Origin: an uncultured Gammaproteobacteria bacterium
GTDB lineage: Bacteria > Patescibacteriota > Patescibacteriia > UBA9934
Assembly (NCBI GenBank): GCA_964344415.1
Contig: CAYFMS010000001.1
Coordinates: forward strand, 317,315-381,314
Length of the DNA: 64,000 nt
Direction of reading: 5' to 3'
Shown here piece by piece: positions 1 to 64,000 of the stretch. Made by a program: the position numbers and the translations under genes. Within the stretch, counting starts at the first letter, position 1. Each line of letters begins with the position of its first letter. Below the pieces are notes generated by a model. That model saw only the letters and a list, made by a program, of their open reading frames with translations. It did no database searches and was not told where the DNA came from.

Positions 1-1
1 C

Positions 2-793
2 GATCTAAAGTCTTACAATTTTTACGACATTCCGTCCGATACTTCGACCCCGGAACCTAAGAAACCTATTCCTTGGCGTCTTATTCTTTGGGTATCAGTT
101 GGGGTTCTTGCGGTTTTCGTTGTGACGATTCTGCTTATGAATGCCATTCGAAATGCAAAGCCGGTTGCATCAGACATGGATCGAGCCATGTCGCGCATTG
201 AATCATGTAATGGTGATGAGGACTGCGAAGCAAATACAATTAGCATGCTGATTTCTGGCGGAGGTGATGCAGCACTTTGTCATCTACTCGAGGATGAAGA
301 TTTTTCTGATTGCATAACACTCCGCGCGATAGAGCAGCATGATCCAGACATTTGTCTCGATATTCCAAAGTCAGACAGGGTATCGTGTTTGGACGAAGCT
401 TATGCGGATGCAGCACATGAATTTATTGATATAGCTGTATGTGAGCAAATTACCGATGATGATGCACAGTCGAATTGTGGTACTTCCGTTGCTCGTTTGA
501 TTGCCCAAACGGGTAATTGTTCTTTGGCTGGCATGTGGGGATCTGATTGCGATGATGCATTGTCGCTTTCTTCAATTCCGTTTACACGTGATCCTGCAAT
601 TTGCGACGCATTTTTTGGTCAGCTTTTTGATGAATGCGAAGATCTTCTTGGCAGTTTAGATTCTGATGGTGATGGATTACTTCTTGGTGAAGAACTCGAA
701 CTTGGTACAAGCGATCAAAGTGCTGATACGGATGGAGATGGCTATGATGATTTAACAGAAGTGAATGCAGGCTTTGATCCGCTGGGCACATAA
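2..793 (+). CDS. Membrane-anchored Cys-rich surface protein with C-terminal calcium-binding DxDxDG (thrombospondin-type-3-like) repeats. The frame is open from the window edge, so it is probably 5'-partial; the alternative start is GTG at 122.
   Basis: Frame open from nt 2. TM helix ILWVSVGVLAVFVVTILLM. C-terminus DSDGDGLLLGEE...DTDGDGYDDLTEVNAGFDPLG. Paralog of the next two genes. Confidence 0.5.
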   Translation, partial: DLKSYNFYDIPSDTSTPEPKKPIPWRLILWVSVGVLAVFVVTILLMNAIRNAKPVASDMDRAMSRIESCNGDEDCEANTISMLISGGGDAALCHLLEDEDFSDCITLRAIEQHDPDICLDIPKSDRVSCLDEAYADAAHEFIDIAVCEQITDDDAQSNCGTSVARLIAQTGNCSLAGMWGSDCDDALSLSSIPFTRDPAICDAFFGQLFDECEDLLGSLDSDGDGLLLGEELELGTSDQSADTDGDGYDDLTEVNAGFDPLGT

Positions 794-823
794 TTTATAC
801 TATTAAAGACTTACAATATTTTT

Positions 824-1585
824 ATGTTTGATGATCAAAAAAAGAAACAACAAGAAAATGAGGTAGAGGACATCTTCGAAGGGCTTCATGATGCCCCAGA
901 TAATTTACCTGTTGCGCCAACCGCTGATGCACCTGCGGCGGCAGCGCCAGCAAAACAAGAGAATGATGCACCGAGTATGCCTTCGCCGAGTTTGCCAAAG
1001 CCTGAACCGGCAATGCCAAAAGCTGAAATGCCTGATTTGGATCCGGCGCCAGCTCCAGAACCTGAGAAAAAGATTGAATCCTCACCAAAACCTGCTGCGG
1101 TTCCTTCAATGCAAATGCCAAAGCATGAGCTTGGGAAGCCAGCACGAAAAAGTGGGGGAGGGAAAACGGCAATTATTATCATTATTTCCATTCTTGTCAT
1201 TGCTGTTGGAATTTACATTGCTTATCAGCTTGTACTACAAAAGCCTCTGGAGCAGGGTGGTGCACTTGATGCATTAAGGCAGGACGAAGTTGAGACTGTA
1301 GACGATGACGAAGAAGTGGAAGTATTGGATGAAGTGCAGGACATGACCGATACGGATAGCGACGGTTTAACCGATGTAGAAGAAGCTGAATATGGGTCAG
1401 ATCCAAATCTTGCTGATACGGACGCGGATGGACTTTTTGATCGTGAGGAGATTCGCGTATATGGAACTGATCCATTGAATCAAGATACGGATGGAGATGG
1501 ATTCCTTGATGGAGAAGAGGTGGCAAATGGATATTCTCCGAATGGTGAGGGGCGACTCTTTGTACCTCCGACATTAGAAAAATAG
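824..1585 (+). CDS. Pro/Ala-rich membrane-anchored protein with DxDxDG calcium-binding repeats (paralog 2)
   Basis: ATG with upstream AT-rich region. [23 protein letters not shown]. Repeats [34 protein letters not shown]...[12 protein letters not shown]. Confidence 0.65.
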
Positions 1586-2539
1586 TTGATACTCGTGAAA
1601 AAAAGTCGTGAACAACAGAAGAAAAAATCTATCGATGACAAAAAAGGTCTCGAAGGTTTTGATTTTGTTGTCATGCCTAAGGTTTTTGAAGGAAAGGCAT
1701 TTGAGGAGAGAAAAAAGAAGCCTGAGAAGGTGAAGGAAGTAAAACCAAAGCCAAAGCCTGAACCCAAACCAAAGCCATTGCCTGTAGCCAAGATTCAGAA
1801 GCCGAAGAGAAAGATGGGTGGATTCATGATGGCTATTTTTGCAGCCTTTGCTTTATTAATCGTGGGGGCAATTGTCATTGTTCTTACATTACCTGATGCC
1901 GAGGAAGAAATTGCTCAAGAGATAAATGAGCCAGAAATAAGCCCTGAACCAATCGAGCCTGAAATTATTATTCCGGGACCAGGTGAAGACACGGACAGTG
2001 ATGGCCTGACAGATATCGAAGAGCGGCTTTATGGATCGGAATACCGTAATCCTGACAGTGATGCGGACTCATTCCTTGATGGAAATGAGGTATTTCATGG
2101 ATTCGATCCTGTGAATCCGGATCCAGCTCTTTTGTCAGATTCAACTGCCATTGAGCTCTATGAACATGAAGGTGAGGATGGGTTTTCATTTTTACGTCCA
2201 AAGACTTGGCTTATTGAGCGCAGCTCGAGTGAATCTGGTGATTCTATTCGGCTGTCTTCTGGGACGGATGCTACATTTATAATCAATATACTTCCGAATA
2301 CAGATGAACTTGATTTTGAAGCATTTTTCAATCAGGAATTATCTACTGACTATGGGCCTCGAAATAGATTCATAGATTCAATGACAAAGCTTGGACTTAT
2401 TGGTATTGAAACGGCTAATGGACGGCTGGCTATATATGAATTCCAAAACTCAATTCTTGTCTTTGAATATGATTTGGGCTCTGATACATCGATTGAATAC
2501 TTGCAAACATTCAAGATGCTTATGAATAGTGTGAAGTGA
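1586..2539 (+). CDS. Lys/Pro-rich membrane-anchored protein with DxDxDG calcium-binding repeats (paralog 3). TTG start; GTG at 1595 is an alternative.
   Basis: KPKPEPKPKP low-complexity region, TM FMMAIFAAFALLIVGAIVIV, then [34 protein letters not shown]. Confidence 0.6.
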   Translation: MILVKKSREQQKKKSIDDKKGLEGFDFVVMPKVFEGKAFEERKKKPEKVKEVKPKPKPEPKPKPLPVAKIQKPKRKMGGFMMAIFAAFALLIVGAIVIVLTLPDAEEEIAQEINEPEISPEPIEPEIIIPGPGEDTDSDGLTDIEERLYGSEYRNPDSDADSFLDGNEVFHGFDPVNPDPALLSDSTAIELYEHEGEDGFSFLRPKTWLIERSSSESGDSIRLSSGTDATFIINILPNTDELDFEAFFNQELSTDYGPRNRFIDSMTKLGLIGIETANGRLAIYEFQNSILVFEYDLGSDTSIEYLQTFKMLMNSVK

Positions 2540-2540
2540 T

Positions 2541-2957
2541 ATGATTTCATTTGAAATTGATCAATCCATTATTCCGGAAGCGGATCAGCTGAGTCAGGAA
2601 ATATTACATGCATTTGAGAATGCTTTTTCTGATCGAGACGAAGAAGGGGATATCGCTATTCGATTTATTTCGGATCATGAAACAAAAAATTTAAATCGTC
2701 GATATCGCGAGAAAGATGAAGTAACGGATGTTCTTTCCTTTATGTATAAAGAAGATGGGAAATTTTCTGATCAAATTGGAGATGTCGTCATTTCCTATGA
2801 GCAGGCAAAAAGGCAGGCTCATGGGGATGTGCAAATTGAAATAATTGACTTAATGGTGCATGGTGTTTTGCATGTTCTCGGTTATGATCATGAGAAGTCA
2901 GAAGATGCAAAAATAATGTTTCCCATTCAAGATAAGCTCGTAAATGAAATTATATGA
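2541..2957 (+). CDS. ybeY: rRNA maturation endoribonuclease YbeY
   Basis: HGVLHVLGYDHE metal-binding motif characteristic of the YbeY/UPF0054 family. Length 138 aa. Confidence 0.85.
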   Translation: MISFEIDQSIIPEADQLSQEILHAFENAFSDRDEEGDIAIRFISDHETKNLNRRYREKDEVTDVLSFMYKEDGKFSDQIGDVVISYEQAKRQAHGDVQIEIIDLMVHGVLHVLGYDHEKSEDAKIMFPIQDKLVNEII

Positions 2958-3322
2958 TTCGTCCATCGTCCTTTTTTCAAAGCGTAAAACATGCGCTTCG
3001 CGGTTTGAAACTTGTTACCGTTCGCGAGCAGAATTTCCGTATTGAATTATGCATTGCGCTTATTGTGATTGTCATTGCTACAATATTACCTCTTGATGCT
3101 TGGGAAAAATTACTCCTTATTCTCATGACGGCTGCCGTGCTTGTTCTTGAAATCCTTAATACTATTTTTGAACGTATTTCAGATATCTTAAAACCACGTC
3201 TGCACCCCATTGTTAAAGAAATAAAAGACATGATGGCTGCGGCTGTTCTTTTGACAGCTATGACGGCGGTTATTGTAGCTGTTATTATTTTCTGGACATT
3301 CTTTCAAGAGAACCTCTCCTGA
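2954..3322 (+). CDS. dgkA: Diacylglycerol/undecaprenol kinase family membrane protein
   Basis: Three TM segments and the EILNTIFERISD motif typical of DgkA. ATGA overlap with ybeY. Confidence 0.7.
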   Translation: MIRPSSFFQSVKHALRGLKLVTVREQNFRIELCIALIVIVIATILPLDAWEKLLLILMTAAVLVLEILNTIFERISDILKPRLHPIVKEIKDMMAAAVLLTAMTAVIVAVIIFWTFFQENLS

Positions 3323-3341
3323 GTTATAATAGATCACATAT

Positions 3342-4589
3342 ATGGCGGATGAATTTATCACAGGTCTTGATATAGGGTCTTCTTCTATCCGTATTGTGGT
3401 TGGGCAAGAAGTTCCAAATGAGGATGGGAAAACAAATTTGCATATTATTGGAGCTATTGAAGTTCCATCCGAAGGAATGCATAAGGGGAGTGTTTCAAGT
3501 ATGGAAGATGCTGTTTCTTCTATTTCGAAGGCACTTGAGCGAGCCGAGCGCATGACGGGCCATGCAATTAATAATGCATGGGTTTCAATAGCTGGTCATC
3601 AAATTCTTGTTCAGGAAAGTAAAGGGGTGATTGGTGTTGCGCGTCCTGATGGTGAAATTCAAGTGGAAGATGTCGAAAGGTCCATTGAAGCAGCAAGAAC
3701 AGTTGCGACGCCTTCGAATTATGAAATTCTACATGTATTGCCAAAGAGTTTTACCGTTGATGGTCAGCGCGGGATTAAGGACCCGGTTGGCATGAATGGA
3801 ATACGTCTTGAGGTTGATGCTGTGATTATCCAATCCATTTCTTCGCAGATTAAAAATTTGACCAAGAGTATTTATCGTACAGGGCTTGATATTGATGATC
3901 TGGTTTTTGCGCCACTTGCAACGGCAGAATCGGTTTTGACACAAAGACAGAAAGAGCTTGGCGTCTGTGTTGTGGATATCGGTGCGACGAGTACATCTAT
4001 TGTTGTTTTTGAAGAAGGGGATATTTTACACACGGCAATTTTACCTGTCGGCGGAGATCATATTACAAATGATATTGCGATTGCACTTAGAACCTCTCTC
4101 GATGTAGCAGAAAGGGTTAAGCATGAAATAGGCTATGCTATTGCCGACGATGTTCCAAAGAAGGAAGCAGCATCTCTTGCTGAGTTTGGGTCGGCTGAAC
4201 AAGATGAATTTAAAAAGAGATTTGTTGCCGAGGTTATTCAAGCTCGTACGGAAGAGATATTCGAGGCTGTAGATGATGAACTGCGAAAAATTGACCGATC
4301 AGGGATGCTTCCTGTCGGCGTTATCCTTACGGGTGGTTCAATGAAATTGCCGGGAATGTCCGATATAGCAAAGAAGGTTTTACGTCTGCCGGCAAGCATA
4401 GGCGTTCCAACTGGTGTTAGCAGTGTTGTTGACGAGGTGCATGATGTTGGCTTTGCTTGTGCGATCGGTCTTGCGCTTTGGGGGCATTCCATACGGTCAT
4501 CTGTGAAACGACGCTTCAATTTCAATTTTGATAATTTTGGTGATATCACCGAAAAAGCAATGAAATTATTCAAGAAGCTCATCCCTTAG
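3342..4589 (+). CDS. ftsA: Cell division protein FtsA
   Basis: Actin-fold ATPase N-terminus ITGLDIGSSSIRIVVG. Sits immediately upstream of ftsZ. Confidence 0.9.
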   Translation: MADEFITGLDIGSSSIRIVVGQEVPNEDGKTNLHIIGAIEVPSEGMHKGSVSSMEDAVSSISKALERAERMTGHAINNAWVSIAGHQILVQESKGVIGVARPDGEIQVEDVERSIEAARTVATPSNYEILHVLPKSFTVDGQRGIKDPVGMNGIRLEVDAVIIQSISSQIKNLTKSIYRTGLDIDDLVFAPLATAESVLTQRQKELGVCVVDIGATSTSIVVFEEGDILHTAILPVGGDHITNDIAIALRTSLDVAERVKHEIGYAIADDVPKKEAASLAEFGSAEQDEFKKRFVAEVIQARTEEIFEAVDDELRKIDRSGMLPVGVILTGGSMKLPGMSDIAKKVLRLPASIGVPTGVSSVVDEVHDVGFACAIGLALWGHSIRSSVKRRFNFNFDNFGDITEKAMKLFKKLIP

Positions 4590-4740
4590 AGTAAACAAAA
4601 TGGTTTAAAATACAGCTCGGCTTATCCACGCCGTGCTTTTTATTATCCACAGCCCTGTGATAAGGTTTGAATACAAAAGTTGTCTATGCATTTAGGCATT
4701 GAACACTTATTGAGAACAGTTAAGTAATTCATGTATCCAT

Positions 4741-5982
4741 ATGGCAGAAGTAAAGCCGGAAATTGAAACATTTGCCAAGATAAAAGTTCTTGGTGTTGGA
4801 GGTGGGGGAGGATCAGCCATTACGCGCATGATTCAAGAGAATTTGCGTGGCGTTGATTTTGTTGCGGTGAACACCGATGTTCAGGCATTGCAACAGAATC
4901 CGGCTGGCGAGAAAATCTCGATCGGAAAAACCATAACTCGCGGTCTTGGAGCTGGGATGAATCCTGACCTTGGTCGTCGCAGTGCAGAAGAGAATGCAAA
5001 TGATGTTCGGAATGTTATTGGTGGTTCGGATATGGTGTTCTTAACAGGTGGACTAGGTGGTGGAACAGGTAGTGGAGCACTTCCTGAAATTGCTAAAATT
5101 GCAAGAGAGGCGGGCGCACTTACGGTTGCTGTTGTAACGAAGCCATTCAGTTTTGAAGGAGCGCAGCGTAAACGAATTGCTGAAGATGCATATGCTGATC
5201 TCGCAGAGCATGTCGATACAATAATCACTATTCCAAATGATAGGGTATTACAAATCATCGACAAGAAAACATCTCTCATGGAAGCTTTTCAAATTGTTGA
5301 TGATGTTTTGAGACAGGGCGTTCAAGGGATTTCAGAAATTATTACTCTTCCTGGACTCATTAATGTCGACTTTGCCGATGTAAAGGCGATTATGGAAAAT
5401 GCTGGATCGGCACTTATGGGTATTGGTTCCGCTTCCGGCGAGAATCGAGCAGTTGAAGCAGCGAAGCTTGCTATTGCTAGTCCACTTCTTGAATTATCGA
5501 TTGATGGAGCGAAAGGAATTTTGTTCACGGTAACGGGAAGTTCGGATCTTGCGATGTATGAGGTAGCTGAAGCAGCAAAGATTATTACAGGGTCCGCAGA
5601 CGATGATGCAAAAGTAATTTTCGGAGCCCATGTTGACGAGAATATGGAAGATGAAGTTCGAATTACGGTTGTTGCGACTGGATTTAATGGGCGTGAACGT
5701 CGTAAAGCGCCGACACTTGCTGGTGATGTAGAAGTTGCTCCTCAATCGAGCTGGAAACCAAATCCACCACTTGAAACAATGGGTCAGCCAAAAACTACAG
5801 CAATGGAAAATCAACCGGCATCTAATCCATTCGAGAAGCGACGTATTGCTACGAATGAGCCAAGTTTTGACCGGGCACCTATGCAGAGTCAGCCTCCAGT
5901 TCGCAATCCTGAGCCTACCAAGAAAGAAGAAGATGAAGATGATCTTGGGATTCCAGCATTTATTCGAAGAAAGATGATGTAG
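4741..5982 (+). CDS. ftsZ: Cell division GTPase FtsZ
   Basis: Tubulin signature GGGTGSG (GGLGGGTGSGALP) and VLGVGGGGGSAITRM, plus a C-terminal tail. Confidence 0.95.
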   Translation: MAEVKPEIETFAKIKVLGVGGGGGSAITRMIQENLRGVDFVAVNTDVQALQQNPAGEKISIGKTITRGLGAGMNPDLGRRSAEENANDVRNVIGGSDMVFLTGGLGGGTGSGALPEIAKIAREAGALTVAVVTKPFSFEGAQRKRIAEDAYADLAEHVDTIITIPNDRVLQIIDKKTSLMEAFQIVDDVLRQGVQGISEIITLPGLINVDFADVKAIMENAGSALMGIGSASGENRAVEAAKLAIASPLLELSIDGAKGILFTVTGSSDLAMYEVAEAAKIITGSADDDAKVIFGAHVDENMEDEVRITVVATGFNGRERRKAPTLAGDVEVAPQSSWKPNPPLETMGQPKTTAMENQPASNPFEKRRIATNEPSFDRAPMQSQPPVRNPEPTKKEEDEDDLGIPAFIRRKMM

Positions 5983-6013
5983 TGAACACAAATTGTGTTC
6001 ATCGAGAGTGAAT

Positions 6014-6481
6014 ATGCAATGTCCCGTATGTGCATACAAATCAACGCGCGTCGTTGACTCTCGAATTGCTCCCGATGGCATGTCAGTACGAAGAAGGAGG
6101 GAGTGCGAGAAAAAGCGGTGCAGATATCGATTTTCAACATCTGAGACTGTTGAGATGCTTGATATTAAAGTGGTGAAACGGGATGGTCGCAGGGAGCCAT
6201 ATATTCGCCAAAAGATTCTTTCTGGACTTTTACATTCACTTCAAAAGCGCTCATACACTGAAAAGCAATTGCAGAAGATGATTCAGGGGATTGAGCGCGA
6301 TATACAAAAAACTCGATTGCCAGAAATAGCTAGTGGACAGATTGGTGAATTGGTAGCGAAGCATTTACGAAAATTCGACAAGGTAGCGTATATACGTTTT
6401 GCCTCTGTTTATTATTCTTTCGAAGATATTGATACATTCGAAAAAGAGCTTGCCAAACTGTCTGAGAAAAAGAAGCGGTAG
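6014..6481 (+). CDS. nrdR: Transcriptional repressor NrdR. The ORF track begins at 5993; the start is moved to the conserved MQCPVC.
   Basis: N-terminal zinc ribbon MQCPVCAYKSTRVVDSR...C..C followed by an ATP-cone. Confidence 0.85.
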   Translation: MQCPVCAYKSTRVVDSRIAPDGMSVRRRRECEKKRCRYRFSTSETVEMLDIKVVKRDGRREPYIRQKILSGLLHSLQKRSYTEKQLQKMIQGIERDIQKTRLPEIASGQIGELVAKHLRKFDKVAYIRFASVYYSFEDIDTFEKELAKLSEKKKR

Positions 6482-6760
6482 CTAGGGTGTAGGGTGTAGG
6501 GTGTAGGGTGCCGTTACGGATTTACGGATAATACTGATATACGGATTTATGTGGAGGTAGAAGAGATTCAGGAGATTGAGGAGATTTTAGGAGCTTCGCG
6601 TCATTCCGGCCTCCGAGCCGGAATCCATCGTAATACGAAAGCGATGGATCCCTACCTGCCGGCAGGCAGGCCGGATCTCCGCCTCGCTCCGTCCGGGATG
6701 ACGACAAGTCCTTGTTTATGAATCATAAACGGAATTATCGTCAACTATTTTCTACTTACT
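6481..6760. repeat. Modular intergenic repeat element, copy A (inverted relative to copies B and D)
   Basis: Contains the (gggtgta)x4 heptamer run and gatatacggatt. gaagagattcaggagattgaggagatt is the reverse complement of the aatctcttcaatctcc module at 24350 and 46625. Also has the gtcattccggc hairpin and the module ggatccctacctgccggcaggcagg...gtccgggatgacgacaagtccttgtttatgaatcataaacgg, which is about 85 % identical to 40375-40465. Confidence 0.7.
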
Positions 6761-6783
6761 ACTTACTGCGCTATACTATCAGC

Positions 6784-8190
6784 ATGGTTTCGAAAGCGAG
6801 GACGAAAATTGTAGCCACGATTGGGCCTGCATCTTCTACCGTCACAATGCTAACCCGCATGATAAAAGCGGGGATGGATGTGGCGCGTCTTAATTTTTCC
6901 CATGGCACATATGATGACCATGAAATGCTCATGAAGCACATTCGAAGCGCGGCTCGAAAGACGGGGGAGCGTGTCACTATTTTGCAAGATTTACAGGGAA
7001 CAAAAATCCGTGTTGGGGTTCTTCCTGATGAAGGCATTGAATTAAAAAAGAACCAGGCAATTGAATTTGAATATAGCGAGAATCCATATGATGGTGACAT
7101 TATTCCAGTCACATATACCTTACTGCATCGCGACGTGAAAAAAGGGCATCGTATTTTTCTCGATGATGGACTCATCGAATTACATGTTATATCGATTCGA
7201 GGAAAAAAAGTGAAGGCAAAGGTTATTCTTGGCGGAACTCTCCTTTCAAACAAGGGAATTAATATTCCAGATTCCGTGCTTACATCAAAATCATTCACGA
7301 AAAAAGACCATGAAGATTTGCTTTTTGGAATGAATCATCATGTTGATTGGATTGCACTTTCTTTTGTAACAGATGTGAATGTTGTGACCGAGGTCAGGAA
7401 AATTATCCAGAACCATGCGAAAAAACATAAACTGCCAGAGCCAAAAATCATGGTAAAGATTGAGCGTAGGGAGGCAGTTGAATCATTTCTGAATTTACTT
7501 GAGGTTGTTGATGGTGTTTTGATTGCTAGGGGGGATTTGGGTATTGAAATACCTTTCGAGGAAGTGCCAATTATTCAAAAGGAATTTGTTGAGATTTGCC
7601 GTGCTGCTGGAAAGCCTGTCATTGTTGCAACACATATGCTCGATTCAATGACGAAAGTCAGGCGCGCAACACGCTCCGAGGTTTCGGATGTTGCAAATGC
7701 TGTTTTTGATCATACAGATGCCGTTATGCTTTCAGCAGAAACGGCGACCGGTGATTTTCCATATGCATCTGTTCAAGTCATGGAAACGGTGATTCGGGAA
7801 GCGGAGGCTTCGCGCATGGACGATATTTCTTTTTATCGCATGCATGAAATTCATTCGCCGGAACTTGCTATTGCACAATCTGTTCATGTCATGGCTGAGA
7901 ATGGACAAATCGACGCCATCGTTACATCGGCGAATTATGGAACAGCGCCACAAAAAATCAATGTATTCAGACCAAATGTGCCTATTTTTATGGCTTGCAA
8001 AGATGAATCGCAGGCGAGGCAGGTTATGATGAAGTCGGGTGTACAGAGTTTCGTACTCGATGACGCACCAGGGAGCTTTGTTCACCGGTCTATGAGCGCT
8101 CTTCGTAGAAAGAAATTAATACAAGCGAAACAAAAAATCGCCTTCGTGATCCGGGGACCAAAAGGCGATCTTCACTTGTCTATTCATTAG
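6784..8190 (+). CDS. pyk: Pyruvate kinase. The start is chosen at MVSKARTKIVATIGP; the ORF track begins at 6712, inside the repeat element.
   Basis: KIVATIGPAS, the MVKIERREAVE motif and overall PK architecture. Confidence 0.9.
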   Translation: MVSKARTKIVATIGPASSTVTMLTRMIKAGMDVARLNFSHGTYDDHEMLMKHIRSAARKTGERVTILQDLQGTKIRVGVLPDEGIELKKNQAIEFEYSENPYDGDIIPVTYTLLHRDVKKGHRIFLDDGLIELHVISIRGKKVKAKVILGGTLLSNKGINIPDSVLTSKSFTKKDHEDLLFGMNHHVDWIALSFVTDVNVVTEVRKIIQNHAKKHKLPEPKIMVKIERREAVESFLNLLEVVDGVLIARGDLGIEIPFEEVPIIQKEFVEICRAAGKPVIVATHMLDSMTKVRRATRSEVSDVANAVFDHTDAVMLSAETATGDFPYASVQVMETVIREAEASRMDDISFYRMHEIHSPELAIAQSVHVMAENGQIDAIVTSANYGTAPQKINVFRPNVPIFMACKDESQARQVMMKSGVQSFVLDDAPGSFVHRSMSALRRKKLIQAKQKIAFVIRGPKGDLHLSIH

Positions 8191-8533
8191 GTCCGAAGAG
8201 TGGAATTGGGAATCGTGATGATTGCTCTTCGACCACATTTTCAACGGTATTTTCAACTTGCTCGCCTAAGAAATTTTGGAATTGTGGTGAGCTGACGACT
8301 CTTTGAAGCACGAATACGAGCGCACCGATAAGGATGACCGACCCGATAAAAATCCCGATGGCTCGAAAAATACCAGAAATAATATCCATACCGGCTTTTT
8401 TAACTGCTCCGGGTGGTTTTAAATATTTACTGCGTTGCTCGATAATTTCGAGGCTTTCACGAATGTCTTGCAATTCGCGTAATATCGCTTTTGTTGTTGA
8501 TGCGCCTTTCGCGCTTCCTCCTACTTGTGGCAT
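8180..8533 (-). CDS. Small membrane protein, hypothetical
   Basis: 117-aa ORF with one TM (GIFIGSVILIGALVFVL). No recognisable family. Confidence 0.4.
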   Translation of the reverse strand: MPQVGGSAKGASTTKAILRELQDIRESLEIIEQRSKYLKPPGAVKKAGMDIISGIFRAIGIFIGSVILIGALVFVLQRVVSSPQFQNFLGEQVENTVENVVEEQSSRFPIPLFGPNE

Positions 8534-8612
8534 ATAAGGACAGTATACATCATGAGAGCATTGACTTGAAGGTATTTTTATGGTATTTCATTGATTGCCT
8601 AAGTGGAGGTAT

Positions 8613-9135
8613 TGTGAACAAACGTGTTCAAATATGCTCAATTACGTGGTGTGACCGAATCGTACATGCAAGGGGGTACTGCTCAACGCATTGCAGGAAA
8701 TGGTATCAAGAGGGTAGGCCGACTGATTGGAATCCTGATCCGCCAAAGGGCCGAAGCATCTGCAGTGTAACGGGCTGTGATTCTTACGTGCACGGTCATG
8801 GATATTGCAGTAAGCACTGGAAGCAGTGGCAGAATCAAAATCGTCCCGAACCCAAAGATTTTCAAGTGTTTCAGCGGCATAGTGGATGTGTGGTGATCGG
8901 TTGCACCGCATCGCATCATGCAAAAGGTTTTTGCAGAATCCATTATAAGAAATGGAAGAGGGGGACGCTTGTGAAGTTGAACGATGCTGATGGCATTTGC
9001 CAGTATCGTGAGAAAGTTGCTTCACGGAAAATCTGTAAATATCCGGGTTGTCAAAAAGAGTGGACCGGGCTCGGCTATTGCTGGGAGCATTTCATACAGT
9101 GGACTCGCGTCGGAGAGCCAGAAATCTGGCCTTAA
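8613..9135 (+). CDS. Protein built from four tandem Cys/His zinc-finger-like repeats (C-x4-C-x6-7-G[YF]C-x2-H-x3-W)
   Basis: GGAGG RBS at 8603 and GTG start at 8613. Repeats are CSITWCDRIVHARGYCSTHCRKW, CSVTGCDSYVHGHGYCSKHWKQW, CVVIGCTASHHAKGFCRIHYKKW and CKYPGCQKEWTGLGYCWEHFIQW. Confidence 0.6.
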
Positions 9136-9136
9136 T

Positions 9137-9895
9137 CTATCGCCGTATGGGCGATTTTTTTCTTGCCAAAGCTCGTTGTTTTTTAAGAGGCTCTTTTTCC
9201 GTCTTGCTCCACTTCTCTGTCGATGAACTGAAAGCGATACTGCTCAAGTCTAGAATATGCATTTTTATGAAATCCTTTGTTTTCTCAGGATAAACATTTC
9301 CGCATTCTCGAAGTGTCCAGCCAACAGCTTTTTGAACATAGGGATTGTCATCATGAAGCCGTGCCTTTATAAGCGGCAGGATTTTCATTACGGACAATAT
9401 CGTTTTTCTGCTATTTGAATAATACAGAAGGCTTGTCAGGGACAGGCGACGCTTCCACGGATTCCTATCCTGATTCCATAATGTAAAAACGGGGTATATT
9501 TCTTTTGGATATGCTTCGAGTAATGTCGCATATATTGAACTTAGCCAATCGCTATGCGCCCAATTATCAATTTTACCGGCCCATGATTTTAGAATACGCC
9601 AGTCGGCAAGGTTCAGGTCTTCTTTTTCAGAAAAAAACCAAAGAGGAATATGTAAAGCTTCAAAATTATTTGAAAACTTCCAAAGGTTAGCCATGATTCT
9701 TCGTAATTCACTTTGTGTGTAATTCCGCTCTAAATCTGTCAAAATTTCACGTGCAATTTTGCGAATGGACGGGATATTGCATCCGAGAATATCAAAAGAT
9801 GTATTCATATATCCAACGCTAAATTCAGCCCGCTTTTTGTCTGAAAACGGTTTCAATCTTTTTAAGATCTTCGTATGCAGATCTTGCGCCTGCAT
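9137..9895 (-). CDS. DNA alkylation repair enzyme (AlkC/AlkD-like HEAT-repeat glycosylase family)
   Basis: HEAT-like repeats and the WNQDRNPWKRRLSLTSL...DDNPYVQKAVGWTLRE motifs typical of the DNA_alkylation family. Confidence 0.7.
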   Translation of the reverse strand: MQAQDLHTKILKRLKPFSDKKRAEFSVGYMNTSFDILGCNIPSIRKIAREILTDLERNYTQSELRRIMANLWKFSNNFEALHIPLWFFSEKEDLNLADWRILKSWAGKIDNWAHSDWLSSIYATLLEAYPKEIYPVFTLWNQDRNPWKRRLSLTSLLYYSNSRKTILSVMKILPLIKARLHDDNPYVQKAVGWTLRECGNVYPEKTKDFIKMHILDLSSIAFSSSTEKWSKTEKEPLKKQRALARKKSPIRR

Positions 9896-9896
9896 A

Positions 9897-10658
9897 TTAG
9901 TCTCGCATGCGCCAGCCGATGCGGAATAAATGAATAACGAGAAGAAGTAATCCAATTCCGGCAGCTGCCAGTCCAATGGCTCCAATAATCAAGTTACTTT
10001 CAGAATAGTCAATCATGGAATAGCGGAGTCCATCTACCATGTAGAAAAATGGATTAACTCGCATAATGATTTGCATGGATTCTGGGAGCATATCGATGCT
10101 ATTGAAAACTCCACCAACATAAATGAGCGGCGTAATCACAAATGTCTGCAAGACCCCCAGATGCTCAAATTTCTTTGCCCAAAGAGCAATAATAAGCCCA
10201 ATCAGCGAGAAAATAACGGAAACGGCGATCACATAGAAGAGGAAGGGGATAAAATGCGCCATCGAAGCCTTGGTAAAGAAAAGAGCCAAGACATAAATAC
10301 CAGTTCCAACAGTCATAGCTCGGATAACCGCTCCGATAACATAACCAAGTACCATTTCCATATACGAAAGAGGGGAGGAAAGAATCTCTTCAATTGTTCT
10401 TCCAAATCGTTGGAAATAAAGTGAGCTTGAGCTCTGGCCATAGGCTCCTTGAACAATATTCATCATTAGAATTCCGGGGAGAACGAAATCGATATAGCTA
10501 ACGCCTTCAAGGAAGTTGATACGCTCACCGATGACGGATCCAAAAATGAAAATATACAGCATTGCGGAAATCCACGGTGAAACAAGTGTTTGAATGGGTA
10601 CGCGTCGAAAACGTTCTGTTTCTCTACGAATCGCGGTTTGTAAACGAATGAGATTCAT
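9897..10658 (-). CDS. ABC-2 type exporter permease. The start is chosen at MNLIRL, overlapping the ATPase stop.
   Basis: Six TM segments and ABC-2 family topology, downstream of the ATPase gene. Confidence 0.75.
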   Translation of the reverse strand: MNLIRLQTAIRRETERFRRVPIQTLVSPWISAMLYIFIFGSVIGERINFLEGVSYIDFVLPGILMMNIVQGAYGQSSSSLYFQRFGRTIEEILSSPLSYMEMVLGYVIGAVIRAMTVGTGIYVLALFFTKASMAHFIPFLFYVIAVSVIFSLIGLIIALWAKKFEHLGVLQTFVITPLIYVGGVFNSIDMLPESMQIIMRVNPFFYMVDGLRYSMIDYSESNLIIGAIGLAAAGIGLLLLVIHLFRIGWRMRD

Positions 10659-10659
10659 A

Positions 10660-11373
10660 TTATTTCTTTTTCGTAATTTCAAGATATTTGCGTTCCAAGT
10701 CTCCGCTTTTTTGCAATTCTCCATCCTGAATTTCGGTATGGATAATCCCTTCATGCAAAATAGCAACACGTGAGCAGAGCATCTGAACCTCTTCAAGATA
10801 ATGCGATGTCAGGATAATTGTCTTGCCATTTGAATGTAATTCGCGGAGAAAATCCCATAATTGATGACGTTGCTCGACGTCAATTCCTGCCGTTGGCTCA
10901 TCAAGGATAAGTAAGTCCGGGTCATGAATCATGGCTCTTGCAAGTGTTGCGCGACGTTTTAATCCTCCGGATAGAGCATTAAATGGTTTTTTACGATGAT
11001 CTTGTAATTCAAAGCGGTTTAGAACTTCTTCAAGGCGCTCTTTGCGCTCCTGCCTATTTAGACCGAAATACCCCGCAACATAATCAAGACTACTCTCAAG
11101 CGGTGCGAAATAATCCATATTAAAATCTTGCGGTGACAATCCGATTGCTGATCGCGTTTCTTGATAGTCATCTTTTACATCTTTTTCGAATACTTTTATC
11201 GATCCTTCGGTATATACTCCAATACCTGTGATGCAATGAATGGTTGTGCTTTTTCCAGCTCCATTTTGACCAAGCAAGCCAAAGAATTCTCCCTTTGGAA
11301 TTGTTAAATTTATTCCCTTTAACACCTCGGTTTCCCCGTAGTTTTTACGTAAATCTTTTATTTCTAGTGCATT
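10660..11373 (-). CDS. ABC transporter ATP-binding protein. The start is chosen at MNALEIKDL; the ORF track runs to 11457.
   Basis: Walker [10 protein letters not shown], signature [12 protein letters not shown] and Walker B LILDEPT. Confidence 0.9.
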
Positions 11374-11486
11374 CATACGCCCGCAGTGTAGCATATTATT
11401 TCGCATTGGTAGCTCTATGCGCTGACTCTTGCATTGAATGGGGATGTCTGTTACCATATGGCCACAATTCGACGATGAATTACCAA

Positions 11487-11563
11487 GGGCTGGTAGTTCA
11501 ATTGGTTAGAGCACCGCCCTGTCACGGCGGAAGTTGCGGGTTCGAGTCCCGTCCAGCCCGCCA
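11487..11563 (+). tRNA. tRNA-Asp (anticodon GTC) with encoded CCA
   Basis: Acceptor GGGCTGG/CCAGCCC, anticodon loop CTGTCAC, T-arm GGGTTCGAGTCCC. Confidence 0.85.
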
Positions 11564-11688
11564 CCGAGCTCAGCTCGGTTTCGTCCAGGGTGACGTGAAA
11601 GCTCAGCTTTCACTGTAGACGAAATCTCGACAAGCTGAGTGAAGGTGATCCAGCTTAGCTGGACATCTCGAGATGAGTTCGGTGGTGC

Positions 11689-11716
11689 AAAAAAGATCCT
11701 TTTGGGATCTTTTTTG
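11689..11716 (+). terminator. Rho-independent terminator after tRNA-Asp
   Basis: aagatcc-tttt-gggatctt hairpin followed by TTTTTT. Confidence 0.7.
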
Positions 11717-11730
11717 ATACACTTAATCAC

Positions 11731-12003
11731 ATGTATTTTGTTTATGTCTTAATAAGTATAAAGGATCGGAAGCTATACATAGGCTATGCGGCCGATTTAG
11801 AAAAACGTATCAAAAGGCATAATAGTGGCTATGTCACAGCTACGAAAAATCGATTGCCATTAGAACTGATTTATTACGAAGCTTATAAAACTTCAGTTGA
11901 AGCTAAGCGTCGAGAAAAATATTTAAAGGGCGGAAACGGCAGGGCTCAGTTAAAAATCCAAATCAATGAAATGCTCAAGCATTACAAGTACAATTATTTG
12001 TAG
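11731..12003 (+). CDS. Stand-alone GIY-YIG nuclease domain protein
   Basis: YFVYVLIS...KLYIGYAADLEKRIKRHN...LIYYEAY...KYLKGGNG. Confidence 0.8.
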   Translation: MYFVYVLISIKDRKLYIGYAADLEKRIKRHNSGYVTATKNRLPLELIYYEAYKTSVEAKRREKYLKGGNGRAQLKIQINEMLKHYKYNYL

Positions 12004-12133
12004 AAAAAGATTGCTCAGCTTTTGTGATCTCGGCTTTGGCTGAGTATCTTAAGATGCAAACCGATTTGTCAAAAATAAATCCCAGCCAAATAGCGCACCG
12101 AACGGTGGGTGAGTCTGTTGACAGGGATGAGTT

Positions 12134-12667
12134 CTAGTACGTGAACATTGACAGGACTGTTTCTTGCAAGGTCATTGCCGTTGGAGAAAGCACGTGAATT
12201 ACTTCCCAGAGAACTCCCAGCAGAACGACTGGCCAGAAGATAGCGGGCCATTTGCGGTAGATTTGAGAACCAACCACGGCCATGCCTACGTCGGCTATGT
12301 ACCGATTCGACCAATGCTCAACACCTGCCTTCCAGTGTGCAATAGATGAGCCGAAGTAACCCAGTTCCATCAGAAGCTCACTCACTTCCCAGAGGACAAC
12401 TGACGTGGCTAACAGTAGGAACCAGCGCTGCGTCCACCATCGACTTGCAGACTGTTCACGAGTGATTCGTTGCCACCCACCTGCCAGAATGACGCCGAAC
12501 ATGAAATGACCAATGAACCAAAGGTCGAACATGGACGAGGTCTTGTCGCCAAACAGGTGCGGAGTAAGCGTTGTGGGGGCGGTTTGTGCCTGGATGATTG
12601 CCGCAACAACCATCACAGTCACAAGTAGAACGTATACGATTACCCAAAAAGGGCCATTTTCTTTCAT
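12134..12667 (-). CDS. Integral membrane protein, hypothetical (in GC-rich island)
   Basis: 177-aa ORF with 4-5 TM segments, 55-58 % GC against the 42 % flanks. Confidence 0.5.
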   Translation of the reverse strand: MKENGPFWVIVYVLLVTVMVVAAIIQAQTAPTTLTPHLFGDKTSSMFDLWFIGHFMFGVILAGGWQRITREQSASRWWTQRWFLLLATSVVLWEVSELLMELGYFGSSIAHWKAGVEHWSNRYIADVGMAVVGSQIYRKWPAIFWPVVLLGVLWEVIHVLSPTAMTLQETVLSMFTY

Positions 12668-12740
12668 CTTACCCTCCTCAGAATATGCAAAAAGAGCTTA
12701 ACACGTCACAAAATAAGCTCCAACCGCTTCCAATAAAAAA

Positions 12741-12768
12741 GGCCGCCCTTGGGGTGGGCGGCATACGG
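12741..12768 (-). terminator. Terminator for the UbiA-like gene
   Basis: ggccgccc-ttgggg-tgggcggc hairpin. On the minus strand it is followed by a T-run. Confidence 0.55.
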
Positions 12769-12792
12769 GCGACGAGTAAATACATTTGATCA

Positions 12793-13626
12793 CTAAGTCA
12801 GCAGTAACACTAAGAGTGTTGTGACCACTACCCACTCAACCACCTTTTTTGCACGTGCGACGTATTCAGGCTGTTGTAGCATGGACGCTTGACTCAAAAC
12901 TAGGAGAGGCAGCCCTACGGAGGCTATCCAAAACACCCACTCGTTAGGGTGCAGCACCATTACCGTAGCGGGCACAGATACTAATCCGATTGAAATGAAC
13001 ACCGTCGTCTTGTGGCCATTTCTTACTGGAAGAGTAGCTTTGTATCCGTGATCTATTTCTGCGTCTTCGATATCTTTGTGAATCTCGTTGACGAACAGCA
13101 GGCCTGCAAACATGAGAAACGTGAGAACGCTTTCCGTGTTGAGTCTCTGGAAGTAGACCGCTGCACACAGCGCTGGCGAGCCACAAGACAGTGCTACAAT
13201 CAAGTTCTGACCAATGTACCAATGAGGAACGAACGAGTACAAGAGTCCTGCAAGCCAGACCAAGACGCAATAGAGCGCCAGCCATTCATCATGCAAGCCA
13301 AGAAGCAGAAGGATTCCGCACGTTACTGCACTAAGCACGACCCAATACGACCAGATTTCTTTCGGATGTTCGCTGGCAAAGAACTTACCCTTCTGACGGT
13401 CGTGATGGCGGTCCACCCAGTCATTGAACGTCATGATCGACATTGTCAGGCACATGAACCCAAACGCCGTCACGAGTAATGTACTCCACAGCACTTTTTC
13501 ACTATAGAAGCCGAAGCTCACAATAGGCAGTACAAGGCTGTAAAGCCCTGCGGTTACAGGACGTCCAGTCTGAAACAACGACCAGAAATCCACTTCGTTG
13601 TTCTTTCTGAACTGCTTACCAGACAT
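12793..13626 (-). CDS. UbiA-family aromatic/isoprenoid prenyltransferase (in GC-rich island)
   Basis: First Asp-rich motif NDxxDxxxD as FNDWVDRHHD, second Asp-rich motif KDIEDAEIDHG, and 8-9 TM segments. Confidence 0.7.
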   Translation of the reverse strand: MSGKQFRKNNEVDFWSLFQTGRPVTAGLYSLVLPIVSFGFYSEKVLWSTLLVTAFGFMCLTMSIMTFNDWVDRHHDRQKGKFFASEHPKEIWSYWVVLSAVTCGILLLLGLHDEWLALYCVLVWLAGLLYSFVPHWYIGQNLIVALSCGSPALCAAVYFQRLNTESVLTFLMFAGLLFVNEIHKDIEDAEIDHGYKATLPVRNGHKTTVFISIGLVSVPATVMVLHPNEWVFWIASVGLPLLVLSQASMLQQPEYVARAKKVVEWVVVTTLLVLLLT

Positions 13627-13866
13627 GAAGCCTCCTTGACCAAGACCTTAGCACGTTGCAAAATAAGTTCCAACCACGTTCACGCCGTCATGACATTACT
13701 TTTCTTGTAAATAAAAATCCCAACTTTGTTAAGTTGGGGTGATTCCCTGACGACTTTGCCGATAGGCGTCTACGATGAAGCCAAGAGAAATGATTTGCAT
13801 CTGATTCAGTCTTGATCGCTGTCATTGGCCTCAAGGCGAGTTATGATTTTGTGATAAGATTATCAT

Positions 13867-14094
13867 ATGACACTTCGCAGGAAAAAGCATCGCATGCCTC
13901 GATTTGTGAAAGATGCCATTGAAGCATCTAATTTGTGGTCTGCATATGAAGCTCGGCCGCCGTATCAGAGGAATGATTATATTGGTTGGATCAATCAGGC
14001 AAAGCGCGAGGAAACGAAACAAAAACGGTTACAGCAAATGATTACGGAATTGAAAGGCGGGAAGAAATACATGAACATGACATGGAAAAAATAA
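13867..14094 (+). CDS. YdeI/OmpD-associated family small protein
   Basis: C-terminal PYQRNDYIGWINQAKREETKQKRLQQMI..L..G motif. Confidence 0.65.
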   Translation: MTLRRKKHRMPRFVKDAIEASNLWSAYEARPPYQRNDYIGWINQAKREETKQKRLQQMITELKGGKKYMNMTWKK

Positions 14095-14120
14095 ACCCCC
14101 TGCGTTCAGGGGGTGTGTTG
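14085..14120. terminator. Bidirectional terminator hairpin
   Basis: aaaaaataaa-ccccctg-cgtt-caggggg-tgtgtt lying between convergent genes. Confidence 0.6.
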
Positions 14121-14136
14121 AGGGCGACTCGTATCG

Positions 14137-14490
14137 CTACGTTTTCTGCGAGTCCAGATGCAGTTCATGGGCGGTCATGGCGATGCTCGTCAGCCACTGT
14201 CTGACAGCATCGACTTCGATGCATTGACCATCGGCGCATTCGAGCAGGTCTTCATCGATCGCTTTTACCATGCCTTCTGCAGTCAGATGTTCATCGTCTA
14301 GTACTGCTTTTCTTAATGCCAGACGATGCTGGTCGAGGAGCATGCGGAAATCCAGCTGTCGTTTCGGGCTGAGTCTTCTTGGTATTGTGGTGTATGACGG
14401 CCTTTGCATGGCAATCATGCAGACGAGCTTCATTTCCAGGACATCAAGCAGATCTGCCTTCAAATCCTCTTCTATCATTTCTTCATGCAT
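14137..14490 (-). CDS. Hypothetical acidic protein (GC-rich). The start is chosen at MHEEMIEE, which has an AGGAGG RBS; the ORF track runs to 14550.
   Basis: AGGAGGTGTGAT precedes the ATG. No recognisable family. Confidence 0.45.
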   Translation of the reverse strand: MHEEMIEEDLKADLLDVLEMKLVCMIAMQRPSYTTIPRRLSPKRQLDFRMLLDQHRLALRKAVLDDEHLTAEGMVKAIDEDLLECADGQCIEVDAVRQWLTSIAMTAHELHLDSQKT

Positions 14491-14593
14491 ATCACACCTC
14501 CTATTGCATGAAAGAAAGGCAAATATACCGAAAAAATCGATTAAAGTCAATGTATTTTTGATTCGGATGGGTATGTTTTATCAATGCCTTGAG

Positions 14594-15415
14594 TTATGTA
14601 TTTTTCTCGAATTTTTTGAGACTTCTTTCCAGGCGGTCAAATTTTGCAGTCTCTTGTGCCTTCTCAAATATGGACTGTAATTTTTCTTCCTCGCCGGCGA
14701 TATCTAGATCTCGAACGGCTCGACTCATGCCGAAGACGGCCACTACTTCTGCATCAATATTGTCTTGCACGAATTGCAAGTCGGCATCATCGTATGACTT
14801 GTTTACAATAAGAAGATAAGGCGTTCCGTAATGATTGAGGAGATCGATGATTTGTTTTGCGGCCTTTACGCTATGTTCGGTGGGTTCAACGACAATCACG
14901 GCTATGTCCATGCCGCTACAGATTCCCGTACCTGCTCCGTCAGATCCAGCCTTTTCGTCCATTATGACGATTTCATTTTCCGCAAGTTTCAGAAGCGGAA
15001 GATATGCTTTGAGGGGAGTTGAAAGAATATGGCTGCATGCTTTGTCATTTAAGATGTCATCAGTATGCGGCCCAGTGATCATGAGACTCAGATTGTCATT
15101 CTGTATTGTTGTGTATTTTGTCGTGAACTCATCCGGTGAAGGTGAAAGATGAAATATTGGCATGTTTTCTGTTGTGAAAATGGCGCGGTATCCTTCTCCC
15201 TTTTCAAGCTTAGAGTATGATAATAGATCGTTCATTGCTGAACCGAGATAATTTGTTTTTTCAGACCCTTTGAATCCAAGATTATAGCTTAGGTCCATAT
15301 TGTGATCTGCATCAATAGCAAGAACGGAATAATTCTTGCTGAGTAAGTATTTTGCGAGGAGTGTACTCATGGTTGATTTTCCACTTCCGCCTTTTCCAAG
15401 GAATCCAATGATCAT
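14594..15415 (-). CDS. ParA/MinD/CooC-like P-loop ATPase (alternative TTG start at 15454)
   Basis: Deviant Walker A GKGGSGKST and the overall SIMIBI-class fold. AT-rich like the host genome. Confidence 0.75.
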   Translation of the reverse strand: MIIGFLGKGGSGKSTMSTLLAKYLLSKNYSVLAIDADHNMDLSYNLGFKGSEKTNYLGSAMNDLLSYSKLEKGEGYRAIFTTENMPIFHLSPSPDEFTTKYTTIQNDNLSLMITGPHTDDILNDKACSHILSTPLKAYLPLLKLAENEIVIMDEKAGSDGAGTGICSGMDIAVIVVEPTEHSVKAAKQIIDLLNHYGTPYLLIVNKSYDDADLQFVQDNIDAEVVAVFGMSRAVRDLDIAGEEEKLQSIFEKAQETAKFDRLERSLKKFEKNT

Positions 15416-15477
15416 AATTTGTAAAAATATTAGGCTTCGACTTGGTGTATTCAAGTCGAAGCCGAGAATGTGCCACC

Positions 15478-16260
15478 TCAGCCGAAGAGTACGTCAGCTT
15501 CCATGTGTGCATTTTCCCAGTTGATGGCGCGCGCGATTGATGCGCAAGCCTTGACTGCTTTGGAAAAGCGCAGGAAGCTATCGACTTCTGGCTCGCCGAA
15601 GTCGACGGCTCCAGCGAGTACGTAGCCAGGCAATTGCCCGATGCTGGGTGCCATCAAGTGACTCCCGAGCTCGGCCACGGTGTCACTGTCGAATTGATTT
15701 CCGACGCTCTGTCGAAGCCTGTAGTACGGGCTTGCCAGAAAATGGTCCAGGAACTCATCCGGTAGGGTGACTCCTCCGCAACAGTGTTCGAACACCATCG
15801 CGATGCCGAAGGTCGTCTTGAGCAGGGTATTGAGCTTCTTCAGCCCACCCGCTCGGAGCGGAATGCGCTCACCGAAGTGATGCATCAGCTCGGTCTCTGG
15901 CGACTTCACGCGCATGATGTGACCATCCTGCAAGCGTGTGAGTACCGAGAAGGTATTCACACTGACCGGGGGGCCATTCCAGAGCCGCTTCGGGAGAGCT
16001 GTGTAACTCTCCTCGATCTGCCGATGCACGATCTCCACGATGGTGACGATCTCGATCAGGCGTGGTGCATTGAAGCACTGCGCGATCTTTTGGATCTGCC
16101 TCGCGGTCAGATGCGGGTAGAGCTCATGGAGCACGTTCGCATCTTCTTGGTGGTACGGTCCGTACTGGGTACGAACCCAAACACCGTTTAGGGTCTTCAT
16201 TGCCGGATTGCTTGGCTTGACCGCCTCCATCAGGAGAGGGTGGTGGGCGTATTGCTGCAT
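15478..16260 (-). CDS. Hypothetical protein (GC-rich, about 58 %)
   Basis: 260-aa ORF, no family recognised. Distinct composition from the adjacent ParA-like gene. Confidence 0.45.
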   Translation of the reverse strand: MQQYAHHPLLMEAVKPSNPAMKTLNGVWVRTQYGPYHQEDANVLHELYPHLTARQIQKIAQCFNAPRLIEIVTIVEIVHRQIEESYTALPKRLWNGPPVSVNTFSVLTRLQDGHIMRVKSPETELMHHFGERIPLRAGGLKKLNTLLKTTFGIAMVFEHCCGGVTLPDEFLDHFLASPYYRLRQSVGNQFDSDTVAELGSHLMAPSIGQLPGYVLAGAVDFGEPEVDSFLRFSKAVKACASIARAINWENAHMEADVLFG

Positions 16261-16390
16261 ATATTCCTCCTTTCTCGCGCAAAGATTGAACGAGACCGTC
16301 GTATATTAACGCAATTTACTTGCGTTTGTCAATGGTGGTGCGCATAAATAAAATTATCATAGTGAATAGTTATAGGTATAATAAACGCAT

Positions 16391-16783
16391 ATGGAATATA
16401 TTGAATATGCGGAGTATGTGAAGCCGTTTTTTGCGCCGCCGGCATGGGTATTTGGCCCGGTTTGGACCGTGCTTTACATTCTGATCATTATTGGATTCGG
16501 ATATGTATTTTGGAAATGGGGAAGGGGAGATCTAAAAGCGCGACATGCGACGCCATTTGCACTTAACCTTGTTTTCAACCTTGCATTTACACCGATTCAA
16601 TTTGAATATGGGAGTTTGCTCCTTGGAAGTATTGATATTCTTTTGGTGCTTGGAACGCTTATTTGGGGAATAGTGGTTATTTGGAAAAAATATAAATGGG
16701 TTGCATTGTCGCAAATTCCATATTTGTTATGGGTGAGTTTCGCGACCGTTTTGCAATTGTCGATTCTCTTTTTGAATATGTAA
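16391..16783 (+). CDS. TspO/MBR-family tryptophan-rich membrane protein (short form)
   Basis: PPAWVFGPVWTVLYILIIIGFGYVFW matches the TspO N-terminal consensus. Four TM segments. Confidence 0.65.
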   Translation: MEYIEYAEYVKPFFAPPAWVFGPVWTVLYILIIIGFGYVFWKWGRGDLKARHATPFALNLVFNLAFTPIQFEYGSLLLGSIDILLVLGTLIWGIVVIWKKYKWVALSQIPYLLWVSFATVLQLSILFLNM

Positions 16784-16847
16784 ATGAAAATCCCGCGGGC
16801 GAGTTGAGTCTTGTTGACTCTTCTCGCTCGCGGGATAGACGACGCAT

Positions 16848-17690
16848 CTATTCGATGCGCCGAGCCCCGGGGCAGTCGTCGGTGGCATCGATGGTCTGTT
16901 GACTCATCATGCCTCCGAAGCAGCTGTCTGCCTGATCGTGACTGGTCACGCTGCCGACGACGGAGAGCAGATGAACTGCACCCTCGCCGTCACGGCAGTG
17001 GACGAGATCGCCCTCGTCCGACCACTGTCGGCACCCGGTCCAACTGAGCGTGGTATCGAGTTCGGCCGCCAGGGCTTCCGCGGACACCTTCCCGGTGGGC
17101 ATGGTCATGCCGACAATGCCGGCAAGTACCGCCAGGATCACCGCTGCTGCGATGCCGACTGGAACCCACCAGGGCGGCGTTTCGGTCACGGTGACGTCGC
17201 CGTGCACCTCCGCATCGGGCAGGGGTGCTTCCGGCTCATTCTCCTCCTCCAGTTCTTCCGGGGGAGGGGGCAGGTCGTTGCCATCCGGGTCGACGGCTTC
17301 ATTTGCAGGCTCTTCGCCTGCATTCTCGTTGCCGTTTTCGAGATCATTGTCCGCAGCAGCCGGCTCTTCGTCGACTTGCTCATCGACCTCGTGCTGGTCG
17401 ACGATGGCCTGATTGGCCGCCGCCTCGGCCTCGAGTCGCTCGCGATTATTTTGATCGGTGAGCAGCTCGCTGATCGTACCGATCAGATTGTCGTTGACGA
17501 CACGTTGCCAATTCGGACCGACGACAACATCGTCGCTATCGGGCCCGGGAACGGTCACGCCACCGTCATTGTCGACGGCAGCGAGTGCCTCATCGGCGTA
17601 CAGGTGGACTTCCACTTCACCGTCGGTGACGGTGTAGGTGTTCATGTTCTGCCGGATTTCTTCCGGCAAGGCACGGACTTCTGCACTCAT
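16848..17690 (-). CDS. Acidic membrane protein, hypothetical (GC-rich island)
   Basis: A very Asp/Glu-rich cytoplasmic part, one TM (WWVPVGIAAAVILAVLAGIVGM) and a Cys-containing extracellular tail. Confidence 0.5.
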   Translation of the reverse strand: MSAEVRALPEEIRQNMNTYTVTDGEVEVHLYADEALAAVDNDGGVTVPGPDSDDVVVGPNWQRVVNDNLIGTISELLTDQNNRERLEAEAAANQAIVDQHEVDEQVDEEPAAADNDLENGNENAGEEPANEAVDPDGNDLPPPPEELEEENEPEAPLPDAEVHGDVTVTETPPWWVPVGIAAAVILAVLAGIVGMTMPTGKVSAEALAAELDTTLSWTGCRQWSDEGDLVHCRDGEGAVHLLSVVGSVTSHDQADSCFGGMMSQQTIDATDDCPGARRIE

Positions 17691-17870
17691 TTTGTCTCCA
17701 ATGCGTATATTTCAACGCAAGAATGTACTGTTTCAACGCTAACCACCGTGGTTTGCGAAGGGTAAAAAGTAGCACAAAAAACCCATTTTGTCAATGCCTT
17801 TAAGTCCGACTAAAAAATTCTCATATAAGTGTCGATCGGTACTTATATGGATAATATGGCTAAAAATAAA

Positions 17871-17900
17871 CAAAAAAACCGCCAAAATTGGCGGTTTTTC
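17871..17900. terminator. Terminator of the infC-rpmI-rplT operon (bidirectional hairpin)
   Basis: aaaaaaaccgccaaaattggcggttttt. Confidence 0.7.
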
Positions 17901-17905
17901 ATGTT

Positions 17906-18250
17906 CTATTTGATTTCAGATACAACTTTTGCGAAAACTTCTGGATGCTTCTCTGCAATAACAGCGAGAACTTTACGATCTAGCTGTACATTTGCTTCTT
18001 TGAGTGCGTGAATGAGCTTTGAATATGTCATGTCATTCATACGCGCAGCAGCATTAATCTTCGTATTCCACAATTTTCGCATGTCGCGCTTTTTGCGTCT
18101 TCGGTCTCGGAATGCATGTGCTCCAGCCTTCAGCATGGCAGGTCTTGCAAGACGGATCTTACTTTTTCGACCCCACTTGAATCCCTTTACCTTTGAAAGC
18201 AAATTGCGTCGTCGTTTTGTATGTTGTGTACCTCTTTTAACTCTCGGCAT
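17906..18250 (-). CDS. rplT: 50S ribosomal protein L20
   Basis: MPRVKRGTQHTKRRRNLLSKVKGF... Confidence 0.95.
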   Translation of the reverse strand: MPRVKRGTQHTKRRRNLLSKVKGFKWGRKSKIRLARPAMLKAGAHAFRDRRRKKRDMRKLWNTKINAAARMNDMTYSKLIHALKEANVQLDRKVLAVIAEKHPEVFAKVVSEIK

Positions 18251-18251
18251 A

Positions 18252-18455
18252 CTATTTTACGTTATCGTATGGCAAAAGACTTCCGATTGTCTTACTTACA
18301 CTTTTTGGCATCGTAAGATCACGGCGTTTGTTTCGGCGAACTTTTCCAGACTCTTTCGCATTGAAATGGTCCTGTCCAGCCTTACGTTTCATAGCTTTTC
18401 CGCCTTTCGTGATTTTCACACGCTTAGACAGAGCTTTATATGTCTTTAGCTTCAT
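18252..18455 (-). CDS. rpmI: 50S ribosomal protein L35
   Basis: MKLKTYKALSKRVKITKGGK. Confidence 0.9.
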   Translation of the reverse strand: MKLKTYKALSKRVKITKGGKAMKRKAGQDHFNAKESGKVRRNKRRDLTMPKSVSKTIGSLLPYDNVK

Positions 18456-18508
18456 AGATTGAATTCGGGCGTATGGTAATTGAATTACCGTTTTTCGTCA
18501 AGTCGCAT

Positions 18509-19057
18509 TTATCCCGATCGTGCGATAATGGTGTGCATTCTATTTCCCGCTGATTTAATAGGGGATTCAACGCGAACGGGATAGGTTTCATTGAGTGATG
18601 CGATAAACTCATCAATAATCATCTTTGCTCGATCACGGAATGCCTTTTCGCGTCCACGTAGCATCATTTCAATACGGATTTTATTTCCCTTTTCTAGGAA
18701 TTTCAAAGCTTGCTTTCGACGAACTGCTAAATCATTTTTTCCAATGCGCATGGTGAGTCGAATACCTTTTACCTCAACTTCTTTTGAAGCAGCTCTCTGT
18801 TTGCGAGCTTCTTTTTCTTTCTGATATTTGAATGATCCAAAATCCATGATTTTACACACGGGTGGATTTGCCTTTGGTGATACCTCGATCAAGTCGAGAC
18901 CTTCAGACCGAGCCATTTCGAGTGCTTTTTCAAGCGGAAGAATATCTGCACCGCCTTCATGAACAACACGTACCTCTTCGGCCGTAATTTTTTCATTCAA
19001 TTTATATTGAGGGATGAGCTGTTTTGGCTTTCGACGCCGATGTCTATGTATGCGCAT
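18509..19057 (-). CDS. infC: Translation initiation factor IF-3
   Basis: INEKITAEEVRVV..GEQLGI-like N-domain and the C-domain motif IEVSPKANPPVCKIMDFGSFKY. Confidence 0.9.
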   Translation of the reverse strand: MRIHRHRRRKPKQLIPQYKLNEKITAEEVRVVHEGGADILPLEKALEMARSEGLDLIEVSPKANPPVCKIMDFGSFKYQKEKEARKQRAASKEVEVKGIRLTMRIGKNDLAVRRKQALKFLEKGNKIRIEMMLRGREKAFRDRAKMIIDEFIASLNETYPVRVESPIKSAGNRMHTIIARSG

Positions 19058-19059
19058 TT

Positions 19060-19722
19060 TTATTCGGTTAAAATGATTGGATAAGTAGAGTTATTTATAT
19101 AGTGTTCAATTCTTGTTTTAGAACTGTTTGCAATATTTTTAGGTAGTTGATGTGGGTCGAAGCACTTTATTTCTGCCGCTTCATTATTTTGTTTAAAGTC
19201 AATATCTATAAGATGGGATTTGTAGACAAATATCATTTGATTTTTTTCTACCTTCTGATGAATGATAACAAGTTCCGAGTCTTCGATGTTTGCTGAAATT
19301 TCTTCCCTTACCTCTCTTTTGAGAGCCACTTCAAGAGATTCATTGCTCTCAACACCACCTCCGGGGAGCATAAAATCACCCTTATCTGTATGCCGCATGA
19401 GCAGCACATTGCCTGATTTGTCTTGAATGATTGCATAGACTGCAATCTGGAATATGCTCTGCCACTGTTTTGAAGTGATAAGATGTTCCTTCTTTTTTCT
19501 CGACCAGCCTTTTATTTCTTTTTCCCGAAGCTGTGCCGTATTCAGATTCTCACATCTTTCATAATATACCAATTCAAGAGGTAATCTCTTCATTGTGTGC
19601 ACGGCGCCATTGCCTGATGCATGTTCGAGAAAACGCTCCTTGAGCCTCGTCGTTGATCCGATGTAGTAGCTATCGTCAGAGCATTTAATGATGTATATGT
19701 ATGCCTTCATAATTTTTGACAA
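19060..19722 (-). CDS. GIY-YIG nuclease domain fused to a NUDIX hydrolase domain
   Basis: N-terminus YIYIIKCSDDSYYIGSTTRLKERFLEH...LVYYE (GIY-YIG). C-terminus GGGVESNESLEVALKREVREEISA (Nudix box). Confidence 0.75.
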   Translation of the reverse strand: MSKIMKAYIYIIKCSDDSYYIGSTTRLKERFLEHASGNGAVHTMKRLPLELVYYERCENLNTAQLREKEIKGWSRKKKEHLITSKQWQSIFQIAVYAIIQDKSGNVLLMRHTDKGDFMLPGGGVESNESLEVALKREVREEISANIEDSELVIIHQKVEKNQMIFVYKSHLIDIDFKQNNEAAEIKCFDPHQLPKNIANSSKTRIEHYINNSTYPIILTE

Positions 19723-19839
19723 GGTACTTCGTCATCCTCAGTCAGAGACTTCGGATTTCTCAGCACACCATTCAAAAACTTCAGATGAGTCTTGTTGGCT
19801 TGCCATGAGAAAACTGAAGGCTCGGCCTGAAGTTTTCGA

Positions 19840-20220
19840 ATGGTGGACCTGGGGAGAATTGAACTCCCGTCTGGTCAGTGCTCGACCAAGAATGTTTTAC
19901 AAGTATATCTTACCTATATACATCTACCGATAAAGGCAAGAGAAAGACGATAGATGTTTCCGCGCAAACCTTTGACATTCACTCGCGGGGCATGAATGAC
20001 GCATCCTGCTATATATAACACCCAGATCGCTTTTGCGCAGGATCAAAAGCTAGGATGGCACTGCACAGTGTTAGGCAGTTGCGAATGCAGGTAGATTCAT
20101 TCGAATCAACCCACGTGAAGAGTTGTTTGCATGTATCTTCTTGTATGTGTTTTTACTGAGAACATACGGCTCAGACTTGGTTCTTGGAAGGTGCTGCTGC
20201 CATCGATTCCTGGCAGGCCC
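19840..20220 (-). ncRNA. ssrA: tmRNA (ssrA)
   Basis: 5' GGGCCUG pairs with 3' CAGGUCC-A-CCA and carries the tRNA-Ala G3·U70 wobble. T-arm is GGGAGUUCAAUUCUCCC. 5' region GGGGCCUGCCAGGAAUCGAUGG resembles the E. coli GGGGCUGAUUCUGGAUUCGACGGG. Lies directly downstream of smpB. Candidate tag ORF is GCA AAC AAC... TAA, giving ANNSSRGLIRMNLPAFATA. Confidence 0.75.
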
Positions 20221-20280
20221 CGAAATTTTTCAAGTGATTAAAAAATTTCGGGGCCTGTCCTCAGTCACCTGAGTACAAAA

Positions 20281-20739
20281 TTAGTTGCTAAATCGCGTTC
20301 GTTTTAACTCTTCCTGAATCTTGCGCTGAACATCACGTTTCTTAATCGTGTCGCGCTTTTCAAACTCTCGTTTTCCTCGCGCAATGGCAAATTCAAGCTT
20401 TATTAAATCGCCCTTAAGATAAACACGAATTGGCACAATTGTCAATCCCTGCGCCTGCTTTTTTCCAATGAGATATTTTAATTCCCGCTTATTTACAAGG
20501 ACTTTGCGATTGCGTGTTGGATTATAATGTTCTTGACTACCAGCGGGCGCATATTTACCCACAAACATATTTTTCACCCATAATTCACCGCGGTCAATAC
20601 TGAGGAATGACCCTTTCAACTGAGTATGACCCTTTTTGATCGCCTTTACTTCAGCGCCGGTCAGCACTAAGCCACCTTCATATGTTTGAAGGAGTTCATA
20701 ATCTCGTTTCGCGGATTTATTTACAGCGAGCGTGCTCAT
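20281..20739 (-). CDS. smpB: SsrA-binding protein SmpB
   Basis: KRDYELLQTYEGGLVLTGAEVKA...NRKVLVNKRELKYL. Confidence 0.9.
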   Translation of the reverse strand: MSTLAVNKSAKRDYELLQTYEGGLVLTGAEVKAIKKGHTQLKGSFLSIDRGELWVKNMFVGKYAPAGSQEHYNPTRNRKVLVNKRELKYLIGKKQAQGLTIVPIRVYLKGDLIKLEFAIARGKREFEKRDTIKKRDVQRKIQEELKRTRFSN

Positions 20740-20767
20740 GCGCGGATTATGCTATAATTTGCATTGT

Positions 20768-21826
20768 ATGAAAAGCCGAAAAGCGGAGGATGCGGCTGTG
20801 CTTCCAATAAAAATCACGACGGGGACCTTGCTTAGAATCTTGCTCGTTGCTGGAGCGGTCTTTTTGATTTTCTACTTGAGAGACCTCGTTTTCATGCTTA
20901 TTGCAGCAACACTTATCGCAGCGATCATAGACCCTGTCGCTGACAGATTGAAGAAATATCGTGTTCCAAGAAGTTTAACGGTTCTTCTTGTTTACCTCCT
21001 TTCTTTTGCCGTTTTAGCTCTTGCTTTTTTACTCATTATTCCTCAGGTGATCGAGCAATTTAAGCAGCTGTATACGCTCTATCTTCCGTATGTTCAAGAG
21101 GTGGCGCCTGGAAATGATTTGGGTCAATTGATCGTTGGCGGCGAGCTATTCACGCAAGACATCAATTCTATTTTCTCTGCTCTCGTCAGCTCGGGTGGTG
21201 GGGAAGCATTTGGGCAAGTATATGATGTGCTTATTGGCGCAATCGGGGGAGTCATTGCTTTGATTCTTGTCCTGATGATTGCCTTCTATATGGTTGTGGA
21301 AGAAAAATCCATGCATCATATGCTTATGCATTTGACGCCAAGTCGATATCAGAAAATGGTTGACTCGGTTGCATCTCAGGTGCGCGTTAATGCCGGAAAG
21401 TGGCTTCGCGGTCAATTACTTCTCATGCTTCTTGTGGGATTGCTTTCTTATCTTGGCCTGACATTGCTTCAGGTGCCGTATGCGCTCGCTCTTGCATTCC
21501 TTGCAGGACTTCTTGAAGTCATTGTCTTTATCGGTCCGCTCATTGCGCTTATCCCGGCTGCTATCATTGGTTTTTCTGTTTCTCCTGCTATCGGTGTTCT
21601 GGTAATGGTGCTTTACTTCATTGTGCAGCAGATCGAGGGCGATATTTTGACGCCAAAGATCATGCAGAAAGTCATTGGTCTGAATCCTGTCATCAGTATT
21701 ATCGCGGTTATTGCAGGATTTGAATTTCAAGGTGTACTTGGTGCTATCCTCGCAATTCCTATCGCGATGATTATTGGAATTATATTCCGCGAATGGCGCG
21801 CGGCATCAAAAAAACTATCTGTATGA
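20768..21826 (+). CDS. AI-2E family transporter (PerM/YdiK-like, UPF0118)
   Basis: Eight TM segments and the conserved GPLIALIPAAIIGF...QQIEGDILTPKIMQ region. Confidence 0.75.
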   Translation: MKSRKAEDAAVLPIKITTGTLLRILLVAGAVFLIFYLRDLVFMLIAATLIAAIIDPVADRLKKYRVPRSLTVLLVYLLSFAVLALAFLLIIPQVIEQFKQLYTLYLPYVQEVAPGNDLGQLIVGGELFTQDINSIFSALVSSGGGEAFGQVYDVLIGAIGGVIALILVLMIAFYMVVEEKSMHHMLMHLTPSRYQKMVDSVASQVRVNAGKWLRGQLLLMLLVGLLSYLGLTLLQVPYALALAFLAGLLEVIVFIGPLIALIPAAIIGFSVSPAIGVLVMVLYFIVQQIEGDILTPKIMQKVIGLNPVISIIAVIAGFEFQGVLGAILAIPIAMIIGIIFREWRAASKKLSV

Positions 21827-22194
21827 TGGCAAAAAAGCATTATAGAACTTGGTTTCCGCATATCGTTATTGGCCTGACAGTACTTCTTGCGATCGGTGTG
21901 TATATTCTTTTTTCGAATCGTGATGCAAATACGACTGACCATGATATAGCACAGAGCATTGTCATTCCGACTTCAGAAGAATATAGGGAGAATGTCTCGG
22001 CAATTATCGAAACATATTATGCAGATGAGAACAGGGAAGACGCTTTTGGTGATCTCTTGAATCAAATTGTTCCAGCAGAAGAGCGAGATATTCATGTTGA
22101 AATTATTTTACTTTTTGACCAACCTTCGGACACAAGGGCTAATATCGAACAGGGTCTTTTGGAATTAAAATCAGCCCACTCTTGGCTTCCATAG
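21823..22194 (+). CDS. Hypothetical protein with N-terminal TM anchor
   Basis: Start overlaps the upstream stop (ATGATG). Confidence 0.45.
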   Translation: MMAKKHYRTWFPHIVIGLTVLLAIGVYILFSNRDANTTDHDIAQSIVIPTSEEYRENVSAIIETYYADENREDAFGDLLNQIVPAEERDIHVEIILLFDQPSDTRANIEQGLLELKSAHSWLP

Positions 22195-22216
22195 TGAATT
22201 CGTCTACATTAGCCGC

Positions 22217-22981
22217 ATGATTCTATTACATCGCATCAGTGTTTTCGTCATTAGTGCCTGCGTGGCGGGTATTTTTGCCCTTCTGATTTTGGCGCCTTAC
22301 TCATTTAGTATACCGTTTGCCGTTCTTTCATTTATCGCCTTTTTGCTGCTTGGGCGCATGCTTGGATTTGAATATAAATCTCCAGCATTCTGGATTTTTC
22401 TTCTAACGCCATTTTTTATTCTGGCAACATCGCTCTTTTTCTTTCTTTTTCTCTCGGCTGATATAGCAAGAATCGCTCTCGCTGTCTTTACAACGCTTGG
22501 AATTTGGCTCTATCTTGAAAACCTATTCACCTTTTATCATTTGCCAGGATCCTATCAGGCCTATGCGCTTGAATATGTTTCTCTCACGCTCTATATTGCA
22601 TCGGTTTTCTTCTTCGCGAGTGGAGCATATGGCGCGCAGCTTTTCCTACTTTTACCATTCTGGGTTCCAGCACTCGCCGTGTTCTGGGTCATGCTTTTTA
22701 CGAGTATCAGTGTTTTTTGGGTGAGCAAGGTGAATATTGAAACAAGTATCAAATATGCGCTCAGCGGTGCGATTTGTTTAACAGAGCTCTATGTCGTGCT
22801 CAGTTTTCTTCCAACGGGCTTTGTGACAAATGCAACGGCATTTGCTGTTATGTATTATGTCTTCCTCGGACTGGCGCGGGCACATGTGCTCGATAAGCTA
22901 ACAAAACCAGTCTTGATCCGTTATGCGGGCATTGGAATGATCTTTCTGTTATTATTGTTTATGACAACAACATGGGTTTAA
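22217..22981 (+). CDS. Polytopic membrane protein, hypothetical
   Basis: 254 aa with 7-8 TM segments. Confidence 0.5.
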   Translation: MILLHRISVFVISACVAGIFALLILAPYSFSIPFAVLSFIAFLLLGRMLGFEYKSPAFWIFLLTPFFILATSLFFFLFLSADIARIALAVFTTLGIWLYLENLFTFYHLPGSYQAYALEYVSLTLYIASVFFFASGAYGAQLFLLLPFWVPALAVFWVMLFTSISVFWVSKVNIETSIKYALSGAICLTELYVVLSFLPTGFVTNATAFAVMYYVFLGLARAHVLDKLTKPVLIRYAGIGMIFLLLLFMTTTWV

Positions 22982-22982
22982 T

Positions 22983-24056
22983 ATGACCAGAAAACTTTTT
23001 TACGCCATTCTTATTCCAATTCTCGTAAGCGTTGCGGTGAGTATTGTCGCATCTGTTTATACGAATCAGGCGCTTGAGCGTTATTTAACGGGTCTCGACA
23101 CAGAATCTCAATTTAGAGATCAGACGGAAACAGTGACGCGTCCTTTGCCAGGGTCCTATGAAGAATCACTGAGCCAGATTGATACATTGATGACTGAATC
23201 TGTCGGCGTAATTCGCAGTACATCTATTTCACGTCAAGATGCGCTTATTCGGTCTGATGCGGATGGTGATCCGGGGGTTGTGATTACGAATGATGGATGG
23301 ATGCTATTCTCAAGTGAGTATACGCAGGGAATTGTTGGCGATGTTTTTGCATATGAAGTATGGATTGGTCAAAATGCATATTCAATTGAACAAGTGGTGA
23401 GTGATGAAATTTCAGGTCTTTCATTTGTAAAAGTGAATGCATCCGGTCTTGATCCCGTTTCTTTTGGAGATACAGTTTCAGCGACGGGCGGGGAATTATT
23501 ATTTGGTGCATCGCCAGTTCACGGTATTTCTCTTTCGGCGATTATTAATGCTCGTGAATTTTCTGGCGGTATTTCTCATGCAGATTACGATGTAAATTGG
23601 TTATGGGCTGTCGAGGAAATGCCTATTGGGTATCCAGTCTTTAATTCAGGAGCTCAGCTTGTCGGATTTGTTGATTCGAATGATCATGTTATCCCGCTTC
23701 TGAATGTGGAGAATCAAATTCGATCTTTCATTAGGCAGGGGAATATTGATCGCGTTGGTATGGGGGCACATATAGCCGAGGCACAATTTATCTTGAATAT
23801 TGATAGGGATGTGTACCCAGTTTCAGGCGCGCTTGTTCAGAATGTGATTATTGATTCTCCGGCATGGCAGGCAGGATTGCGTTCGGGGGATATGATTCTC
23901 TCCATTGATGGTTTGACGGTGACGGCTGAAGATACACTTGCACTTTTGCTTGGTCGTTATGAATCTGGTGATTCTATTCAAGTTGAATATATGCGTGAAG
24001 GTGAACGAAATGATGTGAAACTTGAATTGGCTTCGAGGGCCAGTTTGGGGTATTGA
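22983..24056 (+). CDS. Membrane-anchored trypsin-like (HtrA-type) domain plus PDZ domain protein. The Ser-protease motif is not clearly conserved.
   Basis: C-terminal PDZ GALVQNVIIDSPAWQAGLRSGDMILSIDG. The upstream region resembles the S1C fold but has FNSGAQL in place of GDSGGP. Confidence 0.6.
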   Translation: MTRKLFYAILIPILVSVAVSIVASVYTNQALERYLTGLDTESQFRDQTETVTRPLPGSYEESLSQIDTLMTESVGVIRSTSISRQDALIRSDADGDPGVVITNDGWMLFSSEYTQGIVGDVFAYEVWIGQNAYSIEQVVSDEISGLSFVKVNASGLDPVSFGDTVSATGGELLFGASPVHGISLSAIINAREFSGGISHADYDVNWLWAVEEMPIGYPVFNSGAQLVGFVDSNDHVIPLLNVENQIRSFIRQGNIDRVGMGAHIAEAQFILNIDRDVYPVSGALVQNVIIDSPAWQAGLRSGDMILSIDGLTVTAEDTLALLLGRYESGDSIQVEYMREGERNDVKLELASRASLGY

Positions 24057-24094
24057 CAGGGCTATTAATATCTGATAATGTCGCTCCAGATGCC

Positions 24095-24180
24095 CTTTCG
24101 GGTATGTCGTACGAAGCTATTGCAGCGCCTCCTCCTCGCTACAATGTGCGGAATATGACATACCCGAAAGGGCGTTTTTT
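24095..24180 (+). terminator. Long inverted repeat plus T9 run after the PDZ-protein gene
   Basis: gccctttcgggtatgtc ... gacatacccgaaagggc followed by ttttttttt. Confidence 0.55.
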
Positions 24181-24480
24181 TTTGCCGCTTGTGAGCTTGC
24201 GCTCTTGCATCTCCATGCTCCGCTCCTCGACAACGTACCTTTCAGTACGTCTTACTTCGGTGCTCGCATGTCAAAGCAATAGCATCAAGCTCACTTCGCG
24301 ACCCCATTTGAAATCCTGAGCCTGTCGAAGGATCTCTCAAATTGCGATGAGAATCTCTTCAATCTCCCAAATCTCTTCTATATCCTTTTGCACTTCTCTA
24401 TGTGCTATTTTCTACTAACTACTTACTTCGTAGCCGTCAATCCGTATATCCATACCATCTGTACATTCGTAATTATTTAC
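24175..24480. repeat. Modular intergenic repeat element, copy B
   Basis: Modules present are ttttttt-gccgcttgtgag, caacgtacctttcagtacg, gcgaccccatttgaaatcc, aatctcttcaatctcccaaatctcttctat and ccgtatatcc. Confidence 0.7.
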
Positions 24481-24519
24481 ACTTTTCGCTAATATTAGCC
24501 ATATTTCGCACCCAAGGAC

Positions 24520-24553
24520 TTGACAAATTGCCTATTTTTTGGTATAAATGTTA
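24520..24553 (+). promoter_or_regulatory. Near-consensus sigma70-type promoter
   Basis: TTGACA, 17 nt, TATAAA. Followed by an approximately 215-nt GC-rich, hairpin-rich 5' leader before the ATG at 24772. Confidence 0.55.
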
Positions 24554-24771
24554 ACCTTTCGGGCTGTAGCGGTCTGGCGTCCGGGAAACACCCCTCCTTG
24601 TTTTCCTGTCGATGTCGGACCACTAGAGAATGAAAGGAAGAGTAGAGCATTCGCCGTATGTGAGAGGGTATACGGCGAGTGCGCTGCGGCTGCAACGTTT
24701 AGGCCTTGTGGCCCTCGCATTCAACACTTTCACAAGATTCCCTGCGAGTCAGCGGGGTAAAGGAGACAGCG

Positions 24772-25875
24772 ATGTTCAAGAGCATCGTTTTTCACGCCAT
24801 GATGGCGTTGTTCGTTTGCGTGGCTCCGGTCGCGCAGGCGCAGGATCCGATTGGCCAGCAGGTCGGCGCGCTCGATGAGCGTGTCGAAGAGCTCGGCCGT
24901 GTGGTCGCTGATCGTGGTGAGAAGATCGCCACGATCGAGCGAGAGATCGCACGCATCGAGTCTGTCGGTGAATACAGCGAGAGCAATGCGTCTCGCATCG
25001 ACGAGTTGCAGCAGCAGCTCGATTCGATGAAGCCGACCGATCGTCAGAAAGCCGTCTATGCCCAGTGGGTCGAGATGGCCAAGCGCGTCGAAGAGCTCGG
25101 TATGACGTCCACGGAATTCGTGGATCGTGTCATGACCGTCACCGAGATGTCTGCGAGTCAGGAGGTGAAGATCACCGACCTGATGACCGGCCTCGCGGAC
25201 CTCGAAGAGAGGATCACGAAAGTCGAGCGTCGCGTCGGAGTGGTCGAAACGGATGTCGCTACGCTGACGGGAGCCGTGTACGGAACCGAAGAGTCCACTG
25301 GACTCATCGAGGATGTGCGCGACAACATGTCGGCGATCGACGATTTGTCGACTCGCGGATTCTGTCTGGACTTCAGTCTCGGCGGGTTCGCGGGCGGCGG
25401 CCCGTTTGGTCAGGCGGCCCAGGCGGTGTTTGCACCGCTGCAATTCCGGGGCGTTCGCGCCGGACTGCAGTTGGGCGCCGGTATCGGATACTGCACGGAC
25501 AAGTTTCGTGTGGGGTTCGAAGGAGGATTCATCTTCGATATTCCCGATCACTCGATTGGTGGATACGGTCAGGTGAGTGGGCTCTGGCGTGTCAGTGACT
25601 CCATGTTCTCGATCGGGCCGACCGGCAGGTTCGAATACCTGGAGCGTCGATACCGACATGGTCTGAAGGATGGGCAGGACGTCATCGTCCAGCTCGGGCC
25701 AAGGGTTCGTGTCGACTTCCTGCGCAAGCAGGATGGGGTCGACTTGGCGCTGAACATCGATGCCCTCATCGGCTGGCAAGGTACCAGCGTCGGACATTCC
25801 GGCGGCGGTACGGCCGGACGAGTGACTGGCGGGGCTGTTCTCGGTTTCACCGTTGGGTGGACCGACAGGCGCTGA
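24772..25875 (+). CDS. Secreted coiled-coil protein with a Gly-rich beta C-terminal domain (GC-rich island)
   Basis: AGGAG RBS, signal peptide MFKSIVFHAMMALFVCVAPVAQA, and E/R-rich heptad region. Confidence 0.6.
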   Translation: MFKSIVFHAMMALFVCVAPVAQAQDPIGQQVGALDERVEELGRVVADRGEKIATIEREIARIESVGEYSESNASRIDELQQQLDSMKPTDRQKAVYAQWVEMAKRVEELGMTSTEFVDRVMTVTEMSASQEVKITDLMTGLADLEERITKVERRVGVVETDVATLTGAVYGTEESTGLIEDVRDNMSAIDDLSTRGFCLDFSLGGFAGGGPFGQAAQAVFAPLQFRGVRAGLQLGAGIGYCTDKFRVGFEGGFIFDIPDHSIGGYGQVSGLWRVSDSMFSIGPTGRFEYLERRYRHGLKDGQDVIVQLGPRVRVDFLRKQDGVDLALNIDALIGWQGTSVGHSGGGTAGRVTGGAVLGFTVGWTDRR

Positions 25876-26063
25876 CTCCGAACTGGGGCGACCGCGATAC
25901 GCATAGCGTATTCGCGGTCGCCCTGACCTATTACTCAGAATGTACACAGATTGTAATTCAAGAATGAATTTCAGCCTGAGTACATGCTGCAAGGCTGTAC
26001 GAGAACCTTACAATTTTGTCCCATTCCGGGACATTCAACCCCCGGAATGGGGAAGGAGACAAC

Positions 26064-27584
26064 ATGAAGAACTTGTTTTTCGTCCTTCTCACGGTTTTTG
26101 CCGTGAGTGGCTGCGCCGAATGGGCGCCGCTCGAGGACATTCGATTCACTGATCGTGGTGATTCGGATACGGATACCGATGCGGATTCGGATGCAGACAC
26201 GGACACGGATACTGACGCAGACTCCGATACGGACACCGACACCGATACCGACGCAGACAGCGATACGGACACGGATACGGATACCGATGCGGATTCGGAT
26301 GCAGACACGGACACGGATACTGACGCAGACTCCGATACGGACACCGACACCGATACCGACGCAGACAGCGATACGGACACGGATACGGATACCGATGCGG
26401 ATTCGGATGCAGACACGGACACGGATACTGACGCAGACTCCGATACGGATACCGACACCGATACCGATGTGTCTCCTGACGCAGATGGCGACGGGTGGAC
26501 TGTCGATGCAGGTGACTGCAACGATAACCCCGTCTTCGGTTACTGGTACAATCCTGATCAGGAAGAGAGCTGTGGCGATGCCCAGGACTACAACTGTGAT
26601 GGGCACGACGATCCGCTTGCCGGGTGTGTCGAATGCTACTGGGATTCGGATGGTGACGGATACGGATCCTCCACCTCGTACGAGATGGAGGAATGTGATG
26701 GTCACTACTACGTGACTGTCGACGGAGATTGTGAGATCTTCGATGATAATTCCTATCCGGGTGCTGACGAAGACTGTGATGGCATCGACAATGACTGCGA
26801 TGGTGACATCGACGAAGGTTGCCTGATTTCGCCACCCGACAATGACAACGACGGTTACGATGTGTACAACGATTGTGACGACACCGACCCCTACCGGAAT
26901 CCTGGTGAGGACGAGGTATACGACATTCGTGACAACGACTGCGACGGAGTTCAGGACAATGTCCCCAACCAGGGGCATCGTGCTCTCTCCCGCTGGTACA
27001 AGATTCACGGCTACCAGAACCTCGACATCGACGGTGACGGTACTACGGGTCTGTACGAGGACATCGAGCATCGCTTCTCGGCAACTTCGCCGGGCAGTGG
27101 ATGGTACCAGGATGCCACCGAGCTCCTGACGTACCCGCTCGACATCTGCTCGAGCGGGTACGGTCCTTCGGACACTTGTATCGTCCGCAGCAATGGCGAG
27201 GTCGAGCTCTGGGGCGGGTACGTTCTCGTGCCACTCTACGAGTGCTACCGCGTCGACACCACCGGACTCCACACCACGGAGTACCACCCGCAGAACAGTG
27301 CGGGCTACATGGCGGCATCGAGTTGTGCATTCTCGCCAGTCGGTCTGGTTGTTCCCACGGGGACGAGTACCTCAATCGATCAGCAGGATTTGCTTCCGTA
27401 CTATCTTCATGCGTCGGCGCCGTATTACGGTGTCAGTGAGGTCGAGGGTGCTTCCGGCTACAATGCTGGCGACATCATGTACTCGGACCTCTGGGATGAA
27501 GGAGACGGAACGGGTCCGGGTGGATCCTACACGTACCACCAGACGGCCTGGTTCGCACTCAATCCGGACGATACTACCTACTGA
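26064..27584 (+). CDS. Lipoprotein with a (D-T/A/S)n acidic tandem-repeat region and MopE-type Cys-rich putative metal-binding motifs (GC-rich island)
   Basis: GGAAGGAG RBS and lipobox-like FAVSGC. About 110 aa of [10 protein letters not shown] repeats. DGDGYGS...CDDTDP...[22 protein letters not shown] matches the Cu-binding_MopE-type motif pattern. Confidence 0.7.
26170..26490 (+). repeat. Near-perfect 108-bp tandem repeat, about 3 copies, inside the CDS, encoding the DTD repeats
   Basis: gataccgatgcggattcggatgcagacacggacacggatactgacgcagactcc... recurs with a 108-nt period. Confidence 0.8.
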
Positions 27585-27589
27585 TCTCC

Positions 27590-27672
27590 TCAACGCCCGC
27601 CGGCTATTACAACTGCCGGCGGGCGACGAAAGGACCAACTCTCAAACGGAGAGCCCTGGTCCTTTTTTCTTT
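27590..27672 (+). terminator. Tandem GC hairpins plus T-run after the MopE-like gene
   Basis: cgcccgccggc...gccggcgggcg, then ggaccaactctc-aaac-ggagagccctggtcc followed by tttttt. Confidence 0.6.
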
Positions 27673-27889
27673 TCCATATTTTAATTTATGCTTCATGAAA
27701 ACCCATGATTCAGACGGACTTAAAATGCAAAAATATGAGATTGGGGGTTGACGGGAAGGAGGAAATCAGCTAATATTGCGCCATCGCAAATGCCCGAAAG
27801 GGCCCATAATAAAAATCAGGTTTGACGCGATCATGAAGTAACTCTCCCTTCGGGGCCCTTCATGCCAAACCGTCGTTAAAAGAGAAAAT

Positions 27890-28750
27890 ATGCCAAATAT
27901 TCCAAGTATTGAGGAATTACTCAAAGCCGGTGTTCATTTTGGACATCGCACAAGTCGCTGGCATCCAAAAATGGCTGAATATATTTTTGGAGCACGTCAG
28001 GGAGTTCATATTATTGACGTTGAAAAAACGCATGACATTTTGGAAAATGTTCTAGAAGAAATCAAGATGCTTATCGCAGCCGGTAAGGAAATCTGGTTTA
28101 TCGGAACAAAACAGCAAAATCAGTCAATTATTGAGAAATATGCGATTGAAGCAAAAGTGCCTTTCGTGAATCGACGTTGGCTAGGTGGAACATTCACAAA
28201 CTTTAAAGAGATTCAGAAGCTTATCAATGAATATCTTGATTTGCGCGACAAGCGTGAAAAGGGTGAGCTGAAGAAATATACAAAGCTTGAACAGCTTCAA
28301 TTCGACCGAAAAATCTCTGAGCTTGAAAATAAGATCGGTGGTATTTCAACAGCTGCAAAATTGCCAGATGCAATCTTTGTTGTGGACGTGCGAGCAGATA
28401 AGACAGCTATCGTAGAAGCAAGAAAGCAGGGGATTCGAATCTACGCACTTTGTGATACGAATGTGAATCCGGACCTTGTTGATACCGTCATTCCTGCAAA
28501 TGATGATTCTATTGCATCAACATCATTACTTACAAGACTTGTTGCCGACGCTGTTGTCGAGGGTCGTTCCGCGAAAGTAGCTCCAAAGCCGACTGCAAAA
28601 AAGGAAGTAAAAGAAGAGAAGGCAAATGATGTTGACTTGTCTGAGGATTCAAAAGCTTCTGTTGAAGAGCTTGATTTGGAACTCAATGAAAAGCTTGCTA
28701 AAGAAAAGGAAGAGGCTGAAAAGAGTGCTGCGCCAAAGCGAAAGAAATAA
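27890..28750 (+). CDS. rpsB: 30S ribosomal protein S2 with a Lys/Glu-rich C-terminal extension
   Basis: LLKAGVHFGHRTSRWHPKM. Confidence 0.95.
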   Translation: MPNIPSIEELLKAGVHFGHRTSRWHPKMAEYIFGARQGVHIIDVEKTHDILENVLEEIKMLIAAGKEIWFIGTKQQNQSIIEKYAIEAKVPFVNRRWLGGTFTNFKEIQKLINEYLDLRDKREKGELKKYTKLEQLQFDRKISELENKIGGISTAAKLPDAIFVVDVRADKTAIVEARKQGIRIYALCDTNVNPDLVDTVIPANDDSIASTSLLTRLVADAVVEGRSAKVAPKPTAKKEVKEEKANDVDLSEDSKASVEELDLELNEKLAKEKEEAEKSAAPKRKK

Positions 28751-28785
28751 TCTGTTATAATCACGATCATTAAAGACAAAATATT

Positions 28786-29379
28786 ATGAGTATTACAGCA
28801 GCAGATGTTGCAAAATTACGAAAAATGACCGGCGTCGGAATGATGGAAGCAAAAAGAGCTTTGACCGAGGCTGGCGGAGATACAGATAAGGCAATCGAGG
28901 AGCTTCGCAAGCGAGGAGCGGCGAAAGCTGCAAAGAAAGCGGACCGTGAAACAGCTGAAGGACGTGTTCATTGTTATACGCATTCAACTGGAAAGATCGG
29001 TGTAGCAGTGGAAATACAGTGTGAAACAGACTTCGTTGCTCGAAATGAAGCATTCGTAGAATTCTGTAATGACATTGCAATGCATATCGCTGCAATGAGT
29101 CCACTCTATCTTTCAAGCGAAGAGGTTCCTGAAGATGTAATCGCAAAGGAAAAGGATATTGTGAAAGAGCAGCTTTTGAATGAAGGAAAGCCTGAAGAAA
29201 TGCTCGAGAAGATTCTGGAAGGAAAAATAAAGAAATACTTTGAGGAAGTATGTCTTCTCAATCAGAAATTCATCAAGAATGAAGACCTAAGTATTGAAGA
29301 ATTTGTTCAAGAAAAGGTATTGAATCTTGGAGAGAATTTGAAAATCAGTCGTTTCGTTCGATTCGAAATTGGTGCATAA
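28786..29379 (+). CDS. tsf: Elongation factor Ts (short form)
   Basis: AADVAKLRKMTGVGMMEAKRALTEAGGD (UBA-like N-terminus). Confidence 0.9.
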   Translation: MSITAADVAKLRKMTGVGMMEAKRALTEAGGDTDKAIEELRKRGAAKAAKKADRETAEGRVHCYTHSTGKIGVAVEIQCETDFVARNEAFVEFCNDIAMHIAAMSPLYLSSEEVPEDVIAKEKDIVKEQLLNEGKPEEMLEKILEGKIKKYFEEVCLLNQKFIKNEDLSIEEFVQEKVLNLGENLKISRFVRFEIGA

Positions 29380-29388
29380 AACACAAGC

Positions 29389-29425
29389 CCCGCGATGCGG
29401 GGTTTTGTGTTTGGTGTATAATGTC
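29389..29425 (+). terminator. Rho-independent terminator after tsf
   Basis: aaaacacaagccccgcg-atg-cggggttttgtgttt. Confidence 0.7.
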
Positions 29426-29447
29426 TGCATAATACTAAACTCACTGT

Positions 29448-30449
29448 ATGGCGAGGATAGCAATTAATGGTTTTGGGCGTATTGGGCGGCAAATGCTCAA
29501 GGCGGCTTGGAATAAGCGAGGATTCAATATCGTTGCGATTAATGATTTAGGTGATGCTGAGTCATTGGCGTATTTACTTAAATATGACTCAAATTATGGT
29601 ATTTGGGACAAAGAGGTATCATTCGGTCCGAATTACATCATGATTGATCGTAAAAAAATACCTGTTCTGAATGAGAGTGACCCTGCACAGCTTCCATGGA
29701 AGAAGCATCGTGTTGACGTTGTTGTTGAGGCAACAGGCAGGTTTACCGATGAAGAAGCGGCAAGTCTGCATCTAAATGCCGGCGCGAAGCGTGTTGTTAT
29801 TTCTGCTCCTGGAAAGGGCGATATCCCTACATTCGTTCTTGGCGTAAATCAGAATGAGATGGATGGAAAAAAGCAGAAAGTGGTGAGTAATGCATCATGT
29901 ACAACAAATTGCACATCTCCGGTCATGAAAATTCTGAATGATACATTCGGGGTCGAGAAAGCTATGCTTTCAACGGTGCATGGATACACAGCAGCGCAGA
30001 ATTTAGTAGATGGTCCGCATAGAAAGGACCCAAGACGCGGTCGCGCGGCTGCCGAAAATATGATTCCAACGACAACAGGAGCGGCGAAAGCGACGGTGAA
30101 GACGCTCCCTGATCTTGAGGGGCGATTCGACGGGATAGCAATTCGAGTCCCTGTGCCGACCGTATCTCTTTCGGATATGACGGTGCTCTTGAAAAAAGAT
30201 GTCACGGTCGACGAAGTTAATGCAGCATTCAAGAAAGCAGTTTCATCTAGATGGTATAAGGGGATTGTTGCTGTGACGGATGAACCTCTTGTGTCATCTG
30301 ATTTTGTTGGTAGCCCTTACTCGGCAACTGTCGACTTGCAAATGACACGGGTTGTTAATGGTAATCTGGTCAAAATTGTCGCTTGGTATGACAATGAGTG
30401 GGGTTATGCTAATCGGCTCGCTGAATTTATAATTAATCATGTTAAATAG
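29448..30449 (+). CDS. gap: Glyceraldehyde-3-phosphate dehydrogenase (type I)
   Basis: INGFGRIGR and the active-site SNASCTTNC. Confidence 0.95.
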   Translation: MARIAINGFGRIGRQMLKAAWNKRGFNIVAINDLGDAESLAYLLKYDSNYGIWDKEVSFGPNYIMIDRKKIPVLNESDPAQLPWKKHRVDVVVEATGRFTDEEAASLHLNAGAKRVVISAPGKGDIPTFVLGVNQNEMDGKKQKVVSNASCTTNCTSPVMKILNDTFGVEKAMLSTVHGYTAAQNLVDGPHRKDPRRGRAAAENMIPTTTGAAKATVKTLPDLEGRFDGIAIRVPVPTVSLSDMTVLLKKDVTVDEVNAAFKKAVSSRWYKGIVAVTDEPLVSSDFVGSPYSATVDLQMTRVVNGNLVKIVAWYDNEWGYANRLAEFIINHVK

Positions 30450-30945
30450 TATGAAACAGAGAACATTATTTACATATTTATCTTCAGAAACGAATCAAAA
30501 GTGCTTCTCAATCACCCTCGTCGTACTCCGCGTTGTACTTGGTGTTCAGCTGCTTCTTGCCGGTATCGCTAAATTCGGTGATTGGTCGGCAGCAGGCTAT
30601 TTGAATGGTGCATCTGGTCCATTCGCTGGATTCTTTCAGTCGCTTGCGGGGAGTCCATTCGTTGATGCATTAAATGCATGGGGGTTGGTTTTGATTGGAT
30701 TGGCGCTTATTTTGGGATTAATGGTACGACCAGCTTCATTCTTCGGCGCTATTCTCATGCTTCTCTATTATTTTGCCCATTTCGAGCAGAATACCGCGCA
30801 TGGATTCATTGATTCACATATCATCTATATCATTGTATTTGTTCTCTTTATGTCGGGTGGTGTAGGTCATGTATTTGGGTTAGATAGCTTGGCTCGGCCT
30901 CGTATGAAAAAGAACAGTACGCTCGGCAATATCCTTTTTGGATAG
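30439..30945 (+). CDS. DoxX-family membrane protein
   Basis: LRVVLGVQLLLAGIAKF and four TM segments. Confidence 0.6.
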   Translation: MLNSMKQRTLFTYLSSETNQKCFSITLVVLRVVLGVQLLLAGIAKFGDWSAAGYLNGASGPFAGFFQSLAGSPFVDALNAWGLVLIGLALILGLMVRPASFFGAILMLLYYFAHFEQNTAHGFIDSHIIYIIVFVLFMSGGVGHVFGLDSLARPRMKKNSTLGNILFG

Positions 30946-32167
30946 TATGGCGAAGCAGCGCGTTGTTATTCTTGGTGGTGGTTTTGCTGGGCTCGGCACG
31001 GCATTACATCTGGCGAGACATGCACGCGGCATATTCGATATTGTCCTTGTTGATCGAGAAGAGCAGCACTTGTACACGCCTTGGCTCTACAAATTACCTT
31101 CGGATGTTTTTTTGGGTCGCGAGCATCAAAAGCATCGTGACTGTCATTTTTGTTTTTCTGAGCTCACCGAAAGATATGCTGATATTCGATTCAGACAAGC
31201 AGAAGTTGTGGGGCATAATAAATCAGATAAGCATATTCTCTTGAAAGATGGTCATACACTTGCATATGATTATTTGGTTGTCGCCATTGGTTCGGTAACA
31301 AATTTTTACGGTATTCAAGGGGCTAAGGAATATTCAGCATCGCTCAAGACAGTTGATTCCGTAAAGCATGTTGCAGATCTTTTTTCTGATTTTGCACAGG
31401 GAATATCAAAAACAAAAAAACAAATTGTCATTGTTGGTGGTGGTGCGACGGGTACTGAATCGGCTCTTGAAATTGGATATATCTCAAAGAGATTGGGATT
31501 ACAAGACAATATTTCGGTACACATTGTTGATGCAAGGCCAAGTCTCCTAGGTGCATTTTCAAAATTTGTTCAAAAAAGCGCAAAAAGACGGGCACGAAAA
31601 CTTGGCATACATGTACATGCTAGCGCTATCGCTACCGAGGTGTTGGAGCGGAAAATTGATCTGAAATATAAGGATGGTGATAAAGAGAGCCTAGCGTACG
31701 ATTTATTATTTTGGTCTGCAGGATGCAAACCTAGTCCGGTGCTTTCGCAAATGAAATTGCCCATAGATGAGCGAGGCCGCATTCTTGTTGATGGTAGCTT
31801 GGCGGTTCAGGGTGAGGAGTGTATTTTTGCGCTCGGAGATTCAAGTGCATTCTTTGATCATTACAATGACAATATGCTTCCTCCAGCAGCATGGGTTGCT
31901 GTTGATCATGCATCTATTGCAGCTAGAAATATCATAGGGCATCATCGCGGTCATACGATGACGAAATATAAACCCCCACGCATGTACCCTGGAGTTATTT
32001 CTCTTGGTGGTCCGCATGCTGTTGGCGGTGCGGCTGGGATTGAGGTATCGGGTCTATTTGGTTATTTGATAAAAACAGCAATCGATTTACGCTACTTTTT
32101 GTCGATCATGCCATTTTTTAAGGCATGGGGATCTTGGTTTTCAAAGAGAAAAACATGTGATGTATGA
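30938..32167 (+). CDS. NAD(P)H/FAD-dependent pyridine nucleotide-disulfide oxidoreductase (NDH-2-like)
   Basis: Two Rossmann GxGxxG motifs (VVILGGGFAGLG, IVIVGGGATGTE) and IFALGDSS. Confidence 0.75.
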   Translation: MDSMAKQRVVILGGGFAGLGTALHLARHARGIFDIVLVDREEQHLYTPWLYKLPSDVFLGREHQKHRDCHFCFSELTERYADIRFRQAEVVGHNKSDKHILLKDGHTLAYDYLVVAIGSVTNFYGIQGAKEYSASLKTVDSVKHVADLFSDFAQGISKTKKQIVIVGGGATGTESALEIGYISKRLGLQDNISVHIVDARPSLLGAFSKFVQKSAKRRARKLGIHVHASAIATEVLERKIDLKYKDGDKESLAYDLLFWSAGCKPSPVLSQMKLPIDERGRILVDGSLAVQGEECIFALGDSSAFFDHYNDNMLPPAAWVAVDHASIAARNIIGHHRGHTMTKYKPPRMYPGVISLGGPHAVGGAAGIEVSGLFGYLIKTAIDLRYFLSIMPFFKAWGSWFSKRKTCDV

Positions 32168-33291
32168 AATTACGAACATATAAAAAGAAAGATATACAGT
32201 CAAAGCGTGTTCTGCTTCGTGTTGATCTGAATATTTCCCAAGGCGTCGATGCTGGACATTATCGCTTTGAGCGTGCCATGCCTCAAATTCGAAAATTATT
32301 AGAAATGGAGGCTGAGAAAATTGTACTTTTAACGCATATCGGTCGTCCAAAAGGAAAAGAGAGGCATTTGAGTACTCAAAAATTGGTGCAGGAACTTGCT
32401 GAGGCGATTGGTCAGGATGTCGTTTTTGCGTCAACGATTGCGAAAGCAGAGAAGTCTGATTCGCGTATTGTGCTTCTTGAGAATACGCGTTTTTTTCCTG
32501 GCGAGATAAAAAATGGTCGGCGATTCGCAAGACAATTGGCCTCGCTTGGCGATGTTTATGTTAATAATGCATTTGGTGTTTGTCATCGCAAGCATGCTTC
32601 TATACATCGAATTACATCATTCATTCCATCTTTTGCAGGAGATCTGATTACTGAGGAGGTTAAAGAATTGTCACGCGCGCTCAAAAAACCACTCATTCTT
32701 ATTGTGGGCGGCATAAAAATAGCGACAAAAATCCCACTTATCAAGAAACTTGCAGGTCGCTCAAGGGCGGTTTTGCTTGGGAGCGGCATGGTACATGTTC
32801 ACCGCGCAATGCGTTTACAGGGTCGAAGCAGTGGTATGCAAATTCGTCTTCGCGATCGACTAGCGATGCATAAACTCATTAAGAAATTTGAAAATAAGAT
32901 TATTCTTCCAGATGATGTACGCGTGCATAATCGTGAAGATGAATCTGATGTGCAAATTCGTACATTTGATCAAATTCAGCCAGATGATGCGATTATTGAT
33001 ATTGGTCCTCAGGCGGAATTGTCTTTTGCAAAAAAAATTGAAGGCGCAAAAACGGTTATATTTAATGGTCCGATGGGTATTGTAGAGGATGCAGATGGTC
33101 GAGAGGGTACGGATAGTATTGTTGATATGATTTCGCGTTCAAAAGCTCGAGTGATTGTTGGCGGTGGCGACACAGTTGATTATGTGCTTCACAATACGGA
33201 TGCAAAGATTGATTTTGTTTCAACAGGTGGCGGGGCTATGCTTGCTTTTTTGTCTGATTCTGCAATGCCTGGCCTTGAGGTGTTACAATAG
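32164..33291 (+). CDS. pgk: Phosphoglycerate kinase
   Basis: RVLLRVDLN, IVGGGDTV and STGGGAMLAFL. Confidence 0.9.
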   Translation: MKLRTYKKKDIQSKRVLLRVDLNISQGVDAGHYRFERAMPQIRKLLEMEAEKIVLLTHIGRPKGKERHLSTQKLVQELAEAIGQDVVFASTIAKAEKSDSRIVLLENTRFFPGEIKNGRRFARQLASLGDVYVNNAFGVCHRKHASIHRITSFIPSFAGDLITEEVKELSRALKKPLILIVGGIKIATKIPLIKKLAGRSRAVLLGSGMVHVHRAMRLQGRSSGMQIRLRDRLAMHKLIKKFENKIILPDDVRVHNREDESDVQIRTFDQIQPDDAIIDIGPQAELSFAKKIEGAKTVIFNGPMGIVEDADGREGTDSIVDMISRSKARVIVGGGDTVDYVLHNTDAKIDFVSTGGGAMLAFLSDSAMPGLEVLQ

Positions 33292-33308
33292 ACATGTATT
33301 AGGGAGGT

Positions 33309-34571
33309 ATGAATGAAAAAATACATAGAATAGATGCACGCGAAATTCTGGATTCGAGAGGGAATCCCACACTTTATGTTACGGCTGTTCTGAAAGATGG
33401 AACTCAGGGAAGTGCATCTGTTCCATCTGGCGCGTCAACGGGTATTCATGAAGCGCTCGAATTACGTGACGGAGATAAGCGAAGATATCGTGGAAAGGGG
33501 GTTTTAAAGGCGGTAAAGAATATTGAGCAGAAGATTAGCCCGCATATTCGAGGCATGAATGCATTTGATCAACAGGGAATAGATAATGCTATTCGATTGC
33601 TTGATGGTACGCGTAATAAGCATCGCCTTGGGGCAAATGCGATTCTTGGTGCTTCTCTTGCAATTTTGCATGCATCGGCTAAACGGGCGAGTATGCCGCT
33701 TTATGTTTATATGCGTCATGCTTTTGCTCTGAAGGATGACCGTTATCTTCTCCCAACGCCACTGATGAATGTGTTAAATGGTGGCGCACATGCGGATAGT
33801 AATTTAGATATGCAGGAATTCATCATCATCCCGCATGCATTCCGCAGCTTTTCTCGGAAATTGCAGGCTGGCACTGAAGTGTTTCATGCACTTCGAGATA
33901 TTTTACTTCGCGCTAAGAAGGATACGGATGTTGGTAATGAAGGTGGATATGCGCCGAATCTTGGAAAGACAGAGGATGCTCTTGCATTTTTAAAAAAGGC
34001 GGTGATGAAGGCAAAATACAAGGTGGGCGGCCAAATATCTTTTGGTATTGATATCGCTGCAAGCGAATTTTTTAATCCAAAGATTGATAAATATATTTTG
34101 AAGACGGATCGACGAAAAATGTCTGCAGGTCAGATGATTGATTTGATTGAAGCATGGTCTAAAAAGTATCCATTAATGTCCATCGAAGATCCTCTTGATC
34201 AGGATGCGTGGCCAGATTGGTCGGAGTGTACCAAGAGACTTGGCAAGAAGATGATGATTATCGGCGATGATTTATATGTAACGAATCCTGAGCGCATTCG
34301 ACGTGGAATTGAAGACAAGGCGACAAATGCTGTTCTGATTAAAATGAATCAAATTGGTACTATCTCGGAAACAATGGAGGCTATTCGCATTGCGAAAAAT
34401 GCTGGGCAAAAGATTGTTATTTCTCATCGGTCTGGTGAAACATCGGATACGACAATTGCTGATCTTGCTGTTGCTGTAAATGCGGAGTTTATAAAAACGG
34501 GTGCGCCATCGAGATCTGAACGACTTGTGAAATACAATCGACTTCTCGCCATTGAAGAGGAGCTTTCCTAA
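33309..34571 (+). CDS. eno: Enolase
   Basis: AREILDSRGNPT, SGASTGIHEALELRD and IKMNQIGT. Confidence 0.95.
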   Translation: MNEKIHRIDAREILDSRGNPTLYVTAVLKDGTQGSASVPSGASTGIHEALELRDGDKRRYRGKGVLKAVKNIEQKISPHIRGMNAFDQQGIDNAIRLLDGTRNKHRLGANAILGASLAILHASAKRASMPLYVYMRHAFALKDDRYLLPTPLMNVLNGGAHADSNLDMQEFIIIPHAFRSFSRKLQAGTEVFHALRDILLRAKKDTDVGNEGGYAPNLGKTEDALAFLKKAVMKAKYKVGGQISFGIDIAASEFFNPKIDKYILKTDRRKMSAGQMIDLIEAWSKKYPLMSIEDPLDQDAWPDWSECTKRLGKKMMIIGDDLYVTNPERIRRGIEDKATNAVLIKMNQIGTISETMEAIRIAKNAGQKIVISHRSGETSDTTIADLAVAVNAEFIKTGAPSRSERLVKYNRLLAIEEELS

Positions 34572-34576
34572 TTGAT

Positions 34577-35842
34577 TTACGTTTCGTGATCATAATGCCA
34601 TCCCGACGTTCTTTCTTTGAAATGTGTTTTTAATGTTGCGGCTCGCAGCCAAATGCCAGATCCGTATTTTTTCTGGAGTATATCGAGGGCATGCAAGGTA
34701 TTTTGTGTTTTATTTTGCTTTTCAATGATAGACGGCATGTGAAATGTTGGCATGAGTGCTGATGTGCTAACACCTAAAAGGCGTACGGGTATATTCCTAT
34801 CCCATTTTTTCTTCAGAAGCTGCCATGCATTTCTGAAAATTTCCAGGCCATCATTCATGGGTTCATTATATTTTTTTCCAATGCCACATCCCCCAAAATC
34901 TTTATAGCGTGCATAGACGCTTATATGTGTCGCAAAAAACGATTGTTTACGCAATCTGTTCGCCACTTTGTCGCAAATAGCCAGTAACTGTTTTTTGATA
35001 TCTTTTTCATTGATAAGGTCATGAGGAAATGTATACGAATTTCCTACAGACTTTGGATTTTCTGATTCTGATAATTCATCACTTCCAATTCCTCGCGCGA
35101 CATCATAGAGGAAGAATCCATAACTATTAAATTCACGAACAAGGTGTTCAAGTTTTGCATTCCTAAGTGAGGGGAAATCGGTGATCCCCATCTTATTCAA
35201 ACGCTTTTCTATGCGCGGGCCAATACCACAGACAGCAGCAAGGTCCTGTTTGTCGAGAAAAGAGATAGCATGGTCTGGATGTATGACGGTAAGGCCATTT
35301 GGCTTGCATGATTCTGATGCTAATTTGGCAAGTGTCTTGTTATTTGCGACACCAATAGATACCGTAGCGAAGCTACCGCATTCATTTCGAATGTCTCGTC
35401 TAATTTGCTGCCCTATGAATGTTGCACCAAAATAATCTCTAGCTGCTACGGTAATATCAGCAAAGCCTTCATCGGTACTGAATCGTTCAACCTGACTTGC
35501 GTAACGTTCAAGTATATTCATAAATCGATTCGTGATGTCTCCATATTTTCTTGGGTCACCAGGAATGATAATAAGTTCAGGACACACTTTTTTTGCTTCC
35601 GTGCTGGCCATGGCTGTTTTTACTCCAAGGGCTTTGGCTTCTTTTGATGCCGTTGTCACGACGGTTCTGTAAAGTGATTGTCTGTGAACATCGATACGTG
35701 ATCGATTTTTTCTATAAATATCAATGCTATATTTCCCTTTTCCTGCAACGGCTATGGGTTTATTGCGTAAGAATGGATTTGCTTGTTGTTCAACGGAAGC
35801 AAAATAGGAATTGAAGTCAATATGGAGGATAATCTTTGACAT
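34577..35842 (-). CDS. dinB: DNA polymerase IV (Y-family)
   Basis: ILHIDFNSYFASVEQQ (UmuC palm) and SIGVANNKTLAKLAS. Confidence 0.9.
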   Translation of the reverse strand: MSKIILHIDFNSYFASVEQQANPFLRNKPIAVAGKGKYSIDIYRKNRSRIDVHRQSLYRTVVTTASKEAKALGVKTAMASTEAKKVCPELIIIPGDPRKYGDITNRFMNILERYASQVERFSTDEGFADITVAARDYFGATFIGQQIRRDIRNECGSFATVSIGVANNKTLAKLASESCKPNGLTVIHPDHAISFLDKQDLAAVCGIGPRIEKRLNKMGITDFPSLRNAKLEHLVREFNSYGFFLYDVARGIGSDELSESENPKSVGNSYTFPHDLINEKDIKKQLLAICDKVANRLRKQSFFATHISVYARYKDFGGCGIGKKYNEPMNDGLEIFRNAWQLLKKKWDRNIPVRLLGVSTSALMPTFHMPSIIEKQNKTQNTLHALDILQKKYGSGIWLRAATLKTHFKERTSGWHYDHET

Positions 35843-35874
35843 AATTTTCGGCGAAGATTAGTATTGATTTTATT

Positions 35875-36576
35875 ATGGAAAAAGACATAAAACATATAGC
35901 TTTTATTGCTGATGGGAATAGAAGATGGGCGAGGGAGCGCGGCATTCCTCAGCTTGAGGGACATAGAAAAGGATATGATCTTTTTAAAGATGTCGTTCTT
36001 TGGTGCAAGAATAGAGGGCTTGATGAGGTGTCTATTTGGGCATTTTCGACAGAGAATTGGAAGCGCACAAAAGAGGAGGTTGGGTATTTAATGGATCTGG
36101 CGCTATTTGCTTTGACTGAAGATTTAAAGAGTCTGCATGAAAAGAATGTGCGTATTCGTGTTATCGGACGGAGGCATGATTTGAGCAGAAAATTGCAGGA
36201 TGCAATTATTGCTGCGGAAAAAAAGACAGAAGGGAATACGGGAATTATTATGAATCTCTGTTTTAATTATGGTGGTAGGCCTGAAATAATTGAGGCAGTA
36301 AAATCTTTGATGCAGTCAGAAATTTCTTCAGATGACATTGATGAGGATGTCCTTCGTCGGCATATGTGGACGCGTGAAATGAGAGATCCGGATTTGATTG
36401 TACGTACTTCGGGTGAGCAGAGATTGTCCGGTTACCTTCTTTGGGCGGCCGCTTATAGCGAAATATATTTTTGTGATGCATTTTGGCCAGATTTTTCAGA
36501 GGAGGAATTGGATCAAGCCATTGCGTGGTTTAAAGGACGTGAGCGTCGTTTCGGTGGTGATTCGAAGAAAGGTTAA
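35875..36576 (+). CDS. uppS: Undecaprenyl-diphosphate synthase
   Basis: HIAFIADGNRRWA, LWAFSTENWKR and RTSGEQRLSG. Confidence 0.9.
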   Translation: MEKDIKHIAFIADGNRRWARERGIPQLEGHRKGYDLFKDVVLWCKNRGLDEVSIWAFSTENWKRTKEEVGYLMDLALFALTEDLKSLHEKNVRIRVIGRRHDLSRKLQDAIIAAEKKTEGNTGIIMNLCFNYGGRPEIIEAVKSLMQSEISSDDIDEDVLRRHMWTREMRDPDLIVRTSGEQRLSGYLLWAAAYSEIYFCDAFWPDFSEEELDQAIAWFKGRERRFGGDSKKG

Positions 36577-36818
36577 TCCGTGTAAATTTCAACCAATTTC
36601 CAATCAAGACTTACGGGGTCAAAGCGTAATTTCATAAAATTCACATCATCAGAAACCGAGATATAGACGATATTTCGATCACCTTCTCGGCTTCGATGAA
36701 TGAGATTAACCGAATTTGGTTTATAGATATTTCCATCCCATCGGATAAAGCGCGGCCGAATCTTTTTTTGTTCAAATTCCACTACAACATCCACGGCATC
36801 TTCTAATAGTTGATGCAT
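36573..36818 (-). CDS. Small hypothetical protein downstream of lexA
   Basis: 81-aa ORF, no family recognised. Position within the SOS neighbourhood. Confidence 0.35.
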   Translation of the reverse strand: MHQLLEDAVDVVVEFEQKKIRPRFIRWDGNIYKPNSVNLIHRSREGDRNIVYISVSDDVNFMKLRFDPVSLDWKLVEIYTD

Positions 36819-36819
36819 G

Positions 36820-37053
36820 CTAGGTCGTTTTATTGAAGTGATTTACCGCTGTTTGTAAGTACTGTTTTATTTTTCGGCGGCTTATTTGTGTGCGGAATCG
36901 TTTTTTAAATTCCTGCATTCTGCGATTGCGTACATTTTGCTGATAGGCAAGTGTTGAATGATAGTATTTGATGGTAGCTGTACTCATATACATATGATTA
37001 ATGTGAATAATTTTGGGAGAAAAAAGTGACGCGAAGGGGAGGGATCGCGTCAC
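36820..37053 (-). CDS. Small basic hypothetical ORF (doubtful; its start lies inside a hairpin)
   Basis: ORF track only. Confidence 0.2.
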   Translation of the reverse strand: MTRSLPFASLFSPKIIHINHMYMSTATIKYYHSTLAYQQNVRNRRMQEFKKRFRTQISRRKIKQYLQTAVNHFNKTT

Positions 37054-37185
37054 TTGGTCTCATTGTATTTCGCTTGCCGCGAAAGGCTCTAATGAGAAGC
37101 TGGATCCCGCTAGCTCCTCACCAGAAGAAAGGGGATCAGCTTTCTTCTGATGAGCAAAGGGGTGGGATCCGAATTGTATTATTCT

Positions 37186-37815
37186 TTATATTCTTGAATA
37201 TTTTCGTATAACAGCTCTGACAATTCCTTGAATATTTACATCTCCTTTTACGATAATCGGTTCCATGGTGCTATTTGCTGGCTGGAGTCGAATGAATCCA
37301 GCTTCGCGATAAAAGCGTTTCAGTGTTGCATATGCATTATCGAGAAGTGCGACGACAATATCTCCATTTTTTGGGGAGGGATTTCTTTCTATAACGACAT
37401 AGTCCCCGTTGAAAATGCCATCTTCAATCATGGACCGCCCTCGTACTTGCAGAACATATGAATTGCTTGCACTGACAACAAAGTCGGCTGGAATGGCAAT
37501 GGCTTCATTTTCTTCAATGGCTTCAATAGGTTCTCCCGCTGTAATGAGGCCCGCCAGTGGCAGCATGATGCTCATCGGTGAATGCAGTTCAGCATCAACA
37601 AGTTCTATTGAGCGCGCTTCGCCATCACCGCCCGTTTGTAATACCCCCTTTTCACAAAGTGCCTGAACATGTCCATGAATGGTTGATGGTGAGGATAAAC
37701 CAAGGCCACTCGCAATCTCGCGATAGGAGGGAGTATATCCACATTCACGAATGAAATTCTCAATAAAATCTAGAACTTCCTTCTGTTTTTTTGTTAGGGG
37801 AGGATTATTGTTCAT
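37186..37815 (-). CDS. lexA: LexA repressor
   Basis: N-terminal wHTH, then S24 peptidase with the VRGRSM Ser motif and the Lys of the dyad. Confidence 0.9.
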   Translation of the reverse strand: MNNNPPLTKKQKEVLDFIENFIRECGYTPSYREIASGLGLSSPSTIHGHVQALCEKGVLQTGGDGEARSIELVDAELHSPMSIMLPLAGLITAGEPIEAIEENEAIAIPADFVVSASNSYVLQVRGRSMIEDGIFNGDYVVIERNPSPKNGDIVVALLDNAYATLKRFYREAGFIRLQPANSTMEPIIVKGDVNIQGIVRAVIRKYSRI

Positions 37816-37844
37816 GTTTGTTCGGCTACATCTTTATTATATAA

Positions 37845-37859
37845 GAACAAAAACAGAAC
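37845..37859. promoter_or_regulatory. Candidate LexA operator GAAC-N7-GAAC (equivalent to GTTC-N7-GTTC on the other strand) in the lexA/metK-like divergent region
   Basis: agaacaaaaacagaaca lies 30-44 nt upstream of the lexA start. A second GTTC-N6-GTTC overlaps the lexA start codon (37809-37824). Confidence 0.3.
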
Positions 37860-37921
37860 ACAAGTTTCATTCTGTGGATAACATTTCATTCACGCGGCAT
37901 ACTTTCTTGCGGAAGGAACTT

Positions 37922-38971
37922 ATGTTAAAGTCGAGCCCTAGAACTATGCTGAAAACGACATGCATGCCGCTTGCCGGCCATCCGGATAAAGTGTGCGATC
38001 ACATTGTTGAAACGCTCCTAGATGAGTATTTGAAGCGTGACCAAAAAAGTCGTGTGAATATTCAAGCTCTTGGATCACATGGAATGGTTATGATTGGTGG
38101 TATTGCTGATTCGCGGGCAGATTTTGATGCAGCTGAGATCATTCGTCGTCTTTATAAAGAAATTGGACATGATGATGAAATTGAGCCATTCGTGAATATT
38201 GAGCGCCCAGGGGAAGATATGGCGCGCGTACTCGTAAAGGGTGCGAGTCAAGGAACGGTGATTGTATACGGTTATGCGACGAGTGAGACGCGTGAAATGC
38301 TACCGCGCAGCGTTGTGTATGCACATGATTTAGCTCGGCGTATTGATGATTTGCGTAAAAATGACAGTCAATTTTCTTGGTTAGGAGCTGATGGTTTTGT
38401 GCAGGTGACTATGGATGGCGATAGCCCAAAGCATATTGTTTTGCATGTTCAGCATATGCCAAGCATTGAAACGAGTAATGTGCAGTCCAGCCTTCTTGAG
38501 TCGGCCGTCAATCCTATTTTTGGAAATCATGAGCATGCGAAGATTTATATCAATGCGGCTGGTGAATTTACGCAAGGAGGACTTGCGGCGCATGCGGGTT
38601 CTTCGGGCCGTAAAATCTCATCTAGTTTATATGGTGGATTACTTCCAGCATCTGATGCGAGTTTTTTTGGAAAAGATCCTTGGCATCCAGCAAGATCTGG
38701 AACATATATGGCGCGGCATATTGCCAAGAAACTTACGGCTGACGGTGCAGGAAATGCGCTCGTAAAACTTGTGTATGTTATGGGGCAGCAGGATCCAATT
38801 TTAGTCGAGGCAGTAACGGGCCGAGGTGAAGATATGTCTGAAAAAGTAAAAGCATTTGATTTGCGACCCGAAGCTATTGTTGAACAATTTTCTCTCAATA
38901 AAGCAATGTTCAGGAATTACAGTGCCTATAATATGTTTGCGCGCACCGATGCTCCATGGGAAATGATATAA
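37922..38971 (+). CDS. Divergent S-adenosylmethionine synthetase (MetK) paralog with altered active-site motifs. The start is chosen at MLKSSP, which has a GGAAGG RBS; the ORF track begins at 37751.
   Basis: GHPDKVCDHIVETLLDEY (MetK N-terminal motif) but GASQGT replaces GAGDQG, and SDASFFGKDPWHPARSGTYMARH replaces [22 protein letters not shown]. Confidence 0.65.
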   Translation: MLKSSPRTMLKTTCMPLAGHPDKVCDHIVETLLDEYLKRDQKSRVNIQALGSHGMVMIGGIADSRADFDAAEIIRRLYKEIGHDDEIEPFVNIERPGEDMARVLVKGASQGTVIVYGYATSETREMLPRSVVYAHDLARRIDDLRKNDSQFSWLGADGFVQVTMDGDSPKHIVLHVQHMPSIETSNVQSSLLESAVNPIFGNHEHAKIYINAAGEFTQGGLAAHAGSSGRKISSSLYGGLLPASDASFFGKDPWHPARSGTYMARHIAKKLTADGAGNALVKLVYVMGQQDPILVEAVTGRGEDMSEKVKAFDLRPEAIVEQFSLNKAMFRNYSAYNMFARTDAPWEMI

Positions 38972-38978
38972 TGCGCGC

Positions 38979-46771: not shown

Positions 46772-47362
46772 ATGAAATGGAAAGTAATGTTGATCATCCT
46801 GTACGTGTCAGTACAATTTGGATGTGTTCCTAATGAGGAGTATGCGCAGGAATACATGGAGGAACATGAAGGAGTCACGTATTTTGGTCTGCTCGCGGAT
46901 GCGGACCTGAAAGAGACAATTCGGCTTCTCGATCACAGGAATGACTATCTGTCATTCAGTTTGTTCGAAGAGCCGCGAGATATGCGCAGTCGTCGGCGCA
47001 TGACGGTTGGGGCATGCCTCGACATCTCCATCCGCATCGACACACTCGTTGGTGAGAAGGCCGTATTTGCGGATGAATGCGTCCTGTTTGAAAATCAGGT
47101 CGTCAACAAGGACGGGGAGCTGTCGATTACTCAAGTCGTGAGTCTGGTCCATCTCGTGTACAACGGGGACTTGAATCGTGATGAATCGCAACTTGACGTC
47201 GAGGTGCTGGTATACGGAGGATGGCATGGAACTGTCGTCCTGCATCGATGTGACGAATATCGATGTCCAGACGAAATCAGTCATTTGGAAGAGTCGGAGG
47301 ATGACGAGGAACAAGACTCAGAATCCGAAAGCGTAGCATACGCTGACACTGATTCACACTGA
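46772..47362 (+). CDS. Putative lipoprotein, hypothetical. The ORF track's 46256 start lies in the repeat element; the start is moved to the ATG with a GGGAGGTG RBS.
   Basis: MKWKVMLIILYVSVQFGC lipobox and an acidic C-terminus. Confidence 0.5.
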   Translation: MKWKVMLIILYVSVQFGCVPNEEYAQEYMEEHEGVTYFGLLADADLKETIRLLDHRNDYLSFSLFEEPRDMRSRRRMTVGACLDISIRIDTLVGEKAVFADECVLFENQVVNKDGELSITQVVSLVHLVYNGDLNRDESQLDVEVLVYGGWHGTVVLHRCDEYRCPDEISHLEESEDDEEQDSESESVAYADTDSH

Positions 47363-47451
47363 GCGCCGCAAGGCGTTTTTTCTTTTGTGGACTTATTTTA
47401 TGTATTCTCGCATATGTTTAGTAGAATAGATGGGAACATGTCTATACTTCT

Positions 47452-50400
47452 ATGAAAAGAAAGATCGTATCTCTACTGGGGGTTTTTGGTTTTCTCATCC
47501 TTGTTGGGTCAGCTTATCATTTTGCATCTGCATATGTGGAGGGTGATTATACGAAGGATACGGTAGCGAATAATGTGGCTGAGGGCGAAACAAATGTGAA
47601 CTTTGCCTATCTTGAATTGCCGGATCCAACAACAGACACCATTGTCACAAATGGTGCGACGGCGGTTGTGGCAGCGACAGATGCTCTTTCAGCTTTTCCG
47701 GCAACGCATCAGTTTTTTGATAAATCCGACAACAATACATACGCTGATGGAAATGGAGTGATCAGTTCTGCAGATGTCATTATCGGTGCAGGGGATACCG
47801 TCTTAACGACTGCAACAGGGGTTCTGGAGGCATTTAGTGGCACATTTGCAGAAACGGGTAGCACAACTGGAATTGGATGGATTGACAATATAACTGACGA
47901 CAATATTTTGGAAGCAACAGAAGATATTGTTTCCATTGTTGCTAATTTGGCACAGGTCTCAAATGGTTTACTTGCGCGTACATTTGAGACGGATATCTAT
48001 TTCTTGGCAGATTCAAGCTCTACGACAGAATATAATGCTAGTGATGATAATGCGGTTGTTGAAGATGCGGATGCTGACGGGTATTTAACTGCCGGAGACA
48101 ATGTCTTAATTGCTGGAAAAGGGTCAGTTTACAATTTTGGTTCTTCTGGTGATGATGTTTGTTTCGACGGATCCGTTGTAAATGATGGGGAATATGATGA
48201 AGGTGAGGTGATTTGGTGGGATAATTCTGGTGGAAATGACTGTTCTTCATTCTTGTCTGGTACAGACATTATTTTGGTAGGATCGTCGGCTCCAACGGGG
48301 ACAAGTACGGAATTCTTTGGGAATGAAGATGAGGTGGGGTATTTGGACCAGAACGGAACAGGTGCTGATGGTTTTACTTGTTCAAGGGCGGGTGATTGCG
48401 AAGCTCTCGTCTATTCGGGTGCGGATGGAGTTGACTTGTCTGCGGATGCAACCCTTCCTGTGACGGCGGAATTCTTTGATTCTTCTTCAGAGGCGACGGA
48501 TGGAATTCGAACAACAGGAGATGCTTGGGATGAGTCTGGAAATGCTTTACAGACACATGTTCAGTTTTCGAGCGTAACAACAAATGGTGAGGTGGAATAT
48601 GTCTATCTTGATGCAGATACGAATACAGATTTTACTTCCACGGATCCAATCATGCAGGTAATTGATAAGGGCGCTGATAATATCGCTAGCGGTCAAGATT
48701 TTCGATCGTTTAAAGATAATGATTATCGTCTTTTCGACCATGATGATGACGGTGTATATGACGATGGAACGGATGGATTGGTTGGTTCTGATGATAATGA
48801 CCTTGATCCATCAGACACGCTTGTGAATACACAAGCGGCGCCGACGCCGGCTATGCTCGAAGCTTTCCCTTCTACGCATCGATTCCATGACCATGATTCA
48901 AGCGGAAGCTATGCAGATGGTGACGATGTCATTAATGATAGTGACGAGTCTACTTATTACAATGCGGATGATTTGCTTTCACTTGGTATTACTGTAACGG
49001 GCTCTACAACGGCCACGAATGGTGAAATTGATGACATTTATGTGTATGAGCGTGCTGGCGGGGCTTGTGCTGGTTCAGGTACGGACACGCTTCTTGGTTC
49101 TGTTTCTGGTGACGTTTTAGATGAAAATATTGCTATTACGCGCGCACCATTTACGGCGGCAGATGATATTACACTTTGCTTCTATCTGGATGCTGCAGCT
49201 GACTTTACGGCTGGAAGAACATTTCAAGCACAAACTGGTGCAACGAATCCAATAACGTATAGTTCTGGGGCAGATTCGGGAAGTATGGGATTGAAAACGG
49301 GGTCCGATGCTTTAACAGTCTTTTATGAAGATTTGACAGCGACAGTTTCCTCCTCTGATTTGAGTCCAAGTGCGACGGCTTCGTATACAATCTCGTATAC
49401 TGTTACGAATAATGTGCCTGCCAGTTCAAATATTATTAATACATTCCCTGCAGGATTTGATATTAGTGGCATGTCAATTGCCTGCACAGACGACGGCGGA
49501 GCGATTACAGGCTCATCAACAATACTTGGTCAAATCGCAGCTGTGGCAAATATTGGTGCTCAAGTCGATGCTGGATCTGCTGTTTCTTGTGTGGTTTCGG
49601 ATGTTGTAAATCCTGCAGCAGAGGGTGCTTCTGCTGCATTTGTAATAGGTCCTGCCTATGCTGGAACGAGTATTGCGGAGCGTGATGATGATGAAACTGT
49701 AACAATTGCTACGCCCTCTGCAGGGGGAGGATCTACTGAAGCGAGCAAACCAAAGACATGGGATGTGTCTCTCTTGTCGCCAAATGGTGGCGAGCAGGTC
49801 GCTGCTGGTGAAGCGATTGAAATCATGTGGCAATATCTCGGCACGGGAGCTATCAATTATGTGAACCTTGCTTATTCAATTGATGAGGGGGAGACATGGA
49901 CAGATATTGTGAAAAATACCGCAAATGACATGAAATATAGCTGGATAACTCCAATGGTGAATACGGCCAAGGCTCTTGTGCGTGTCGCTACAACTGATTT
50001 GGCACATGAGTTATTCACCGACGAATCCGATGCTGTGTTTTCAATTGGTGATATATCATCCGGCGGTGAGAGTACGGATGATGTCGAAGAATCTTCTGAC
50101 CCAGGTATCATCTGTAATGGAGATGAATTCCCGGCTGGCATTGAAATTGGTGATCATATACTTGGTGTAACGCCAGATGGAGTTCAGTATCCGGCAGTAT
50201 TTTATGTCGGTGAAGACTGTCGCAGGCATCCATATTTGAATGAGCCGCATTACTTCACTTACGGTTTCACGGATTTTTCAAATGTTGAAATATATTCAAC
50301 GCTTGATCTTGAGCGTATTTCCGTTGGAAAATCTATGCCAATCAAACCCGGAACGGTTCTAGTCAAAACGACGGATAATCCGACGGTCTACTATATTCAA

Positions 50401-50610
50401 GATACGGGCGATCCGCTGAATCCGGAACTTTACAGCATTCCAAGTGAAGAAGTCGCTATTGAATATTTTGGCGCTGATTGGGCGGAGAGAATCATCGACG
50501 TTGCCCCGCATTACTTAACAATTTTTGAAGATAATGGCCGTCCAGTAACCGACTTGCAGCCGTCCCTTGTTTCTAATATGTACCAAGCGGATGATTTGCG
50601 AGCTCGATAA
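47452..50610 (+). CDS. Large (1052 aa) secreted Thr/Asp/Gly-rich surface protein, hypothetical adhesin or S-layer-like
   Basis: Signal peptide MKRKIVSLLGVFGFLILVGSAYHFASA and low-complexity beta-rich repeats. Confidence 0.65.
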   Translation: MKRKIVSLLGVFGFLILVGSAYHFASAYVEGDYTKDTVANNVAEGETNVNFAYLELPDPTTDTIVTNGATAVVAATDALSAFPATHQFFDKSDNNTYADGNGVISSADVIIGAGDTVLTTATGVLEAFSGTFAETGSTTGIGWIDNITDDNILEATEDIVSIVANLAQVSNGLLARTFETDIYFLADSSSTTEYNASDDNAVVEDADADGYLTAGDNVLIAGKGSVYNFGSSGDDVCFDGSVVNDGEYDEGEVIWWDNSGGNDCSSFLSGTDIILVGSSAPTGTSTEFFGNEDEVGYLDQNGTGADGFTCSRAGDCEALVYSGADGVDLSADATLPVTAEFFDSSSEATDGIRTTGDAWDESGNALQTHVQFSSVTTNGEVEYVYLDADTNTDFTSTDPIMQVIDKGADNIASGQDFRSFKDNDYRLFDHDDDGVYDDGTDGLVGSDDNDLDPSDTLVNTQAAPTPAMLEAFPSTHRFHDHDSSGSYADGDDVINDSDESTYYNADDLLSLGITVTGSTTATNGEIDDIYVYERAGGACAGSGTDTLLGSVSGDVLDENIAITRAPFTAADDITLCFYLDAAADFTAGRTFQAQTGATNPITYSSGADSGSMGLKTGSDALTVFYEDLTATVSSSDLSPSATASYTISYTVTNNVPASSNIINTFPAGFDISGMSIACTDDGGAITGSSTILGQIAAVANIGAQVDAGSAVSCVVSDVVNPAAEGASAAFVIGPAYAGTSIAERDDDETVTIATPSAGGGSTEASKPKTWDVSLLSPNGGEQVAAGEAIEIMWQYLGTGAINYVNLAYSIDEGETWTDIVKNTANDMKYSWITPMVNTAKALVRVATTDLAHELFTDESDAVFSIGDISSGGESTDDVEESSDPGIICNGDEFPAGIEIGDHILGVTPDGVQYPAVFYVGEDCRRHPYLNEPHYFTYGFTDFSNVEIYSTLDLERISVGKSMPIKPGTVLVKTTDNPTVYYIQDTGDPLNPELYSIPSEEVAIEYFGADWAERIIDVAPHYLTIFEDNGRPVTDLQPSLVSNMYQADDLRAR

Positions 50611-50635
50611 AGGTTTGTTAGAATTTTGCCAGGTT

Positions 50636-50992
50636 ATGAAAATTATCCTTCGATTACTCATTAATGCACTTGCACTTCTCGTCATCACACAGATTCTCGA
50701 GGGGTTTGTTGTTGAGAGTTTTTACTTTGCCCTTATCGCAGCGGTCATCATTGGACTGATTAATGCGGTGATTCGGCCGGTTATTCTCTTTTTCACACTT
50801 CCGATTAATGTGATGACGCTTGGATTATTTACTTTCGTGGTAAATGCGCTGATTCTGTGGTTTGTGAGTACTTTTGTTCAAGGATTCGATATTGCGGGAT
50901 TTCTGCCCGCACTCCTTGCGGCGATTATTCTATGGGCTGTGAGTGTCATTACCAACTTAACCATAAAAGCTAAATCAAAAAGCGGGGCATAG
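50636..50992 (+). CDS. DUF360/YvlD-family (phage-holin-4-like) membrane protein
   Basis: IGLINAVIRPVILFFTLPINVMTLGLFTFVVNALILW matches the YvlD family core. Confidence 0.65.
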   Translation: MKIILRLLINALALLVITQILEGFVVESFYFALIAAVIIGLINAVIRPVILFFTLPINVMTLGLFTFVVNALILWFVSTFVQGFDIAGFLPALLAAIILWAVSVITNLTIKAKSKSGA

Positions 50993-51010
50993 GCCTCGTT
51001 TTTTCTTTCT

Positions 51011-51718
51011 ATGAATGATGCAATTCGTTTACCAAAATCAAAGCCACTTGTTTTATCTGTTGGCGGTTCGCTTGTTATTCCAAATGGAGGTCCGGATACG
51101 GGCTTTTTAAAAAGTCTTTATTCATTCGTAAATAAGCAAATAAAAGCTGGACGTAAATTAGTTATTGTTGTTGGCGGTGGGAAGACAGCGCGACATTATA
51201 TCGATGCAGCATCAAAAATTAGATCTATTGATAATGAAGATTTGGATTGGCTTGGTATACATTCAACTCGACTGAATGGGCATTTGCTTCGAACGATATT
51301 CCGTGATGTAGCCCATCCTACTGTTATAAAGAATCCAATGACGACACCGAAAAAGTGGAAGGGAAAGGTGTTGATTGCGGCTGGCTGGAGACCAGGGTGG
51401 TCAACAGATTATGTTGCCGCCCGCATTGCAAAACGCATTGGTTCGAGTACGGTACTGAATTTATCAAATATAGATCATGTGTATAGTGAGGATCCGGTGA
51501 AGAATTCTAATGCAGAAATTTTTGAAACATTGTCTTGGTCTGATTACAGAAAAATGATTGCAAGTGAATGGGATCCGGGGCTTTCTGCTCCTTTTGATCC
51601 AATTGCATCAAAGTTTTGCCATCGCAATAAAATGAAAGCGATTATTTTGAGCGGTGACCTGCGTAATGTTTCGAGTGTCATTGCCGGAAAGAGATTCCGA
51701 GGCACCGTCATATCATAG
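51011..51718 (+). CDS. pyrH: Uridylate (UMP) kinase, amino-acid-kinase fold
   Basis: LVLSVGGSLV and LVIVVGGGKTARHYI. Confidence 0.75.
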   Translation: MNDAIRLPKSKPLVLSVGGSLVIPNGGPDTGFLKSLYSFVNKQIKAGRKLVIVVGGGKTARHYIDAASKIRSIDNEDLDWLGIHSTRLNGHLLRTIFRDVAHPTVIKNPMTTPKKWKGKVLIAAGWRPGWSTDYVAARIAKRIGSSTVLNLSNIDHVYSEDPVKNSNAEIFETLSWSDYRKMIASEWDPGLSAPFDPIASKFCHRNKMKAIILSGDLRNVSSVIAGKRFRGTVIS

Positions 51719-51763
51719 TTATCCACAGACAATGTCCGACTTTGAATGTGGAAAATTTTTGTA

Positions 51764-51791
51764 AAGAAAAAACCGCAGAGTTTCTGCGGTT
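51764..51791 (-). terminator. Terminator after the FGE-like gene
   Basis: On the minus strand, aaccgcagaaactctgcggtt followed by ttttt. Confidence 0.65.
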
Positions 51792-51824
51792 AGGTCCGTT
51801 CTCGAGCTGAATTGCGAGAGCGGA

Positions 51825-52889
51825 CTACTCGATCGGTCTCACGAGTCGATGGCCCATAGGGCCGTACCTGTTGCCAATCGGCGTATTGTTGCGTCGGACA
51901 ATGGCCGAGACCTCGTCCGTATCGCCATCCCAGGCTCCGCCACAATCGCGCTTCGCGATCATGTTGCTGTCGGTGTCAGGGGCGATGAAGACGACCTCGT
52001 CGGGTCCGCTTGGATCGACTCGATCCATGTTCTCGTATTGGTACGGATCGTACCCACGAGACCCGTCCCAGACCCATTCCCATTGATTGCCTGTCATGTC
52101 GTGCAGGCCAAGGGCATTGGGCTCGAGCAGTCCGACTTTCTGAGGCCCATCTGGACTGTTTTCGGCGGTCCAGGCGACCTCGGAGAGATCGTTGCTCCCG
52201 GCGAATCGCGTATTCTGCCCAGCATGGGCAGCATAGCGCCACTCGGCCTCTGTCGGAAGGCGATAGCCATTGGCGGACCGATTCCACTCGACGGAAGCGA
52301 ATACCTCCGCGGAGGCATCTTGCCAGTGGGCGTTCACATCCCAGGGTTCATCCTCGTAGAGGCTCTCGATGATGTATGCTCGCTCGAGCCCGTCCCGTTC
52401 GGACATGGCATTCGCGAGAAGTACACCATCCAACCATGACATGGACATCATGGGACAGTCGTCCTCGACGCAGGGCGTATTGAACTTGCTCGAGACGGAA
52501 TTAGTGATTTCCTCACCAAAGACATCTTGGAACAAGCCACGCGTGACCTCGTAGCGCATCATCTCGAATGACTTTGAAATGGTGATGCAAGCCGGCGGGC
52601 CTTCGTCGAGGTCGCAGAACCCGTCGTCTCGTTCCGGCGTGCAACCGATGACGAAACTTCCGGCTGGGACATGAACCCAGTCTGACGGATTGTCGTGATT
52701 TACGCCCATCGTGGTGACGGCGCAATTCGCGACTTCATCCATTTCGACATCGGTCACATCATGGACGGAATCCATAATGTCTCCAGTCGAAAACTCTGCT
52801 TCCGTGATGGACTCTTCCACCACGGAATCCTCTGGCAAGCAGCCCATCAGGGCGACTCCCCAAAAACTCAACAAATAAAAGAACTTCAT
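51825..52889 (-). CDS. Formylglycine-generating-enzyme (FGE/SUMF1) family protein, secreted or lipoprotein (GC-rich island)
   Basis: Signal MKFFYLLSFWGVALMGC. FGE-sulfatase motifs HDMTGNQWEWVWD and RGGAW-like DCGGAWDGD. Confidence 0.7.
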   Translation of the reverse strand: MKFFYLLSFWGVALMGCLPEDSVVEESITEAEFSTGDIMDSVHDVTDVEMDEVANCAVTTMGVNHDNPSDWVHVPAGSFVIGCTPERDDGFCDLDEGPPACITISKSFEMMRYEVTRGLFQDVFGEEITNSVSSKFNTPCVEDDCPMMSMSWLDGVLLANAMSERDGLERAYIIESLYEDEPWDVNAHWQDASAEVFASVEWNRSANGYRLPTEAEWRYAAHAGQNTRFAGSNDLSEVAWTAENSPDGPQKVGLLEPNALGLHDMTGNQWEWVWDGSRGYDPYQYENMDRVDPSGPDEVVFIAPDTDSNMIAKRDCGGAWDGDTDEVSAIVRRNNTPIGNRYGPMGHRLVRPIE

Positions 52890-52962
52890 GTTCCCTCCTT
52901 GCCTGTTTAATACCATGTTTTGCTATAAATGTCAATCCAAAAACTCACGGATCTCACGCCAT

Positions 52963-53111
52963 TAAGTCCGACCTAAATTAGCCATTCTAAGTCCGACTTA
53001 AAAACATGTTCATTGACTATTATCCCGAAAAATCTGAATGTATATTACTTTTGTACTCTGAATCATGAAAATTAAGTCCGACTTAATTCATGCTATTTAA
53101 GTCGGACTTAA
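52963..53111. promoter_or_regulatory. Four copies of a 15-bp 7-N-7 palindrome TTAAGTC-N-GACTTAA (putative dimeric transcription-factor operator) in a divergent intergenic region
   Basis: Copies at 52963-52977, 52986-53000, 53072-53086 and 53097-53111, the last two perfect. Site 4 overlaps the -35 region of the probable TGcTATACT extended -10 promoter of the 53140 gene. Confidence 0.6.
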
Positions 53112-53139
53112 AATCTATACATGCTATACTTCCAGCAAG

Positions 53140-53583
53140 ATGGCAAAGAAAAAAACACAAAAACCTTGGTTTGAAATCAATGTAAAAATGGCTGAAATCA
53201 CCTTTGTTTTCGCCGCGCTTGCACTTGTAATGAGTTTAGGGCTTCTCTATATTTTTTCGCGTGGAATATTCGAGGGTCCAGCCGCGGCCGCGCAGACATA
53301 TATACTCACCCTTGCTGAGGATGAAGAAAAAGCATATATGCAAAGCTCTTCACTATTCAAAGAATCTACATCTCAGCTTGAATTCGAGCTATTCATTGAA
53401 AGCTATCCAACCCTCGATTTCGCAGAGCGCGCCGTATTCGAATCAAATTATTCCGATGGAAAAACGCATGTGCTTTCCGGCTTTGCATCAGATGATTCCG
53501 GATCATTGCCACTCCTTATAGAAATGACAAGGGAAGATGGCGCTTGGCGCATGACATATATGGCCATCGAACAAGATAATTAA
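53140..53583 (+). CDS. Hypothetical membrane-anchored protein
   Basis: TM ITFVFAALALVMSLGLLYIF. Downstream of the palindromic operator cluster. Confidence 0.5.
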   Translation: MAKKKTQKPWFEINVKMAEITFVFAALALVMSLGLLYIFSRGIFEGPAAAAQTYILTLAEDEEKAYMQSSSLFKESTSQLEFELFIESYPTLDFAERAVFESNYSDGKTHVLSGFASDDSGSLPLLIEMTREDGAWRMTYMAIEQDN

Positions 53584-53585
53584 GT

Positions 53586-54143
53586 ATGAAAAAATTTCTC
53601 CTCCCGCTCTTTATTATTCTCGCAATTATTGTTCTCATTTTTCTTTTTCTCCCAACATCAGACAAACAATTAGTCTATTCTGAGCAGCAAGATATTGTGT
53701 ACCGCGTTCCTGAGGAAATTGATGAATATTTTGAAGAGCAAGTTGAGGGCGCGGGCATTGCAACATTTCTCGATGCCGAAGTTGGTATTTTGACTGTCAC
53801 GATTGCTTATGACTCTCCCGAAATTGATCTTACACCCGAGGAATTCATGCAATTACGCATTGACACGGGACTTGCTGCTTTTGATGATCAGAGCGAGGTG
53901 CTAAACTTGAACCGGACCATTGACGGCTATGCATTTAATTGTTTCGAAGGAATTCAGGAGGGGGTGCCGAGCTCATTTTGCATTGGTCAGGTCGCCGATG
54001 ACGGAATAGCACTTCTCATTCAGGCTGGAAAAGGCGAAAGTCTTTCCCGCATGATGGCATCGATTGATTTTGACCCAAGTCCTGGTGATATTTCTCGGGC
54101 TCTGCCAATGCCGAGCGGGTCCATTCTTGATCTTGTGCCTTAA
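53586..54143 (+). CDS. Hypothetical membrane-anchored acidic protein
   Basis: TM LLPLFIILAIIVLIFLFL. Confidence 0.5.
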   Translation: MKKFLLPLFIILAIIVLIFLFLPTSDKQLVYSEQQDIVYRVPEEIDEYFEEQVEGAGIATFLDAEVGILTVTIAYDSPEIDLTPEEFMQLRIDTGLAAFDDQSEVLNLNRTIDGYAFNCFEGIQEGVPSSFCIGQVADDGIALLIQAGKGESLSRMMASIDFDPSPGDISRALPMPSGSILDLVP

Positions 54144-54153
54144 TTATTCATTT

Positions 54154-55974
54154 ATGTGTGGAATTGTTGGATATGTTGGAGGGGCGAAAGCGCGGGAAGT
54201 GCTTCTGTCTGGTTTGAAAATTTTAGAAAATAGAGGGTATGACTCTGCTGGAATTGCCACAATTGGGAATGCGAGCATTGATATTACGAAATTTGCGAGC
54301 GTTGATACTTGCGATGCGCTTGAACAGCTTAATTCGGCGTCGCAGGGGCATGATGGGCGGATGATCGGTATTGCTCATACGCGCTGGGCAACACATGGAG
54401 CGAAAACGGATGAAAATGCGCATCCTCATGTCGATGCAGGGAATCGCATAGCCCTTGTTCACAATGGTGTTATTGAAAATGCGGGGGATTTGCGACGCTC
54501 GCTTGAAGCAGCTGGAATTACATTTGCTTCGCAAACTGACACCGAAGTTATTGCGCAGCTCCTTGGAAATCATTTGAGCGGCGGCAAAAGCATGATGGAT
54601 GCATTTCGATCAACGCTTGCGCAATTGCGTGGAACATGGGGGCTCGCCGTCATTCACAAAGATAATCCAGACAAATTATTTGTGGCGCGCAATGGAAGTC
54701 CCATCGTGATTGGAATCGGAGAAAATCAGGCTTTTGTCGCTTCTGAACCGGCGGCTTTTGCTCGATATACAAAAGAATATATTGCGCTCAAAGATGGGGA
54801 AGTAGCGATGGTTGAGCCGGGGGCGAATGGGCTCGATTTATCTCGTATTGAAAAAGCGGCCGATGAAGATATCCCGCTTTCGCCGGACCCATTCACGCAT
54901 TGGACGATCAAGGAAATTTTTGATCAACCGGGTGCGCTTTCGAGCGCGATGAATCATGGTGGCCGCATTCGTGATCAATATTCTGTGAAGCTTGGTGGGC
55001 TTGATGTGAATGAATCTGAACTTCTTGGCATAAAACATCTGATCATTGCCGCTTGCGGAACTTCCTATCATTCTGGATTATATGCAGCGCAAATTATGCG
55101 AGATTTGCATGCCTTTGAAACGATTCAGGTGGTTGATGCTTCGGAATTGACGGATGCTCATTTTGCGGCCGAGGGATCGGGGCTGCTTGTGATCTCTCAA
55201 TCCGGGGAAACGAAAGATGTGCATCGAGTATTAGCCGCTGCCAAGGCAAAACGCATTCCAGCCTTTTCTGCGGTGAATCGCGTTCGGTCTTTAATTGCTC
55301 GCACGACAGGTTGTGGTGTGTATTTGAATGCCGGTTATGAACATGCCGTTGCTTCGACAAAAGCATTCACTTCGCAAGTTACCGTTTTGATTTTGATGGC
55401 GATTTGGTTTGCACAGCATGGGGAAAATGGAAAGCAATTGCGCGGGGAACTCATCGAGTCCCTTCAGCGACTTCCGACGCTTGTTCAGCATATTTTACGC
55501 GCCGAGGACCGTTGTCGCGCTGTGGCAGAGTCTCTTCGAGATGCATCGAAAATATTCGTTCTTGGGAAAGGGGATGCGATGCCAATTGCTTATGAGGGCG
55601 CGCTGAAAATTAAAGAAATTACCTATGTGCATGCTGAGGGGTATCCGGGTGGAGCTTTGAAGCATGGTCCATTTGCACTCATTGAACAGGGAACGCCGAT
55701 TATCATGATGATTTTTGACGATGAGCATGGACATTTCATGCGAACGGCGGCTGAAGAGGTTCGGGCGCGCGGAGCTCGCACCATTGTCATTACCGATCAA
55801 TCTAGTTTTGTGCAGGACATTGCGGATGAAATTATTGAAATACCGTCGAATGGGCGTCTGACGGCACTTTTGTCTATTATTCCTATTCAGCTAATTTCCT
55901 ATTATCTGGCTACTGCGCGGGGGATTAATCCCGACAAGCCTCGAAATCTCGCCAAAGCCGTGACGGTTGATTGA
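54154..55974 (+). CDS. glmS: Glutamine--fructose-6-phosphate aminotransferase
   Basis: N-terminal MCGIVGYVG (Ntn amidotransferase Cys1) and two SIS domains. Confidence 0.9.
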   Translation: MCGIVGYVGGAKAREVLLSGLKILENRGYDSAGIATIGNASIDITKFASVDTCDALEQLNSASQGHDGRMIGIAHTRWATHGAKTDENAHPHVDAGNRIALVHNGVIENAGDLRRSLEAAGITFASQTDTEVIAQLLGNHLSGGKSMMDAFRSTLAQLRGTWGLAVIHKDNPDKLFVARNGSPIVIGIGENQAFVASEPAAFARYTKEYIALKDGEVAMVEPGANGLDLSRIEKAADEDIPLSPDPFTHWTIKEIFDQPGALSSAMNHGGRIRDQYSVKLGGLDVNESELLGIKHLIIAACGTSYHSGLYAAQIMRDLHAFETIQVVDASELTDAHFAAEGSGLLVISQSGETKDVHRVLAAAKAKRIPAFSAVNRVRSLIARTTGCGVYLNAGYEHAVASTKAFTSQVTVLILMAIWFAQHGENGKQLRGELIESLQRLPTLVQHILRAEDRCRAVAESLRDASKIFVLGKGDAMPIAYEGALKIKEITYVHAEGYPGGALKHGPFALIEQGTPIIMMIFDDEHGHFMRTAAEEVRARGARTIVITDQSSFVQDIADEIIEIPSNGRLTALLSIIPIQLISYYLATARGINPDKPRNLAKAVTVD

Positions 55975-55995
55975 TGTGATAAAATACCTTCCACT

Positions 55996-56871
55996 ATGTC
56001 TGACTATTATAGAATTCCTCGAGGAGGAAATTGGAATTATGGAGGGAGAAATTGGAAACTAAGCCGAAGTAAAATTGATTTATTTCAGCAGTGCCCGCGC
56101 TGTTTTTGGCTCGACAATAAAAAAGGGCTAAAAAGGCCACCTGGATATCCTTTTAATATTAACTCGGCTGTTGATAATTTGCTGAAAACGGAATTTGATG
56201 GGCATCGAGCGAATGGTGAGCCTCATCCGCTGATGAAGGAATATGGTTTGTCTGCGGTGCCGGCTCAGCATGAGAAAATCGATACGTGGCGCGAGAATTT
56301 TGAGGGTGTGATTTGTCAGCATGATCCGACGGGGATGACGATTAGTGGGGCGATTGATGATTTGTGGGTGAATGATGCGGGTGAGTATATCGTTGTGGAT
56401 TATAAGGCGACGGCGAAAAGTGAGCCCGTGAAGAGTTTGGATGCGCCTTGGCAGGACGGGTATAAGCGGCAGATGGAGGTGTATCAATGGTTGCTTCGCC
56501 AGAATGGATTGAAAGTTTCTGATACGGGGTATTTTGTGTATTGCACGGGGCGGCCGGATGCGGAGGCATTTGACGGGAAGGTTGAGTTTGATGTGCATTT
56601 AATCCCGTATACGGGTAGTGATGATTGGGTCGAGGATCGGTTGATGGAGATTAAGGCCTGCCTTGAAGTAGATGAAATGCCAGAATCTGGCGCTGATTGT
56701 GATTATTGCAAATACCGCCGCGAGCTCGCGAAAGTTGAAATTTCTTCTGAGCCGGATTTCAGTGCTGGAGATCTTGGCGCGGGCGATAATGCCGTGTTCG
56801 AGGACATGCCTCAGCTCGCCGCAGCGGAAGAAGCCCCTGCAAAAAAGCCAGAACAGGGGAGTTTGCTCTAG
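55996..56871 (+). CDS. Stand-alone Cas4/RecB-like PD-(D/E)xK nuclease with an Fe-S Cys cluster
   Basis: QQCPRCFW, then IDDLWVNDAGEYIVVDYKAT (D-D/E-K) and QMEVYQW, and a C-terminal C-x12-C-x2-C. Confidence 0.6.
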   Translation: MSDYYRIPRGGNWNYGGRNWKLSRSKIDLFQQCPRCFWLDNKKGLKRPPGYPFNINSAVDNLLKTEFDGHRANGEPHPLMKEYGLSAVPAQHEKIDTWRENFEGVICQHDPTGMTISGAIDDLWVNDAGEYIVVDYKATAKSEPVKSLDAPWQDGYKRQMEVYQWLLRQNGLKVSDTGYFVYCTGRPDAEAFDGKVEFDVHLIPYTGSDDWVEDRLMEIKACLEVDEMPESGADCDYCKYRRELAKVEISSEPDFSAGDLGAGDNAVFEDMPQLAAAEEAPAKKPEQGSLL

Positions 56872-56892
56872 TGTGGTACAATGAAAATACAA

Positions 56893-57025
56893 TTGAATAT
56901 ATCAAGAGATAGTTAGGGAACGAGCCCATTGATCTGTCCGCAACCTGCCATTGGTAAGGTGCGAATTCTCGCCCAAAGGGAAAGATAAATTTTAACCACT
57001 CTTTTCCCGGAGTGGATTTTCATTT
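56893..57025 (+). promoter_or_regulatory. SAM-I (S-box) riboswitch with terminator expression platform upstream of metK
   Basis: aUAUCAAGAG..AGGGA..GAGCCCaUUGA..CGCAACC..GGUGCGAAUUCuC..GGAAAGAUaAA matches the S-box consensus blocks. This is followed by ccactc-ttttcccg-gagtgg then attttcattt (terminator). Confidence 0.7.
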
Positions 57026-57027
57026 CT

Positions 57028-57981
57028 ATGAATCAAGAATATTTTACGGCCGAGTCCGTGACGATTGGTCATCCAGACCGTATGTGCGATCAATTTTCAG
57101 ATGCTATTTTAGCGGCATATGTTGCTCAAGATCCAAATGCGCGTGTTGCGGTCGAATGCATGGGAGGGCATGGGAAAGTGTGGGTATGCGGGGAAGTGAC
57201 CTCGAATGCAGAGATTAATATCCCGTCCATTATTCAAAAAACATATCGAGACATTGGTTATAAAGATGAATTGCAAATTGAGGTTCATTTGGTGAAACAG
57301 TCGCCGGATATTGCACGCTGCGTTGATACGGGCGGGGCGGGGGATCAGGGGATTGTGATTGGGTACGCTTGCGATGAAACGCCTGAATTTTTACCGTTAG
57401 AGGCTGCACTTGCTCATCGTTTGACGGATGCGCTCACCGAGGCTCGGGTTTCGGGGCGATTGCCTTATTTGGGTCCAGATGGAAAATCGCAGGTGACGGT
57501 GAATCCTGCGACGGGTCATGTGAAGGCGATTGTTTTGAGCGCGCAGCATGATGCGAGTGTTTCGATTGATCGGGTACGTGCGGATCTTCGCGAGCTTTGT
57601 TTCTCTGTCATCCCGGGCTTGCATGTCCGCTGTAGCTCGCAGAGCGAAAGCGGGACCCGGGATCCAGCGTATTTCATTTCTGAAGATACACAATTCTTCC
57701 TCAATCCCGCCGGTCCATTCATTCAAGGAGGATTCGAGGCAGATACCGGCCTTACGGGCCGAAAGCTTGTTGTAGATTTTTACGGTCCGCGCGTACCAAT
57801 TGGCGGTGGAACAACGCACGGAAAAGACATGACAAAAACCGACCGATCAGGCGCCATGAAAGCAAGAGAAAAAGCGATTGAGATTTTGCAGGAAAAAGGC
57901 GCAAAAGAGGTGACTGTTGTGTATAGCTATGCGATTGGAATTGCGGGTCCGATTGATGAGAGGGTGGTGGTGAATATATAA
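57028..57981 (+). CDS. metK: S-adenosylmethionine synthetase (short, 317 aa; canonical motifs retained)
   Basis: GHPDRMCDQFSDAIL, GAGDQG and GGGTTHGKDMTKTDRSGA. Preceded by the SAM-I riboswitch. Confidence 0.8.
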   Translation: MNQEYFTAESVTIGHPDRMCDQFSDAILAAYVAQDPNARVAVECMGGHGKVWVCGEVTSNAEINIPSIIQKTYRDIGYKDELQIEVHLVKQSPDIARCVDTGGAGDQGIVIGYACDETPEFLPLEAALAHRLTDALTEARVSGRLPYLGPDGKSQVTVNPATGHVKAIVLSAQHDASVSIDRVRADLRELCFSVIPGLHVRCSSQSESGTRDPAYFISEDTQFFLNPAGPFIQGGFEADTGLTGRKLVVDFYGPRVPIGGGTTHGKDMTKTDRSGAMKAREKAIEILQEKGAKEVTVVYSYAIGIAGPIDERVVVNI

Positions 57982-58054
57982 ATATTGTTTGGCAGCGATT
58001 GTTATGAAGTTATGCACATTGTTGCAACTGTAAACTATTGTAAAATATCAATGT

Positions 58055-59503
58055 ATGAATCAAAATTATCTACTTGTCGAAGAGATTGCTGATGAATTGC
58101 GAGTTAGCAATATGACCGTTTATCGCTATATAAAATCCGGATCACTTCCTGCATATAAGCTTGGAAAAGAGTATCGTATCAAATCAGACGATTTTATAAG
58201 TTTTATGAAAGATGCTCGTACAGTTGGGCAACTTAAATTTATAGATTTGTTTGCCGGATTGGGCGGAACCCGAATAGGATTTGAACAAGCCTGTGTGGAT
58301 CTAGGAATTGAGGCGAAATGCGTTTTTACTTCTGAGATAAAGCCACATGCTGTCGATGCGTATTCAACCAATTTTATCGGTGAGAAGATTTCTGGTGATA
58401 TTACTAAGATCGATTATACTACCTTGCCTGACTTTGATTACCTGTTAGGAGGATTTCCTTGTCAGCCATTTAGCTCTGCCGGTAAAAGGCTGGGTTTTTT
58501 TGATACAAGAGGTACACTTTTTTTTAATATAGAAGAAATATTGCGTGTAAAAAAGCCGGTAGGATTTTTGCTGGAAAACGTTGAAGGGTTGGCTAATCAT
58601 AACCAAGGCAAGACATTACAAGTTATTATAAGTAATTTGTCGGCTCTAGGATATCATACGTCCTGGCGTGTCCTGGACGCAAAAAATCATGGAGTCCCGC
58701 AATCAAGGCGCAGAACCTATATTGTGGGACGGAGAGACTCATCGGTAAATATAAATCAGGCGAACTTCAAGAAGAGGTGTCCTAGAATGAAAGATATTCT
58801 TGAAGATGGGTTGGAGGTTATGAATACAGACTTTACTAAAAAATTACTTCATCACTATTCAGTGTCTGATGTTATTGGGAAATCTATCAAGGATAAGAGG
58901 GGTGGTCCGAGTAATATCCATAGCTGGGATATACATTTAAAGGGGCGTGTCAGTAATGTTCAGAAAAAAATTCTCAATAAGCTTTTACGAGAAAGGCGCA
59001 AGAAGCATTGGGCGGAAAAGAAAGGGATTAAATGGATGGATGGAATGCCACTTACGCTCAACGAGATCCTGACGTTTATTGATTGTAAAAAAGATTTACT
59101 TCAATTGCATCTCGATGATCTTGTTGTAAAGGGATACTTACGACTTGAGTATCCAAAGAAGGTAGTTGAGCAGAAGAATGGAATACAAAAGCGAGAATAC
59201 GATACAGAAAAAGAAAGAGGATATAATATAGTCGCTGGGAAATTAAGTTTCGAAATTAGCAAGATACTGCACCCGGAAGGTATTGCGCCTACACTTGTAG
59301 CTACGGACTCAACAAAGTTGGCTGTGCCCGATGGGTGTGGCGTGCGACGTCTTACTGTGAGAGAGGGACTTCGTTTGTTTGGATTCCCTGAAGATTACAA
59401 GCTAGAGGTCTCATATAGTAAGGCATTTGACTTGCTTGGAAATACCGTAGTGGTGCCGGTTATAAAGGATGTGGCTTCCGTCTTACTTAATTCAGGCAGG
59501 TAG
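58055..59503 (+). CDS. DNA (cytosine-5)-methyltransferase with an N-terminal excisionase/MerR-like HTH
   Basis: HTH LRVSNMTVYRYIKSGSLPAYK. Motif I DLFAGLGG, motif IV GGFPCQPFS, ENV, QSRRRTYIVG and GNTVVVPV. Confidence 0.85.
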   Translation: MNQNYLLVEEIADELRVSNMTVYRYIKSGSLPAYKLGKEYRIKSDDFISFMKDARTVGQLKFIDLFAGLGGTRIGFEQACVDLGIEAKCVFTSEIKPHAVDAYSTNFIGEKISGDITKIDYTTLPDFDYLLGGFPCQPFSSAGKRLGFFDTRGTLFFNIEEILRVKKPVGFLLENVEGLANHNQGKTLQVIISNLSALGYHTSWRVLDAKNHGVPQSRRRTYIVGRRDSSVNINQANFKKRCPRMKDILEDGLEVMNTDFTKKLLHHYSVSDVIGKSIKDKRGGPSNIHSWDIHLKGRVSNVQKKILNKLLRERRKKHWAEKKGIKWMDGMPLTLNEILTFIDCKKDLLQLHLDDLVVKGYLRLEYPKKVVEQKNGIQKREYDTEKERGYNIVAGKLSFEISKILHPEGIAPTLVATDSTKLAVPDGCGVRRLTVREGLRLFGFPEDYKLEVSYSKAFDLLGNTVVVPVIKDVASVLLNSGR

Positions 59504-60268
59504 TTACAGGACTCTCCCTGTCCACTCTTTGTAATTTTCTGATACGATACTAAACCAAGTGTCTGAGTCTATTTCATCTGACAAATGACTATAATTCTGT
59601 ATTACTTTTTCCAGTGCTAAAACAAAATCTTTTCTTTGTGCAAAAGGCTTGAACTTTGAATTATCAGAAAACCACGAAGCCGGTCTAATATTGATGATCT
59701 TTCCTTGCTTCCTCTGAACCTTTAGTGGAAGGTTATTGCTGGGACAACAGAGTTCCCATACTTTTTTGAGCCAAAGATTTCGAATTTTGATGGTTGAGTT
59801 TGTGAGCTCGTATGCGAATATAAGGTAGTCTGAATCTAGTTTATATGCCTCATGCATCAAGGTTCTGGCATAGGCGTCAAAATTGGCGATGTCAAAGTTA
59901 GCCGATGCGGTGTGGTCGAATGCTTTGACTTCAAGTAAATCCTCGTGGTCACTGATCGACAGGAAGAAATCAGGTGCTTCTTGACTATTGGGATTTGGCC
60001 TATGGTATATCTTATGTTTCACCATCCAATTTTTTAGCCATTCTTCAAGGATGTTGCCCATCGCACTTTTTTCGTTCATTTTGAAGCGGACATCCAAGAG
60101 CTTCATCTGAATCACGCCTTCAGCGCCAATGATTCCTTGAGAAAGAAGTTCGGAATAGATTGAGTTGGCGCGCATACTGATATTCATATTAACTAAATGA
60201 ATCTTACACATAAAAGATGTCAATTGCAAAGAAGTTGGTGCAATATAGGGGTATATGATTATATGCAA
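59504..60268 (-). CDS. Putative type II restriction endonuclease, convergent partner of the methyltransferase. Start uncertain; M20, M28 and M32 are alternatives.
   Basis: Convergent and adjacent to the C5-methyltransferase. ISDHEDLLEVKAF resembles a PD-(D/E)xK core. Confidence 0.45.
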   Translation of the reverse strand: MHIIIYPYIAPTSLQLTSFMCKIHLVNMNISMRANSIYSELLSQGIIGAEGVIQMKLLDVRFKMNEKSAMGNILEEWLKNWMVKHKIYHRPNPNSQEAPDFFLSISDHEDLLEVKAFDHTASANFDIANFDAYARTLMHEAYKLDSDYLIFAYELTNSTIKIRNLWLKKVWELCCPSNNLPLKVQRKQGKIINIRPASWFSDNSKFKPFAQRKDFVLALEKVIQNYSHLSDEIDSDTWFSIVSENYKEWTGRVL

Positions 60269-60308
60269 TCATTGGCGTCTAAGCTCTGGTCGGGTAAGGT
60301 TGTAGAGT

Positions 60309-60983
60309 ATGAGGTTCTCGAAGCGATATTATAGACTATTTCTAACATATGAAGATTGGGTAGATTTACTCAAAAAATCACTATTAAAACGTGCTTATAA
60401 ATCTGGGATTGGAATTAATATTTTGATATCTGATAAAGATGTCTTTAAGGCATTTCGGGATTCATATTGCAAGGAATTATCTTGTAAGAGCACAGACTTT
60501 GCTGAATGCTTTTTAGCTTTTGAATCTCTGTATAAATTTTATGACGAAGATGTAGAGATAGGCTTTGAGGCTAAATCAAGTTTTAAACTAAATGAATCAG
60601 TTATTGATGATTTGGATGCACTCTTTTCATTTTGTAGAAAGGATACTGATGTAGATGCCATTGTGAGGCATCCGAATGGTGTGGTTCGAGATTTTCAGTT
60701 TAAAAGTTTTGTAGAATCGCCCGATAAACTGACATCAGAGAATCTAGCTGAGTATATCTGCGAAAAGGTAAGCGGTGGATACTTGCGTGTAAATTGGCTC
60801 GTTAATCTAGTGGTGCATGGTGGAAGTACGGATGAGGTCGATTTTGGTGAGTTGAGTAGATTGATCAAGAACTACTTGTCAGGAAAGAGAGAAGTCTTAA
60901 TTATTTTTAATGAGAATAATGAGTTTAATACCATGATAAGGGTGTATCCAGATTTGGCTATGCTTCGTGTCGAGAGGTCTTGA
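60309..60983 (+). CDS. Hypothetical protein adjacent to the R-M pair
   Basis: 224-aa ORF, no family recognised. Confidence 0.45.
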   Translation: MRFSKRYYRLFLTYEDWVDLLKKSLLKRAYKSGIGINILISDKDVFKAFRDSYCKELSCKSTDFAECFLAFESLYKFYDEDVEIGFEAKSSFKLNESVIDDLDALFSFCRKDTDVDAIVRHPNGVVRDFQFKSFVESPDKLTSENLAEYICEKVSGGYLRVNWLVNLVVHGGSTDEVDFGELSRLIKNYLSGKREVLIIFNENNEFNTMIRVYPDLAMLRVERS

Positions 60984-60999
60984 CACTCCCACCAAAAAA

Positions 61000-61460
61000 T
61001 AGTAATATCTTGGCAGTTGAATAACCGTAGAAAACGGGTTGCTGATTCTTTCGGCGCTGGATACCGGATCAAGTCCGGTATGACGAGTGGCGATGATGAA
61101 GCATAAGTCCCGTCGAGGTAATACAGTTCGATTATCAAGGGATCCCGGATCGGGGTCCGGGATGACGAATTGAATATACATCTCTCGGTTTCAACACCGG
61201 GATTTATTTTTTGACAGAATGACTGTTTCTGATCCAGAAACCAAGGAGTTCTGTCATCCGTCCGTAGCTCGAAGAGCGAAGGCGGACACTCCTATCAATT
61301 CACCAAATCATTCTGCACTGGATCCCAGATCGGGGTCTGGGATGACGAAGTGGAGCGAAGGCGGATATCCCATTTAATTCAAACGTATTGATTGCGCTGG
61401 ATTCCCTGCCTGCCGGCAGGCAGGCGGCTCGTGGGCCGGAATGACAATGCAAGAGATGCA
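61000..61460. repeat. Modular intergenic repeat element, composite copy E
   Basis: Two copies of ggatccc(a/g)gatcggggtc(c/t)gggatgacgaa, then attccctgcctgccggcaggcagg and gggccggaatgacaatg. Confidence 0.6.
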
Positions 61461-61471
61461 AATGACTCTTT

Positions 61472-61993
61472 ATGGCAAAAACTCGAGAGCAAAAACAGCA
61501 AATCGTGGCCGGTCTTACGGACAAGTTCCAAAATATGACATCGGCAACATTCGCTGAAGTATCGGGGCTTACCATGTCTCAGTCGGACGAACTCCGTCAG
61601 AAAGCAAGAGAATCAGGAGCTGAAGTCTTCATTGCGAAGAAAACGCTTCTGAAACTAGCGATTGAAGGTGCGAAGATCGAAAATATCGATCCGAAGCAGC
61701 TCAATGGTTCCGTCATTACGGCGATTGCTGACGACGAAGTGGGAGCGGCGAAGTTGATCAAGGACTTTTCGAAGGACTATGAATCACTTACCATTCTTGC
61801 TGGAGTCCTTGAAGGCAAGGGAATTAGTGCCGAAGAGGTGAATCAGCTTGCGGCTCTTCCTGGAAAGGAACAGCTACTTGGACAATTGGTTGGTACATTG
61901 AATGCTCCTATTTCAGGATTTGCAAATGCGCTTGCCGGTAATATCCGAGGTCTTGTGACCGTTTTAGGTCAAATTCAAGAACAAAAAGCTTAG
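61472..61993 (+). CDS. rplJ: 50S ribosomal protein L10
   Basis: MAKTREQKQQIVAGLTDKFQ...AEVFIAKKTLLKLA. Confidence 0.9.
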   Translation: MAKTREQKQQIVAGLTDKFQNMTSATFAEVSGLTMSQSDELRQKARESGAEVFIAKKTLLKLAIEGAKIENIDPKQLNGSVITAIADDEVGAAKLIKDFSKDYESLTILAGVLEGKGISAEEVNQLAALPGKEQLLGQLVGTLNAPISGFANALAGNIRGLVTVLGQIQEQKA

Positions 61994-61999
61994 ACGTTC

Positions 62000-62110
62000 T
62001 ATTCGGTCCATTTTCGGCTCACGGGTCCCTTGTTTCTTCTCAACGTACGTTTTAGTACGTCTGCGAATAAACATTTCCGTTCACCAAAACTGAATCCAAA
62101 TATATCCGTC
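62000..62110. repeat. Intergenic repeat fragment, copy F, between rplJ and rplL
   Basis: ctcacgggtcccttgtttcttctcaacgtacgttttagtacg is highly similar to 62668-62722. Confidence 0.55.
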
Positions 62111-62195
62111 TATAAGACAAGTATTCACTATCTAAAAATAATGTTAAATGCGTTCCATAACATTTGAACACGTTTAACAATTTAAACATACATAT

Positions 62196-62651
62196 ATGTC
62201 AGAAGAAACAAAAACAGCGGAAGCTGTAGAGGAAACTGTGGCTGCAGAAGCTACGGAAACAAAGGTAGAGGTTCCTGCAAAGTTTGAAAAGCTTGTTGCA
62301 GAAATCGAACAGATGTCTGTGATCGACCTTTCAGAGCTTGTGAAAGTTTTGGAAGATAAGTTCGGAGTAAGCGCTGCCGCGCCTGCAATGATGATGGCTG
62401 CGCCAGCTGGTGGAGCTGCTGAAGGTGGAGCGGAAGAAAAGTCTTCATTTGATGTAGAGCTTACAGCTGCTGGAGATTCAAAGATTAACGTGATTAAGGC
62501 TGTTCGAACCATCACTGGTGAAGGTTTGAAGGAAGCAAAGGGTCAGGTTGATTCAGCTCCAACGGTTATCAAGGAAGGTGTTTCTAAGGAAGAAGCAGAG
62601 GAATTGAAGAAGACGCTTGAGGAAGCTGGAGCTACAGTTACTCTAAAATAA
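62196..62651 (+). CDS. rplL: 50S ribosomal protein L7/L12 with an acidic N-terminal extension of about 22 aa
   Basis: [24 protein letters not shown]...[52 protein letters not shown]. Confidence 0.9.
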
Positions 62652-62654
62652 AGA

Positions 62655-62790
62655 TTCCAGAATCAGACCATCTGCGTTGTTACGGGTCCCGTCGGTCTTC
62701 ATCATCGTACGTTTCAGTACGACTCTTCGACCGCCACCCGTGCCTAGCATCTGATCCAATTCTGAAACTTTATTGGCAGAATGCCTAGAA
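62655..62790. repeat. Intergenic repeat fragment, copy G, after rplL
   Basis: gttacgggtcccgtcggtcttcatcatcgtacgtttcagtacg. Confidence 0.55.
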
Positions 62791-62829
62791 AAAGCCCCGA
62801 TTGGGGCTTTTTCTGTTACCAACAAACTA

Positions 62830-63060
62830 AGGCCGTCAGGCCTCGAGTACCCCGCAGAAGCCCCTGTCATTCCCGCGAAAGCGGGAATCCACCGATTGTC
62901 GAAATACAGGGGATCCTCCGCCTTTGCTCTTCCCCCTTCGCTCGGCTAGCCGAGCGAAGGGGGACATGCCGAGCTTCGGCGGACAGGCGGGGCGGATCAA
63001 GTCTGGGATAACGAATGGTGTGTGTATTGAGACAGGGGGCAAGCAGCACTTGAAATATAA
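62830..63060. repeat. Intergenic palindromic repeat cluster, copy H
   Basis: gtcattcccgcgaaagcgggaatcc hairpin, cgctcggctagccgagcg hairpin, and gtctgggataacgaatgg. Confidence 0.5.
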
Positions 63061-63217
63061 AGATACCACGGCCGCGAGACCTCGAATTTCATTTGTGGAT
63101 AGGGAAAATTCGCCACGACATGCCGTGATATTATATCTCTGTAAAACATAATCCGTGAGATGCTTGTCTCTCGCTTAACCCCCAATTATGTATAGAGGAG
63201 TTTACGGCCTACGCGTC

Positions 63218-64000
63218 ATGGCGCGCGGTCGATTTTTGCGTATAACAGCAACATTACTTTTATTCACGCTTATTGCATTTTCTTTAGCAGCGACGCTTTC
63301 CGTGCCGTCCGCGCATGCAGCGGCACCAACGCTCTCGATGGGAGGATGGAAAGATGGTCAAACAAAAGTTATCGTGGAGTTTGATCAGTCGGTCGACAAT
63401 GGTTCTGATGGTGCTTTGGACGCATCAGACTTTGCCGTTGCAGGTGCAAATGCAATCAGTATTACATCTGTAGAGCATTTTCCATTTTCGCATCAGGCTA
63501 TTTTGACTCTCTCTGGAAATTTGAATTCAGCTGGTGGAACCGACTTCACGATCGCTTGCGCGAGCAATGCCGTGTTCAATCCAGCAGATGAGGCTTGCGG
63601 TGCTGGAACGGTTAATGTGTATACGGCTATTTCGGAAGACACGACAGGCCCTTCCGTGGAAGATGTCGGTATCATTAGCGGCACAACCGTATTTGTGGAT
63701 TTCAATGAAATTATGGATCCAGATACATTAACGGCGGGAAATTTTACATTGACAACATCAGATGGTGATGACGATTCATCGATTACGAGCACATTGGCCT
63801 TTGATCACGGCGTTGATTTGGTAGCAGGGGGTGCTACTATCGCAGCGGGTGCTGGGAATACGGTGCAAGTGAGTTCAAGTGTAACGGATATTTTTGGTAA
63901 TGCTTCCGCGGGGGAAACGGTAGCAATTTACCCACCTATCAAAATTTCTGAAATTCAAGCGGCAACATCGACAAATTCAAAGAATGAATTTATCGAACTG
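63218..64000 (+). CDS. Secreted protein, 3'-partial. Ends with the beginning of a lamin-tail-domain-like ISEIQ...EFIEL segment.
   Basis: Signal peptide MARGRFLRITATLLLFTLIAFSLAATLSVPSAHA. Frame open to the window end. Confidence 0.55.
   Translation, partial: MARGRFLRITATLLLFTLIAFSLAATLSVPSAHAAAPTLSMGGWKDGQTKVIVEFDQSVDNGSDGALDASDFAVAGANAISITSVEHFPFSHQAILTLSGNLNSAGGTDFTIACASNAVFNPADEACGAGTVNVYTAISEDTTGPSVEDVGIISGTTVFVDFNEIMDPDTLTAGNFTLTTSDGDDDSSITSTLAFDHGVDLVAGGATIAAGAGNTVQVSSSVTDIFGNASAGETVAIYPPIKISEIQAATSTNSKNEFIEL

Follow-up and report, generated by a model that had tools for sequence, protein, structure and literature searches.

Gene-end mosaics of NTS/SRM-like units, a cross-phylum ~130-nt hairpin and lineage-specific fillers in a Patescibacteria-like genome

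BIMEs in E. coli and NIMEs in Neisseria are intergenic mosaic elements. REPINs are REP doublets that form long hairpins and are mobilised by RAYT, a domesticated Y1 transposase, ERIC/IRU sequences are 127-bp imperfect palindromes, and Rickettsia palindromic elements (RPE) are palindromic repeats inserted in frame in protein genes. Ssn, a GIY-YIG single-stranded DNA nuclease of 94 aa, binds and cleaves the NTS/dRS3/SRM hairpins in Neisseria and Wolbachia, and NTS/dRS3 together with the wider SRM were described as SsnA substrates (Nat Commun 2025, PMC11893778).

We analysed a 64,000-nt stretch (the window) of contig CAYFMS010000001.1, whose host has a small, candidate-phyla-radiation-like genome. 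The gene gaps here combine, as mosaics, at least three hairpin repeat families that are non-coding and mutually unrelated (Table 1): H, a ~130-nt hairpin with five copies; G, made of GGATCC…GGGATGAC modules, with about 13 units; and S. The modules S1 and S2 and the TAGGGTG repeats are lineage-specific fillers. Repeat finder, self-BLASTN and shuffles agree that the repeats are genuine and greatly exceed chance expectation. All seven intergenic clusters listed in a preliminary description carry repeats where it placed them (sequence reading, self-BLASTN, repeat finder), and the S modules of its copy A are indeed inverted (repeat finder, self-BLASTN). The self-BLASTN pairs include 6655-6746 with 40376-40467 (92 nt, 90%, E=6e-29), 6511-6586 with 46703-46625 in inverted orientation (79 nt, 83.5%, E=1e-12) and 24343-24387 with 46616-46660 (89% identity). 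Assembly artefacts do not account for them, since independent assemblies of four sequencing runs agree at 99.8-100% identity and orthologous copies lie in the MAG CAYWYQ (L021); nor are they confined to the window, since H and the G class recur elsewhere. The Logan assemblies stop at 62960, within the large compound G unit.

Table 1. Repeat units and the GIY-YIG gene, numbered by position in the window
Feature	Position	Strand	Basis and remarks
(TAGGGTG)x4 tandem repeat	6483-6510	+	directly 3' of nrdR stop codon; similar runs in a relative's ftsZ-nrdR mosaic (L041 ~1209-1235, ~1312-1340)
S2 module (..aatccgtatatcc..ctgtacat..), inverted	6511-6557	-	direct copies 24439-24472, 46657-46703
S1 module (aatctcttcaatctcc...), inverted	6558-6586	-	direct copies 24343-24387, 46616-46660
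G simple	6599-6626	+	CGTCATTCCGGC-CTCCGA-GCCGGAATCC, NTS/SRM-like; head-out G doublet with linker hairpin 6625-6647 and next unit
G compound	6646-6703	-	CCTGCCGGCAGG palindrome and AGCGAGGCGGA block nested in loop
Tail module	6704-6767	+	palindrome GTTTATGA-A-TCATAAAC (6714-6730; second copy 40435-40451), then ctacttactacttac block (6745-6767; resembles 24405-24427); repeat finder, self-BLASTN
Single-domain GIY-YIG nuclease ORF, 90 aa	11731-12003	+	Pfam PF01541 E=4e-16; 167 nt 3' of tRNA-Asp (11487-11563)
H copy 1	24180-24308	+	R1 60 bits, R2 82.6 bits; fold; sequence; plus-form (TCAnCGTAC...) on + strand, better-folding R strand -; outer stem gccgcttgtgag / ctcac..gcgac; downstream of PDZ-protein gene and of a hairpin with T10 run behind it
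H copy 2	40024-40153	+	R1 82.6 bits, R2 94.9 bits; left end 1 nt past stop codon of ORF 39682-40023
Degenerate G-like hairpin	40155-40180	-	gaaatcccaaa cttg atttgggatcc; contains the 'tttgaaatcc' module of the preliminary description
G compound	40195-40275	-	sequence, self-BLASTN
G simple	40324-40350	+	CGTCATCCTGAA-CTAGA-TTCAGGATCC
G compound	40371-40424	-	within 92-nt repeat 40376-40467 (90% to 6655-6746)
H copy 3	46497-46627	+	R2 85.6 bits; terminator scan; start is T-run of terminator-like hairpin 46478-46494
G compound, in frame in metK ORF (57028-57981)	57607-57665	+	85% to 40221-40274
G simple	61059-61085	-	sequence
G simple	61139-61167	-	strict match to published SRM pattern
Atypical G-like with GAGCGAAGGCGGA block	61253-61292	+	repeat finder; block recurs at 61274-61302 and 61353-61381
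G simple	61319-61347	-	93% to 61140-61169
G compound	61399-61445	-	holds 20-nt perfect palindrome CCTGCCTGCCGGCAGGCAGG
H copy 4	61987-62118	+	rplJ-rplL spacer; covariance model; outer stem has 6-nt overlap with rplJ stop codon; ortholog in MAG CAYWYQ (L021 775-906), 93% identity
H copy 5	62646-62778	+	after rplL; fold, covariance model; rplL stop TAA (62649-62651) base-paired within stem base; ortholog L021 1425-1554
G	62865-62892	+	TGTCATTCCCGCGAAAGCGGGAATCCAC; strict SRM match; 26/28 positions of Neisseria NTS consensus (PMC11893778)
Large G compound	62911-63013	-	includes perfect 34-nt palindrome 62931-62964

The repeats had been taken for one modular family resembling MITE or REP/BIME elements. 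The idea of a single family does not survive the distributions of its parts: H is cross-phylum, G falls in the published NTS/SRM class and S has been seen in this window only, while the cluster before rplJ contains G units only and the rplJ-rplL spacer H only. These separate distributions also count against a DNA-transposon origin of all modules as one modular MITE family. The elements are indeed short, non-coding, multi-copy, palindromic and intergenic, but terminal inverted repeats with direct target-site duplications are absent, the flanks of H being inverted complements rather than direct repeats, and the window holds no related transposase. We consider a MITE origin very improbable.

The 23-nt apex pattern of H, TCAnCGTACGTTyyAGTACGnCT, occurs five times versus 0.00 expected (100 shuffles), and a sensitive covariance-model scan with filters off, a check suggested in the preliminary description, returned exactly five H copies at 82-95 bits, the next best scoring 22 bits. 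T-run+gtcgcttgtgag, catcgtacgtttcagtacg and gcgacc, once listed as separate modules, are the left outer stem, the apex and the right outer stem of this single hairpin. The apex (GAG-nCGTAC-TGAAAC-GTACGn-TGAG on the R strand) and the base (GATGAGAT ... CAGATCG) are conserved, the middle stems covary and the outermost stem is of locus-specific sequence. The copies, which are non-independent, were aligned to a model derived from the R strand; on this basis 90.5% of cells pair (59.5% for shuffles, 34-43% for slid controls), compensatory changes occur in 31 of 35 pairs, and G·U exceeds A·C (63 versus 28), two wobble pairs being conserved. The R strand, which folds better and is antisense to the upstream gene, is the more stable one in 36/37 copies with RNA parameters (-60.9 versus -48.7 kcal/mol) and in 35/37 with DNA parameters; it contains tandem G·A loops along with the conserved wobble pairs. 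These observations show that H is a structured, covarying and strand-asymmetric element. It has no match in Rfam or in the literature searched.

H spans several phyla. The apex search yielded over 60 additional copies, from MAGs whose titles name Patescibacteria lineages, Omnitrophota, Acidobacteriota and others; the phyla are those of the record titles, some of which appear wrong. The pattern matched 32 loci in species-representative genomes and 24 metagenome contigs, against about one expected by our own chance estimate, and nearly all of these matches are full-length H by the covariance model. The polarity of placement is fixed at both stop codons and tRNA ends. Of 63 copies, 30 have their left end at -17 to +13 nt relative to a stop codon and 7 their right end; 21 overlap an ORF end, and at nine loci the left end lies 0-4 nt from a tRNA or tmRNA end. 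Five copies in the MAG CAYIQM have a near-identical core and differing flanks, which supports recent spread.

This placement recalls the attC sites of integron-type cassettes, since H is an imperfect ~130-nt hairpin directly 3' of ORFs that keeps its structure while the stem sequence varies, and its bottom, ORF-antisense strand folds better. However, H has no RYYYAAC/GTTRRRY core sites, its flanks being A-runs, T-runs or other sequence; its neighbours are housekeeping genes (rplJ, rplL, nusA, nrdR, ftsZ, tRNAs) rather than cassette arrays, no integrase family recurs nearby, and the variable terminal structure of attC contrasts with the conserved apex of H. That H represents attC-like recombination sites is hardly credible.

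H might instead be a host-selected RNA structure, neither selfish nor mobile, whose multiplicity reflects function at many genes; it could serve as a bidirectional intrinsic terminator or insulator, as an mRNA 3'-end protector starting from the stop codon, or as an R-strand tRNA 5' leader. The strong covariation of the stems is consistent with such a role, and tandem G·A loops and conserved wobbles typify protein-binding RNA. In many copies the core is preceded by an A-run and followed by a T-run, as in bidirectional terminators, the stem starts at or over the stop codon in 30/63 copies, and at six loci the R strand lies 3-4 nt 5' of tRNA 5' ends, co-oriented. Orthologous sites (the window and L021; L014 and L028) retain their copies with compensatory changes despite differing stem sequences, so that retention also fits a selected host function. 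Nevertheless, the R strand runs antisense to the genes on both sides in ~70% of protein-gene contexts and hence lies outside their mRNAs, the copies at 24180 and 46497 sit 3' of terminator-like hairpins with T-runs, the A/T runs are missing from the window copies, and H corresponds to no Rfam family. The patchy phyla, the near-identical CAYIQM cores and presence/absence at orthologous sites fit spread better than ancient function, and we regard a host RNA as unlikely.

The reading that we prefer, with somewhat better than even confidence, is that BIME/NIME-like mosaics arose at gene ends through successive rounds of nested insertion and decay, involving at least three hairpin repeat families, G being of NTS/SRM type and H non-autonomous. 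H would be handled as a single strand and would land beside gene ends with fixed polarity; its stem would then be extended into the local flank, by copying or selection, up to the stop codon or tRNA. Probable single-strand handling would be a feature in common with REPIN and ERIC/IRU. Against it counts the finding that the R strand is on the C-rich strand in 74% of copies; the lagging-strand template, on which IS200/IS605-type single-strand elements act, is the other strand.

Judged on their sequence, the G units belong to the known NTS/dRS3/SRM class of single-stranded-DNA hairpins. Their design is CGTCATyCC-stem-loop-stem-GGrATCC, and the six simple units have in common CGTCAT, an 8-bp stem, a 4-6-nt loop and ATCC; strict SRM matches number 2 in the window versus 0.2 in shuffles. 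Besides simple units there are compound ones, with other palindromes nested in the loop, head-out doublets, and one unit in frame in metK. The latter encodes VIPGLHVRCSSQSESGTRDP, a 16-aa stretch that the aligned PDB MetK 5h9u does not have. In a relative (L080, MetK 75% identical) these codons hold the simple form GTCATCCCGGGTCTGACCCGGGATCC, compared with which the window version is 33 nt longer, and more distant MetK proteins have no G insertion; G was therefore mobile in the past.

G could alternatively consist of classical REPs, with a Y1 (HUH) transposase of RAYT/IS200 type as their mobilising enzyme, and not of substrates for an Ssn-type GIY-YIG nuclease. In L080 a 143-aa Y1_Tnp (PF01797) ORF has, on either side and in the same orientation, GGAAACCCCG...CGGGGA(G)GATG hairpins similar to reversed G units, and the head-out doublets 6599-6703 and 40324-40424 are REPIN-like. 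But these flanking hairpins differ from canonical G in head and tail and may be the IS200's own ends, and among the window and the fetched loci tBLASTN found Y1_Tnp in L080 only. G units have the CGTCAT head of NTS/SRM instead of the REP head GTAG, and the window holds a single-domain GIY-YIG gene. REP identity thus appears decidedly improbable.

This GIY-YIG protein has UPF0213 proteins as its closest solved structures and homologs named from Patescibacteria lineages. It is a candidate trans-acting partner of the repeats, and the 90-aa cassette, with a tRNA-flank niche in common, would be the leading candidate enzyme for H and/or G. A GIY-YIG gene lies 90-250 nt from H in L050/L064, L051 and L057, all retrieved through the H pattern only, and also in L041; H is absent from six independently fetched GIY-YIG loci, and no gene family recurs beside H among the 32 genome loci. 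The adjacency may reflect just a common preference for tRNA flanks.

Related MAGs differ in the presence of elements at orthologous sites. The nrdR-pyk spacer is 17 nt in CAYWYQ, contains one H in CAYIQM and is a ~290-nt S/G mosaic here; between ftsZ and nrdR the window has a 31-nt spacer where CAYWYQ has a 509-nt H+G mosaic. Since orthologous spacers are empty or filled with different elements in relatives, the mosaics turn over. The assemblies of the four sequencing runs revealed no within-population presence/absence polymorphism, and hence no fresh insertion junction to examine. The nearest MAGs are titled Gammaproteobacteria, and the proteins resemble those of Patescibacteria. The repeats are non-coding, hairpin-forming and multi-copy, form gene-end mosaics and are gained or lost between related genomes, which bears out the REP/BIME-like part of the preliminary description; we conclude that the mosaics are BIME/NIME-like and not MITEs.

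G and NTS/SRM units share one oriented plan, from a CGTCAT head through an 8-bp stem and a short loop to an ATCC tail, and a multi-copy arrangement clustered around genes. In contrast, the host is Patescibacteria-like, a group that PMC11893778 does not mention, and many G units are compound or head-out doublets, one being in frame in metK. The window's GIY-YIG protein resembles SsnA in length (90 versus 94 aa), in its Tyr-Tyr spacing (11 residues in both) and in the distance to Glu (45 versus 47 residues); unlike SsnA, its gene has no canonical SRM units in its flanks. As with RPE, a conserved gene, metK, carries in frame a palindromic unit that leaves it undisrupted, although the sequence family differs and a single coding insertion was seen here. 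H is, like REPIN and ERIC/IRU, an imperfect hairpin (~130 nt), interspersed, intergenic and strand-asymmetric. It differs from REPINs in that its apex and base are conserved and its middle and outer stems covary, whereas REPINs conserve their REP arms; in its presence in several phyla; in an outer stem whose sequence is specific to the locus and often takes in the stop codon of the neighbour; and in having no GTAG head and no RAYT found. Finally, the mosaics share with BIMEs and NIMEs their composition of short repeats in both orientations, mostly at gene 3' ends and varying between related genomes, and differ in their constituents, which here are an SRM-type hairpin, the much longer H and simple tandem repeats.

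Folding and cross-genome comparison separated what the preliminary description had taken for one modular family of palindromic repeats into at least three unrelated families. The repeats themselves, at the seven intergenic regions it had named, were confirmed by reading the sequence and by comparing the window with itself: positions 6655-6746 match 40376-40467 (90% over 92 nt, E=6e-29), 6511-6586 match 46703-46625 in inverted orientation (83.5% over 79 nt, E=1e-12) and 24343-24387 match 46616-46660 at 89%. In addition, the 23-nt pattern TCAnCGTACGTTyyAGTACGnCT has five matches in the window, all on the plus strand, for 0.00 expected in shuffled sequences. The window comes from a 768-kb metagenome contig (ENA ERZ930061, k127_100043), and independent assemblies of three other runs carry the rplJ-rplL sequence with 99.8-100% identity; the repeats are therefore not the assembly artefact that had been envisaged. 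No presence/absence polymorphism of the repeats was found between the four samples, and two Logan contigs stop at 62960, halfway through a perfect palindrome of 34 nt. The modules 'T-run+gtcgcttgtgag', 'catcgtacgtttcagtacg' and 'gcgacc' proved to be the left outer stem, the apex and the right outer stem of a single element, the ~130-nt hairpin repeat H, and 'ggatccctgccggcaggcagg' and 'gtccgggatgac' to be parts of G, a set of short oriented palindromic units. The other pieces are listed in the table; S1 and S2 were present in no fetched locus and are known from the window only, and a related MAG (CAYWYQ) likewise has TAGGGTG runs and G units. A separate small family of palindromic repeats, ATTAAGTCCGAC...TAAGTCGGACTTAAAA, is unrelated to H or G.

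Positions of repeat pieces and other features (window coordinates unless a fetched locus, L-number, is named)
Feature	Position	Strand	Remarks
H copies	24180; 40024; 46497; 61987; 62646		
S1 module			'aatctcttcaatctcc...'; separate piece
S2 module			'ccgtatatcc...'; separate piece
(TAGGGTG)4 run	6483-6510		separate piece
ctacttac block			further separate piece
GTTTATGAATCATAAAC palindrome			further separate piece
ATTAAGTCCGAC...TAAGTCGGACTTAAAA repeats	52961-53113; 17799-17830		two copies 110 nt apart; third copy, inverted
GIY-YIG loci	window 11487-12003; L041 5758-6273; L042, L043, L050, L051, L057, L071, L074, L076, L078		
CRISPR locus	41209-44505		small
CRISPR array	41209-41397		3 repeats of 36-37 nt (..CTCCCGAAGGAGGGG..), 71-72-nt period
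CRISPR array	43852-44254		6 repeats of the same kind and period
Cas1-like ORF	43095-43799	minus	Pfam E=3e-25; between the arrays
429-aa ORF	41732-43021	minus	between the arrays
Leader-like segment	41352-41648; 44209-44505		297 nt, duplicated, 93% identical
Tandem repeat	26128-26523		18- and 12-nt periods; 17 overlapping 144-nt copies
DNA methylase with HTH domain	58055-59503		restriction-modification pair, 58055-60268
NgoBV-type endonuclease	59504-60268	minus	restriction-modification pair
SAM-I riboswitch	56896-56991		upstream of metK
tmRNA, one-piece	19841-20220		Rfam 86 bits; missed by ARAGORN
Big_5-repeat protein, 2378 aa	L001 11023-18159		downstream of rplL

At all loci found with the pattern, the H apex caps an imperfect hairpin of 110-140 nt. 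Alignment of all 36 copies with MAFFT followed by RNAalifold recovered the apex only, as indels misalign the arms; a covariance model was built from a subfamily alignment of 16 copies. This model scores almost all pattern matches as full-length elements and adds copies with a different but still pairing apex, such as CGTAGC-GAAA-GCTACG in L024, while a second model, run on the window without filters, returned exactly five copies at 82-95 bits, the next best hit scoring 22 bits. Among 46 distinct aligned copies, standard pairs fill 90.5% of the cells versus 59.5% after shuffling and 34-43% with slid partners, and 31 of the 35 pairs show compensatory double changes; these counts are generous, the alignment being fitted to the model and the copies being related, but the margin is still large. 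The better-folding strand has the consensus ...aanTnGATGAGAT-(stem)-...-GAGnCGTACTGAAACGTACGnTGAG-...-(stem)-AGnTCGC...TT.... Strand R, the complement of the plus-form strand that carries TCAnCGTAC..., folds more stably both with RNA parameters (36 of 37 copies; mean -60.9 versus -48.7 kcal/mol) and with DNA parameters (35 of 37; -29.3 versus -24.9), because the conserved 2x2 and 3x3 internal loops, which read UC/UC and UCA/CUC on the plus-form, are GA/GA and GAG/UGA on R, that is, tandem G·A mismatches. R also carries conserved wobble pairs (U·G in 33/45 copies, G·U in 41/46), and at the remaining pairs G·U exceeds A·C by 63 to 28, a count somewhat biased by a model built on R. Taken together, the stability, the tandem G·A mismatches, the wobble pairs and the G·U excess mark R as the selected folded strand of H, as RNA or as single-stranded DNA. 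A selected RNA function would fit such a strand and is the main rival to a mobile-repeat reading of H; we consider it rather unlikely. Rfam 15 gave no match to H when the whole window was searched at the gathering threshold, and at E<=10 two H copies of the window and two of L010 yielded only chance matches to miRNA-type hairpins, none of them on the window copies. Two known motifs were also discarded: a kink-turn at the conserved base of the hairpin was eliminated by hand, two Watson-Crick pairs parting the bulge from the tandem G·A, and a hammerhead reading of GATGAG lacks a CUGA or GAAA core.

The position of H relative to genes is polar. We define the left end as the hairpin end beside CGATCTG on the plus-form. 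Under a crude definition of ORFs (stop-to-stop frames of 100 codons or more), this end lies -17 to +13 nt from the stop codon of an inward-reading gene in 30 of 63 copies, against 7/63 for the other end. The outer stem overlaps the last codons in 21 copies, and in the copy at 62646-62778 the paired bases of the stem include the rplL stop codon TAA (62649-62651). At nine loci the left end comes within 0-4 nt of a tRNA or tmRNA gene; in six of them R stands immediately 5' of the tRNA and shares its orientation, and in the other three R overlaps the 3' end of the tRNA in a tail-to-tail arrangement. The plus-form is on the G-rich strand in 32 of the 43 informative loci, although gene orientation confounds this preference. 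Over its outermost 8-19 bp the stem differs from locus to locus and is still complementary, and the copies of the related MAG CAYIQM combine a near-identical core with differing self-complementary flanks. Since the left arm is often coding sequence, the right outer arm must derive from it; templated palindrome extension by intrastrand template switching could produce this, or pairing may have been selected. A search for an autonomous form of H met only ordinary genes between the paired copies of L024, L008 and L030, and the sole cluster among neighbouring ORFs of the genome loci, a CBS-domain protein ~0.45-3 kb from H, was dismissed. H also distorts annotation: in L022 (4796-5326, from CAYIQM) it lies directly upstream of a tmRNA, and the ARAGORN call, its boundaries misled, runs into the hairpin. 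It breaks assemblies as well and creates spurious ORFs, for instance 46256-47362.

The H apex pattern, run against one genome per GTDB species, gave 32 loci, for about 1 match expected by chance (our own estimate, for a 40-bit pattern in ~1.2e12 positions), and JGI metagenomes added 24 more. The record titles of the 32 GTDB loci name Uhrbacteria, Saccharibacteria, Peribacteria, 'Patescibacteria group', Omnitrophota, Acidobacteriota, Terriglobia, Deltaproteobacteria, Bdellovibrionales and several 'uncultured Gammaproteobacteria'. The window proteins are 50-65% identical and syntenic to those of an Uhrbacteria genome (L042), and their best named homologs are from Patescibacteria; we therefore treat the host as Patescibacteria-like and this list of phyla as provisional, the title 'uncultured Gammaproteobacteria' of the nearest MAGs (CAYWYQ and CAYIQM) being probably wrong. 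The apex had no match in viral contigs, nor H in the plasmid collection, where G gave two short 33-nt matches only. Full-text searches for the apex on either strand, as DNA or RNA, found no paper with the sequence in the library searched, and searches on GIY-YIG proteins with hairpin repeats, on Patescibacteria GIY-YIG proteins and on REP elements in the candidate phyla radiation turned up no description of these elements.

Syntenic loci, obtained through the GIY-YIG protein discussed below and the H pattern, revealed that the mosaic content changes on the time scale separating these MAGs. The nrdR-pyk spacer is 17 nt in CAYWYQ (L041 2046-2062), a single H in CAYIQM (L016 7392-7523) and a ~290-nt mosaic in the window (6482-6770), ordered (TAGGGTG)4-S2-S1-G-G-tail. 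The ftsZ-nrdR spacer is 31 nt in the window; its 509-nt counterpart in CAYWYQ contains H, two G units, TAGGGTG runs and TTAGC repeats. The H copies between rplJ and rplL and after rplL are common to the window and CAYWYQ, and the syntenic L014 and L028 have H at the identical site with quite different stems. Elements thus land, or are retained, repeatedly at the ends of genes. Downstream of rplL, the next gene encodes a Big_5-repeat protein (Table), not rpoB.

The G units could be assigned to a published class. A full-text search with the G head retrieved a 2025 paper on the Ssn nuclease (PMC11893778), and the unit at 62865-62892 (TGTCATTCCCGCGAAAGCGGGAATCCAC) agrees with 26 of the 28 positions of its Neisseria NTS consensus, CGTCATTCCCGCGMAVGCGGGAATCYRG. 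The degenerate SRM pattern that covers related hairpins in other phyla, HGTCWYN(0-2)YYVSBRHN(0-5)WNVSBRGN(0-2)RNCYNB (PMC11893778), has two strict matches in the window versus 0.2 in 50 shuffles. Six simple units consist of CGTCAT, an 8-bp stem, a 4-6-nt loop and ATCC. Seven compound units carry a CCTGCCGGCAGG palindrome and a AGCGAAGGCGGA block in an enlarged loop, which is why they fall outside the strict pattern. The ~13 units of the 64 kb lie in five intergenic clusters plus one coding site only; a restriction-modification pair stands just upstream of the G-rich cluster before rplJ. Two features of NTS/SRM membership, an oriented hairpin matching the consensus or the pattern and many copies clustered non-randomly around genes, are both present, and G units are additional members of this class, in a host group unmentioned in PMC11893778. 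They appear to extend the Ssn/NTS system into a Patescibacteria-like genome.

The coding site is in metK (ORF 57028-57981), where a compound unit (57607-57665), 85% identical to the intergenic unit 40221-40274, lies in frame and adds 16 aa in comparison with the solved MetK to which it was aligned, 5h9u. At the matching codons (VIPGLTRDP), the closest MetK, 75% identical and encoded on a relative's contig (L080), has the simple unit GTCATCCCGGGTCTGACCCGGGATCC (L080 1964-1991), from which the window unit differs by a nested expansion of 33 nt, and in more distant MetK proteins the segment is absent altogether. Read as a series, these alignments document insertion into coding sequence followed by nested growth of the loop. 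A G unit is evidently tolerable in frame, and the units show nested insertion into the hairpin loop to be the way in which compound forms arise.

A third feature of NTS/SRM systems is the Ssn nuclease itself, a single-domain GIY-YIG protein (CDD cd10448) usually flanked by SRM units; SsnA, a 94-aa protein with motif residues Y6, Y17 and E64, binds and cuts the NTS as single-stranded DNA only (PMC11893778). A single-domain GIY-YIG protein of 90 aa is encoded in the window at 11731-12003 (Pfam E=4e-16); its gene lies 167 nt downstream of tRNA-Asp, and it has homologs named from Uhrbacteria, Collierbacteria, Levybacteria and other Patescibacteria. Its Tyr-Tyr spacing equals that of SsnA (11 residues), and the distance to the Glu is similar (45 versus 47 residues); the nearest solved structures are UPF0213 proteins, and its flanks hold other hairpins (..AGC-TYA-GCT..) and just one degenerate G-like half-site. 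In most Patescibacteria-type loci examined, L050 excepted, the gene lies ~120-320 nt downstream of a tRNA or tmRNA, behind conserved, covarying hairpins with ..AGC-TYA-GCT.. loops. In three divergent genomes this leader, which has no Rfam match at E<=10, opens with CCGAGCTSAGCTCGG immediately behind the CCA of the tRNA. The L050 cassette interrupts tRNA-Glu, and 35 nt of the 5' half of this tRNA are present twice (1564-1598 and 1892-1926); the whole looks like a minimal mobile cassette targeting tRNA genes. Among 24 metagenome contigs fetched by the H pattern alone, three independent ones have a GIY-YIG gene 90-215 nt from H; outside this set, L041 has the order H-tRNA-Asp-GIY-YIG. Of seven loci of additional GIY-YIG genes, one has H and six do not, and the link may therefore be an indirect one, with H and the gene both preferring tRNA flanks. 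It is a speculative proposal, to which we give little weight, that H is the substrate, DNA or RNA, of an uncharacterised single-strand-specific enzyme, most plausibly this Patescibacteria-type protein on its tRNA-flank cassette; the two would form a second hairpin/nuclease pair, of different structure and parallel to NTS/Ssn, spread between phyla, with the outer stem built from the host gene 3' end. For G, a rival partner is an IS200-like Y1 transposase of 143 aa (L080 1-600, ORF 110-541, PF01797), flanked on both sides by G-like GGAAACCCCG...CGGGGA(G)GATG hairpins in one orientation; tBLASTN found no homolog of it in the window or the other fetched loci.

Other features of the window (Table) were noted alongside. 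A small CRISPR locus has between its arrays a 429-aa ORF that has no relative in Pfam or the PDB and could be a compact effector. The long tandem repeat contains two blocks 99-100% identical, and its surroundings are GC-rich (54-55% over 24-28 kb), with long ORFs overlapping on both strands.

The usual picture of genomes of the candidate phyla radiation is one of streamlining. Here, stretches of several hundred bases that part essential genes (nrdR-pyk, rplJ-rplL, after rplL) are hairpin repeats, turning over between sister genomes. On balance, the explanation we favour is that of non-autonomous repeats, handled as single strands and inserting at the ends of genes; its inferred parts would be the enzyme that mobilises them, the form in which they act (DNA or RNA) and the way in which the outer stem arose. 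The strand asymmetry of H, its fixed polarity and its stems, which take in stop codons and abut tRNA ends, make a specific mechanism testable, and a cognate enzyme, if one exists, would be another sequence- and structure-specific single-strand nuclease, possibly of use as a tool.

Compared with known systems, H is a variant of the interspersed hairpin repeat that has an unusually clear signature in its structure, a cross-phylum spread and a polar association with gene ends, and for which we found no prior description. It is very unlikely to be an integron attC site: RYYYAAC and GTTRRRY cores are absent from its consensus, its neighbours are housekeeping and tRNA genes rather than cassette arrays with an IntI integrase, and no recombinase family recurs beside it. 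The likeness to MITEs suggested at first was abandoned, the flanks of H being inverted complements and not direct repeats, with no transposase found in the window. The likeness to REP/BIME elements held in part. The repeats are not 20-40-nt imperfect palindromes with a GTAG-type head, since G has the head CGTCAT, H is without such a head, and GTAG occurs only within the TAGGGTG tandem repeats; what stands is their arrangement in mosaic clusters, in both orientations, at gene 3' ends. Two head-out doublets of G (6599-6703, 40324-40424) resemble REPINs, the in-frame insertion in metK behaves like the palindromic elements of Rickettsia, and the whole is a BIME/NIME-like mosaic of hairpin repeats.

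What the first reader, a model, noticed from the sequence alone, without database searches (positions are those of the whole stretch)
8613..9135. Protein composed solely of four tandem C-x4-C...G[YF]C-x2-H-x3-W modules
The four roughly 28-aa repeats have spacing consistent with a treble-clef or zinc-ribbon-like C3H metal site each. There is no other domain. A GGAGG RBS and a terminator hairpin are present. I could not assign it to a named family. It is a possible nucleic-acid-binding regulator.
Basis: seen in the sequence. Interest (0 to 1): 0.5.

Follow-up and report, generated by a model that had tools for sequence, protein, structure and literature searches.

The report
Nuclease-free homing-endonuclease-type zinc-finger array
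This small gene encodes four tandem zinc-finger modules of a very common but untested type that normally forms the front end of mobile "homing" DNA-cutting enzymes; this copy has no cutting domain, so it is an ordinary member of a known class.

Summary

- PHROG "HNH endonuclease" profiles match it at E=7.7e-25, but only over their N-terminal repeat region.
- phmmer against 1.84 billion representatives gives 6297 relatives. These carry 2-14 copies of the same module at about 40-aa period.
- About 60% of close relatives add a C-terminal HNH, Endonuclease VII or GIY-YIG domain.
- Many relatives hit Pfam PF24906 (Zf_WRKY19) or DUF5763. The query itself stays below both cut-offs.
- Array-only relatives are common, for example Bacillus phage 0305phi8-36 gp9.

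The closest relative is a two-module, nuclease-free ORF in a Candidatus Uhrbacteria genome (51% identity).

Best reading: a basic, four-zinc DNA-binding protein of homing-endonuclease origin that binds without cutting. DNA binding is inferred, not shown. It is a new member of a known kind and of low interest.

The parts
8605..8609 (+). GGAGG Shine-Dalgarno sequence, 4 nt upstream of the GTG start
   Evidence: read directly
8614..9135 (+). CDS, 173 aa, GTG start, TAA stop. A basic protein (pI 9.3, 20.4 kDa) made only of four zinc-finger modules and linkers
   Evidence: The same 173-aa product was called on ENA contig k127_108011
8635..8703 (+). module 1, aa 8-30, CSITWCDRIVHARGYCSTHCRKW
   Evidence: pLDDT 81-92
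8761..8829 (+). module 2, aa 50-72, CSVTGCDSYVHGHGYCSKHWKQW
   Evidence: With module 3 it is 51% identical to the Uhrbacteria two-module ORF
8887..8955 (+). module 3, aa 92-114, CVVIGCTASHHAKGFCRIHYKKW. The usual G-D-P after the helix is replaced by RGTLV and a longer linker with a predicted beta-hairpin (aa 119-133)
   Evidence: Weak DUF5763 match at aa 97-113
9034..9102 (+). module 4, aa 141-163, CKYPGCQKEWTGLGYCWEHFIQW
   Evidence: Weak PF24906 match at aa 139-159 covering profile positions 2-22 of 24
9139..9162 (+). intrinsic-terminator-like hairpin ATCGCC-GTATG-GGCGAT followed by TTTTTTT. It lies inside the last codons of the convergent DNA_alkylation (AlkD-like) gene 9137-9895/9985 (-)

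Best explanation
The gene encodes a free-standing, nuclease-less array of four Cys3His zinc-finger modules. Their family consensus is C-[ST]-[VI]-x-G-C-x5-A-[RK]-G-[LYWF]-C-x2-H-Y-x-R-W-x3-G-D-P, with a period of about 40 aa.

The same module, in 2-14 tandem copies, forms the N-terminal part of thousands of free-standing homing-endonuclease-like proteins of phages and bacteria. There it is joined to interchangeable nuclease domains (HNH, HNH_3, HNH_5, Endonuclease VII, GIY-YIG, and rarely LAGLIDADG or Vsr-like).

Proposed mechanism:
- Each module binds one Zn2+ through the C-x4-C knuckle and the C-x2-H at the start of a short basic helix (predicted).
- The four mini-domains are beads on flexible Pro-rich linkers (predicted).
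- Together they lie along nucleic acid, most likely double-stranded DNA, and read a site. The variable residues at module positions 9-11, 17-18 and 21 would do the reading (inferred from domain architecture and charge).
- With no catalytic domain, the protein would bind without cutting.

It most likely descends from a homing-endonuclease gene or its DNA-binding half. It now acts as a DNA-binding protein of unknown target in a Patescibacteria (CPR) chromosome.
For: Homology (shown):
- phrog_5351, 1271, 19978 and 3593, all annotated 'HNH endonuclease', match at E=7.7e-25 to 1.1e-7. The best match covers only profile positions 4-80 of 171.
- phmmer against 1.84 billion representatives gives 6297 hits at E<=1e-3 and 847 at E<=1e-10. 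Every one of the best 149 has 2-14 modules.
- The (4,9) Cys spacing is found in 1170 of about 1290 modules, and the period mode is 39-43 aa.
- All 16 ligand positions are invariant in alignment A3.

Portable-module architecture (shown):
- Of 130 relatives, the nuclease domains found were HNH_3 in 22, HNH in 19, HNH_5 in 15, Endonuclease_7 in 12, GIY-YIG in 4, and LAGLIDADG_3, Vsr, DUF559 and NUMOD3 in 1 each. These domain counts can overlap within one protein. PF24906 matched in 58 and DUF5763 in 17.
- By my own tally of the table, about 72 of 120 profile hits carry a precomputed nuclease domain.
- tblastn and Foldseek against phages return actinophage HNH and Endonuclease VII genes. A published paper describes such genes as mobile free-standing homing endonucleases (PMC3706429). 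Another describes phage HNH homing endonucleases with zinc-finger domains 'joined by loose linker regions' (PMC11855218).

Fold (predicted):
- The AlphaFold2 model built from A3 has mean pLDDT 77. The modules score 81-92 and the linkers 50-69. A helix starts at each C-x2-H, and pTM is 0.44.

The protein looks functional rather than decayed:
- The ORF is intact and has an RBS and a terminator.
- The flanking genes abut it, so there is no room for a lost nuclease domain.
- A nuclease-free two-module relative in Candidatus Uhrbacteria is 51% identical including the linker.
- Array-only ORFs are common: complete ORFs with 2-10 modules and short tails occur at many of 80 metagenome loci. Phage 0305phi8-36 gp9 is a 182-aa four-module protein.

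Charge: pI 9.3 with 28 Lys+Arg against 14 Asp+Glu. Family positions 13, 22, 24 and 25 are mostly Arg or Lys.
Against: - DNA binding by this module has not been shown for any member. I found no solved structure by sequence or profile and no paper on the module.
- The query does not reach Pfam's cut-off for PF24906 (13.5 against 27 bits) or DUF5763 (14.1 against 26.3 bits).
- Its codon usage is atypical for the genome: log-likelihood ratio -0.07 against 0.26 +/- 0.12 for housekeeping genes, and GC3 0.49 against 0.40.
- Two of three public gene calls on identical DNA skipped it.
- Only one close relative exists in the collections searched, so selection on the nuclease-free form is supported by just two sequences.
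Confidence: 0.6

Rival explanations
1. A decaying relic: what is left of a free-standing homing-endonuclease gene after loss of its nuclease half. It would be still open by chance or only recently inactivated, with no present function.
For: - Most relatives are fused to nucleases.
- Codon usage and GC3 are atypical for the genome.
- The gene was not called in two of three assemblies.
- The G-D-P motif after the helix is degenerate in all four modules, module 3 has an odd insertion, and there are extra Cys at aa 27 and 129.
- It is almost an orphan at the whole-protein level.
Against: - All 16 ligands and the G-aromatic pair before the third Cys are intact in four old, diverged modules.
- An RBS and a terminator are present.
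- No nuclease remnant can fit, because the neighbours abut the gene.
- A second nuclease-free relative in another CPR genome keeps even the linker.
- Array-only proteins recur widely in phages and bacteria.
Confidence: 0.2
2. A trans-acting targeting subunit. The array would recruit a separately encoded nuclease to a DNA site, for example the 90-aa stand-alone GIY-YIG protein at 11731-12003.
For: GIY-YIG fusions to this module exist (4 of 130; P0241 and P0253). A bare GIY-YIG catalytic domain is encoded 2.6 kb away.
Against: - The two genes are not adjacent or co-oriented as an operon; three genes and a tRNA lie between them.
- No homologue of that GIY-YIG protein occurs in the Uhrbacteria locus or in any of the other fetched array loci.
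- From general knowledge, small GIY-YIG proteins are common on their own in bacteria.
Confidence: 0.07
3. Not a DNA binder. The modules would bind protein or RNA, or act as a zinc or redox buffer. A20-type fingers, the closest solved fold, bind ubiquitin rather than DNA.
For: The best structural analogue is A20 ZnF4 in complex with ubiquitin. Nucleic-acid binding by this module has never been shown.
Against: - The module is repeatedly fused to at least five unrelated DNA-nuclease folds and to HTH domains. That is the signature of a DNA-targeting module.
- The protein is strongly basic.
- The A20 link is weak at sequence level: hhalign probability 7%, no Pfam zf-A20 hit.
Confidence: 0.1

Closest known systems
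N-terminal Cys-rich repeat arrays of free-standing phage and actinobacterial HNH / Endonuclease VII homing endonucleases (PHROGs 5351, 1271, 19978, 3593; e.g. Gordonia phage ClubL gp149, Mycobacterium phage Piper2020 gp23)
   Same: Same module, with the same ligand spacing, G-aromatic-C-x2-H-Y/W signature, tandem arrangement and linkers. Significant profile and pairwise matches.
   Different: Those proteins continue into a C-terminal His-Me-finger nuclease domain. The window protein stops about 10-14 residues after module 4 and has no HNH, Endonuclease VII or GIY-YIG match even at E<=10.
Bacillus phage 0305phi8-36 gp9 and gp10 ('Cys-rich domain protein; may contain zinc fingers'; gp9 is relabelled 'HNH endonuclease' in RefSeq)
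   Same: gp9 is a 182-aa protein made of four such modules and nothing else, which is the same architecture as the window protein. tblastn covers 98% of the query.
   Different: Only 27% identical. It is a phage gene sitting in a replication/nucleotide-metabolism block, whereas the window gene sits among housekeeping genes of a small bacterial chromosome.
Pfam PF24906 (Zf_WRKY19, 24-position zinc-finger model) and PF19067 (DUF5763)
   Same: 58 and 17 of 130 relatives reach E<=0.001 (best 8.9e-15 and 3.7e-8). The query's weak matches fall exactly on modules 4 and 3.
   Different: The query is below both gathering scores (13.5 against 27 bits; 14.1 against 26.3 bits). The Pfam names refer to a plant protein or to 'unknown function', and neither entry gives a function.
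A20-type zinc finger (TNFAIP3 ZnF4, Rabex-5, ZNF216)
   Different: A20 fingers are C-x3-C-x11-C-x2-C with four Cys, and they bind ubiquitin. Profile-profile probability is only 7% and there is no Pfam zf-A20 match. I treat this as an analogue, not as family membership.
NUMOD modules and the I-TevI zinc finger/linker of GIY-YIG and HNH homing endonucleases
   Same: Same logic: small, repeatable modules attached to a low-specificity nuclease domain to supply target recognition (PMC5714182; PMC3239194).
   Different: No sequence relation. NUMODs are mostly helical or HTH-like and lack metal. Only 1 of 130 relatives has a NUMOD3 hit.

Membership tests
HNH / His-Me-finger endonuclease (the label that PHROGs and RefSeq would transfer) | A beta-beta-alpha-metal catalytic core with the H-N-H (or Endonuclease VII) motif | tested here: not met
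   No HNH, HNH_3, HNH_5, HNH_4 or Endonuclease_7 match at E<=10. PHROG matches cover only the N-terminal repeat part of the profile (positions 4-80 of 171). Only about 10-14 residues follow the last module.
HNH / His-Me-finger endonuclease (the label that PHROGs and RefSeq would transfer) | DNA cleavage activity | not testable with these tools
   Needs an in vitro nuclease assay.
Homing-endonuclease-associated CCCH module arrays (PF24906 / DUF5763-type) | The ligand pattern C-x4-C-x9-C-x2-H in each module | tested here: met
   Four of four modules have it. This spacing is found in 1170 of about 1290 family modules. All 16 ligands are invariant in A3.
Homing-endonuclease-associated CCCH module arrays (PF24906 / DUF5763-type) | The flanking signature: G before Cys2, [AG]-[RK]-G-aromatic before Cys3, and aromatic-x-[RK/Q]-W after His | tested here: met
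   Present in modules 1-3 and partly in module 4 (L-G-Y before Cys3). See the alignment and the column frequencies. The trailing G-D-P is degenerate in the query (GRP, NRP, RGT, GEP).
Homing-endonuclease-associated CCCH module arrays (PF24906 / DUF5763-type) | Tandem arrangement with a period of about 40 aa | tested here: met
   The query periods are 42, 42 and 49 aa. The family mode is 39-43 aa.
Homing-endonuclease-associated CCCH module arrays (PF24906 / DUF5763-type) | Significant sequence similarity to family members | tested here: met
   phmmer E=4e-39 to P0002 and 847 hits at E<=1e-10. phrog_5351 E=7.7e-25.
Homing-endonuclease-associated CCCH module arrays (PF24906 / DUF5763-type) | A score above Pfam's curated gathering threshold for PF24906 or PF19067 | tested here: not met
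   13.5 against 27 bits and 14.1 against 26.3 bits. Relatives do pass, so this is a sensitivity limit of very short models and not evidence against homology.
Homing-endonuclease-associated CCCH module arrays (PF24906 / DUF5763-type) | One Zn2+ bound per module | not testable with these tools
   Needs ICP-MS or a structure.
A20-type zinc finger (zf-A20) | Four Cys ligands, C-x(2-4)-C-x11-C-x2-C | tested here: not met
   The fourth ligand is His and the middle spacer is 9 residues, not 11.
A20-type zinc finger (zf-A20) | Sequence or profile similarity to A20 fingers | tested here: inconclusive
   hhalign of 300 modules against Rabex-5 and ZNF216 gave an in-register alignment, but probability 7% and P=0.005. 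No zf-A20 hit appears in Pfam scans.
A20-type zinc finger (zf-A20) | The A20 fold | tested here: inconclusive

The most novel reading that the evidence does not exclude
These modules could be a prokaryotic and viral counterpart of C2H2 or TALE arrays: a portable, tandem DNA-reading unit of about 40 aa. A few hypervariable positions (module positions 9-11, 17-18 and 21) would set base preference.

Nuclease-free arrays such as this one would then be domesticated sequence-specific DNA binders. They could act as transcription factors, or as 'site-blocking' proteins that protect a homing site from cleavage, in genome-reduced CPR bacteria that have few conventional regulators.

The evidence does not exclude this. 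The module is fused to at least five nuclease folds in 2-14 copies. The variable positions cluster. One metagenomic protein has six near-identical modules that differ mainly at those positions (L036).
Probability: 0.15. Interest if true: 0.6.

Novelty: new member of a known kind. Interest (0 to 1): 0.25.

Why it matters
For this window it matters little. The gene is one more copy of a very common mobile-element-derived module, and the main practical point is an annotation warning. Similarity through the zinc-finger array alone transfers the label 'HNH endonuclease' to proteins that have no nuclease domain, as has happened to 0305phi8-36 gp9 in RefSeq.

More broadly, the module family is huge: 6297 clusters at 50% identity matched at E<=1e-3. 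It has no solved structure, and I found no biochemical study of it. If its tandem arrays read DNA in a modular way, they would explain how free-standing HNH, Endonuclease VII and GIY-YIG homing endonucleases of actinophages choose their sites. They might also offer a new programmable DNA-binding scaffold. A compact four-module, nuclease-free protein like this one would be a convenient object for a first structure or for SELEX.

Tried and rejected
I corrected the start to 8614.
- Pfam and NCBIfam on the query gave nothing above threshold. PADLOC defence models gave nothing.
- PDB sequence searches with the protein and with the A3 profile gave nothing even at E<=10.
- The word-indexed homologue search with the single protein found only the protein itself.
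- The single-sequence AlphaFold model was useless (pLDDT 31).
- Foldseek against the PDB gave only noise, as expected for beads on a string. The afdb50 library was unavailable.
- A longer ORF starting at TTG 8491 is not on record anywhere and would overlap the divergent gene, so I rejected it.
- I looked for syntenic 'empty sites' with the AlkD-like neighbour in metagenomes and found no relatives. Mobility of the gene could therefore not be tested.
- I looked for operator-like repeats upstream and found only a 10-nt direct repeat that includes the RBS, which is not convincing.
- A GIY-YIG partner is unlikely, because there is no co-occurrence in other loci.
- Literature searches for the module (PF24906, DUF5763, A20-like plus HNH, CCCH plus homing endonuclease) found no paper that characterises it.
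- I left the third large homologue search unused, because the metagenome and representative searches had already shown that only one close relative exists.

Full report
**1. What is in the sequence**

Window 8614-9135 (+) is an ORF of 173 codons that starts at GTG. GGAGG lies at 8605-8609. A 6-bp hairpin (4 G-C pairs) followed by seven T lies at 9139-9162.

The pattern C-x4-C-x9-C-x2-H-x3-W occurs at aa 8-30, 50-72, 92-114 and 141-163. It occurs in no other open frame of the window. Composition-preserving shuffles gave at least one match in 0.4% of 200,000 trials and never more than two.

The modules are 23-46% identical to one another in protein and 33-48% in DNA, so they are old duplications. 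Seven residues precede module 1 and about 10-14 follow module 4. The protein has pI 9.3.

**2. Genomic setting**

The gene is a single transcription unit. Upstream and divergent is a 117-aa membrane protein with a weak DUF5665 match. Downstream and convergent, 1 nt after the stop codon, is a DNA_alkylation (AlkD-like) gene. Further out lie ABC-2 transporter genes, pyruvate kinase, nrdR and ftsZ.

The same DNA lies on a 768-kb metagenome contig from PRJEB17505. The only GTDB genome with a relative is a Candidatus Uhrbacteria MAG. The host is therefore probably a Patescibacteria (CPR) bacterium, though this is an inference.

There is no phage or island context. The gene's codon-usage score is the best of its six frames, but it lies below every housekeeping gene tested (-0.07 against 0.26 +/- 0.12), and GC3 is 0.49 against 0.40. 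Two of three public gene calls on identical DNA omit the gene.

**3. Family**

Pfam and NCBIfam give nothing above threshold for the query. The only hints are PF24906 (Zf_WRKY19) at E=0.065 on module 4 and DUF5763 at E=0.033 on module 3.

PHROGs do match:
- phrog_5351 'HNH endonuclease' at E=7.7e-25, covering profile positions 4-80 of 171.
- phrog_1271, 19978 and 3593, also 'HNH endonuclease'.
- One 'HTH DNA binding protein' family.

A full phmmer scan of 1.84 billion cluster representatives finds 6297 proteins at E<=1e-3 and 847 at E<=1e-10. The best 149 all contain 2-14 modules.

Across 1184 modules the consensus is C-S-[VI]-[DE]-G-C-x-[RK]-P-x-x-A-[RK]-G-[LYWF]-C-x-x-H-Y-x-R-W-[RK]-[RK]-x-G-D-P. 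The (4,9) spacing is found in about 90% of modules. The period mode is 39-43 aa. The most variable positions are 9-11, 17, 18 and 21.

In an alignment with 24 four-module stretches, all 16 ligands are invariant.

**4. Architectures of relatives**

A Pfam scan of 130 relatives gave these counts. A protein can match several of these models, so the counts overlap.

| Pfam family | Relatives matched |
|---|---|
| PF24906 (Zf_WRKY19) | 58 (best E 8.9e-15) |
| DUF5763 | 17 |
| HNH_3 | 22 |
| HNH | 19 |
| HNH_5 | 15 |
| Endonuclease_7 | 12 |
| GIY-YIG | 4 |
| HTH_3 | 2 |
| LAGLIDADG_3, Vsr, DUF559, NUMOD3 | 1 each |

By my own tally of the table, about 72 of 120 profile hits carry a precomputed nuclease domain.

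tblastn and Foldseek against phages return actinophage HNH and Endonuclease VII genes, several of them next to lysin A. Published work describes exactly this class as mobile free-standing homing endonucleases (PMC3706429). Other work describes phage HNH homing endonucleases as having zinc-finger domains on loose linkers (PMC11855218).

The module is thus a portable unit attached to at least five unrelated nuclease folds.

Array-only proteins are also frequent:
- 0305phi8-36 gp9 has 182 aa and four modules. GenBank calls it 'Cys-rich domain protein' and RefSeq calls it 'HNH endonuclease'.
- Many complete ORFs with 2-10 modules and short tails occur among 80 metagenome loci.
- Examples lie in phage replication regions and in a Paenibacillus chromosome.

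**5. Closest relative**

An 87-aa, two-module, nuclease-free ORF in Candidatus Uhrbacteria RIFOXYA2_FULL_40_9 is the closest relative. The same protein occurs on a JGI contig. It is 51% identical to modules 2-3 of the query, including the linker, and it shares the G-R-P-T-x-W tail.

Its neighbours are different (superoxide dismutase, TypA), so the genes are not syntenic. Nothing else above about 40% identity was found.

**6. Fold**

Single-sequence AlphaFold failed (pLDDT 31). With alignment A3 the model has mean pLDDT 77. The modules score 81-92 and the linkers 50-69. pTM is 0.44. A helix begins at each C-x2-H (aa 24-33, 66-75, 108-115, 157-166), preceded by short beta bridges. This is a knuckle-plus-helix, treble-clef-like zinc site, arranged as beads on a string.

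Foldseek against the PDB found nothing. PDB sequence and profile searches found nothing. No member of this family therefore appears to have a solved structure.

**7. Mechanism**

- Shown: homology to the homing-endonuclease arrays, absence of any nuclease domain, and the gene's intact expression signals.
- Predicted: one Zn per module and the fold.
- Inferred: DNA binding. This rests on the repeated fusion of the module to DNA nucleases and HTH domains, on the basic charge, and on the conserved Arg/Lys on the helix and before Cys3.
- Unknown: the target and the cellular role.

I put 0.6 on 'a zinc-dependent DNA binder of homing-endonuclease origin that binds without cutting'. The rivals are a non-functional relic (0.2), a binder of protein or RNA (0.1), and a trans-acting targeting subunit for a separate nuclease such as the GIY-YIG ORF at 11731-12003 (0.07). 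The last has no co-occurrence support.

**8. Comparison and novelty**

The protein is a member of the homing-endonuclease-associated CCCH array family (PF24906 / DUF5763-type, PHROG 'HNH endonuclease' families). It meets the ligand, signature, period and similarity criteria. It is not an HNH endonuclease, because the catalytic core was tested for and is absent. It resembles A20 fingers in predicted fold only.

The caveat is that the family is annotated but not characterised.

Verdict: a new member of a known kind, with interest 0.25. The more novel reading is a modular DNA-reading code with domesticated nuclease-free arrays acting as regulators or site blockers. The evidence does not exclude it, and I rate it at about 0.15.

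Noticed in passing
window 19841-20220 (-): Rfam finds a full-length tmRNA (86 bits, E=4.8e-32). ARAGORN on the same window reported only tRNA-Asp and no tmRNA.
   Followed up: no
window 56896-56991 (+): A SAM (S-box) riboswitch aptamer (61.6 bits) lies directly upstream of ORF 57028-57981.
   Followed up: no
window 11731-12003 (+), next to tRNA-Asp 11487-11563: A stand-alone 90-aa GIY-YIG catalytic-domain ORF lies immediately after a tRNA gene. I considered it as a possible partner nuclease for the array. No homologue lies near any other array locus.
   Followed up: partly
window about 24000-28000: A GC-rich island (GC 0.55 against about 0.44 elsewhere) has long overlapping ORFs on both strands. 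Only 26016-27584 (+) has a Pfam hit, to MopE-like putative metal-binding motifs (E=2e-10).
   Followed up: partly
L006 3760-4362 and L007 2386-2988 (identical to window about 8534-9136): The 173-aa gene is missing from the gene calls of two public assemblies whose DNA is 100% identical to the window. It was called in a third. This family may be systematically under-called.
   Followed up: yes
L002 2912-3460 (Bacillus phage 0305phi8-36 gp9): RefSeq labels this 182-aa protein 'HNH endonuclease', but it consists of four zinc-finger modules with no nuclease domain. GenBank's 'Cys-rich domain protein' is more accurate.
   Followed up: yes
L036 2094-2711: A metagenomic 205-aa protein has six almost identical modules. 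They differ mainly at module positions 2, 5, 7, 8, 10, 11, 18 and 21, which overlap the family's most variable positions. This suggests recent repeat expansion with diversification at a few sites.
   Followed up: partly
window 47452-50610 (+): A 1052-aa ORF with no Pfam match at E<=0.001.
   Followed up: no

What the first reader, a model, noticed from the sequence alone, without database searches (positions are those of the whole stretch)
12100..17700. Mosaic of GC-rich islands (UbiA prenyltransferase, polytopic membrane protein, unknown 260-aa and acidic membrane proteins) embedded in AT-rich genome
Genes at 12134-12667, 12793-13626, 14137-14490, 15478-16260 and 16848-17690 are 52-60 % GC. 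Interleaved genes (GIY-YIG, YdeI-like, ParA-like, TspO, ribosomal operon) are about 40 %. The two membrane genes at 12134 and 12793 each have a conserved upstream motif (cacgtYRcaaaataagYtccaacc), with copies at about 12695-12725 and 13655-13690. A UbiA-family enzyme would be unusual in a reduced CPR-like genome.
Basis: partly seen in the sequence, partly recalled or inferred. Interest (0 to 1): 0.5.

Follow-up and report, generated by a model that had tools for sequence, protein, structure and literature searches.

The report
GC-rich accessory genes beside rplT
In a small AT-rich "Candidatus Uhrbacteria" (CPR) chromosome, five genes next to a ribosomal-protein operon are much more GC-rich than their neighbours, and their relatives in other CPR genomes show the same GC excess, so it travels with these gene families and is not a simple fresh import from a foreign bacterium.

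Summary
Five minus-strand ORFs in 12134-17690 have 49-62 % GC (GC3 0.55-0.71). Interleaved genes have 35-43 % GC (GC3 0.33-0.46). The 41-nt upstream motif occurs exactly twice. The same sequence was assembled from three sequencing runs, so it is not a chimera.

This is not a tRNA-linked island. I found no integrase and no repeat of the tRNA-Asp end, and the GC excess stops at the ORF boundaries, next to AT-rich host-type promoters and terminators. The segment is the variable stretch between rplT and pyk of a Candidatus Uhrbacteria chromosome.

Four units are present:
- B and A: a UbiA-superfamily prenyltransferase and a partner membrane protein. The two are fused in relatives.
- D: the conserved partner of the "ParA-like" gene, which is CooC-like. 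D has no solved-fold match.
- E: a bitopic envelope protein in a slot directly 3' of rplT that many Uhrbacteria fill with a similar, GC-rich gene.
- C: an ORFan.

All detected homologues lie in CPR-like contexts. The UbiA relatives exceed their neighbours' GC3 in 15 of 15 loci. Core genes track host GC3 with slope about 1, while these genes have slope about 0.5.

Most likely these are intra-Patescibacteria flexible genes kept GC-rich by repeated exchange and/or a GC-biased process. That mechanism is unresolved.

The parts
11487..11563 (+). tRNA-Asp(GTC). It borders the variable segment but is not an integration scar.
   Evidence: ARAGORN and Rfam. Its 3' 28 nt occur only once in the window with up to 3 mismatches allowed.
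11731..12003 (+). Stand-alone GIY-YIG nuclease gene (90 aa, GC3 0.37), next to A.
   Evidence: Pfam GIY-YIG 3.9e-16. Homologues are scattered in 20 of the related loci. A 49 % identical copy lies 1.2 kb from the UbiA-A fusion in L099.
12134..12667 (-). A: 177-aa membrane protein and partner of the UbiA enzyme. GC 51 %, GC3 0.57.
   Evidence: BLASTP 1e-23 to the C-terminal domain of the fusion protein P0012. tblastn finds the same domain fused to UbiA in L099-L103. Invariant D48, H54, E94, E97, E101, K113, E117, N121, R122 and D126. At least 3 hydrophobic segments.
12692..12732 (-). Promoter-like motif copy 1, upstream of A (TTGGAG-17 nt-TAAGCT, then GAGGAGGG and ATG).
12742..12762 (-). Intrinsic terminator after B (GCCGCCC...GGGCGGC followed by a T-run). 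It separates B and A into two transcription units.
12793..13626 (-). B: UbiA-superfamily prenyltransferase, 277 aa, 7 hydrophobic segments. GC 49 %, GC3 0.57.
   Evidence: Pfam PF01040 73.9 bits against a cut-off of 34.2. Invariant N68-D69-x2-D72-x3-D76 and K184-D185-x2-D188-x3-D192. Far below every NCBIfam equivalog cut-off. No PDB sequence hit. Hydrophobic segments.
13642..13682 (-). Promoter-like motif copy 2, upstream of B (TTGGAA-17 nt-TAAGGT, then AGGAGG and ATG).
13719..13738 (-). Terminator-like hairpin with a T-run just upstream of B's promoter.
13867..14094 (+). YdeI/OmdA-like gene (75 aa, GC3 0.46). An AT-rich accessory gene.
   Evidence: Pfam OmdA 1e-14. Absent from relatives' flanks.
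14137..14490 (-). C: 117-aa acidic ORFan. GC 50 %, GC3 0.55. It has its own TTGACT-17-TATATT promoter (14550-14522) and a terminator (14114-14095).
   Evidence: Only itself found among 5.8 billion proteins. No Pfam, NCBIfam or PHROG hit. Promoter and terminator.
14594..15415 (-). Conserved partner of D.
   Evidence: The only PDB hit is CooC1 3kje, 2.1e-7 over the full length. It is 49 % identical to the gene next to the D homologue in L114. A C-S-H motif at about residue 126 is conserved in 5 of 5 loci.
15433..15463 (-). Strong terminator-like hairpin between D and the CooC-like gene.
15478..16260 (-). D: 260-aa soluble protein of a rare CPR family with no solved-fold match. GC 57 %, GC3 0.71. 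Promoter TTGACA-18-TAATAT at 16332-16303.
16391..16783 (+). TspO/MBR gene (130 aa, GC3 0.40). An AT-rich accessory gene, convergent with E.
   Evidence: Pfam 3e-29. Found in only 1 of 80 relatives' flanks.
16848..17690 (-). E: 280-aa bitopic envelope protein with an acidic N-terminal part, one TM helix (171-189) and an 83-aa C-terminal domain with 4 Cys. GC 62 %, GC3 0.71. It occupies the slot directly 3' of rplT.
   Evidence: A same-strand ORF directly 3' of rplT (within 350 bp) was called in 43 relatives; their GC3 excess averages +0.12, and 18 of 43 are bitopic against 84 of 1070 control ORFs. The 4 Cys align with those of L004 8382-10004, but the similarity is weak.
17873..17900 (.). Bidirectional terminator hairpin after rplT. 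E's promoter region follows it.
17906..19057 (-). infC-rpmI-rplT operon (GC3 0.33-0.40). It is the edge of the block PDZ..rplT, which is syntenic in about 80 Uhrbacteria.

Best explanation
This is not one island. It is the flexible stretch between rplT and pyk of a Candidatus Uhrbacteria chromosome.

It holds separately transcribed accessory units. Their ORFs are GC-rich, but their promoters and terminators are not.
- B and A: a UbiA-superfamily prenyltransferase and a partner membrane protein. Each has a copy of one sigma70-like promoter, and the two are encoded as one fused protein in relatives. This implies one membrane-embedded prenyl-transfer pathway.
- D: the conserved partner of a CooC-like metallochaperone ATPase. 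In relatives the pair lies in ZIP/CobW/Fur metal clusters.
- E: the lineage's fast-diverging bitopic envelope protein in the slot 3' of rplT.
- C: an ORFan.

Shown: these families and this slot carry a GC3 excess in many CPR genomes, and they follow the host's GC3 only about half as steeply as core genes do.

Inferred: the genes belong to an intra-Patescibacteria flexible, recombination-prone gene pool. Repeated exchange with GC-richer relatives and/or a GC-favouring process such as GC-biased gene conversion keeps them above the AT-drifting core. A one-off import from a GC-rich non-CPR donor does not fit.
For: Region and structure:
- The composition is real and reproducible.
- The block PDZ..infC-rpmI-rplT is syntenic in about 80 Uhrbacteria. 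The DNA beyond rplT varies, and pyk lies 0.3-9 kb away in relatives.
- The GC excess is confined to ORFs, which are flanked by canonical AT-rich promoters and terminators.

GC3 outliers across relatives:
- GC3 outliers of +0.18 or more make up 3 % of ORFs in the syntenic block, 11 % downstream of rplT and 25 % beyond the PDZ gene. Overall there are 120 positive and 16 negative outliers.
- Control families (infC, rplT, smpB, the AI-2E permease, PDZ and pyk, among others) average -0.04 to +0.01.
- Regression of gene GC3 on host GC3 gives slopes of 0.94-1.11 for core genes, 0.53 for UbiA and 0.54 for the slot genes.

UbiA family and A:
- Only 12 clusters exist among 5.8 billion proteins. All those placed are in CPR-like contexts, at different loci, and GC3 exceeds the neighbours' in 15 of 15 loci, by +0.175 on average.
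- In the syntenic smc-ubiA-rpsP lineage the gene is 71-76 % identical, similar to smc at 75-84 %, yet it keeps +0.13 to +0.17 GC3 over the adjacent smc gene.
- A is fused to UbiA in 5 loci.

D and the CooC-like gene:
- The pair co-varies across 5 genomes. GC3 of D versus the CooC-like gene is 0.71/0.39 in the window, 0.88/0.44 in L114 and 0.69/0.50 in L118.

E slot:
- 18 of 43 slot ORFs are bitopic against 84 of 1070 controls (p = 4e-9). The mean GC3 excess is +0.12.

Literature:
- Most detected transfers into Patescibacteria are single genes from other Patescibacteria (PMC12455944).
- Recombining bacterial genes are GC3-richer (PMC4450053).
Against: - No donor, mobile-element gene or recombination tract was identified.
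- The implied 'pool' GC3 of about 0.76-0.79 is above almost all sampled Uhrbacteria loci. That is awkward for pure exchange among these genomes.
- The GC3 gaps of +0.3 to +0.5 are far larger than the effects reported for bacterial gBGC.
- The D/CooC-like pair is co-inherited but compositionally split. Neither neutral amelioration nor whole-cluster transfer explains this.
- D homologues in L115 (0.23) and L116 (0.54) are not strongly GC-rich, so the excess is not universal in the family.
- Orthology of E with the slot genes rests on position and architecture. Sequence support is weak: BLASTP E = 0.5, and 38 of 2000 shuffles reach the ectodomain score.
- The loci compared are not phylogenetically independent, and ORFs were called mechanically.
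Confidence: 0.5

Rival explanations
1. Gene-intrinsic selection on synonymous sites. These particular ORFs would be kept GC-rich (C-ending codons) by selection and independently of gene exchange. Possible reasons are suppressing spurious AT-rich internal promoters in tightly regulated genes, tuning translation speed or mRNA stability, or making transcription Rho-sensitive.
For: - The GC jump coincides with ORF boundaries.
- The co-inherited D/CooC-like pair keeps D well above its partner in three genomes.
- The vertically inherited smc-ubiA-rpsP lineage keeps a roughly constant +0.13 to +0.17 GC3 over the adjacent smc gene while the host GC3 differs.
- Between the close relatives L099 and L102, 4-fold sites of the UbiA-A gene are 81 % identical against 44-70 % in flanking genes. 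This is compatible with synonymous constraint.
- Third positions are C-rich.
Against: - Amino-acid composition is also shifted: fewer F, Y, M, I, N and K residues and a lower K/(K+R) ratio. The effect is therefore not purely synonymous.
- Other membrane and fast-evolving genes (the AI-2E permease, h254, PDZ, h133) show no excess.
- D homologues in L115 and L116 lack it.
- I know of no precedent of this size.
- The low synonymous divergence is equally explained by recent exchange.
Confidence: 0.22
2. Classic recent horizontal acquisition from GC-rich non-CPR donors, for example the host bacterium of this episymbiont. Insertion would be next to tRNA-Asp, with amelioration incomplete.
For: - Codon use and amino-acid composition of D and E resemble those of high-GC organisms.
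- None of the five has a homologue in relatives' flanks.
- C is an ORFan, and D has only 10 remote homologues.
- A tRNA gene and a GIY-YIG nuclease gene border the segment.
Against: - There is no integrase, no repeat of the tRNA end and no flanking direct repeats.
- The GC-rich ORFs are interleaved with AT-rich genes and carry host-type promoters.
- Every placed homologue of B, A and D sits in a CPR-like context.
- The GC excess recurs in relatives.
- D is co-inherited with its AT-rich partner.
- No phage, plasmid or viral-contig relatives were found.
Confidence: 0.1
3. Remnant of a mobile element, either a plasmid or phage with a ParA partition gene or moron-like cassettes of promoter, gene and terminator.
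For: - A and B are each a promoter-ORF-terminator cassette.
- The P-loop ATPase hits ParA-type models weakly.
- GIY-YIG genes are nearby.
Against: - The ATPase is CooC-like and paired with D in metal-homeostasis clusters, not with a ParB or a centromere.
- A-E have no PHROG hits.
- No integrase, replication or structural genes are present.
- The tested genes (UbiA and D) have no viral-contig, phage or plasmid relatives.
Confidence: 0.05
4. Assembly or binning artefact, with GC-rich reads from another organism stitched into an AT-rich contig.
For: The source is a metagenome assembly. I could not inspect read coverage.
Against: - An identical arrangement appears in independent assemblies of three runs: a 12.5-kb Logan contig and a 4.1-kb Logan contig, both 100 % identical, and a 2.95-kb ENA contig at 99.9 %.
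- Ten composition switches fall exactly at gene boundaries with intact promoters and terminators.
- The same pattern occurs in other CPR genomes, including a finished chromosome, OZ246405.1.
Confidence: 0.02

Closest known systems
Individually transferred genes and genomic islands in Patescibacteria (PMC12455944)
   Same: These are single accessory genes in streamlined CPR genomes with relatives mainly in other Patescibacteria. They are often membrane or metal-related.
   Different: That study detects transfers by phylogenetic incongruence. It does not report a GC excess linked to a gene family or a genomic slot. Here there are no mobility genes, and part of the set (E, and D with the CooC-like gene) looks co-inherited or position-conserved.
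GC-rich variable surface-protein loci in AT-rich genomes, such as the Borrelia vls cassettes (about 50 % G+C; PMC3303823). The Mycoplasma P1/RepMP regions are a further example from my own knowledge.
   Same: An envelope-protein gene (E, and also F'/G outside the range) is far GC-richer than its genome, diverges very fast and sits at a fixed position.
   Different: No silent cassettes or intragenomic repeats of E were found. Gene conversion is not shown. A, B and D are not surface-variation genes.
GC-biased gene conversion in bacteria (Lassalle et al. 2015, PMC4450053)
   Same: The direction of the effect (higher GC3) and its association with recombination-prone or flexible loci.
   Different: As I recall, the reported gaps are much smaller than the 0.2-0.5 GC3 excess here. 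Recombination was not measured here.
Phage 'morons' (own knowledge; Hendrix and colleagues)
   Same: The architecture of promoter, single ORF and terminator with composition unlike the neighbours, as seen for A and B.
   Different: The location is a cellular chromosome with no prophage genes. No PHROG or viral-contig matches were found.
UbiA superfamily of intramembrane prenyltransferases (the closest NCBIfam models are prenyltransferase PRK12884 and archaeal GGGP/DGGGP-synthase-like models)
   Same: The Pfam domain, both Asp-rich motifs and a polytopic membrane topology.
   Different: Scores are far below every equivalog cut-off (51.6 against 269 bits). The subfamily is rare and was seen only in CPR-like contexts. 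It has family-specific fusion partners: the A domain, or an N-terminal domain of about 210 aa with a DDLLDxExD motif. The substrate is unknown.
CooC, the Ni-inserting ATPase of CO dehydrogenase (PDB 3kje)
   Same: Full-length similarity, the deviant Walker A motif GKGGSGKST, and a conserved Cys-containing motif at the equivalent region.
   Different: The motif is C-S-H, not C-x-C. No CODH/ACS genes are present. The partner is the uncharacterised D family, and relatives sit with ZIP, CobW and Fur genes.

Membership tests
tRNA-linked integrative genomic island | Integrase or recombinase gene at one end | tested here: not met
   All ORFs of 130 aa or more in 10.5-19.5 kb are accounted for, either as named genes or as antisense ORFs inside GC-rich genes. 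No integrase hit in Pfam, NCBIfam or PHROGs.
tRNA-linked integrative genomic island | Direct repeat of the tRNA 3' end at the distal border | tested here: not met
   The 3' 28 nt of tRNA-Asp occur once in 64 kb with up to 3 mismatches.
tRNA-linked integrative genomic island | One contiguous block of atypical composition | tested here: not met
   Five GC-rich ORFs alternate with AT-rich genes and AT-rich intergenic regions.
UbiA prenyltransferase superfamily (B) | PF01040 match above the gathering score | tested here: met
   73.9 bits against a cut-off of 34.2, E = 1.6e-20.
UbiA prenyltransferase superfamily (B) | Two Asp-rich motifs (NDxxDxxxD and DxxxD) | tested here: met
   N68, D69, D72 and D76, and K184, D185, D188 and D192, are invariant in 10 homologues.
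UbiA prenyltransferase superfamily (B) | Membership of a characterised subfamily (MenA, UbiA, DGGGPS and others) | tested here: not met
   The best NCBIfam equivalog scores 51.6 bits against a cut-off of 269. No PDB sequence match at E <= 0.01.
UbiA prenyltransferase superfamily (B) | Prenyl-transfer activity and substrate | not testable with these tools
   Requires biochemistry.
ParA/Soj partition ATPase (gene 14594-15415) | Deviant Walker A motif | tested here: met
   GKGGSGKST at the N-terminus. This motif is shared with MinD, CooC and NifH relatives.
ParA/Soj partition ATPase (gene 14594-15415) | Adjacent ParB or centromere-binding partner, and a score above the family cut-off | tested here: not met
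   NCBIfam ParA_partition scores 40 bits against a cut-off of 180. The conserved neighbour is the D family, not a ParB.
CooC-type metallochaperone ATPase (gene 14594-15415) | Full-length similarity to CooC | tested here: met
   The only PDB hit is 3kje CooC1, residues 3-243 against 3-230, E = 2.1e-7.
CooC-type metallochaperone ATPase (gene 14594-15415) | C-x-C metal-binding motif | tested here: inconclusive
   C-S-H at about residue 126 is conserved in 5 of 5 homologues. I did not verify by structure that it is equivalent to C-x-C.
CooC-type metallochaperone ATPase (gene 14594-15415) | Linkage to CODH/ACS genes | tested here: not met
   No such genes appear in the window or in relatives. Relatives show ZIP and FUR (plus CobW in L116) together with the D family instead.
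Phage moron | Own promoter, single ORF and terminator | tested here: met
   A and B.
Phage moron | Located inside a prophage or phage genome | tested here: not met
   No PHROG hits for A-E. No viral-contig or phage relatives of UbiA.
Gene-conversion antigenic-variation locus (vls-like) | Expression gene much GC-richer than the genome | tested here: met
   E has 62 % GC against 45 % for the window.
Gene-conversion antigenic-variation locus (vls-like) | Silent donor cassettes or repeats of the gene | tested here: not met
   No repeat of E in the 64-kb window. The remaining 700 kb of the contig was not available.

The most novel reading that the evidence does not exclude
In Uhrbacteria, and more widely in CPR genomes, a defined subset of gene families and genomic slots is held at a GC3 far above that of the genome, across lineages. 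The subset includes the envelope-protein slot 3' of rplT, the lipoprotein slot beyond the PDZ protease, a CPR-restricted UbiA module, and the partner of a CooC-like ATPase. These genes follow the host's composition only half as steeply as core genes do. That would reveal a strong gene-specific GC-biased evolutionary force in reduced genomes, such as recombination-linked gene conversion or synonymous selection. It is the opposite of the usual AT-rich signature of bacterial accessory and ORFan genes.
Probability: 0.3. Interest if true: 0.7.

Novelty: new variant of a known kind. Interest (0 to 1): 0.5.

Why it matters
- Compositional islands are routinely read as fresh foreign DNA. Here the GC excess recurs in homologues and positional counterparts in many CPR genomes, and even inside a co-inherited gene pair. 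GC-based calls of HGT or contamination in CPR MAGs may therefore misclassify lineage-typical genes.
- If a GC-favouring force acts on flexible or envelope genes of these tiny genomes, it offers a way to study how base composition is set in bacteria (gBGC versus selection).
- The work defines three testable functional modules with no characterised members:
  - a CPR-restricted UbiA enzyme with a partner membrane domain;
  - a protein family with no solved-fold match, paired with a CooC-like metallochaperone in Zn/Fur-type clusters;
  - a hypervariable envelope protein encoded 3' of rplT.

Tried and rejected
Negative searches:
- tRNA-end repeat: only the tRNA itself.
- Flanking direct or inverted repeats around A-E: only short chance-level matches apart from the promoter motif.
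- The motif in other loci or elsewhere in the window: none. UbiA homologues in L084 and L085 have a similar terminator-promoter layout but not the same sequence.
- Rfam: nothing in the islands.
- PHROGs and NCBIfam: nothing for A, C, D or E.
- Viral contigs (UbiA), phage records (UbiA) and plasmids (D): no relatives.
- The D alignment was too divergent for a viral-contig scan.
- PDB sequence searches for B and D: none.
- phmmer of E against the ORFs of about 80 related loci (incl. the Uhrbacteria set): no hit.
- PRJEB17505 is not mentioned in the paper library.

Technical failures:
- The AF2 model of A was too poor to use (pLDDT 50, 2-sequence alignment).
- The afdb50 fold library was unavailable.

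Hypotheses rejected:
- A general membrane-protein effect on GC3. The AI-2E permease and h254 show no excess.
- An A-specific, DGR-like depletion. Both A and T are depleted at third positions.
- An expression-linked codon bias. Ribosomal and translation genes are AT-rich at third positions.
- L003 and L121 as strain variants. They are 100 % and 99.9 % identical to the window.

Full report

Yes.
- Sliding-window GC and per-gene values show five minus-strand ORFs that stand out. A is 12134-12667 (51 % GC, GC3 0.57). B is 12793-13626 (49 %, 0.57). C is 14137-14490 (50 %, 0.55). D is 15478-16260 (57 %, 0.71). E is 16848-17690 (62 %, 0.71).
- The genes between them are much lower: GIY-YIG, YdeI/OmdA, a P-loop ATPase, TspO and infC-rpmI-rplT have 35-43 % GC and GC3 0.33-0.46.
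- The window as a whole is 45 % GC.
- The upstream motif exists. 12692-12732 and 13642-13682 are 80 % identical over 41 nt. The pattern has two matches in the window and none in shuffles.
- tRNA-Asp is at 11487-11563.
- Similar GC-rich genes exist elsewhere in the window, at about 24772-27584, 41732-43021 and 51825-52916.

**2. Source and artefact check**

- The window is part of a 768-kb contig (ENA ERZ930061, run ERR2281801).
- The same arrangement was assembled independently from ERR2281800 (12.5 kb) and ERR2281802 (2.95 kb, 3 mismatches), and as a separate 4.1-kb contig from ERR2281801.
- Ten composition switches fall at gene boundaries with intact promoters and terminators.
- A chimera is therefore very unlikely. 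I could not inspect read depth.

**3. Host and synteny**

- IF3 retrieves Candidatus Uhrbacteria / Patescibacteria MAGs, the best at 84 % identity. Several records carry a default 'Gammaproteobacteria' label, but their gene content is that of CPR bacteria.
- In about 80 relatives the block PDZ protease-h254-h133-AI-2E permease-smpB-infC-rpmI-rplT is syntenic.
- The DNA beyond rplT is variable, and pyk lies 0.3-9 kb away.
- The finding therefore lies in a flexible segment. None of A-E, nor the YdeI or P-loop ATPase genes, has a homologue in relatives' 10-kb flanks. TspO occurs in one.
- I found no integrase-sized unexplained ORF, no repeat of the tRNA end and no flanking repeats.

**4. What the genes are**

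*B and A*
- B is a UbiA-superfamily prenyltransferase. The Pfam score is above the cut-off, both Asp-rich motifs are invariant and there are seven hydrophobic segments.
- B is far below every characterised subfamily. It has only 12 relatives among 5.8 billion proteins.
- A is homologous to the C-terminal domain of fusion proteins in which it follows the UbiA domain (BLASTP 1e-23; five loci). The domain order is the same as the B-then-A gene order here.
- Other relatives carry an N-terminal domain of about 210 aa instead.
- A and B are separated by a terminator, and each has a copy of one promoter (TTGGAR-17 nt-TAAGST, then an RBS).
- They are thus a split, probably co-regulated two-protein module. 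That they act in one prenyl-transfer pathway is inferred, and the substrate is unknown.

*D and the 'ParA-like' gene*
- D has 10 remote homologues.
- Each of the five placed homologues whose contig includes a neighbouring gene is adjacent to a homologue of the window's 'ParA-like' gene. In three loci the pair lies beside ZIP and Fur genes, and in L116 also CobW.
- The ATPase's only PDB match is CooC1, over its full length. It has a C-S-H motif conserved in 5 of 5 loci.
- Identities of D and the ATPase co-vary across genomes, so they are inherited as a pair.
- The likely role, inferred only, is a metal-dependent protein matured or served by a CooC-like metallochaperone.

*E*
- E has an acidic N-terminal part, one TM helix and an 83-aa C-terminal domain with four Cys.
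- In 43 relatives a same-strand ORF begins directly 3' of rplT (within 350 bp). Of these, 18 are bitopic with one internal TM, against 84 of 1070 other ORFs (Fisher p = 4e-9).
- The closest relative's slot protein (L004, 540 aa) aligns its four Cys with those of E. The similarity is statistically weak.
- E is therefore most likely the local version of a fast-diverging envelope protein typical of the lineage, not an insertion.

*C*
- C is an ORFan.

**5. The GC excess travels with families and slots**

- *UbiA family.* GC3 exceeds the median of neighbouring ORFs in 15 of 15 loci, by +0.175 on average (sign test 6e-5; underlying data).
- The three syntenic smc-ubiA-rpsP loci are included. There the gene has diverged about as much as smc (71-76 % against 75-84 %) yet keeps +0.13 to +0.17 GC3 over the adjacent smc gene.
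- *D and the CooC-like gene.* GC3 is 0.71/0.39 in the window, 0.88/0.44 in L114 and 0.69/0.50 in L118. It is 0.54/0.44 in L116 and 0.23/0.30 in L115.
- *Slot 3' of rplT.* The mean excess is +0.12, and 33 % of the ORFs are at +0.15 or more.
- *Lipoprotein G.* Homologues of G (26064-27584) sit at the syntenic place in L006, L044 and L058. Their GC3 is 0.91, 0.73 and 0.94, next to genes at 0.37-0.50.
- *Controls.* infC, rplT, smpB, the AI-2E permease, h254, PDZ, h133 and pyk average -0.04 to +0.01.
- *Outliers.* Across all loci there are 120 positive and 16 negative outliers. They are concentrated in the variable zones: 11 % and 25 % of ORFs, against 3 % in the syntenic block.
- *Regression on host GC3.* Slopes are 0.94-1.11 for core genes, 0.53 for UbiA and 0.54 for the slot. 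The cross-over lies near GC3 0.76-0.79.
- *Other signals.* Third positions are C-rich, with both A and T depleted. Amino-acid composition is shifted too.
- *Close relatives.* Between L099 and L102, 4-fold sites of the UbiA-A gene are 81 % identical against 44-70 % in flanking genes.

**6. Interpretation**

- A single recent import from a GC-rich non-CPR donor does not fit. The homologues are in CPR-like contexts, the excess recurs in relatives, D is co-inherited with an AT-rich partner, and the promoters are host-type.
- I found no evidence for a mobile-element remnant.
- Two readings remain.
  - (a) These are flexible, recombination-prone genes exchanged among Patescibacteria. Single-gene intra-phylum transfers dominate in PMC12455944. 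Uhrbacteria loci span a median GC3 of 0.24-0.83. The genes would be held GC-rich by repeated replacement and/or GC-biased gene conversion (PMC4450053).
  - (b) Gene-specific selection acts on synonymous sites.
- The half-slope regression, the positive-only asymmetry and the split D/CooC-like pair argue for some GC-favouring force beyond neutral amelioration.
- The size of the effect and the absence of a GC-rich reservoir are unexplained.
- I rank (a) first at about 0.5 and (b) at about 0.2. The discriminating test is polarised polymorphism together with per-gene recombination.

**7. Comparison with known systems, and novelty**

- Compositional islands and HGT in CPR are known.
- GC-rich variable surface loci in AT-rich genomes are known (the vls locus, PMC3303823), but no donor cassettes were found here.
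- The promoter-ORF-terminator layout resembles phage morons, but there is no phage context.
- The new element is that the GC excess is linked to gene families and genomic slots across CPR genomes. This is the opposite of the usual AT-rich accessory-gene signature. It rests on mechanically called ORFs and on loci that are not phylogenetically independent.
- Verdict: a real feature, partly reinterpreted. It is a new variant of a known kind, of moderate interest.

Noticed in passing
window 41209-44505: A compact CRISPR-Cas locus. Repeats of about 37 nt (GTAGCATACCACTCCCTCTCCCGAAGGAGGGGTGTGAACC) spaced 71-72 nt form two arrays, 41209-41397 and 43852-44254. They flank a GC-rich 429-aa TnpB/Cas12-like ORF (41732-43021, minus strand) and a short Cas1 (43095-43799, minus strand). 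A 297-nt duplication (41352-41648 and 44209-44505) is 93 % identical. ORF 40795-41697 is probably spurious.
   Followed up: partly
window 24556-24772 (and L004 1-165): A structured non-coding leader or small RNA lies between a TTGACA-17-TATAAT promoter (24521-24549) and the ATG of a GC-rich secreted protein. It is 86 % identical to the closest relative, with an uninterrupted identical run of about 60 nt, whereas coding genes are about 67-79 % identical. Folding z-score is -4.8, and there is no Rfam match at E <= 1.
   Followed up: partly
window 24772-27584: A second GC-rich pair lies just beyond the PDZ protease. One gene encodes a signal-peptide/coiled-coil protein (plus strand; the 420-aa minus-strand ORF is antisense). 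The other encodes lipoprotein G, with Ser/Asp 12- and 18-nt tandem repeats and MopE-type motifs. Homologues of G at the syntenic place in L006, L044 and L058 have GC3 0.73-0.94.
   Followed up: partly
window 51825-52916: A GC-rich lipoprotein (GC3 0.68) with an FGE-sulfatase / C-type-lectin-like domain, a fold often used by diversity-generating retroelement targets. I did not look for a reverse transcriptase, and no template/variable repeat pair was reported.
   Followed up: no
window 6511-6586, 24343-24472, 46616-46703; also 6645-6746, 40195-40226, 40376-40467, 61399-61430: Two families of short intergenic repeats. One is about 130 nt, with one copy inverted. The other contains CCTGCCGGCAGGCAGGC. 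Some copies lie at borders of variable or GC-rich segments.
   Followed up: no
[not shown]
   Followed up: partly
L085 (OZ246405.1, 1.23-Mb chromosome from the same sample): Another CPR genome, with background GC3 of about 0.22, shows the same single-gene GC-rich mosaic. The GC-rich genes are at 4717-5256, 10001-10843 (UbiA), 11466-11729, 15921-16730 and 17058-17834.
   Followed up: no
window 11731-12003 and 19060-19710: Two GIY-YIG nuclease genes, one fused to a NUDIX domain, flank the infC-rplT/variable region. Homologues are scattered at varying positions in 20 related loci, and one lies near the UbiA-A fusion in L099. A role in generating the variability is untested.
   Followed up: no
window 19841-20220 and 56896-56991: tmRNA (minus strand) lies next to smpB. 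A SAM riboswitch lies upstream of the gene that starts at 57028.
   Followed up: no

Follow-up and report, generated by a model that had tools for sequence, protein, structure and literature searches.

The locus analyzed here raises the question of what kind of protein is specified by a GC-rich, repeat-bearing gene, g2, and whether that gene is native to the low-GC DNA around it. Small-genome episymbiotic bacteria rely on contact with partner cells, and we know of few surface proteins of such bacteria that are understood. The host of g2 appears to be a small-genome bacterium, probably CPR/Patescibacteria-like. The record of L004, a contig from the organism with the closest known cassette, is labelled Gammaproteobacteria. 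Throughout, "the window" denotes the whole stretch of DNA that was analyzed, 64,000 nucleotides in length, and positions are counted from its first letter.

The g2 open reading frame (26064-27584, plus strand), complete from its ATG to a stop codon, specifies 506 amino acids, and the gene calls of a 768-kb metagenomic contig include the same protein. g2 is a real gene, and its product is a very acidic, cysteine-rich lipoprotein. Specifically, its signal peptide, as read from the sequence, conforms to the bacterial lipobox pattern [LVI][ASTVI][GAS]C. The N-terminus is matched in the related locus L002 (MKNLMFTLLTAFAVSGC), where the VSGC lipobox is kept, and an earlier note's description of g2 as a lipoprotein holds. 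In the related proteins P0123-P0127 and P0129, a cysteine likewise lies in a lipobox-like context behind a hydrophobic N-terminus. The mature g2 protein contains 135 acidic and 10 basic residues, and 16 cysteines lie C-terminal to its stalk. The acidic excess, the lipobox, and the 16 cysteines together fit an extracytoplasmic, disulfide-bonded protein. The notion is that g2 would be exported and then lipid-anchored via Cys17, which probably places it on the cell surface. Two minus-strand reading frames, 24730-25992 and 25971-27287, are not genes but by-products of GC-rich, repetitive sequence; we reject them because the plus-strand frames are under purifying selection and have homologs. The features of the locus are collected in the table.

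Table. Features of the g1-g2 locus, in window coordinates.
Feature	Position	Strand	Basis
Long hairpin: 20-bp outer stem plus inner stem, 9-nt loop CCUCCUCCU, then T-run	24092..24185	+	Inverted repeat, fold
Sigma-70-type promoter: TTGACA, 17 nt, TGGTATAAA (extended -10)	24520..24548	+	Read from sequence
Structured 5' leader of g1	24555..24771	+	Conservation, fold z-scores
g1, secreted protein of 367 aa	24772..25875	+	ORF, translation, AF2 model
GC-rich hairpin 3' of g1, terminator-like, without T-run	25885..25923	+	Read from sequence
Hairpin CCCAUUCCGGG/CCCGGAAUGGG (26020-26051) directly 5' of g2 Shine-Dalgarno AAGGAG (26053-26058)	26020..26059	+	
Lipoprotein signal peptide of g2	26064..26114	+	Lipobox V-S-G-C, Cys17, read from sequence
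Polyanionic Asp-Thr/Ser/Ala stalk (aa 32-137)	26157..26474	+	Tandem repeat and composition
Three PF11617-type Cys/Asp modules (aa 139-183, 194-253, 259-298)	26478..26957	+	Pfam, BLASTP
C-terminal beta-rich domain, undescribed family (aa 299-506), and stop codon	26958..27584	+	
Two terminator hairpins 3' of g2, 27594-27625 and 27632-27662 (second followed by T-run)	27594..27675	+	Read from sequence

On balance, we lean toward the view that g2 is a surface-displayed binding protein carried on an acidic stalk of variable length. Tandem Repeats Finder locates the repeat underlying the stalk at 26164-26467 (period 108, 2.8 copies, 99% matches, score 601, 36-nt sub-period). Units 1 and 2 are identical, and the partial third unit (88 nt) carries one mismatch. 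The earlier note had reported a perfect 108-bp repeat in three near-identical units encoding a poly-DTD spacer; repeat and spacer are both present, with 2.8 copies rather than three. The repeat encodes a tract of 102 residues, the composition over aa 32-137 being D52 T31 A11 S10, and this polyanionic Asp-Thr/Ser/Ala tract of roughly 100 residues would serve as an extended stalk. The same note's suggestion of a contingency locus is not supported: the 108-bp unit is 36 codons long and lies in-frame inside the open reading frame, which is never shifted, so a change in copy number alters the length of the stalk and does not switch g2 on or off. Unequal recombination or slippage could thereby lengthen or shorten the stalk in 36-residue steps while leaving the gene intact. 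Among relatives the acidic tract differs greatly in length, measuring about 15 aa in L002 but about 100 aa in P0125, and relatives carry tandem repeats of their own, such as one of 219 bp x 2.6 in L008.

Acidic repeats of this kind recall staphylococcal MSCRAMMs and certain large adhesins. Specifically, the Sdr/Clf MSCRAMM proteins and Bap/LapF, like g2, place a long Asp-X tract encoded by tandem repeats between an anchor and functional domains. In phage and plasmid DNA, the stalk has matches, of about 70% identity, only to the SD repeats of Sdr adhesins and to the repeat regions of Bap/LapF, and these searches returned nothing outside the low-complexity repeat. Sdr/Clf proteins are anchored by a C-terminal LPXTG, whereas g2 has an N-terminal lipobox, so the polarity is reversed; the g2 repeat is mainly Asp-Thr whereas theirs is Ser-Asp; and g2 lacks their A and B domains. 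The NCBIfam models ClfA, ClfB, SdrC, and SdrD score 46-54 bits against cut-offs of 999-2500, on the repeat region only, and the g2 sequence contains no LPXTG. g2 is accordingly not assigned to the SD-repeat MSCRAMM family.

g2 is the second gene of a two-gene cassette and is preceded by g1; upstream of g1 lie a promoter of consensus type and a structured leader that is conserved. The g1 protein comprises a signal peptide (cleavage ...AQA/QD, placed by eye), a coiled coil of about 170 aa, and a Gly-rich beta domain of about 170 aa. A single homolog, P0122 (42% identity), is recovered at the search threshold; no relative was found in JGI metagenome contigs, and comparison with Pfam, NCBIfam, PHROG, and PADLOC gave coiled-coil noise only. 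The beta domain, with a dN/dS ratio of 0.13, is under purifying selection; for the coiled coil the ratio is 0.53. AF2 modeled g1 poorly (pLDDT 44), placing helices at 1-191 and 8 long strands at 197-366, and the model is unfit for fold searches. In layout, g1 resembles trimeric autotransporters: its signal peptide is followed by a long N-terminal coiled coil, and its C-terminal Gly-rich domain is predicted to form long beta hairpins. It differs from them in the size of that domain (about 170 aa and 8 strands in the low-confidence model, versus a 4-strand anchor) and in its C-terminus, which is RR rather than an aromatic residue, and it has no sequence match to the autotransporter and OMP families of Pfam and NCBIfam. 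When g1 was compared by hhalign with the coiled-coil/beta proteins of L005, L006, L008, and L009, the coiled coil alone aligned; the likeness is one of layout and does not establish homology.

The cassette is one version of an envelope-protein module located 3' of AI-2E-transporter and PDZ-protein genes, an arrangement that recurs on at least two other contigs. Specifically, the order AI-2E, small ORF, 254-aa gene, PDZ, module is common to the window, L008, and the P0125 contig. L002 keeps the cassette itself, with the same signal peptide and MopE modules that are about 85% identical. Across seven loci including the window, the same kinds of genes occur, with the same contrast in GC content between coding sequences and spacers, and strong promoters and conserved leaders lie upstream of the module genes. 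In each version it is the coding sequences alone that greatly exceed the remaining genome in GC.

How, then, did GC-rich genes come to occupy this place? g1 (GC 0.609, GC3 0.729) and g2 (GC 0.569, GC3 0.655) depart from six neighboring housekeeping genes (GC 0.40-0.45, GC3 0.31-0.40) and from the window as a whole (GC 0.45). Spacers are lower, at 0.434 (24057-24554), 0.500 (25876-26063), and 0.462 (27585-27889). The figure of about 60% GC that the earlier note gave for the 24.5-27.6 kb segment is thus true of the two coding sequences only.

From that figure followed the most serious competing explanation, one we regard as unlikely: that 24.5-27.6 kb is a recent foreign block from a GC-rich, Myxococcota-like donor, with the lipoprotein a passenger that has kept the donor's composition. 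The deviation from the host is considerable, since GC3 reaches 0.73 and 0.66 in the two genes and codon usage is shifted throughout. Moreover, GC1, GC2, and GC3 fall on the equilibrium line of a genome of 57-61% GC, as expected of an unameliorated recent import; the regression coefficients are reportedly those of Lawrence and Ochman from 1997. A genome of 70% GC (L010) contains relatives of the C-terminal domain, and further GC-rich genes are scattered across the window, including 41732-43021 beside Cas1. The spacers within the module, however, are host-like (0.43-0.54 GC, against 0.66-0.73 in the truly GC-rich L010) and contain host-type extended -10 promoters. The same gene order surrounds the module in L008 and on the P0125 contig. 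Synonymous divergence between the window and L002 is saturated, yet both cassettes retain a GC3 of about 0.72, with no sign of amelioration, and in the four loci for which both values are known, a higher host GC3 goes with a higher island GC3. Signatures of mobility are wanting as well: no integrase, adjoining tRNA or tmRNA site, or convincing flanking direct repeat was found, and the module is not absent from relatives. The nearest tRNA (11487) and the tmRNA (19841-20220) do not adjoin the module, the sole flanking repeat is a 27-nt, 74% match, and phage and plasmid DNA offers no counterpart beyond the low-complexity stalk repeat. Simple recent transfer does not fit the module, because the GC excess is confined to coding sequences, L008 has the module in the same position, six further loci show this contrast between coding sequences and spacers, and synonymous sites are saturated without amelioration. 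The compositional half of the argument for horizontal acquisition, deviant GC3 and codon usage, stands; the host-like spacers, shared gene order, saturated dS, and lack of mobility signatures go against the rest. As for the gene at 41732-43021, GC-rich and adjoining Cas1, it has no Pfam match.

A broader and quite tentative proposal is that a small-genome clade keeps a conserved envelope module, composed of secreted coiled-coil/beta proteins and acidic-stalk lipoproteins, at a coding GC3 of 0.66-0.97 despite full synonymous turnover, with genome and spacers at host composition, and that the module's conserved hairpins constitute a possible new cis-regulatory element. If so, a force specific to coding sequences would be raising GC in one functional gene set, rather than simple import of foreign DNA. 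Candidate forces would be selection acting at synonymous sites or biased gene conversion linked to recombination between variable surface genes.

The noncoding part of the module is structured from its left edge onward, where the 24092..24185 hairpin is located. Its inverted repeat is 95% complementary, and its fold energy is -52.1 kcal/mol (z = -7.3). In L004 (757-846), the loop CCUCCUCCU is kept and stem changes preserve pairing, though the upstream gene differs; a related hairpin is present in L008. The hairpin probably serves to terminate the PDZ-protein gene upstream of it, or is possibly a small RNA. The promoter that follows is predicted to drive the leader and g1. L002 retains both its -35 and its -10 element, and promoters of the same type lie 5' of other module genes in L005, L006, L008, L009, and L011. 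A consensus promoter scan missed it, position 6 of its -10 hexamer being A.

The g1 leader folds into hairpins P1 (about 24564-24628, long, with loop CACCCCUCCUUG), P2 (about 24642-24686), and P3 (about 24687-24712), and a small hairpin directly precedes the g1 Shine-Dalgarno AAGGAG (24760-24765). It shares 62 consecutive identical nucleotides with L002, though identity between the encoded proteins is 42-45% and dS about 2.1. The folds reach z-scores of -4.9 and -6.0, and the consensus fold contains 62 pairs, 3 with compensatory changes, which is thin covariation support. Rfam gave no match to 23900-27950 at E<=1 and none to seven related loci at E<=0.1. Among the related loci, a covariance model of the leader (R1) recovered the window itself only. 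Scans for leader 24-mers found none in metagenome contigs or viral contigs and a single match in genome contigs, to L004, from the same organism as L002. As far as is known, the g1 leader occurs in two lineages only. Downstream, the 25885..25923 hairpin keeps its pairing in L002 with a different sequence, and the 26020-26051 hairpin is identical there save for a 1-nt loop deletion, in a g1-g2 spacer that is 86% identical overall. We speculate that the conserved long hairpins, whose loops mimic the anti-Shine-Dalgarno (CCUCCUCCU, CCCCUCCUU), may be a new cis-regulatory element for module genes.

The distal part of g2 is where a binding function is to be sought. Its C-terminal domain of about 207 aa belongs to a rare, undescribed family: an exhaustive search of 1.84 billion sequences yielded 13 representatives. 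In P0123-P0127 and P0129, the domain follows a lipoprotein anchor and an acidic tract, most of these proteins also having PF11617 modules. In GC-rich bacteria the domain is appended at the C-terminus to secreted cell-wall hydrolases of the CHAP/SLT kind. Specifically, it is preceded by CHAP and SLT in P0128 and by CHAP in P0131 and P0133 (the last at 24.5 bits, slightly under the 26-bit cut-off), and in P0134 it follows an N-terminal region that is phospholipase-C-like by eye only and has no Pfam match. The g2 copy is among the more divergent of the family, with LYEC for LSQC and an altered TLLL.ED segment, and fold comparison returned no informative structural neighbor. Judged by the domain architecture of the other proteins, the beta-rich domain is likely the ligand-binding end of g2.

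Somewhat more doubtful than recent transfer is a structural interpretation, under which the cassette would build not an adhesin but an envelope layer, in the form of fibrils or an S-layer-like coat. If the C-terminal domain were accordingly a signal for sorting or attachment, its place at the extreme C-terminus in 13 of 13 family members would be explained. Module genes consistently encode secreted coiled-coil proteins and lipoproteins behind strong promoters, and in L005, L008, and the P0125 contig the module is followed by glycosyltransferase and Wzy_C genes. No glycosyltransferase genes adjoin it in the window, however, and g2 is already lipid-anchored at its N-terminus. The domain, about 200 aa long and with conserved columns of His, Asp, Arg, and Tyr, also exceeds known C-terminal sorting domains in size and complexity. 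We continue to favor a binding protein displayed on a stalk.

Between stalk and distal domain lie the modules that gave rise to the idea of metal binding. The earlier note had recognized MopE-type motifs, and g2 indeed passes the Pfam model PF11617 at 41.3 bits (E 1.9e-10, gathering cut-off 27). Two stretches pass, the best being aa 270-298, and the last module alone scores 28.9 bits. Three Cys/Asp modules can be discerned by eye, each opening with a DxDxDG-like motif, in a stretch that holds 12 cysteines, and in BLASTP they align repeatedly to MopE-motif arrays in P0002. With other PF11617 surface proteins g2 shares the pattern D-x-D-G-D-G ... C-D-D-x-D-x-x-x-x-P-G-x-x-E-x-C-D-G-x-D-N-D-C-D-G. 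Most of those proteins are long motif arrays or fusions to lectin, T9SS, or other domains, whereas g2 has just three modules, which connect an acidic stalk with a C-terminal domain of another, undescribed family. A search with the motif identified 3112 proteins at E<=0.001 among 8000 candidates examined. By name, the sources include Myxococcota, Pseudomonadota, Bacteroidota (Chitinophagaceae, Chitinophagales, Aestuariivivens), and Patescibacteria, a wider range than the Myxococcota and methanotrophs to which the motif had been said mainly to belong. The modules would form three disulfide-rich units on the stalk, probably stabilized by Ca2+, whose binding is suggested by the DxDxDG-like pattern; Pfam TSP_3 does not match g2.

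Whether g2 is itself a metal-handling protein is another matter. It could in principle be a MopE-like copper scavenger, or a high-capacity buffer of Ca2+ or other cations acting through polyaspartate and the Cys/Asp modules, and we judge this improbable. PF11617, whose threshold is passed, is annotated as a putative metal-binding motif; g2 combines 135 acidic residues with several DxDxDG-like motifs and 16 cysteines; and calcium protects MopE* from proteolysis and stabilizes it (PMC3423442). MopE/CorA (PDB 2vov) and g2 are both secreted or surface proteins, and MopE/CorA has an N-terminal motif of about 30-45 residues like those of g2. The Cu(I) site of MopE*, however, consists of His132, His203, and kynurenine-130, an oxidized Trp130 (PMC3423442), and the Cu(I) ligands of MopE are located outside the PF11617-type motif (PMC3423442; PMC6189053). 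g2 bears no likeness to the copper-binding body of MopE*. Against the PDB, a profile including the motif matches MopE* (2vov) solely over residues 5-49 (E 0.0046), and the full g2 protein gives no 2vov match in phmmer at E<=1. Because PF11617 lies outside the MopE copper site, copper binding by g2 does not follow, and the label "copper-binding-like" is not supported. Moreover, the motif is present in thousands of unrelated multidomain surface proteins, any Ca2+ binding is more likely structural, and no metal transporter or regulator gene adjoins g2.

That the repeat or the GC-rich segment is an assembly artefact, a chimeric or mis-assembled insertion, is very improbable: the 304-bp near-perfect array is longer than typical short reads, and a Logan contig from the same run (L012) breaks 30 nt inside it, but that independent assembly reproduces 24274-26193 at 100% identity, the repeat leaves the reading frame open, and six other loci from other samples have the same design. 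The identity of L012 confirms the junction of host-like DNA and GC-rich coding sequence and does not extend to repeat copy number; because the array exceeds typical short reads, the value of 2.8 copies is not secure.

g2 is a candidate surface-display protein that combines a lipid anchor, a length-adjustable acidic stalk, cysteine-rich linker modules, and a new distal domain. The locus offers unannotated conserved RNA structures as candidate regulators. The module is also a clean test case for a gene set that holds its composition far from that of its genome, and this composition bears on how reliably GC deviation indicates horizontal transfer. The new domain family, finally, is one that GC-rich bacteria of predatory type attach to cell-wall-degrading enzymes.

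The cassette formed by g2, the gene under study, and its upstream partner g1 is one version of a module of envelope-protein genes, and both cassette and module are conserved across relatives. Specifically, similar gene runs exist in five related contigs (L005, L006, L008, L009, and L011, which encode P0123, P0124, P0126, P0127, and P0129, relatives of the g2 C-terminal domain) and on the contig of another relative, P0125; P0124 is also encoded on L007, a shorter contig. In the module, a secreted coiled-coil/Gly-rich protein is followed by small and large lipoproteins. Upstream, the order small ORF, 254/258-aa membrane protein, PDZ protein is the same in the window, L008, and the P0125 contig, and in L008, as in the window, an AI-2E transporter gene precedes it. 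Thus, the module is old and positionally conserved in a clade.

The earlier note proposed that the entire segment is GC-rich and horizontally acquired. The first proposal holds for the two coding sequences, g1 and g2 (GC 0.61 and 0.57, GC3 0.73 and 0.66; GC3 of six neighboring genes, 0.31-0.40), and fails for the spacers (24057-24554, 25876-26063, and 27585-27889), whose GC is just 0.43-0.50. At every locus for which DNA is available, module coding sequences have GC3 of 0.66-0.97. Module spacers, many containing consensus extended -10 promoters, have 0.43-0.54 GC, except 0.58 in L008 and 0.62 in L005, and for the host genes on the flanks GC3 is 0.31-0.51. In L010, a genuinely GC-rich locus, spacers reach 0.66-0.73 GC. 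Module GC3 equals or exceeds what equilibrium predicts from the total GC of the genes, with the regression coefficients reported by Lawrence and Ochman in 1997; this pattern is the opposite of the amelioration signature. Module GC3 also goes up with host GC3, a suggestive association across four loci. Concerning acquisition, the compositional deviation of the coding sequences speaks for it, while host-like spacers, conserved position, and lack of mobility signs speak against a single recent block transfer, which does not explain the module's GC pattern. We consider it unlikely that recent transfer is the whole story. As a mobile genomic island, the segment was rejected: searches at the module in the window turned up neither an integrase nor an adjacent tRNA nor any convincing flanking repeat. 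Among known phages and plasmids, only the low-complexity repeat was matched. We note that the window harbors three further coding sequences that are GC-rich against a genome GC3 of about 0.33: one for a 260-aa protein that no Pfam model matches (GC3 0.71), one for an acidic protein of 280 aa in which one apparent transmembrane segment was read by eye (GC3 0.71), and one for a lipoprotein bearing an FGE-sulfatase domain (GC3 0.68). Thus, the coding-restricted GC excess is not unique to the cassette.

Conservation of the cassette extends to its noncoding DNA. The g1 product comprises a signal peptide, a ~170-aa coiled coil, and a ~170-aa Gly-rich beta domain; its sole homolog at the search threshold is P0122 (42% identity) on contig L002. 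There, the P0122 gene is followed by a g2 homolog with the same signal peptide and MopE modules ~85% identical; in that homolog the acidic tract is short, the modules are far more numerous, and the C-terminus has diverged. Synonymous sites between g1 and the P0122 gene are saturated (dS ~2.1), and the beta domain has dN/dS of 0.13. Against that saturation, the conservation of parts of the noncoding DNA is striking: the two g1 leaders share an uninterrupted identical stretch of 62 nucleotides, and identity across the g1-g2 spacer is 86%. The leader, preceded by the promoter TTGACA-17-TGGTATAAA and lacking an Rfam match, folds into three hairpins (z-scores -4.9 and -6.0, three compensatory pairs), the first with loop CACCCCUCCUUG. 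A second long hairpin, at 24092-24173 (z = -7.3), has loop CCUCCUCCU and ends in a T-run. Both loops are complementary to the AAGGAG Shine-Dalgarno sites ahead of g1 and g2, possibly with functional relevance. The long hairpins of the window, L004 (from the same organism as L002), and L008 are near-perfect, with varying stems and a retained loop, and match nothing in Rfam. They might serve as conserved-loop terminators, or else represent a small regulatory RNA.

Nearby repeats were also observed. In the sister organism, the DNA preceding the g1 leader contains a direct duplication of a ~294-nt hairpin-rich block (348-nt period, 98% identity), within which a 34-nt GAAAGGTC... unit occurs five times; the L004 label, "uncultured Gammaproteobacteria," is possibly a binning label. 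In L005, ACACAGATTTT recurs in two spacers that precede lipoprotein genes. Together with the ACACAGATTGT of the window, this unit may represent an operator recognized by a common regulator. Elsewhere in the window, the 429-aa protein next to Cas1 could be a small effector.

Coordinates of features in the window and related loci
Feature	Sequence	Position	Strand	Remark
g1	window	24772-25875	+	367 aa
g2	window	26064-27584	+	506 aa
g2 repeat	window	26164-26467		108-bp unit, 2.8 copies as assembled
CCUCCUCCU-type hairpin	window	24092-24185		next to module
CCUCCUCCU-type hairpin	L004	757-846		stem changes keep pairing
CCUCCUCCU-type hairpin	L008	3404-3468	-	
CCUCCUCCU-type hairpin	L008	3681-3752	+	
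CCTCCTCC motif alone	L006	3898-3905		
Duplicated block	L004	1295-1936		= L002 1-650
ACACAGATTTT repeat	L005	1651-1692		11-12-nt unit, ~3.8x
ACACAGATTTT repeat	L005	3788-3830		11-12-nt unit, ~3.8x
ACACAGATTGT	window	25943-25953		single, g1-g2 spacer
P0126 repeat	L008	6187-6757		219-bp unit, 2.6 copies, 92% matches
GC-rich coding sequence	window	15478-16260	-	
GC-rich coding sequence	window	16848-17690	-	
GC-rich coding sequence	window	51825-52916	-	
CRISPR-Cas-like locus	window	41210-43799		compact
Cas1 gene	window	43095-43799	-	Pfam Cas_Cas1, E 3e-25
429-aa protein beside Cas1	window	41732-43021	-	no Pfam match; GC3 0.61, GC-rich for genome
Mini-array	window	41210-41392		three ~36-40-nt repeats, spacing 71-72 nt
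1052-aa ORF	window	47452-50610	+	host-like composition; no Pfam match at E<=0.001
tmRNA	window	19841-20220	-	beside smpB
SAM riboswitch	window	56896-56991	+	
tRNA-Asp	window	11487-11563	+	

The g2 product is a predicted lipoprotein whose N-terminus closes with a lipobox. The mature polypeptide contains 135 acidic residues against 10 basic ones, and all 16 cysteines lie C-terminal to an acidic tract (aa 32-137; D52 T31 A11 S10), a distribution that fits an exported, disulfide-bonded protein. No Pfam or NCBIfam model covers the last ~207 residues. Exhaustive phmmer searching of 1.84 billion representatives yielded 13 proteins with this C-terminal domain at E<=0.001, defining an undescribed and rare family; in 13/13 the domain is C-terminal, with one MopE-like module before it. 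Six relatives (P0123-P0127 and P0129) share the g2-like design of lipoprotein N-terminus, poly-Asp-Ser/Thr tract, and C-terminal domain, most with PF11617 modules. Others are enzyme fusions: in P0128, CHAP and SLT domains precede the domain, and P0131, from a 70% GC genome, carries CHAP. In P0133, CHAP scores 24.5 bits, slightly under the 26-bit cut-off, and in P0134 an N-terminal region without a Pfam match is phospholipase-C-like by eye only. Because the domain is elsewhere a noncatalytic C-terminal appendage of cell-wall hydrolases, it may, by analogy, bind a ligand on a cell envelope. That g2 instead has a structural envelope or sorting role seems to us quite unlikely.

PF11617, the "MopE-type" putative metal-binding motif that the earlier note predicted, scores 41.3 bits in g2 (Pfam cut-off 27), with three modules (aa 139-183, 194-253, and 259-298), placing g2 in a broad set of motif-bearing proteins. 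The suggestion that the motif is known mainly from Myxococcota and methanotrophs is not supported: it is widespread, with 3112/8000 scored candidates reaching E<=0.001 under names from several phyla. A D-x-D-x-D-G pattern is seen more typically at structural Ca2+ sites. Nor is the "copper-binding-like" description supported: a profile with the motif matches the MopE* structure (2vov) exclusively at residues 5-49 (E 0.0046), and the full g2 protein has no match to 2vov at E<=1. The Cu(I) ligands of MopE* are His132, His203, and kynurenine-130 (PMC3423442), outside the matched region. Homology to MopE/CorA was consequently rejected, and a metal-handling function is very unlikely.

The ORF itself is real, and the identical protein was called on a 768-kb metagenomic contig, among housekeeping genes (SmpB, IF3, L20, L35, S2, EF-Ts, GAPDH, PGK, and enolase). 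Tandem Repeats Finder confirmed the repeat encoding the acidic spacer (99% matches); units 1 and 2 are identical, and the third has 88 nt with one mismatch. A Logan assembly made independently from the same run matches 24274-26193 exactly, ending 30 nt inside the repeat, so the module junctions are not chimeric; an artefact has negligible probability. A contingency locus in the frame-shifting sense does not fit, because the repeat is exact and in-frame and would change in 36-residue steps. In P0126, a repeat of its own duplicates acidic tract plus Cys-rich module, and tandem amplification is thus recurrent in the gene family.

We lean modestly toward g2 being a surface lipoprotein with a variable-length acidic stalk, Ca2+-stabilized linkers, and a ligand-binding C-terminal domain. 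The gene lies in a strong promoter context; its protein would be lipid-anchored on the cell surface; the acidic tract would form an extended stalk whose length shifts by recombination within the repeat; and the Cys/Asp modules would be rigid linkers. Tract length varies widely among relatives, which carry their own tandem repeats. In its working, g2 may come closest to an adhesin whose acidic stalk is repeat-encoded, though its polarity is reversed and its distal domain is new. The tract's resemblance to Asp-X stalks of the Sdr/Clf and Bap/LapF adhesins holds only for DNA and composition. MSCRAMM membership was rejected, the likeness being confined to the stalk. By itself, the g2 lipoprotein is of modest interest. 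Worth pursuing are the conserved envelope module, for its lasting coding-only GC enrichment; the family of the C-terminal domain, which is undescribed; and the conserved leader, for its anti-Shine-Dalgarno-like loops.
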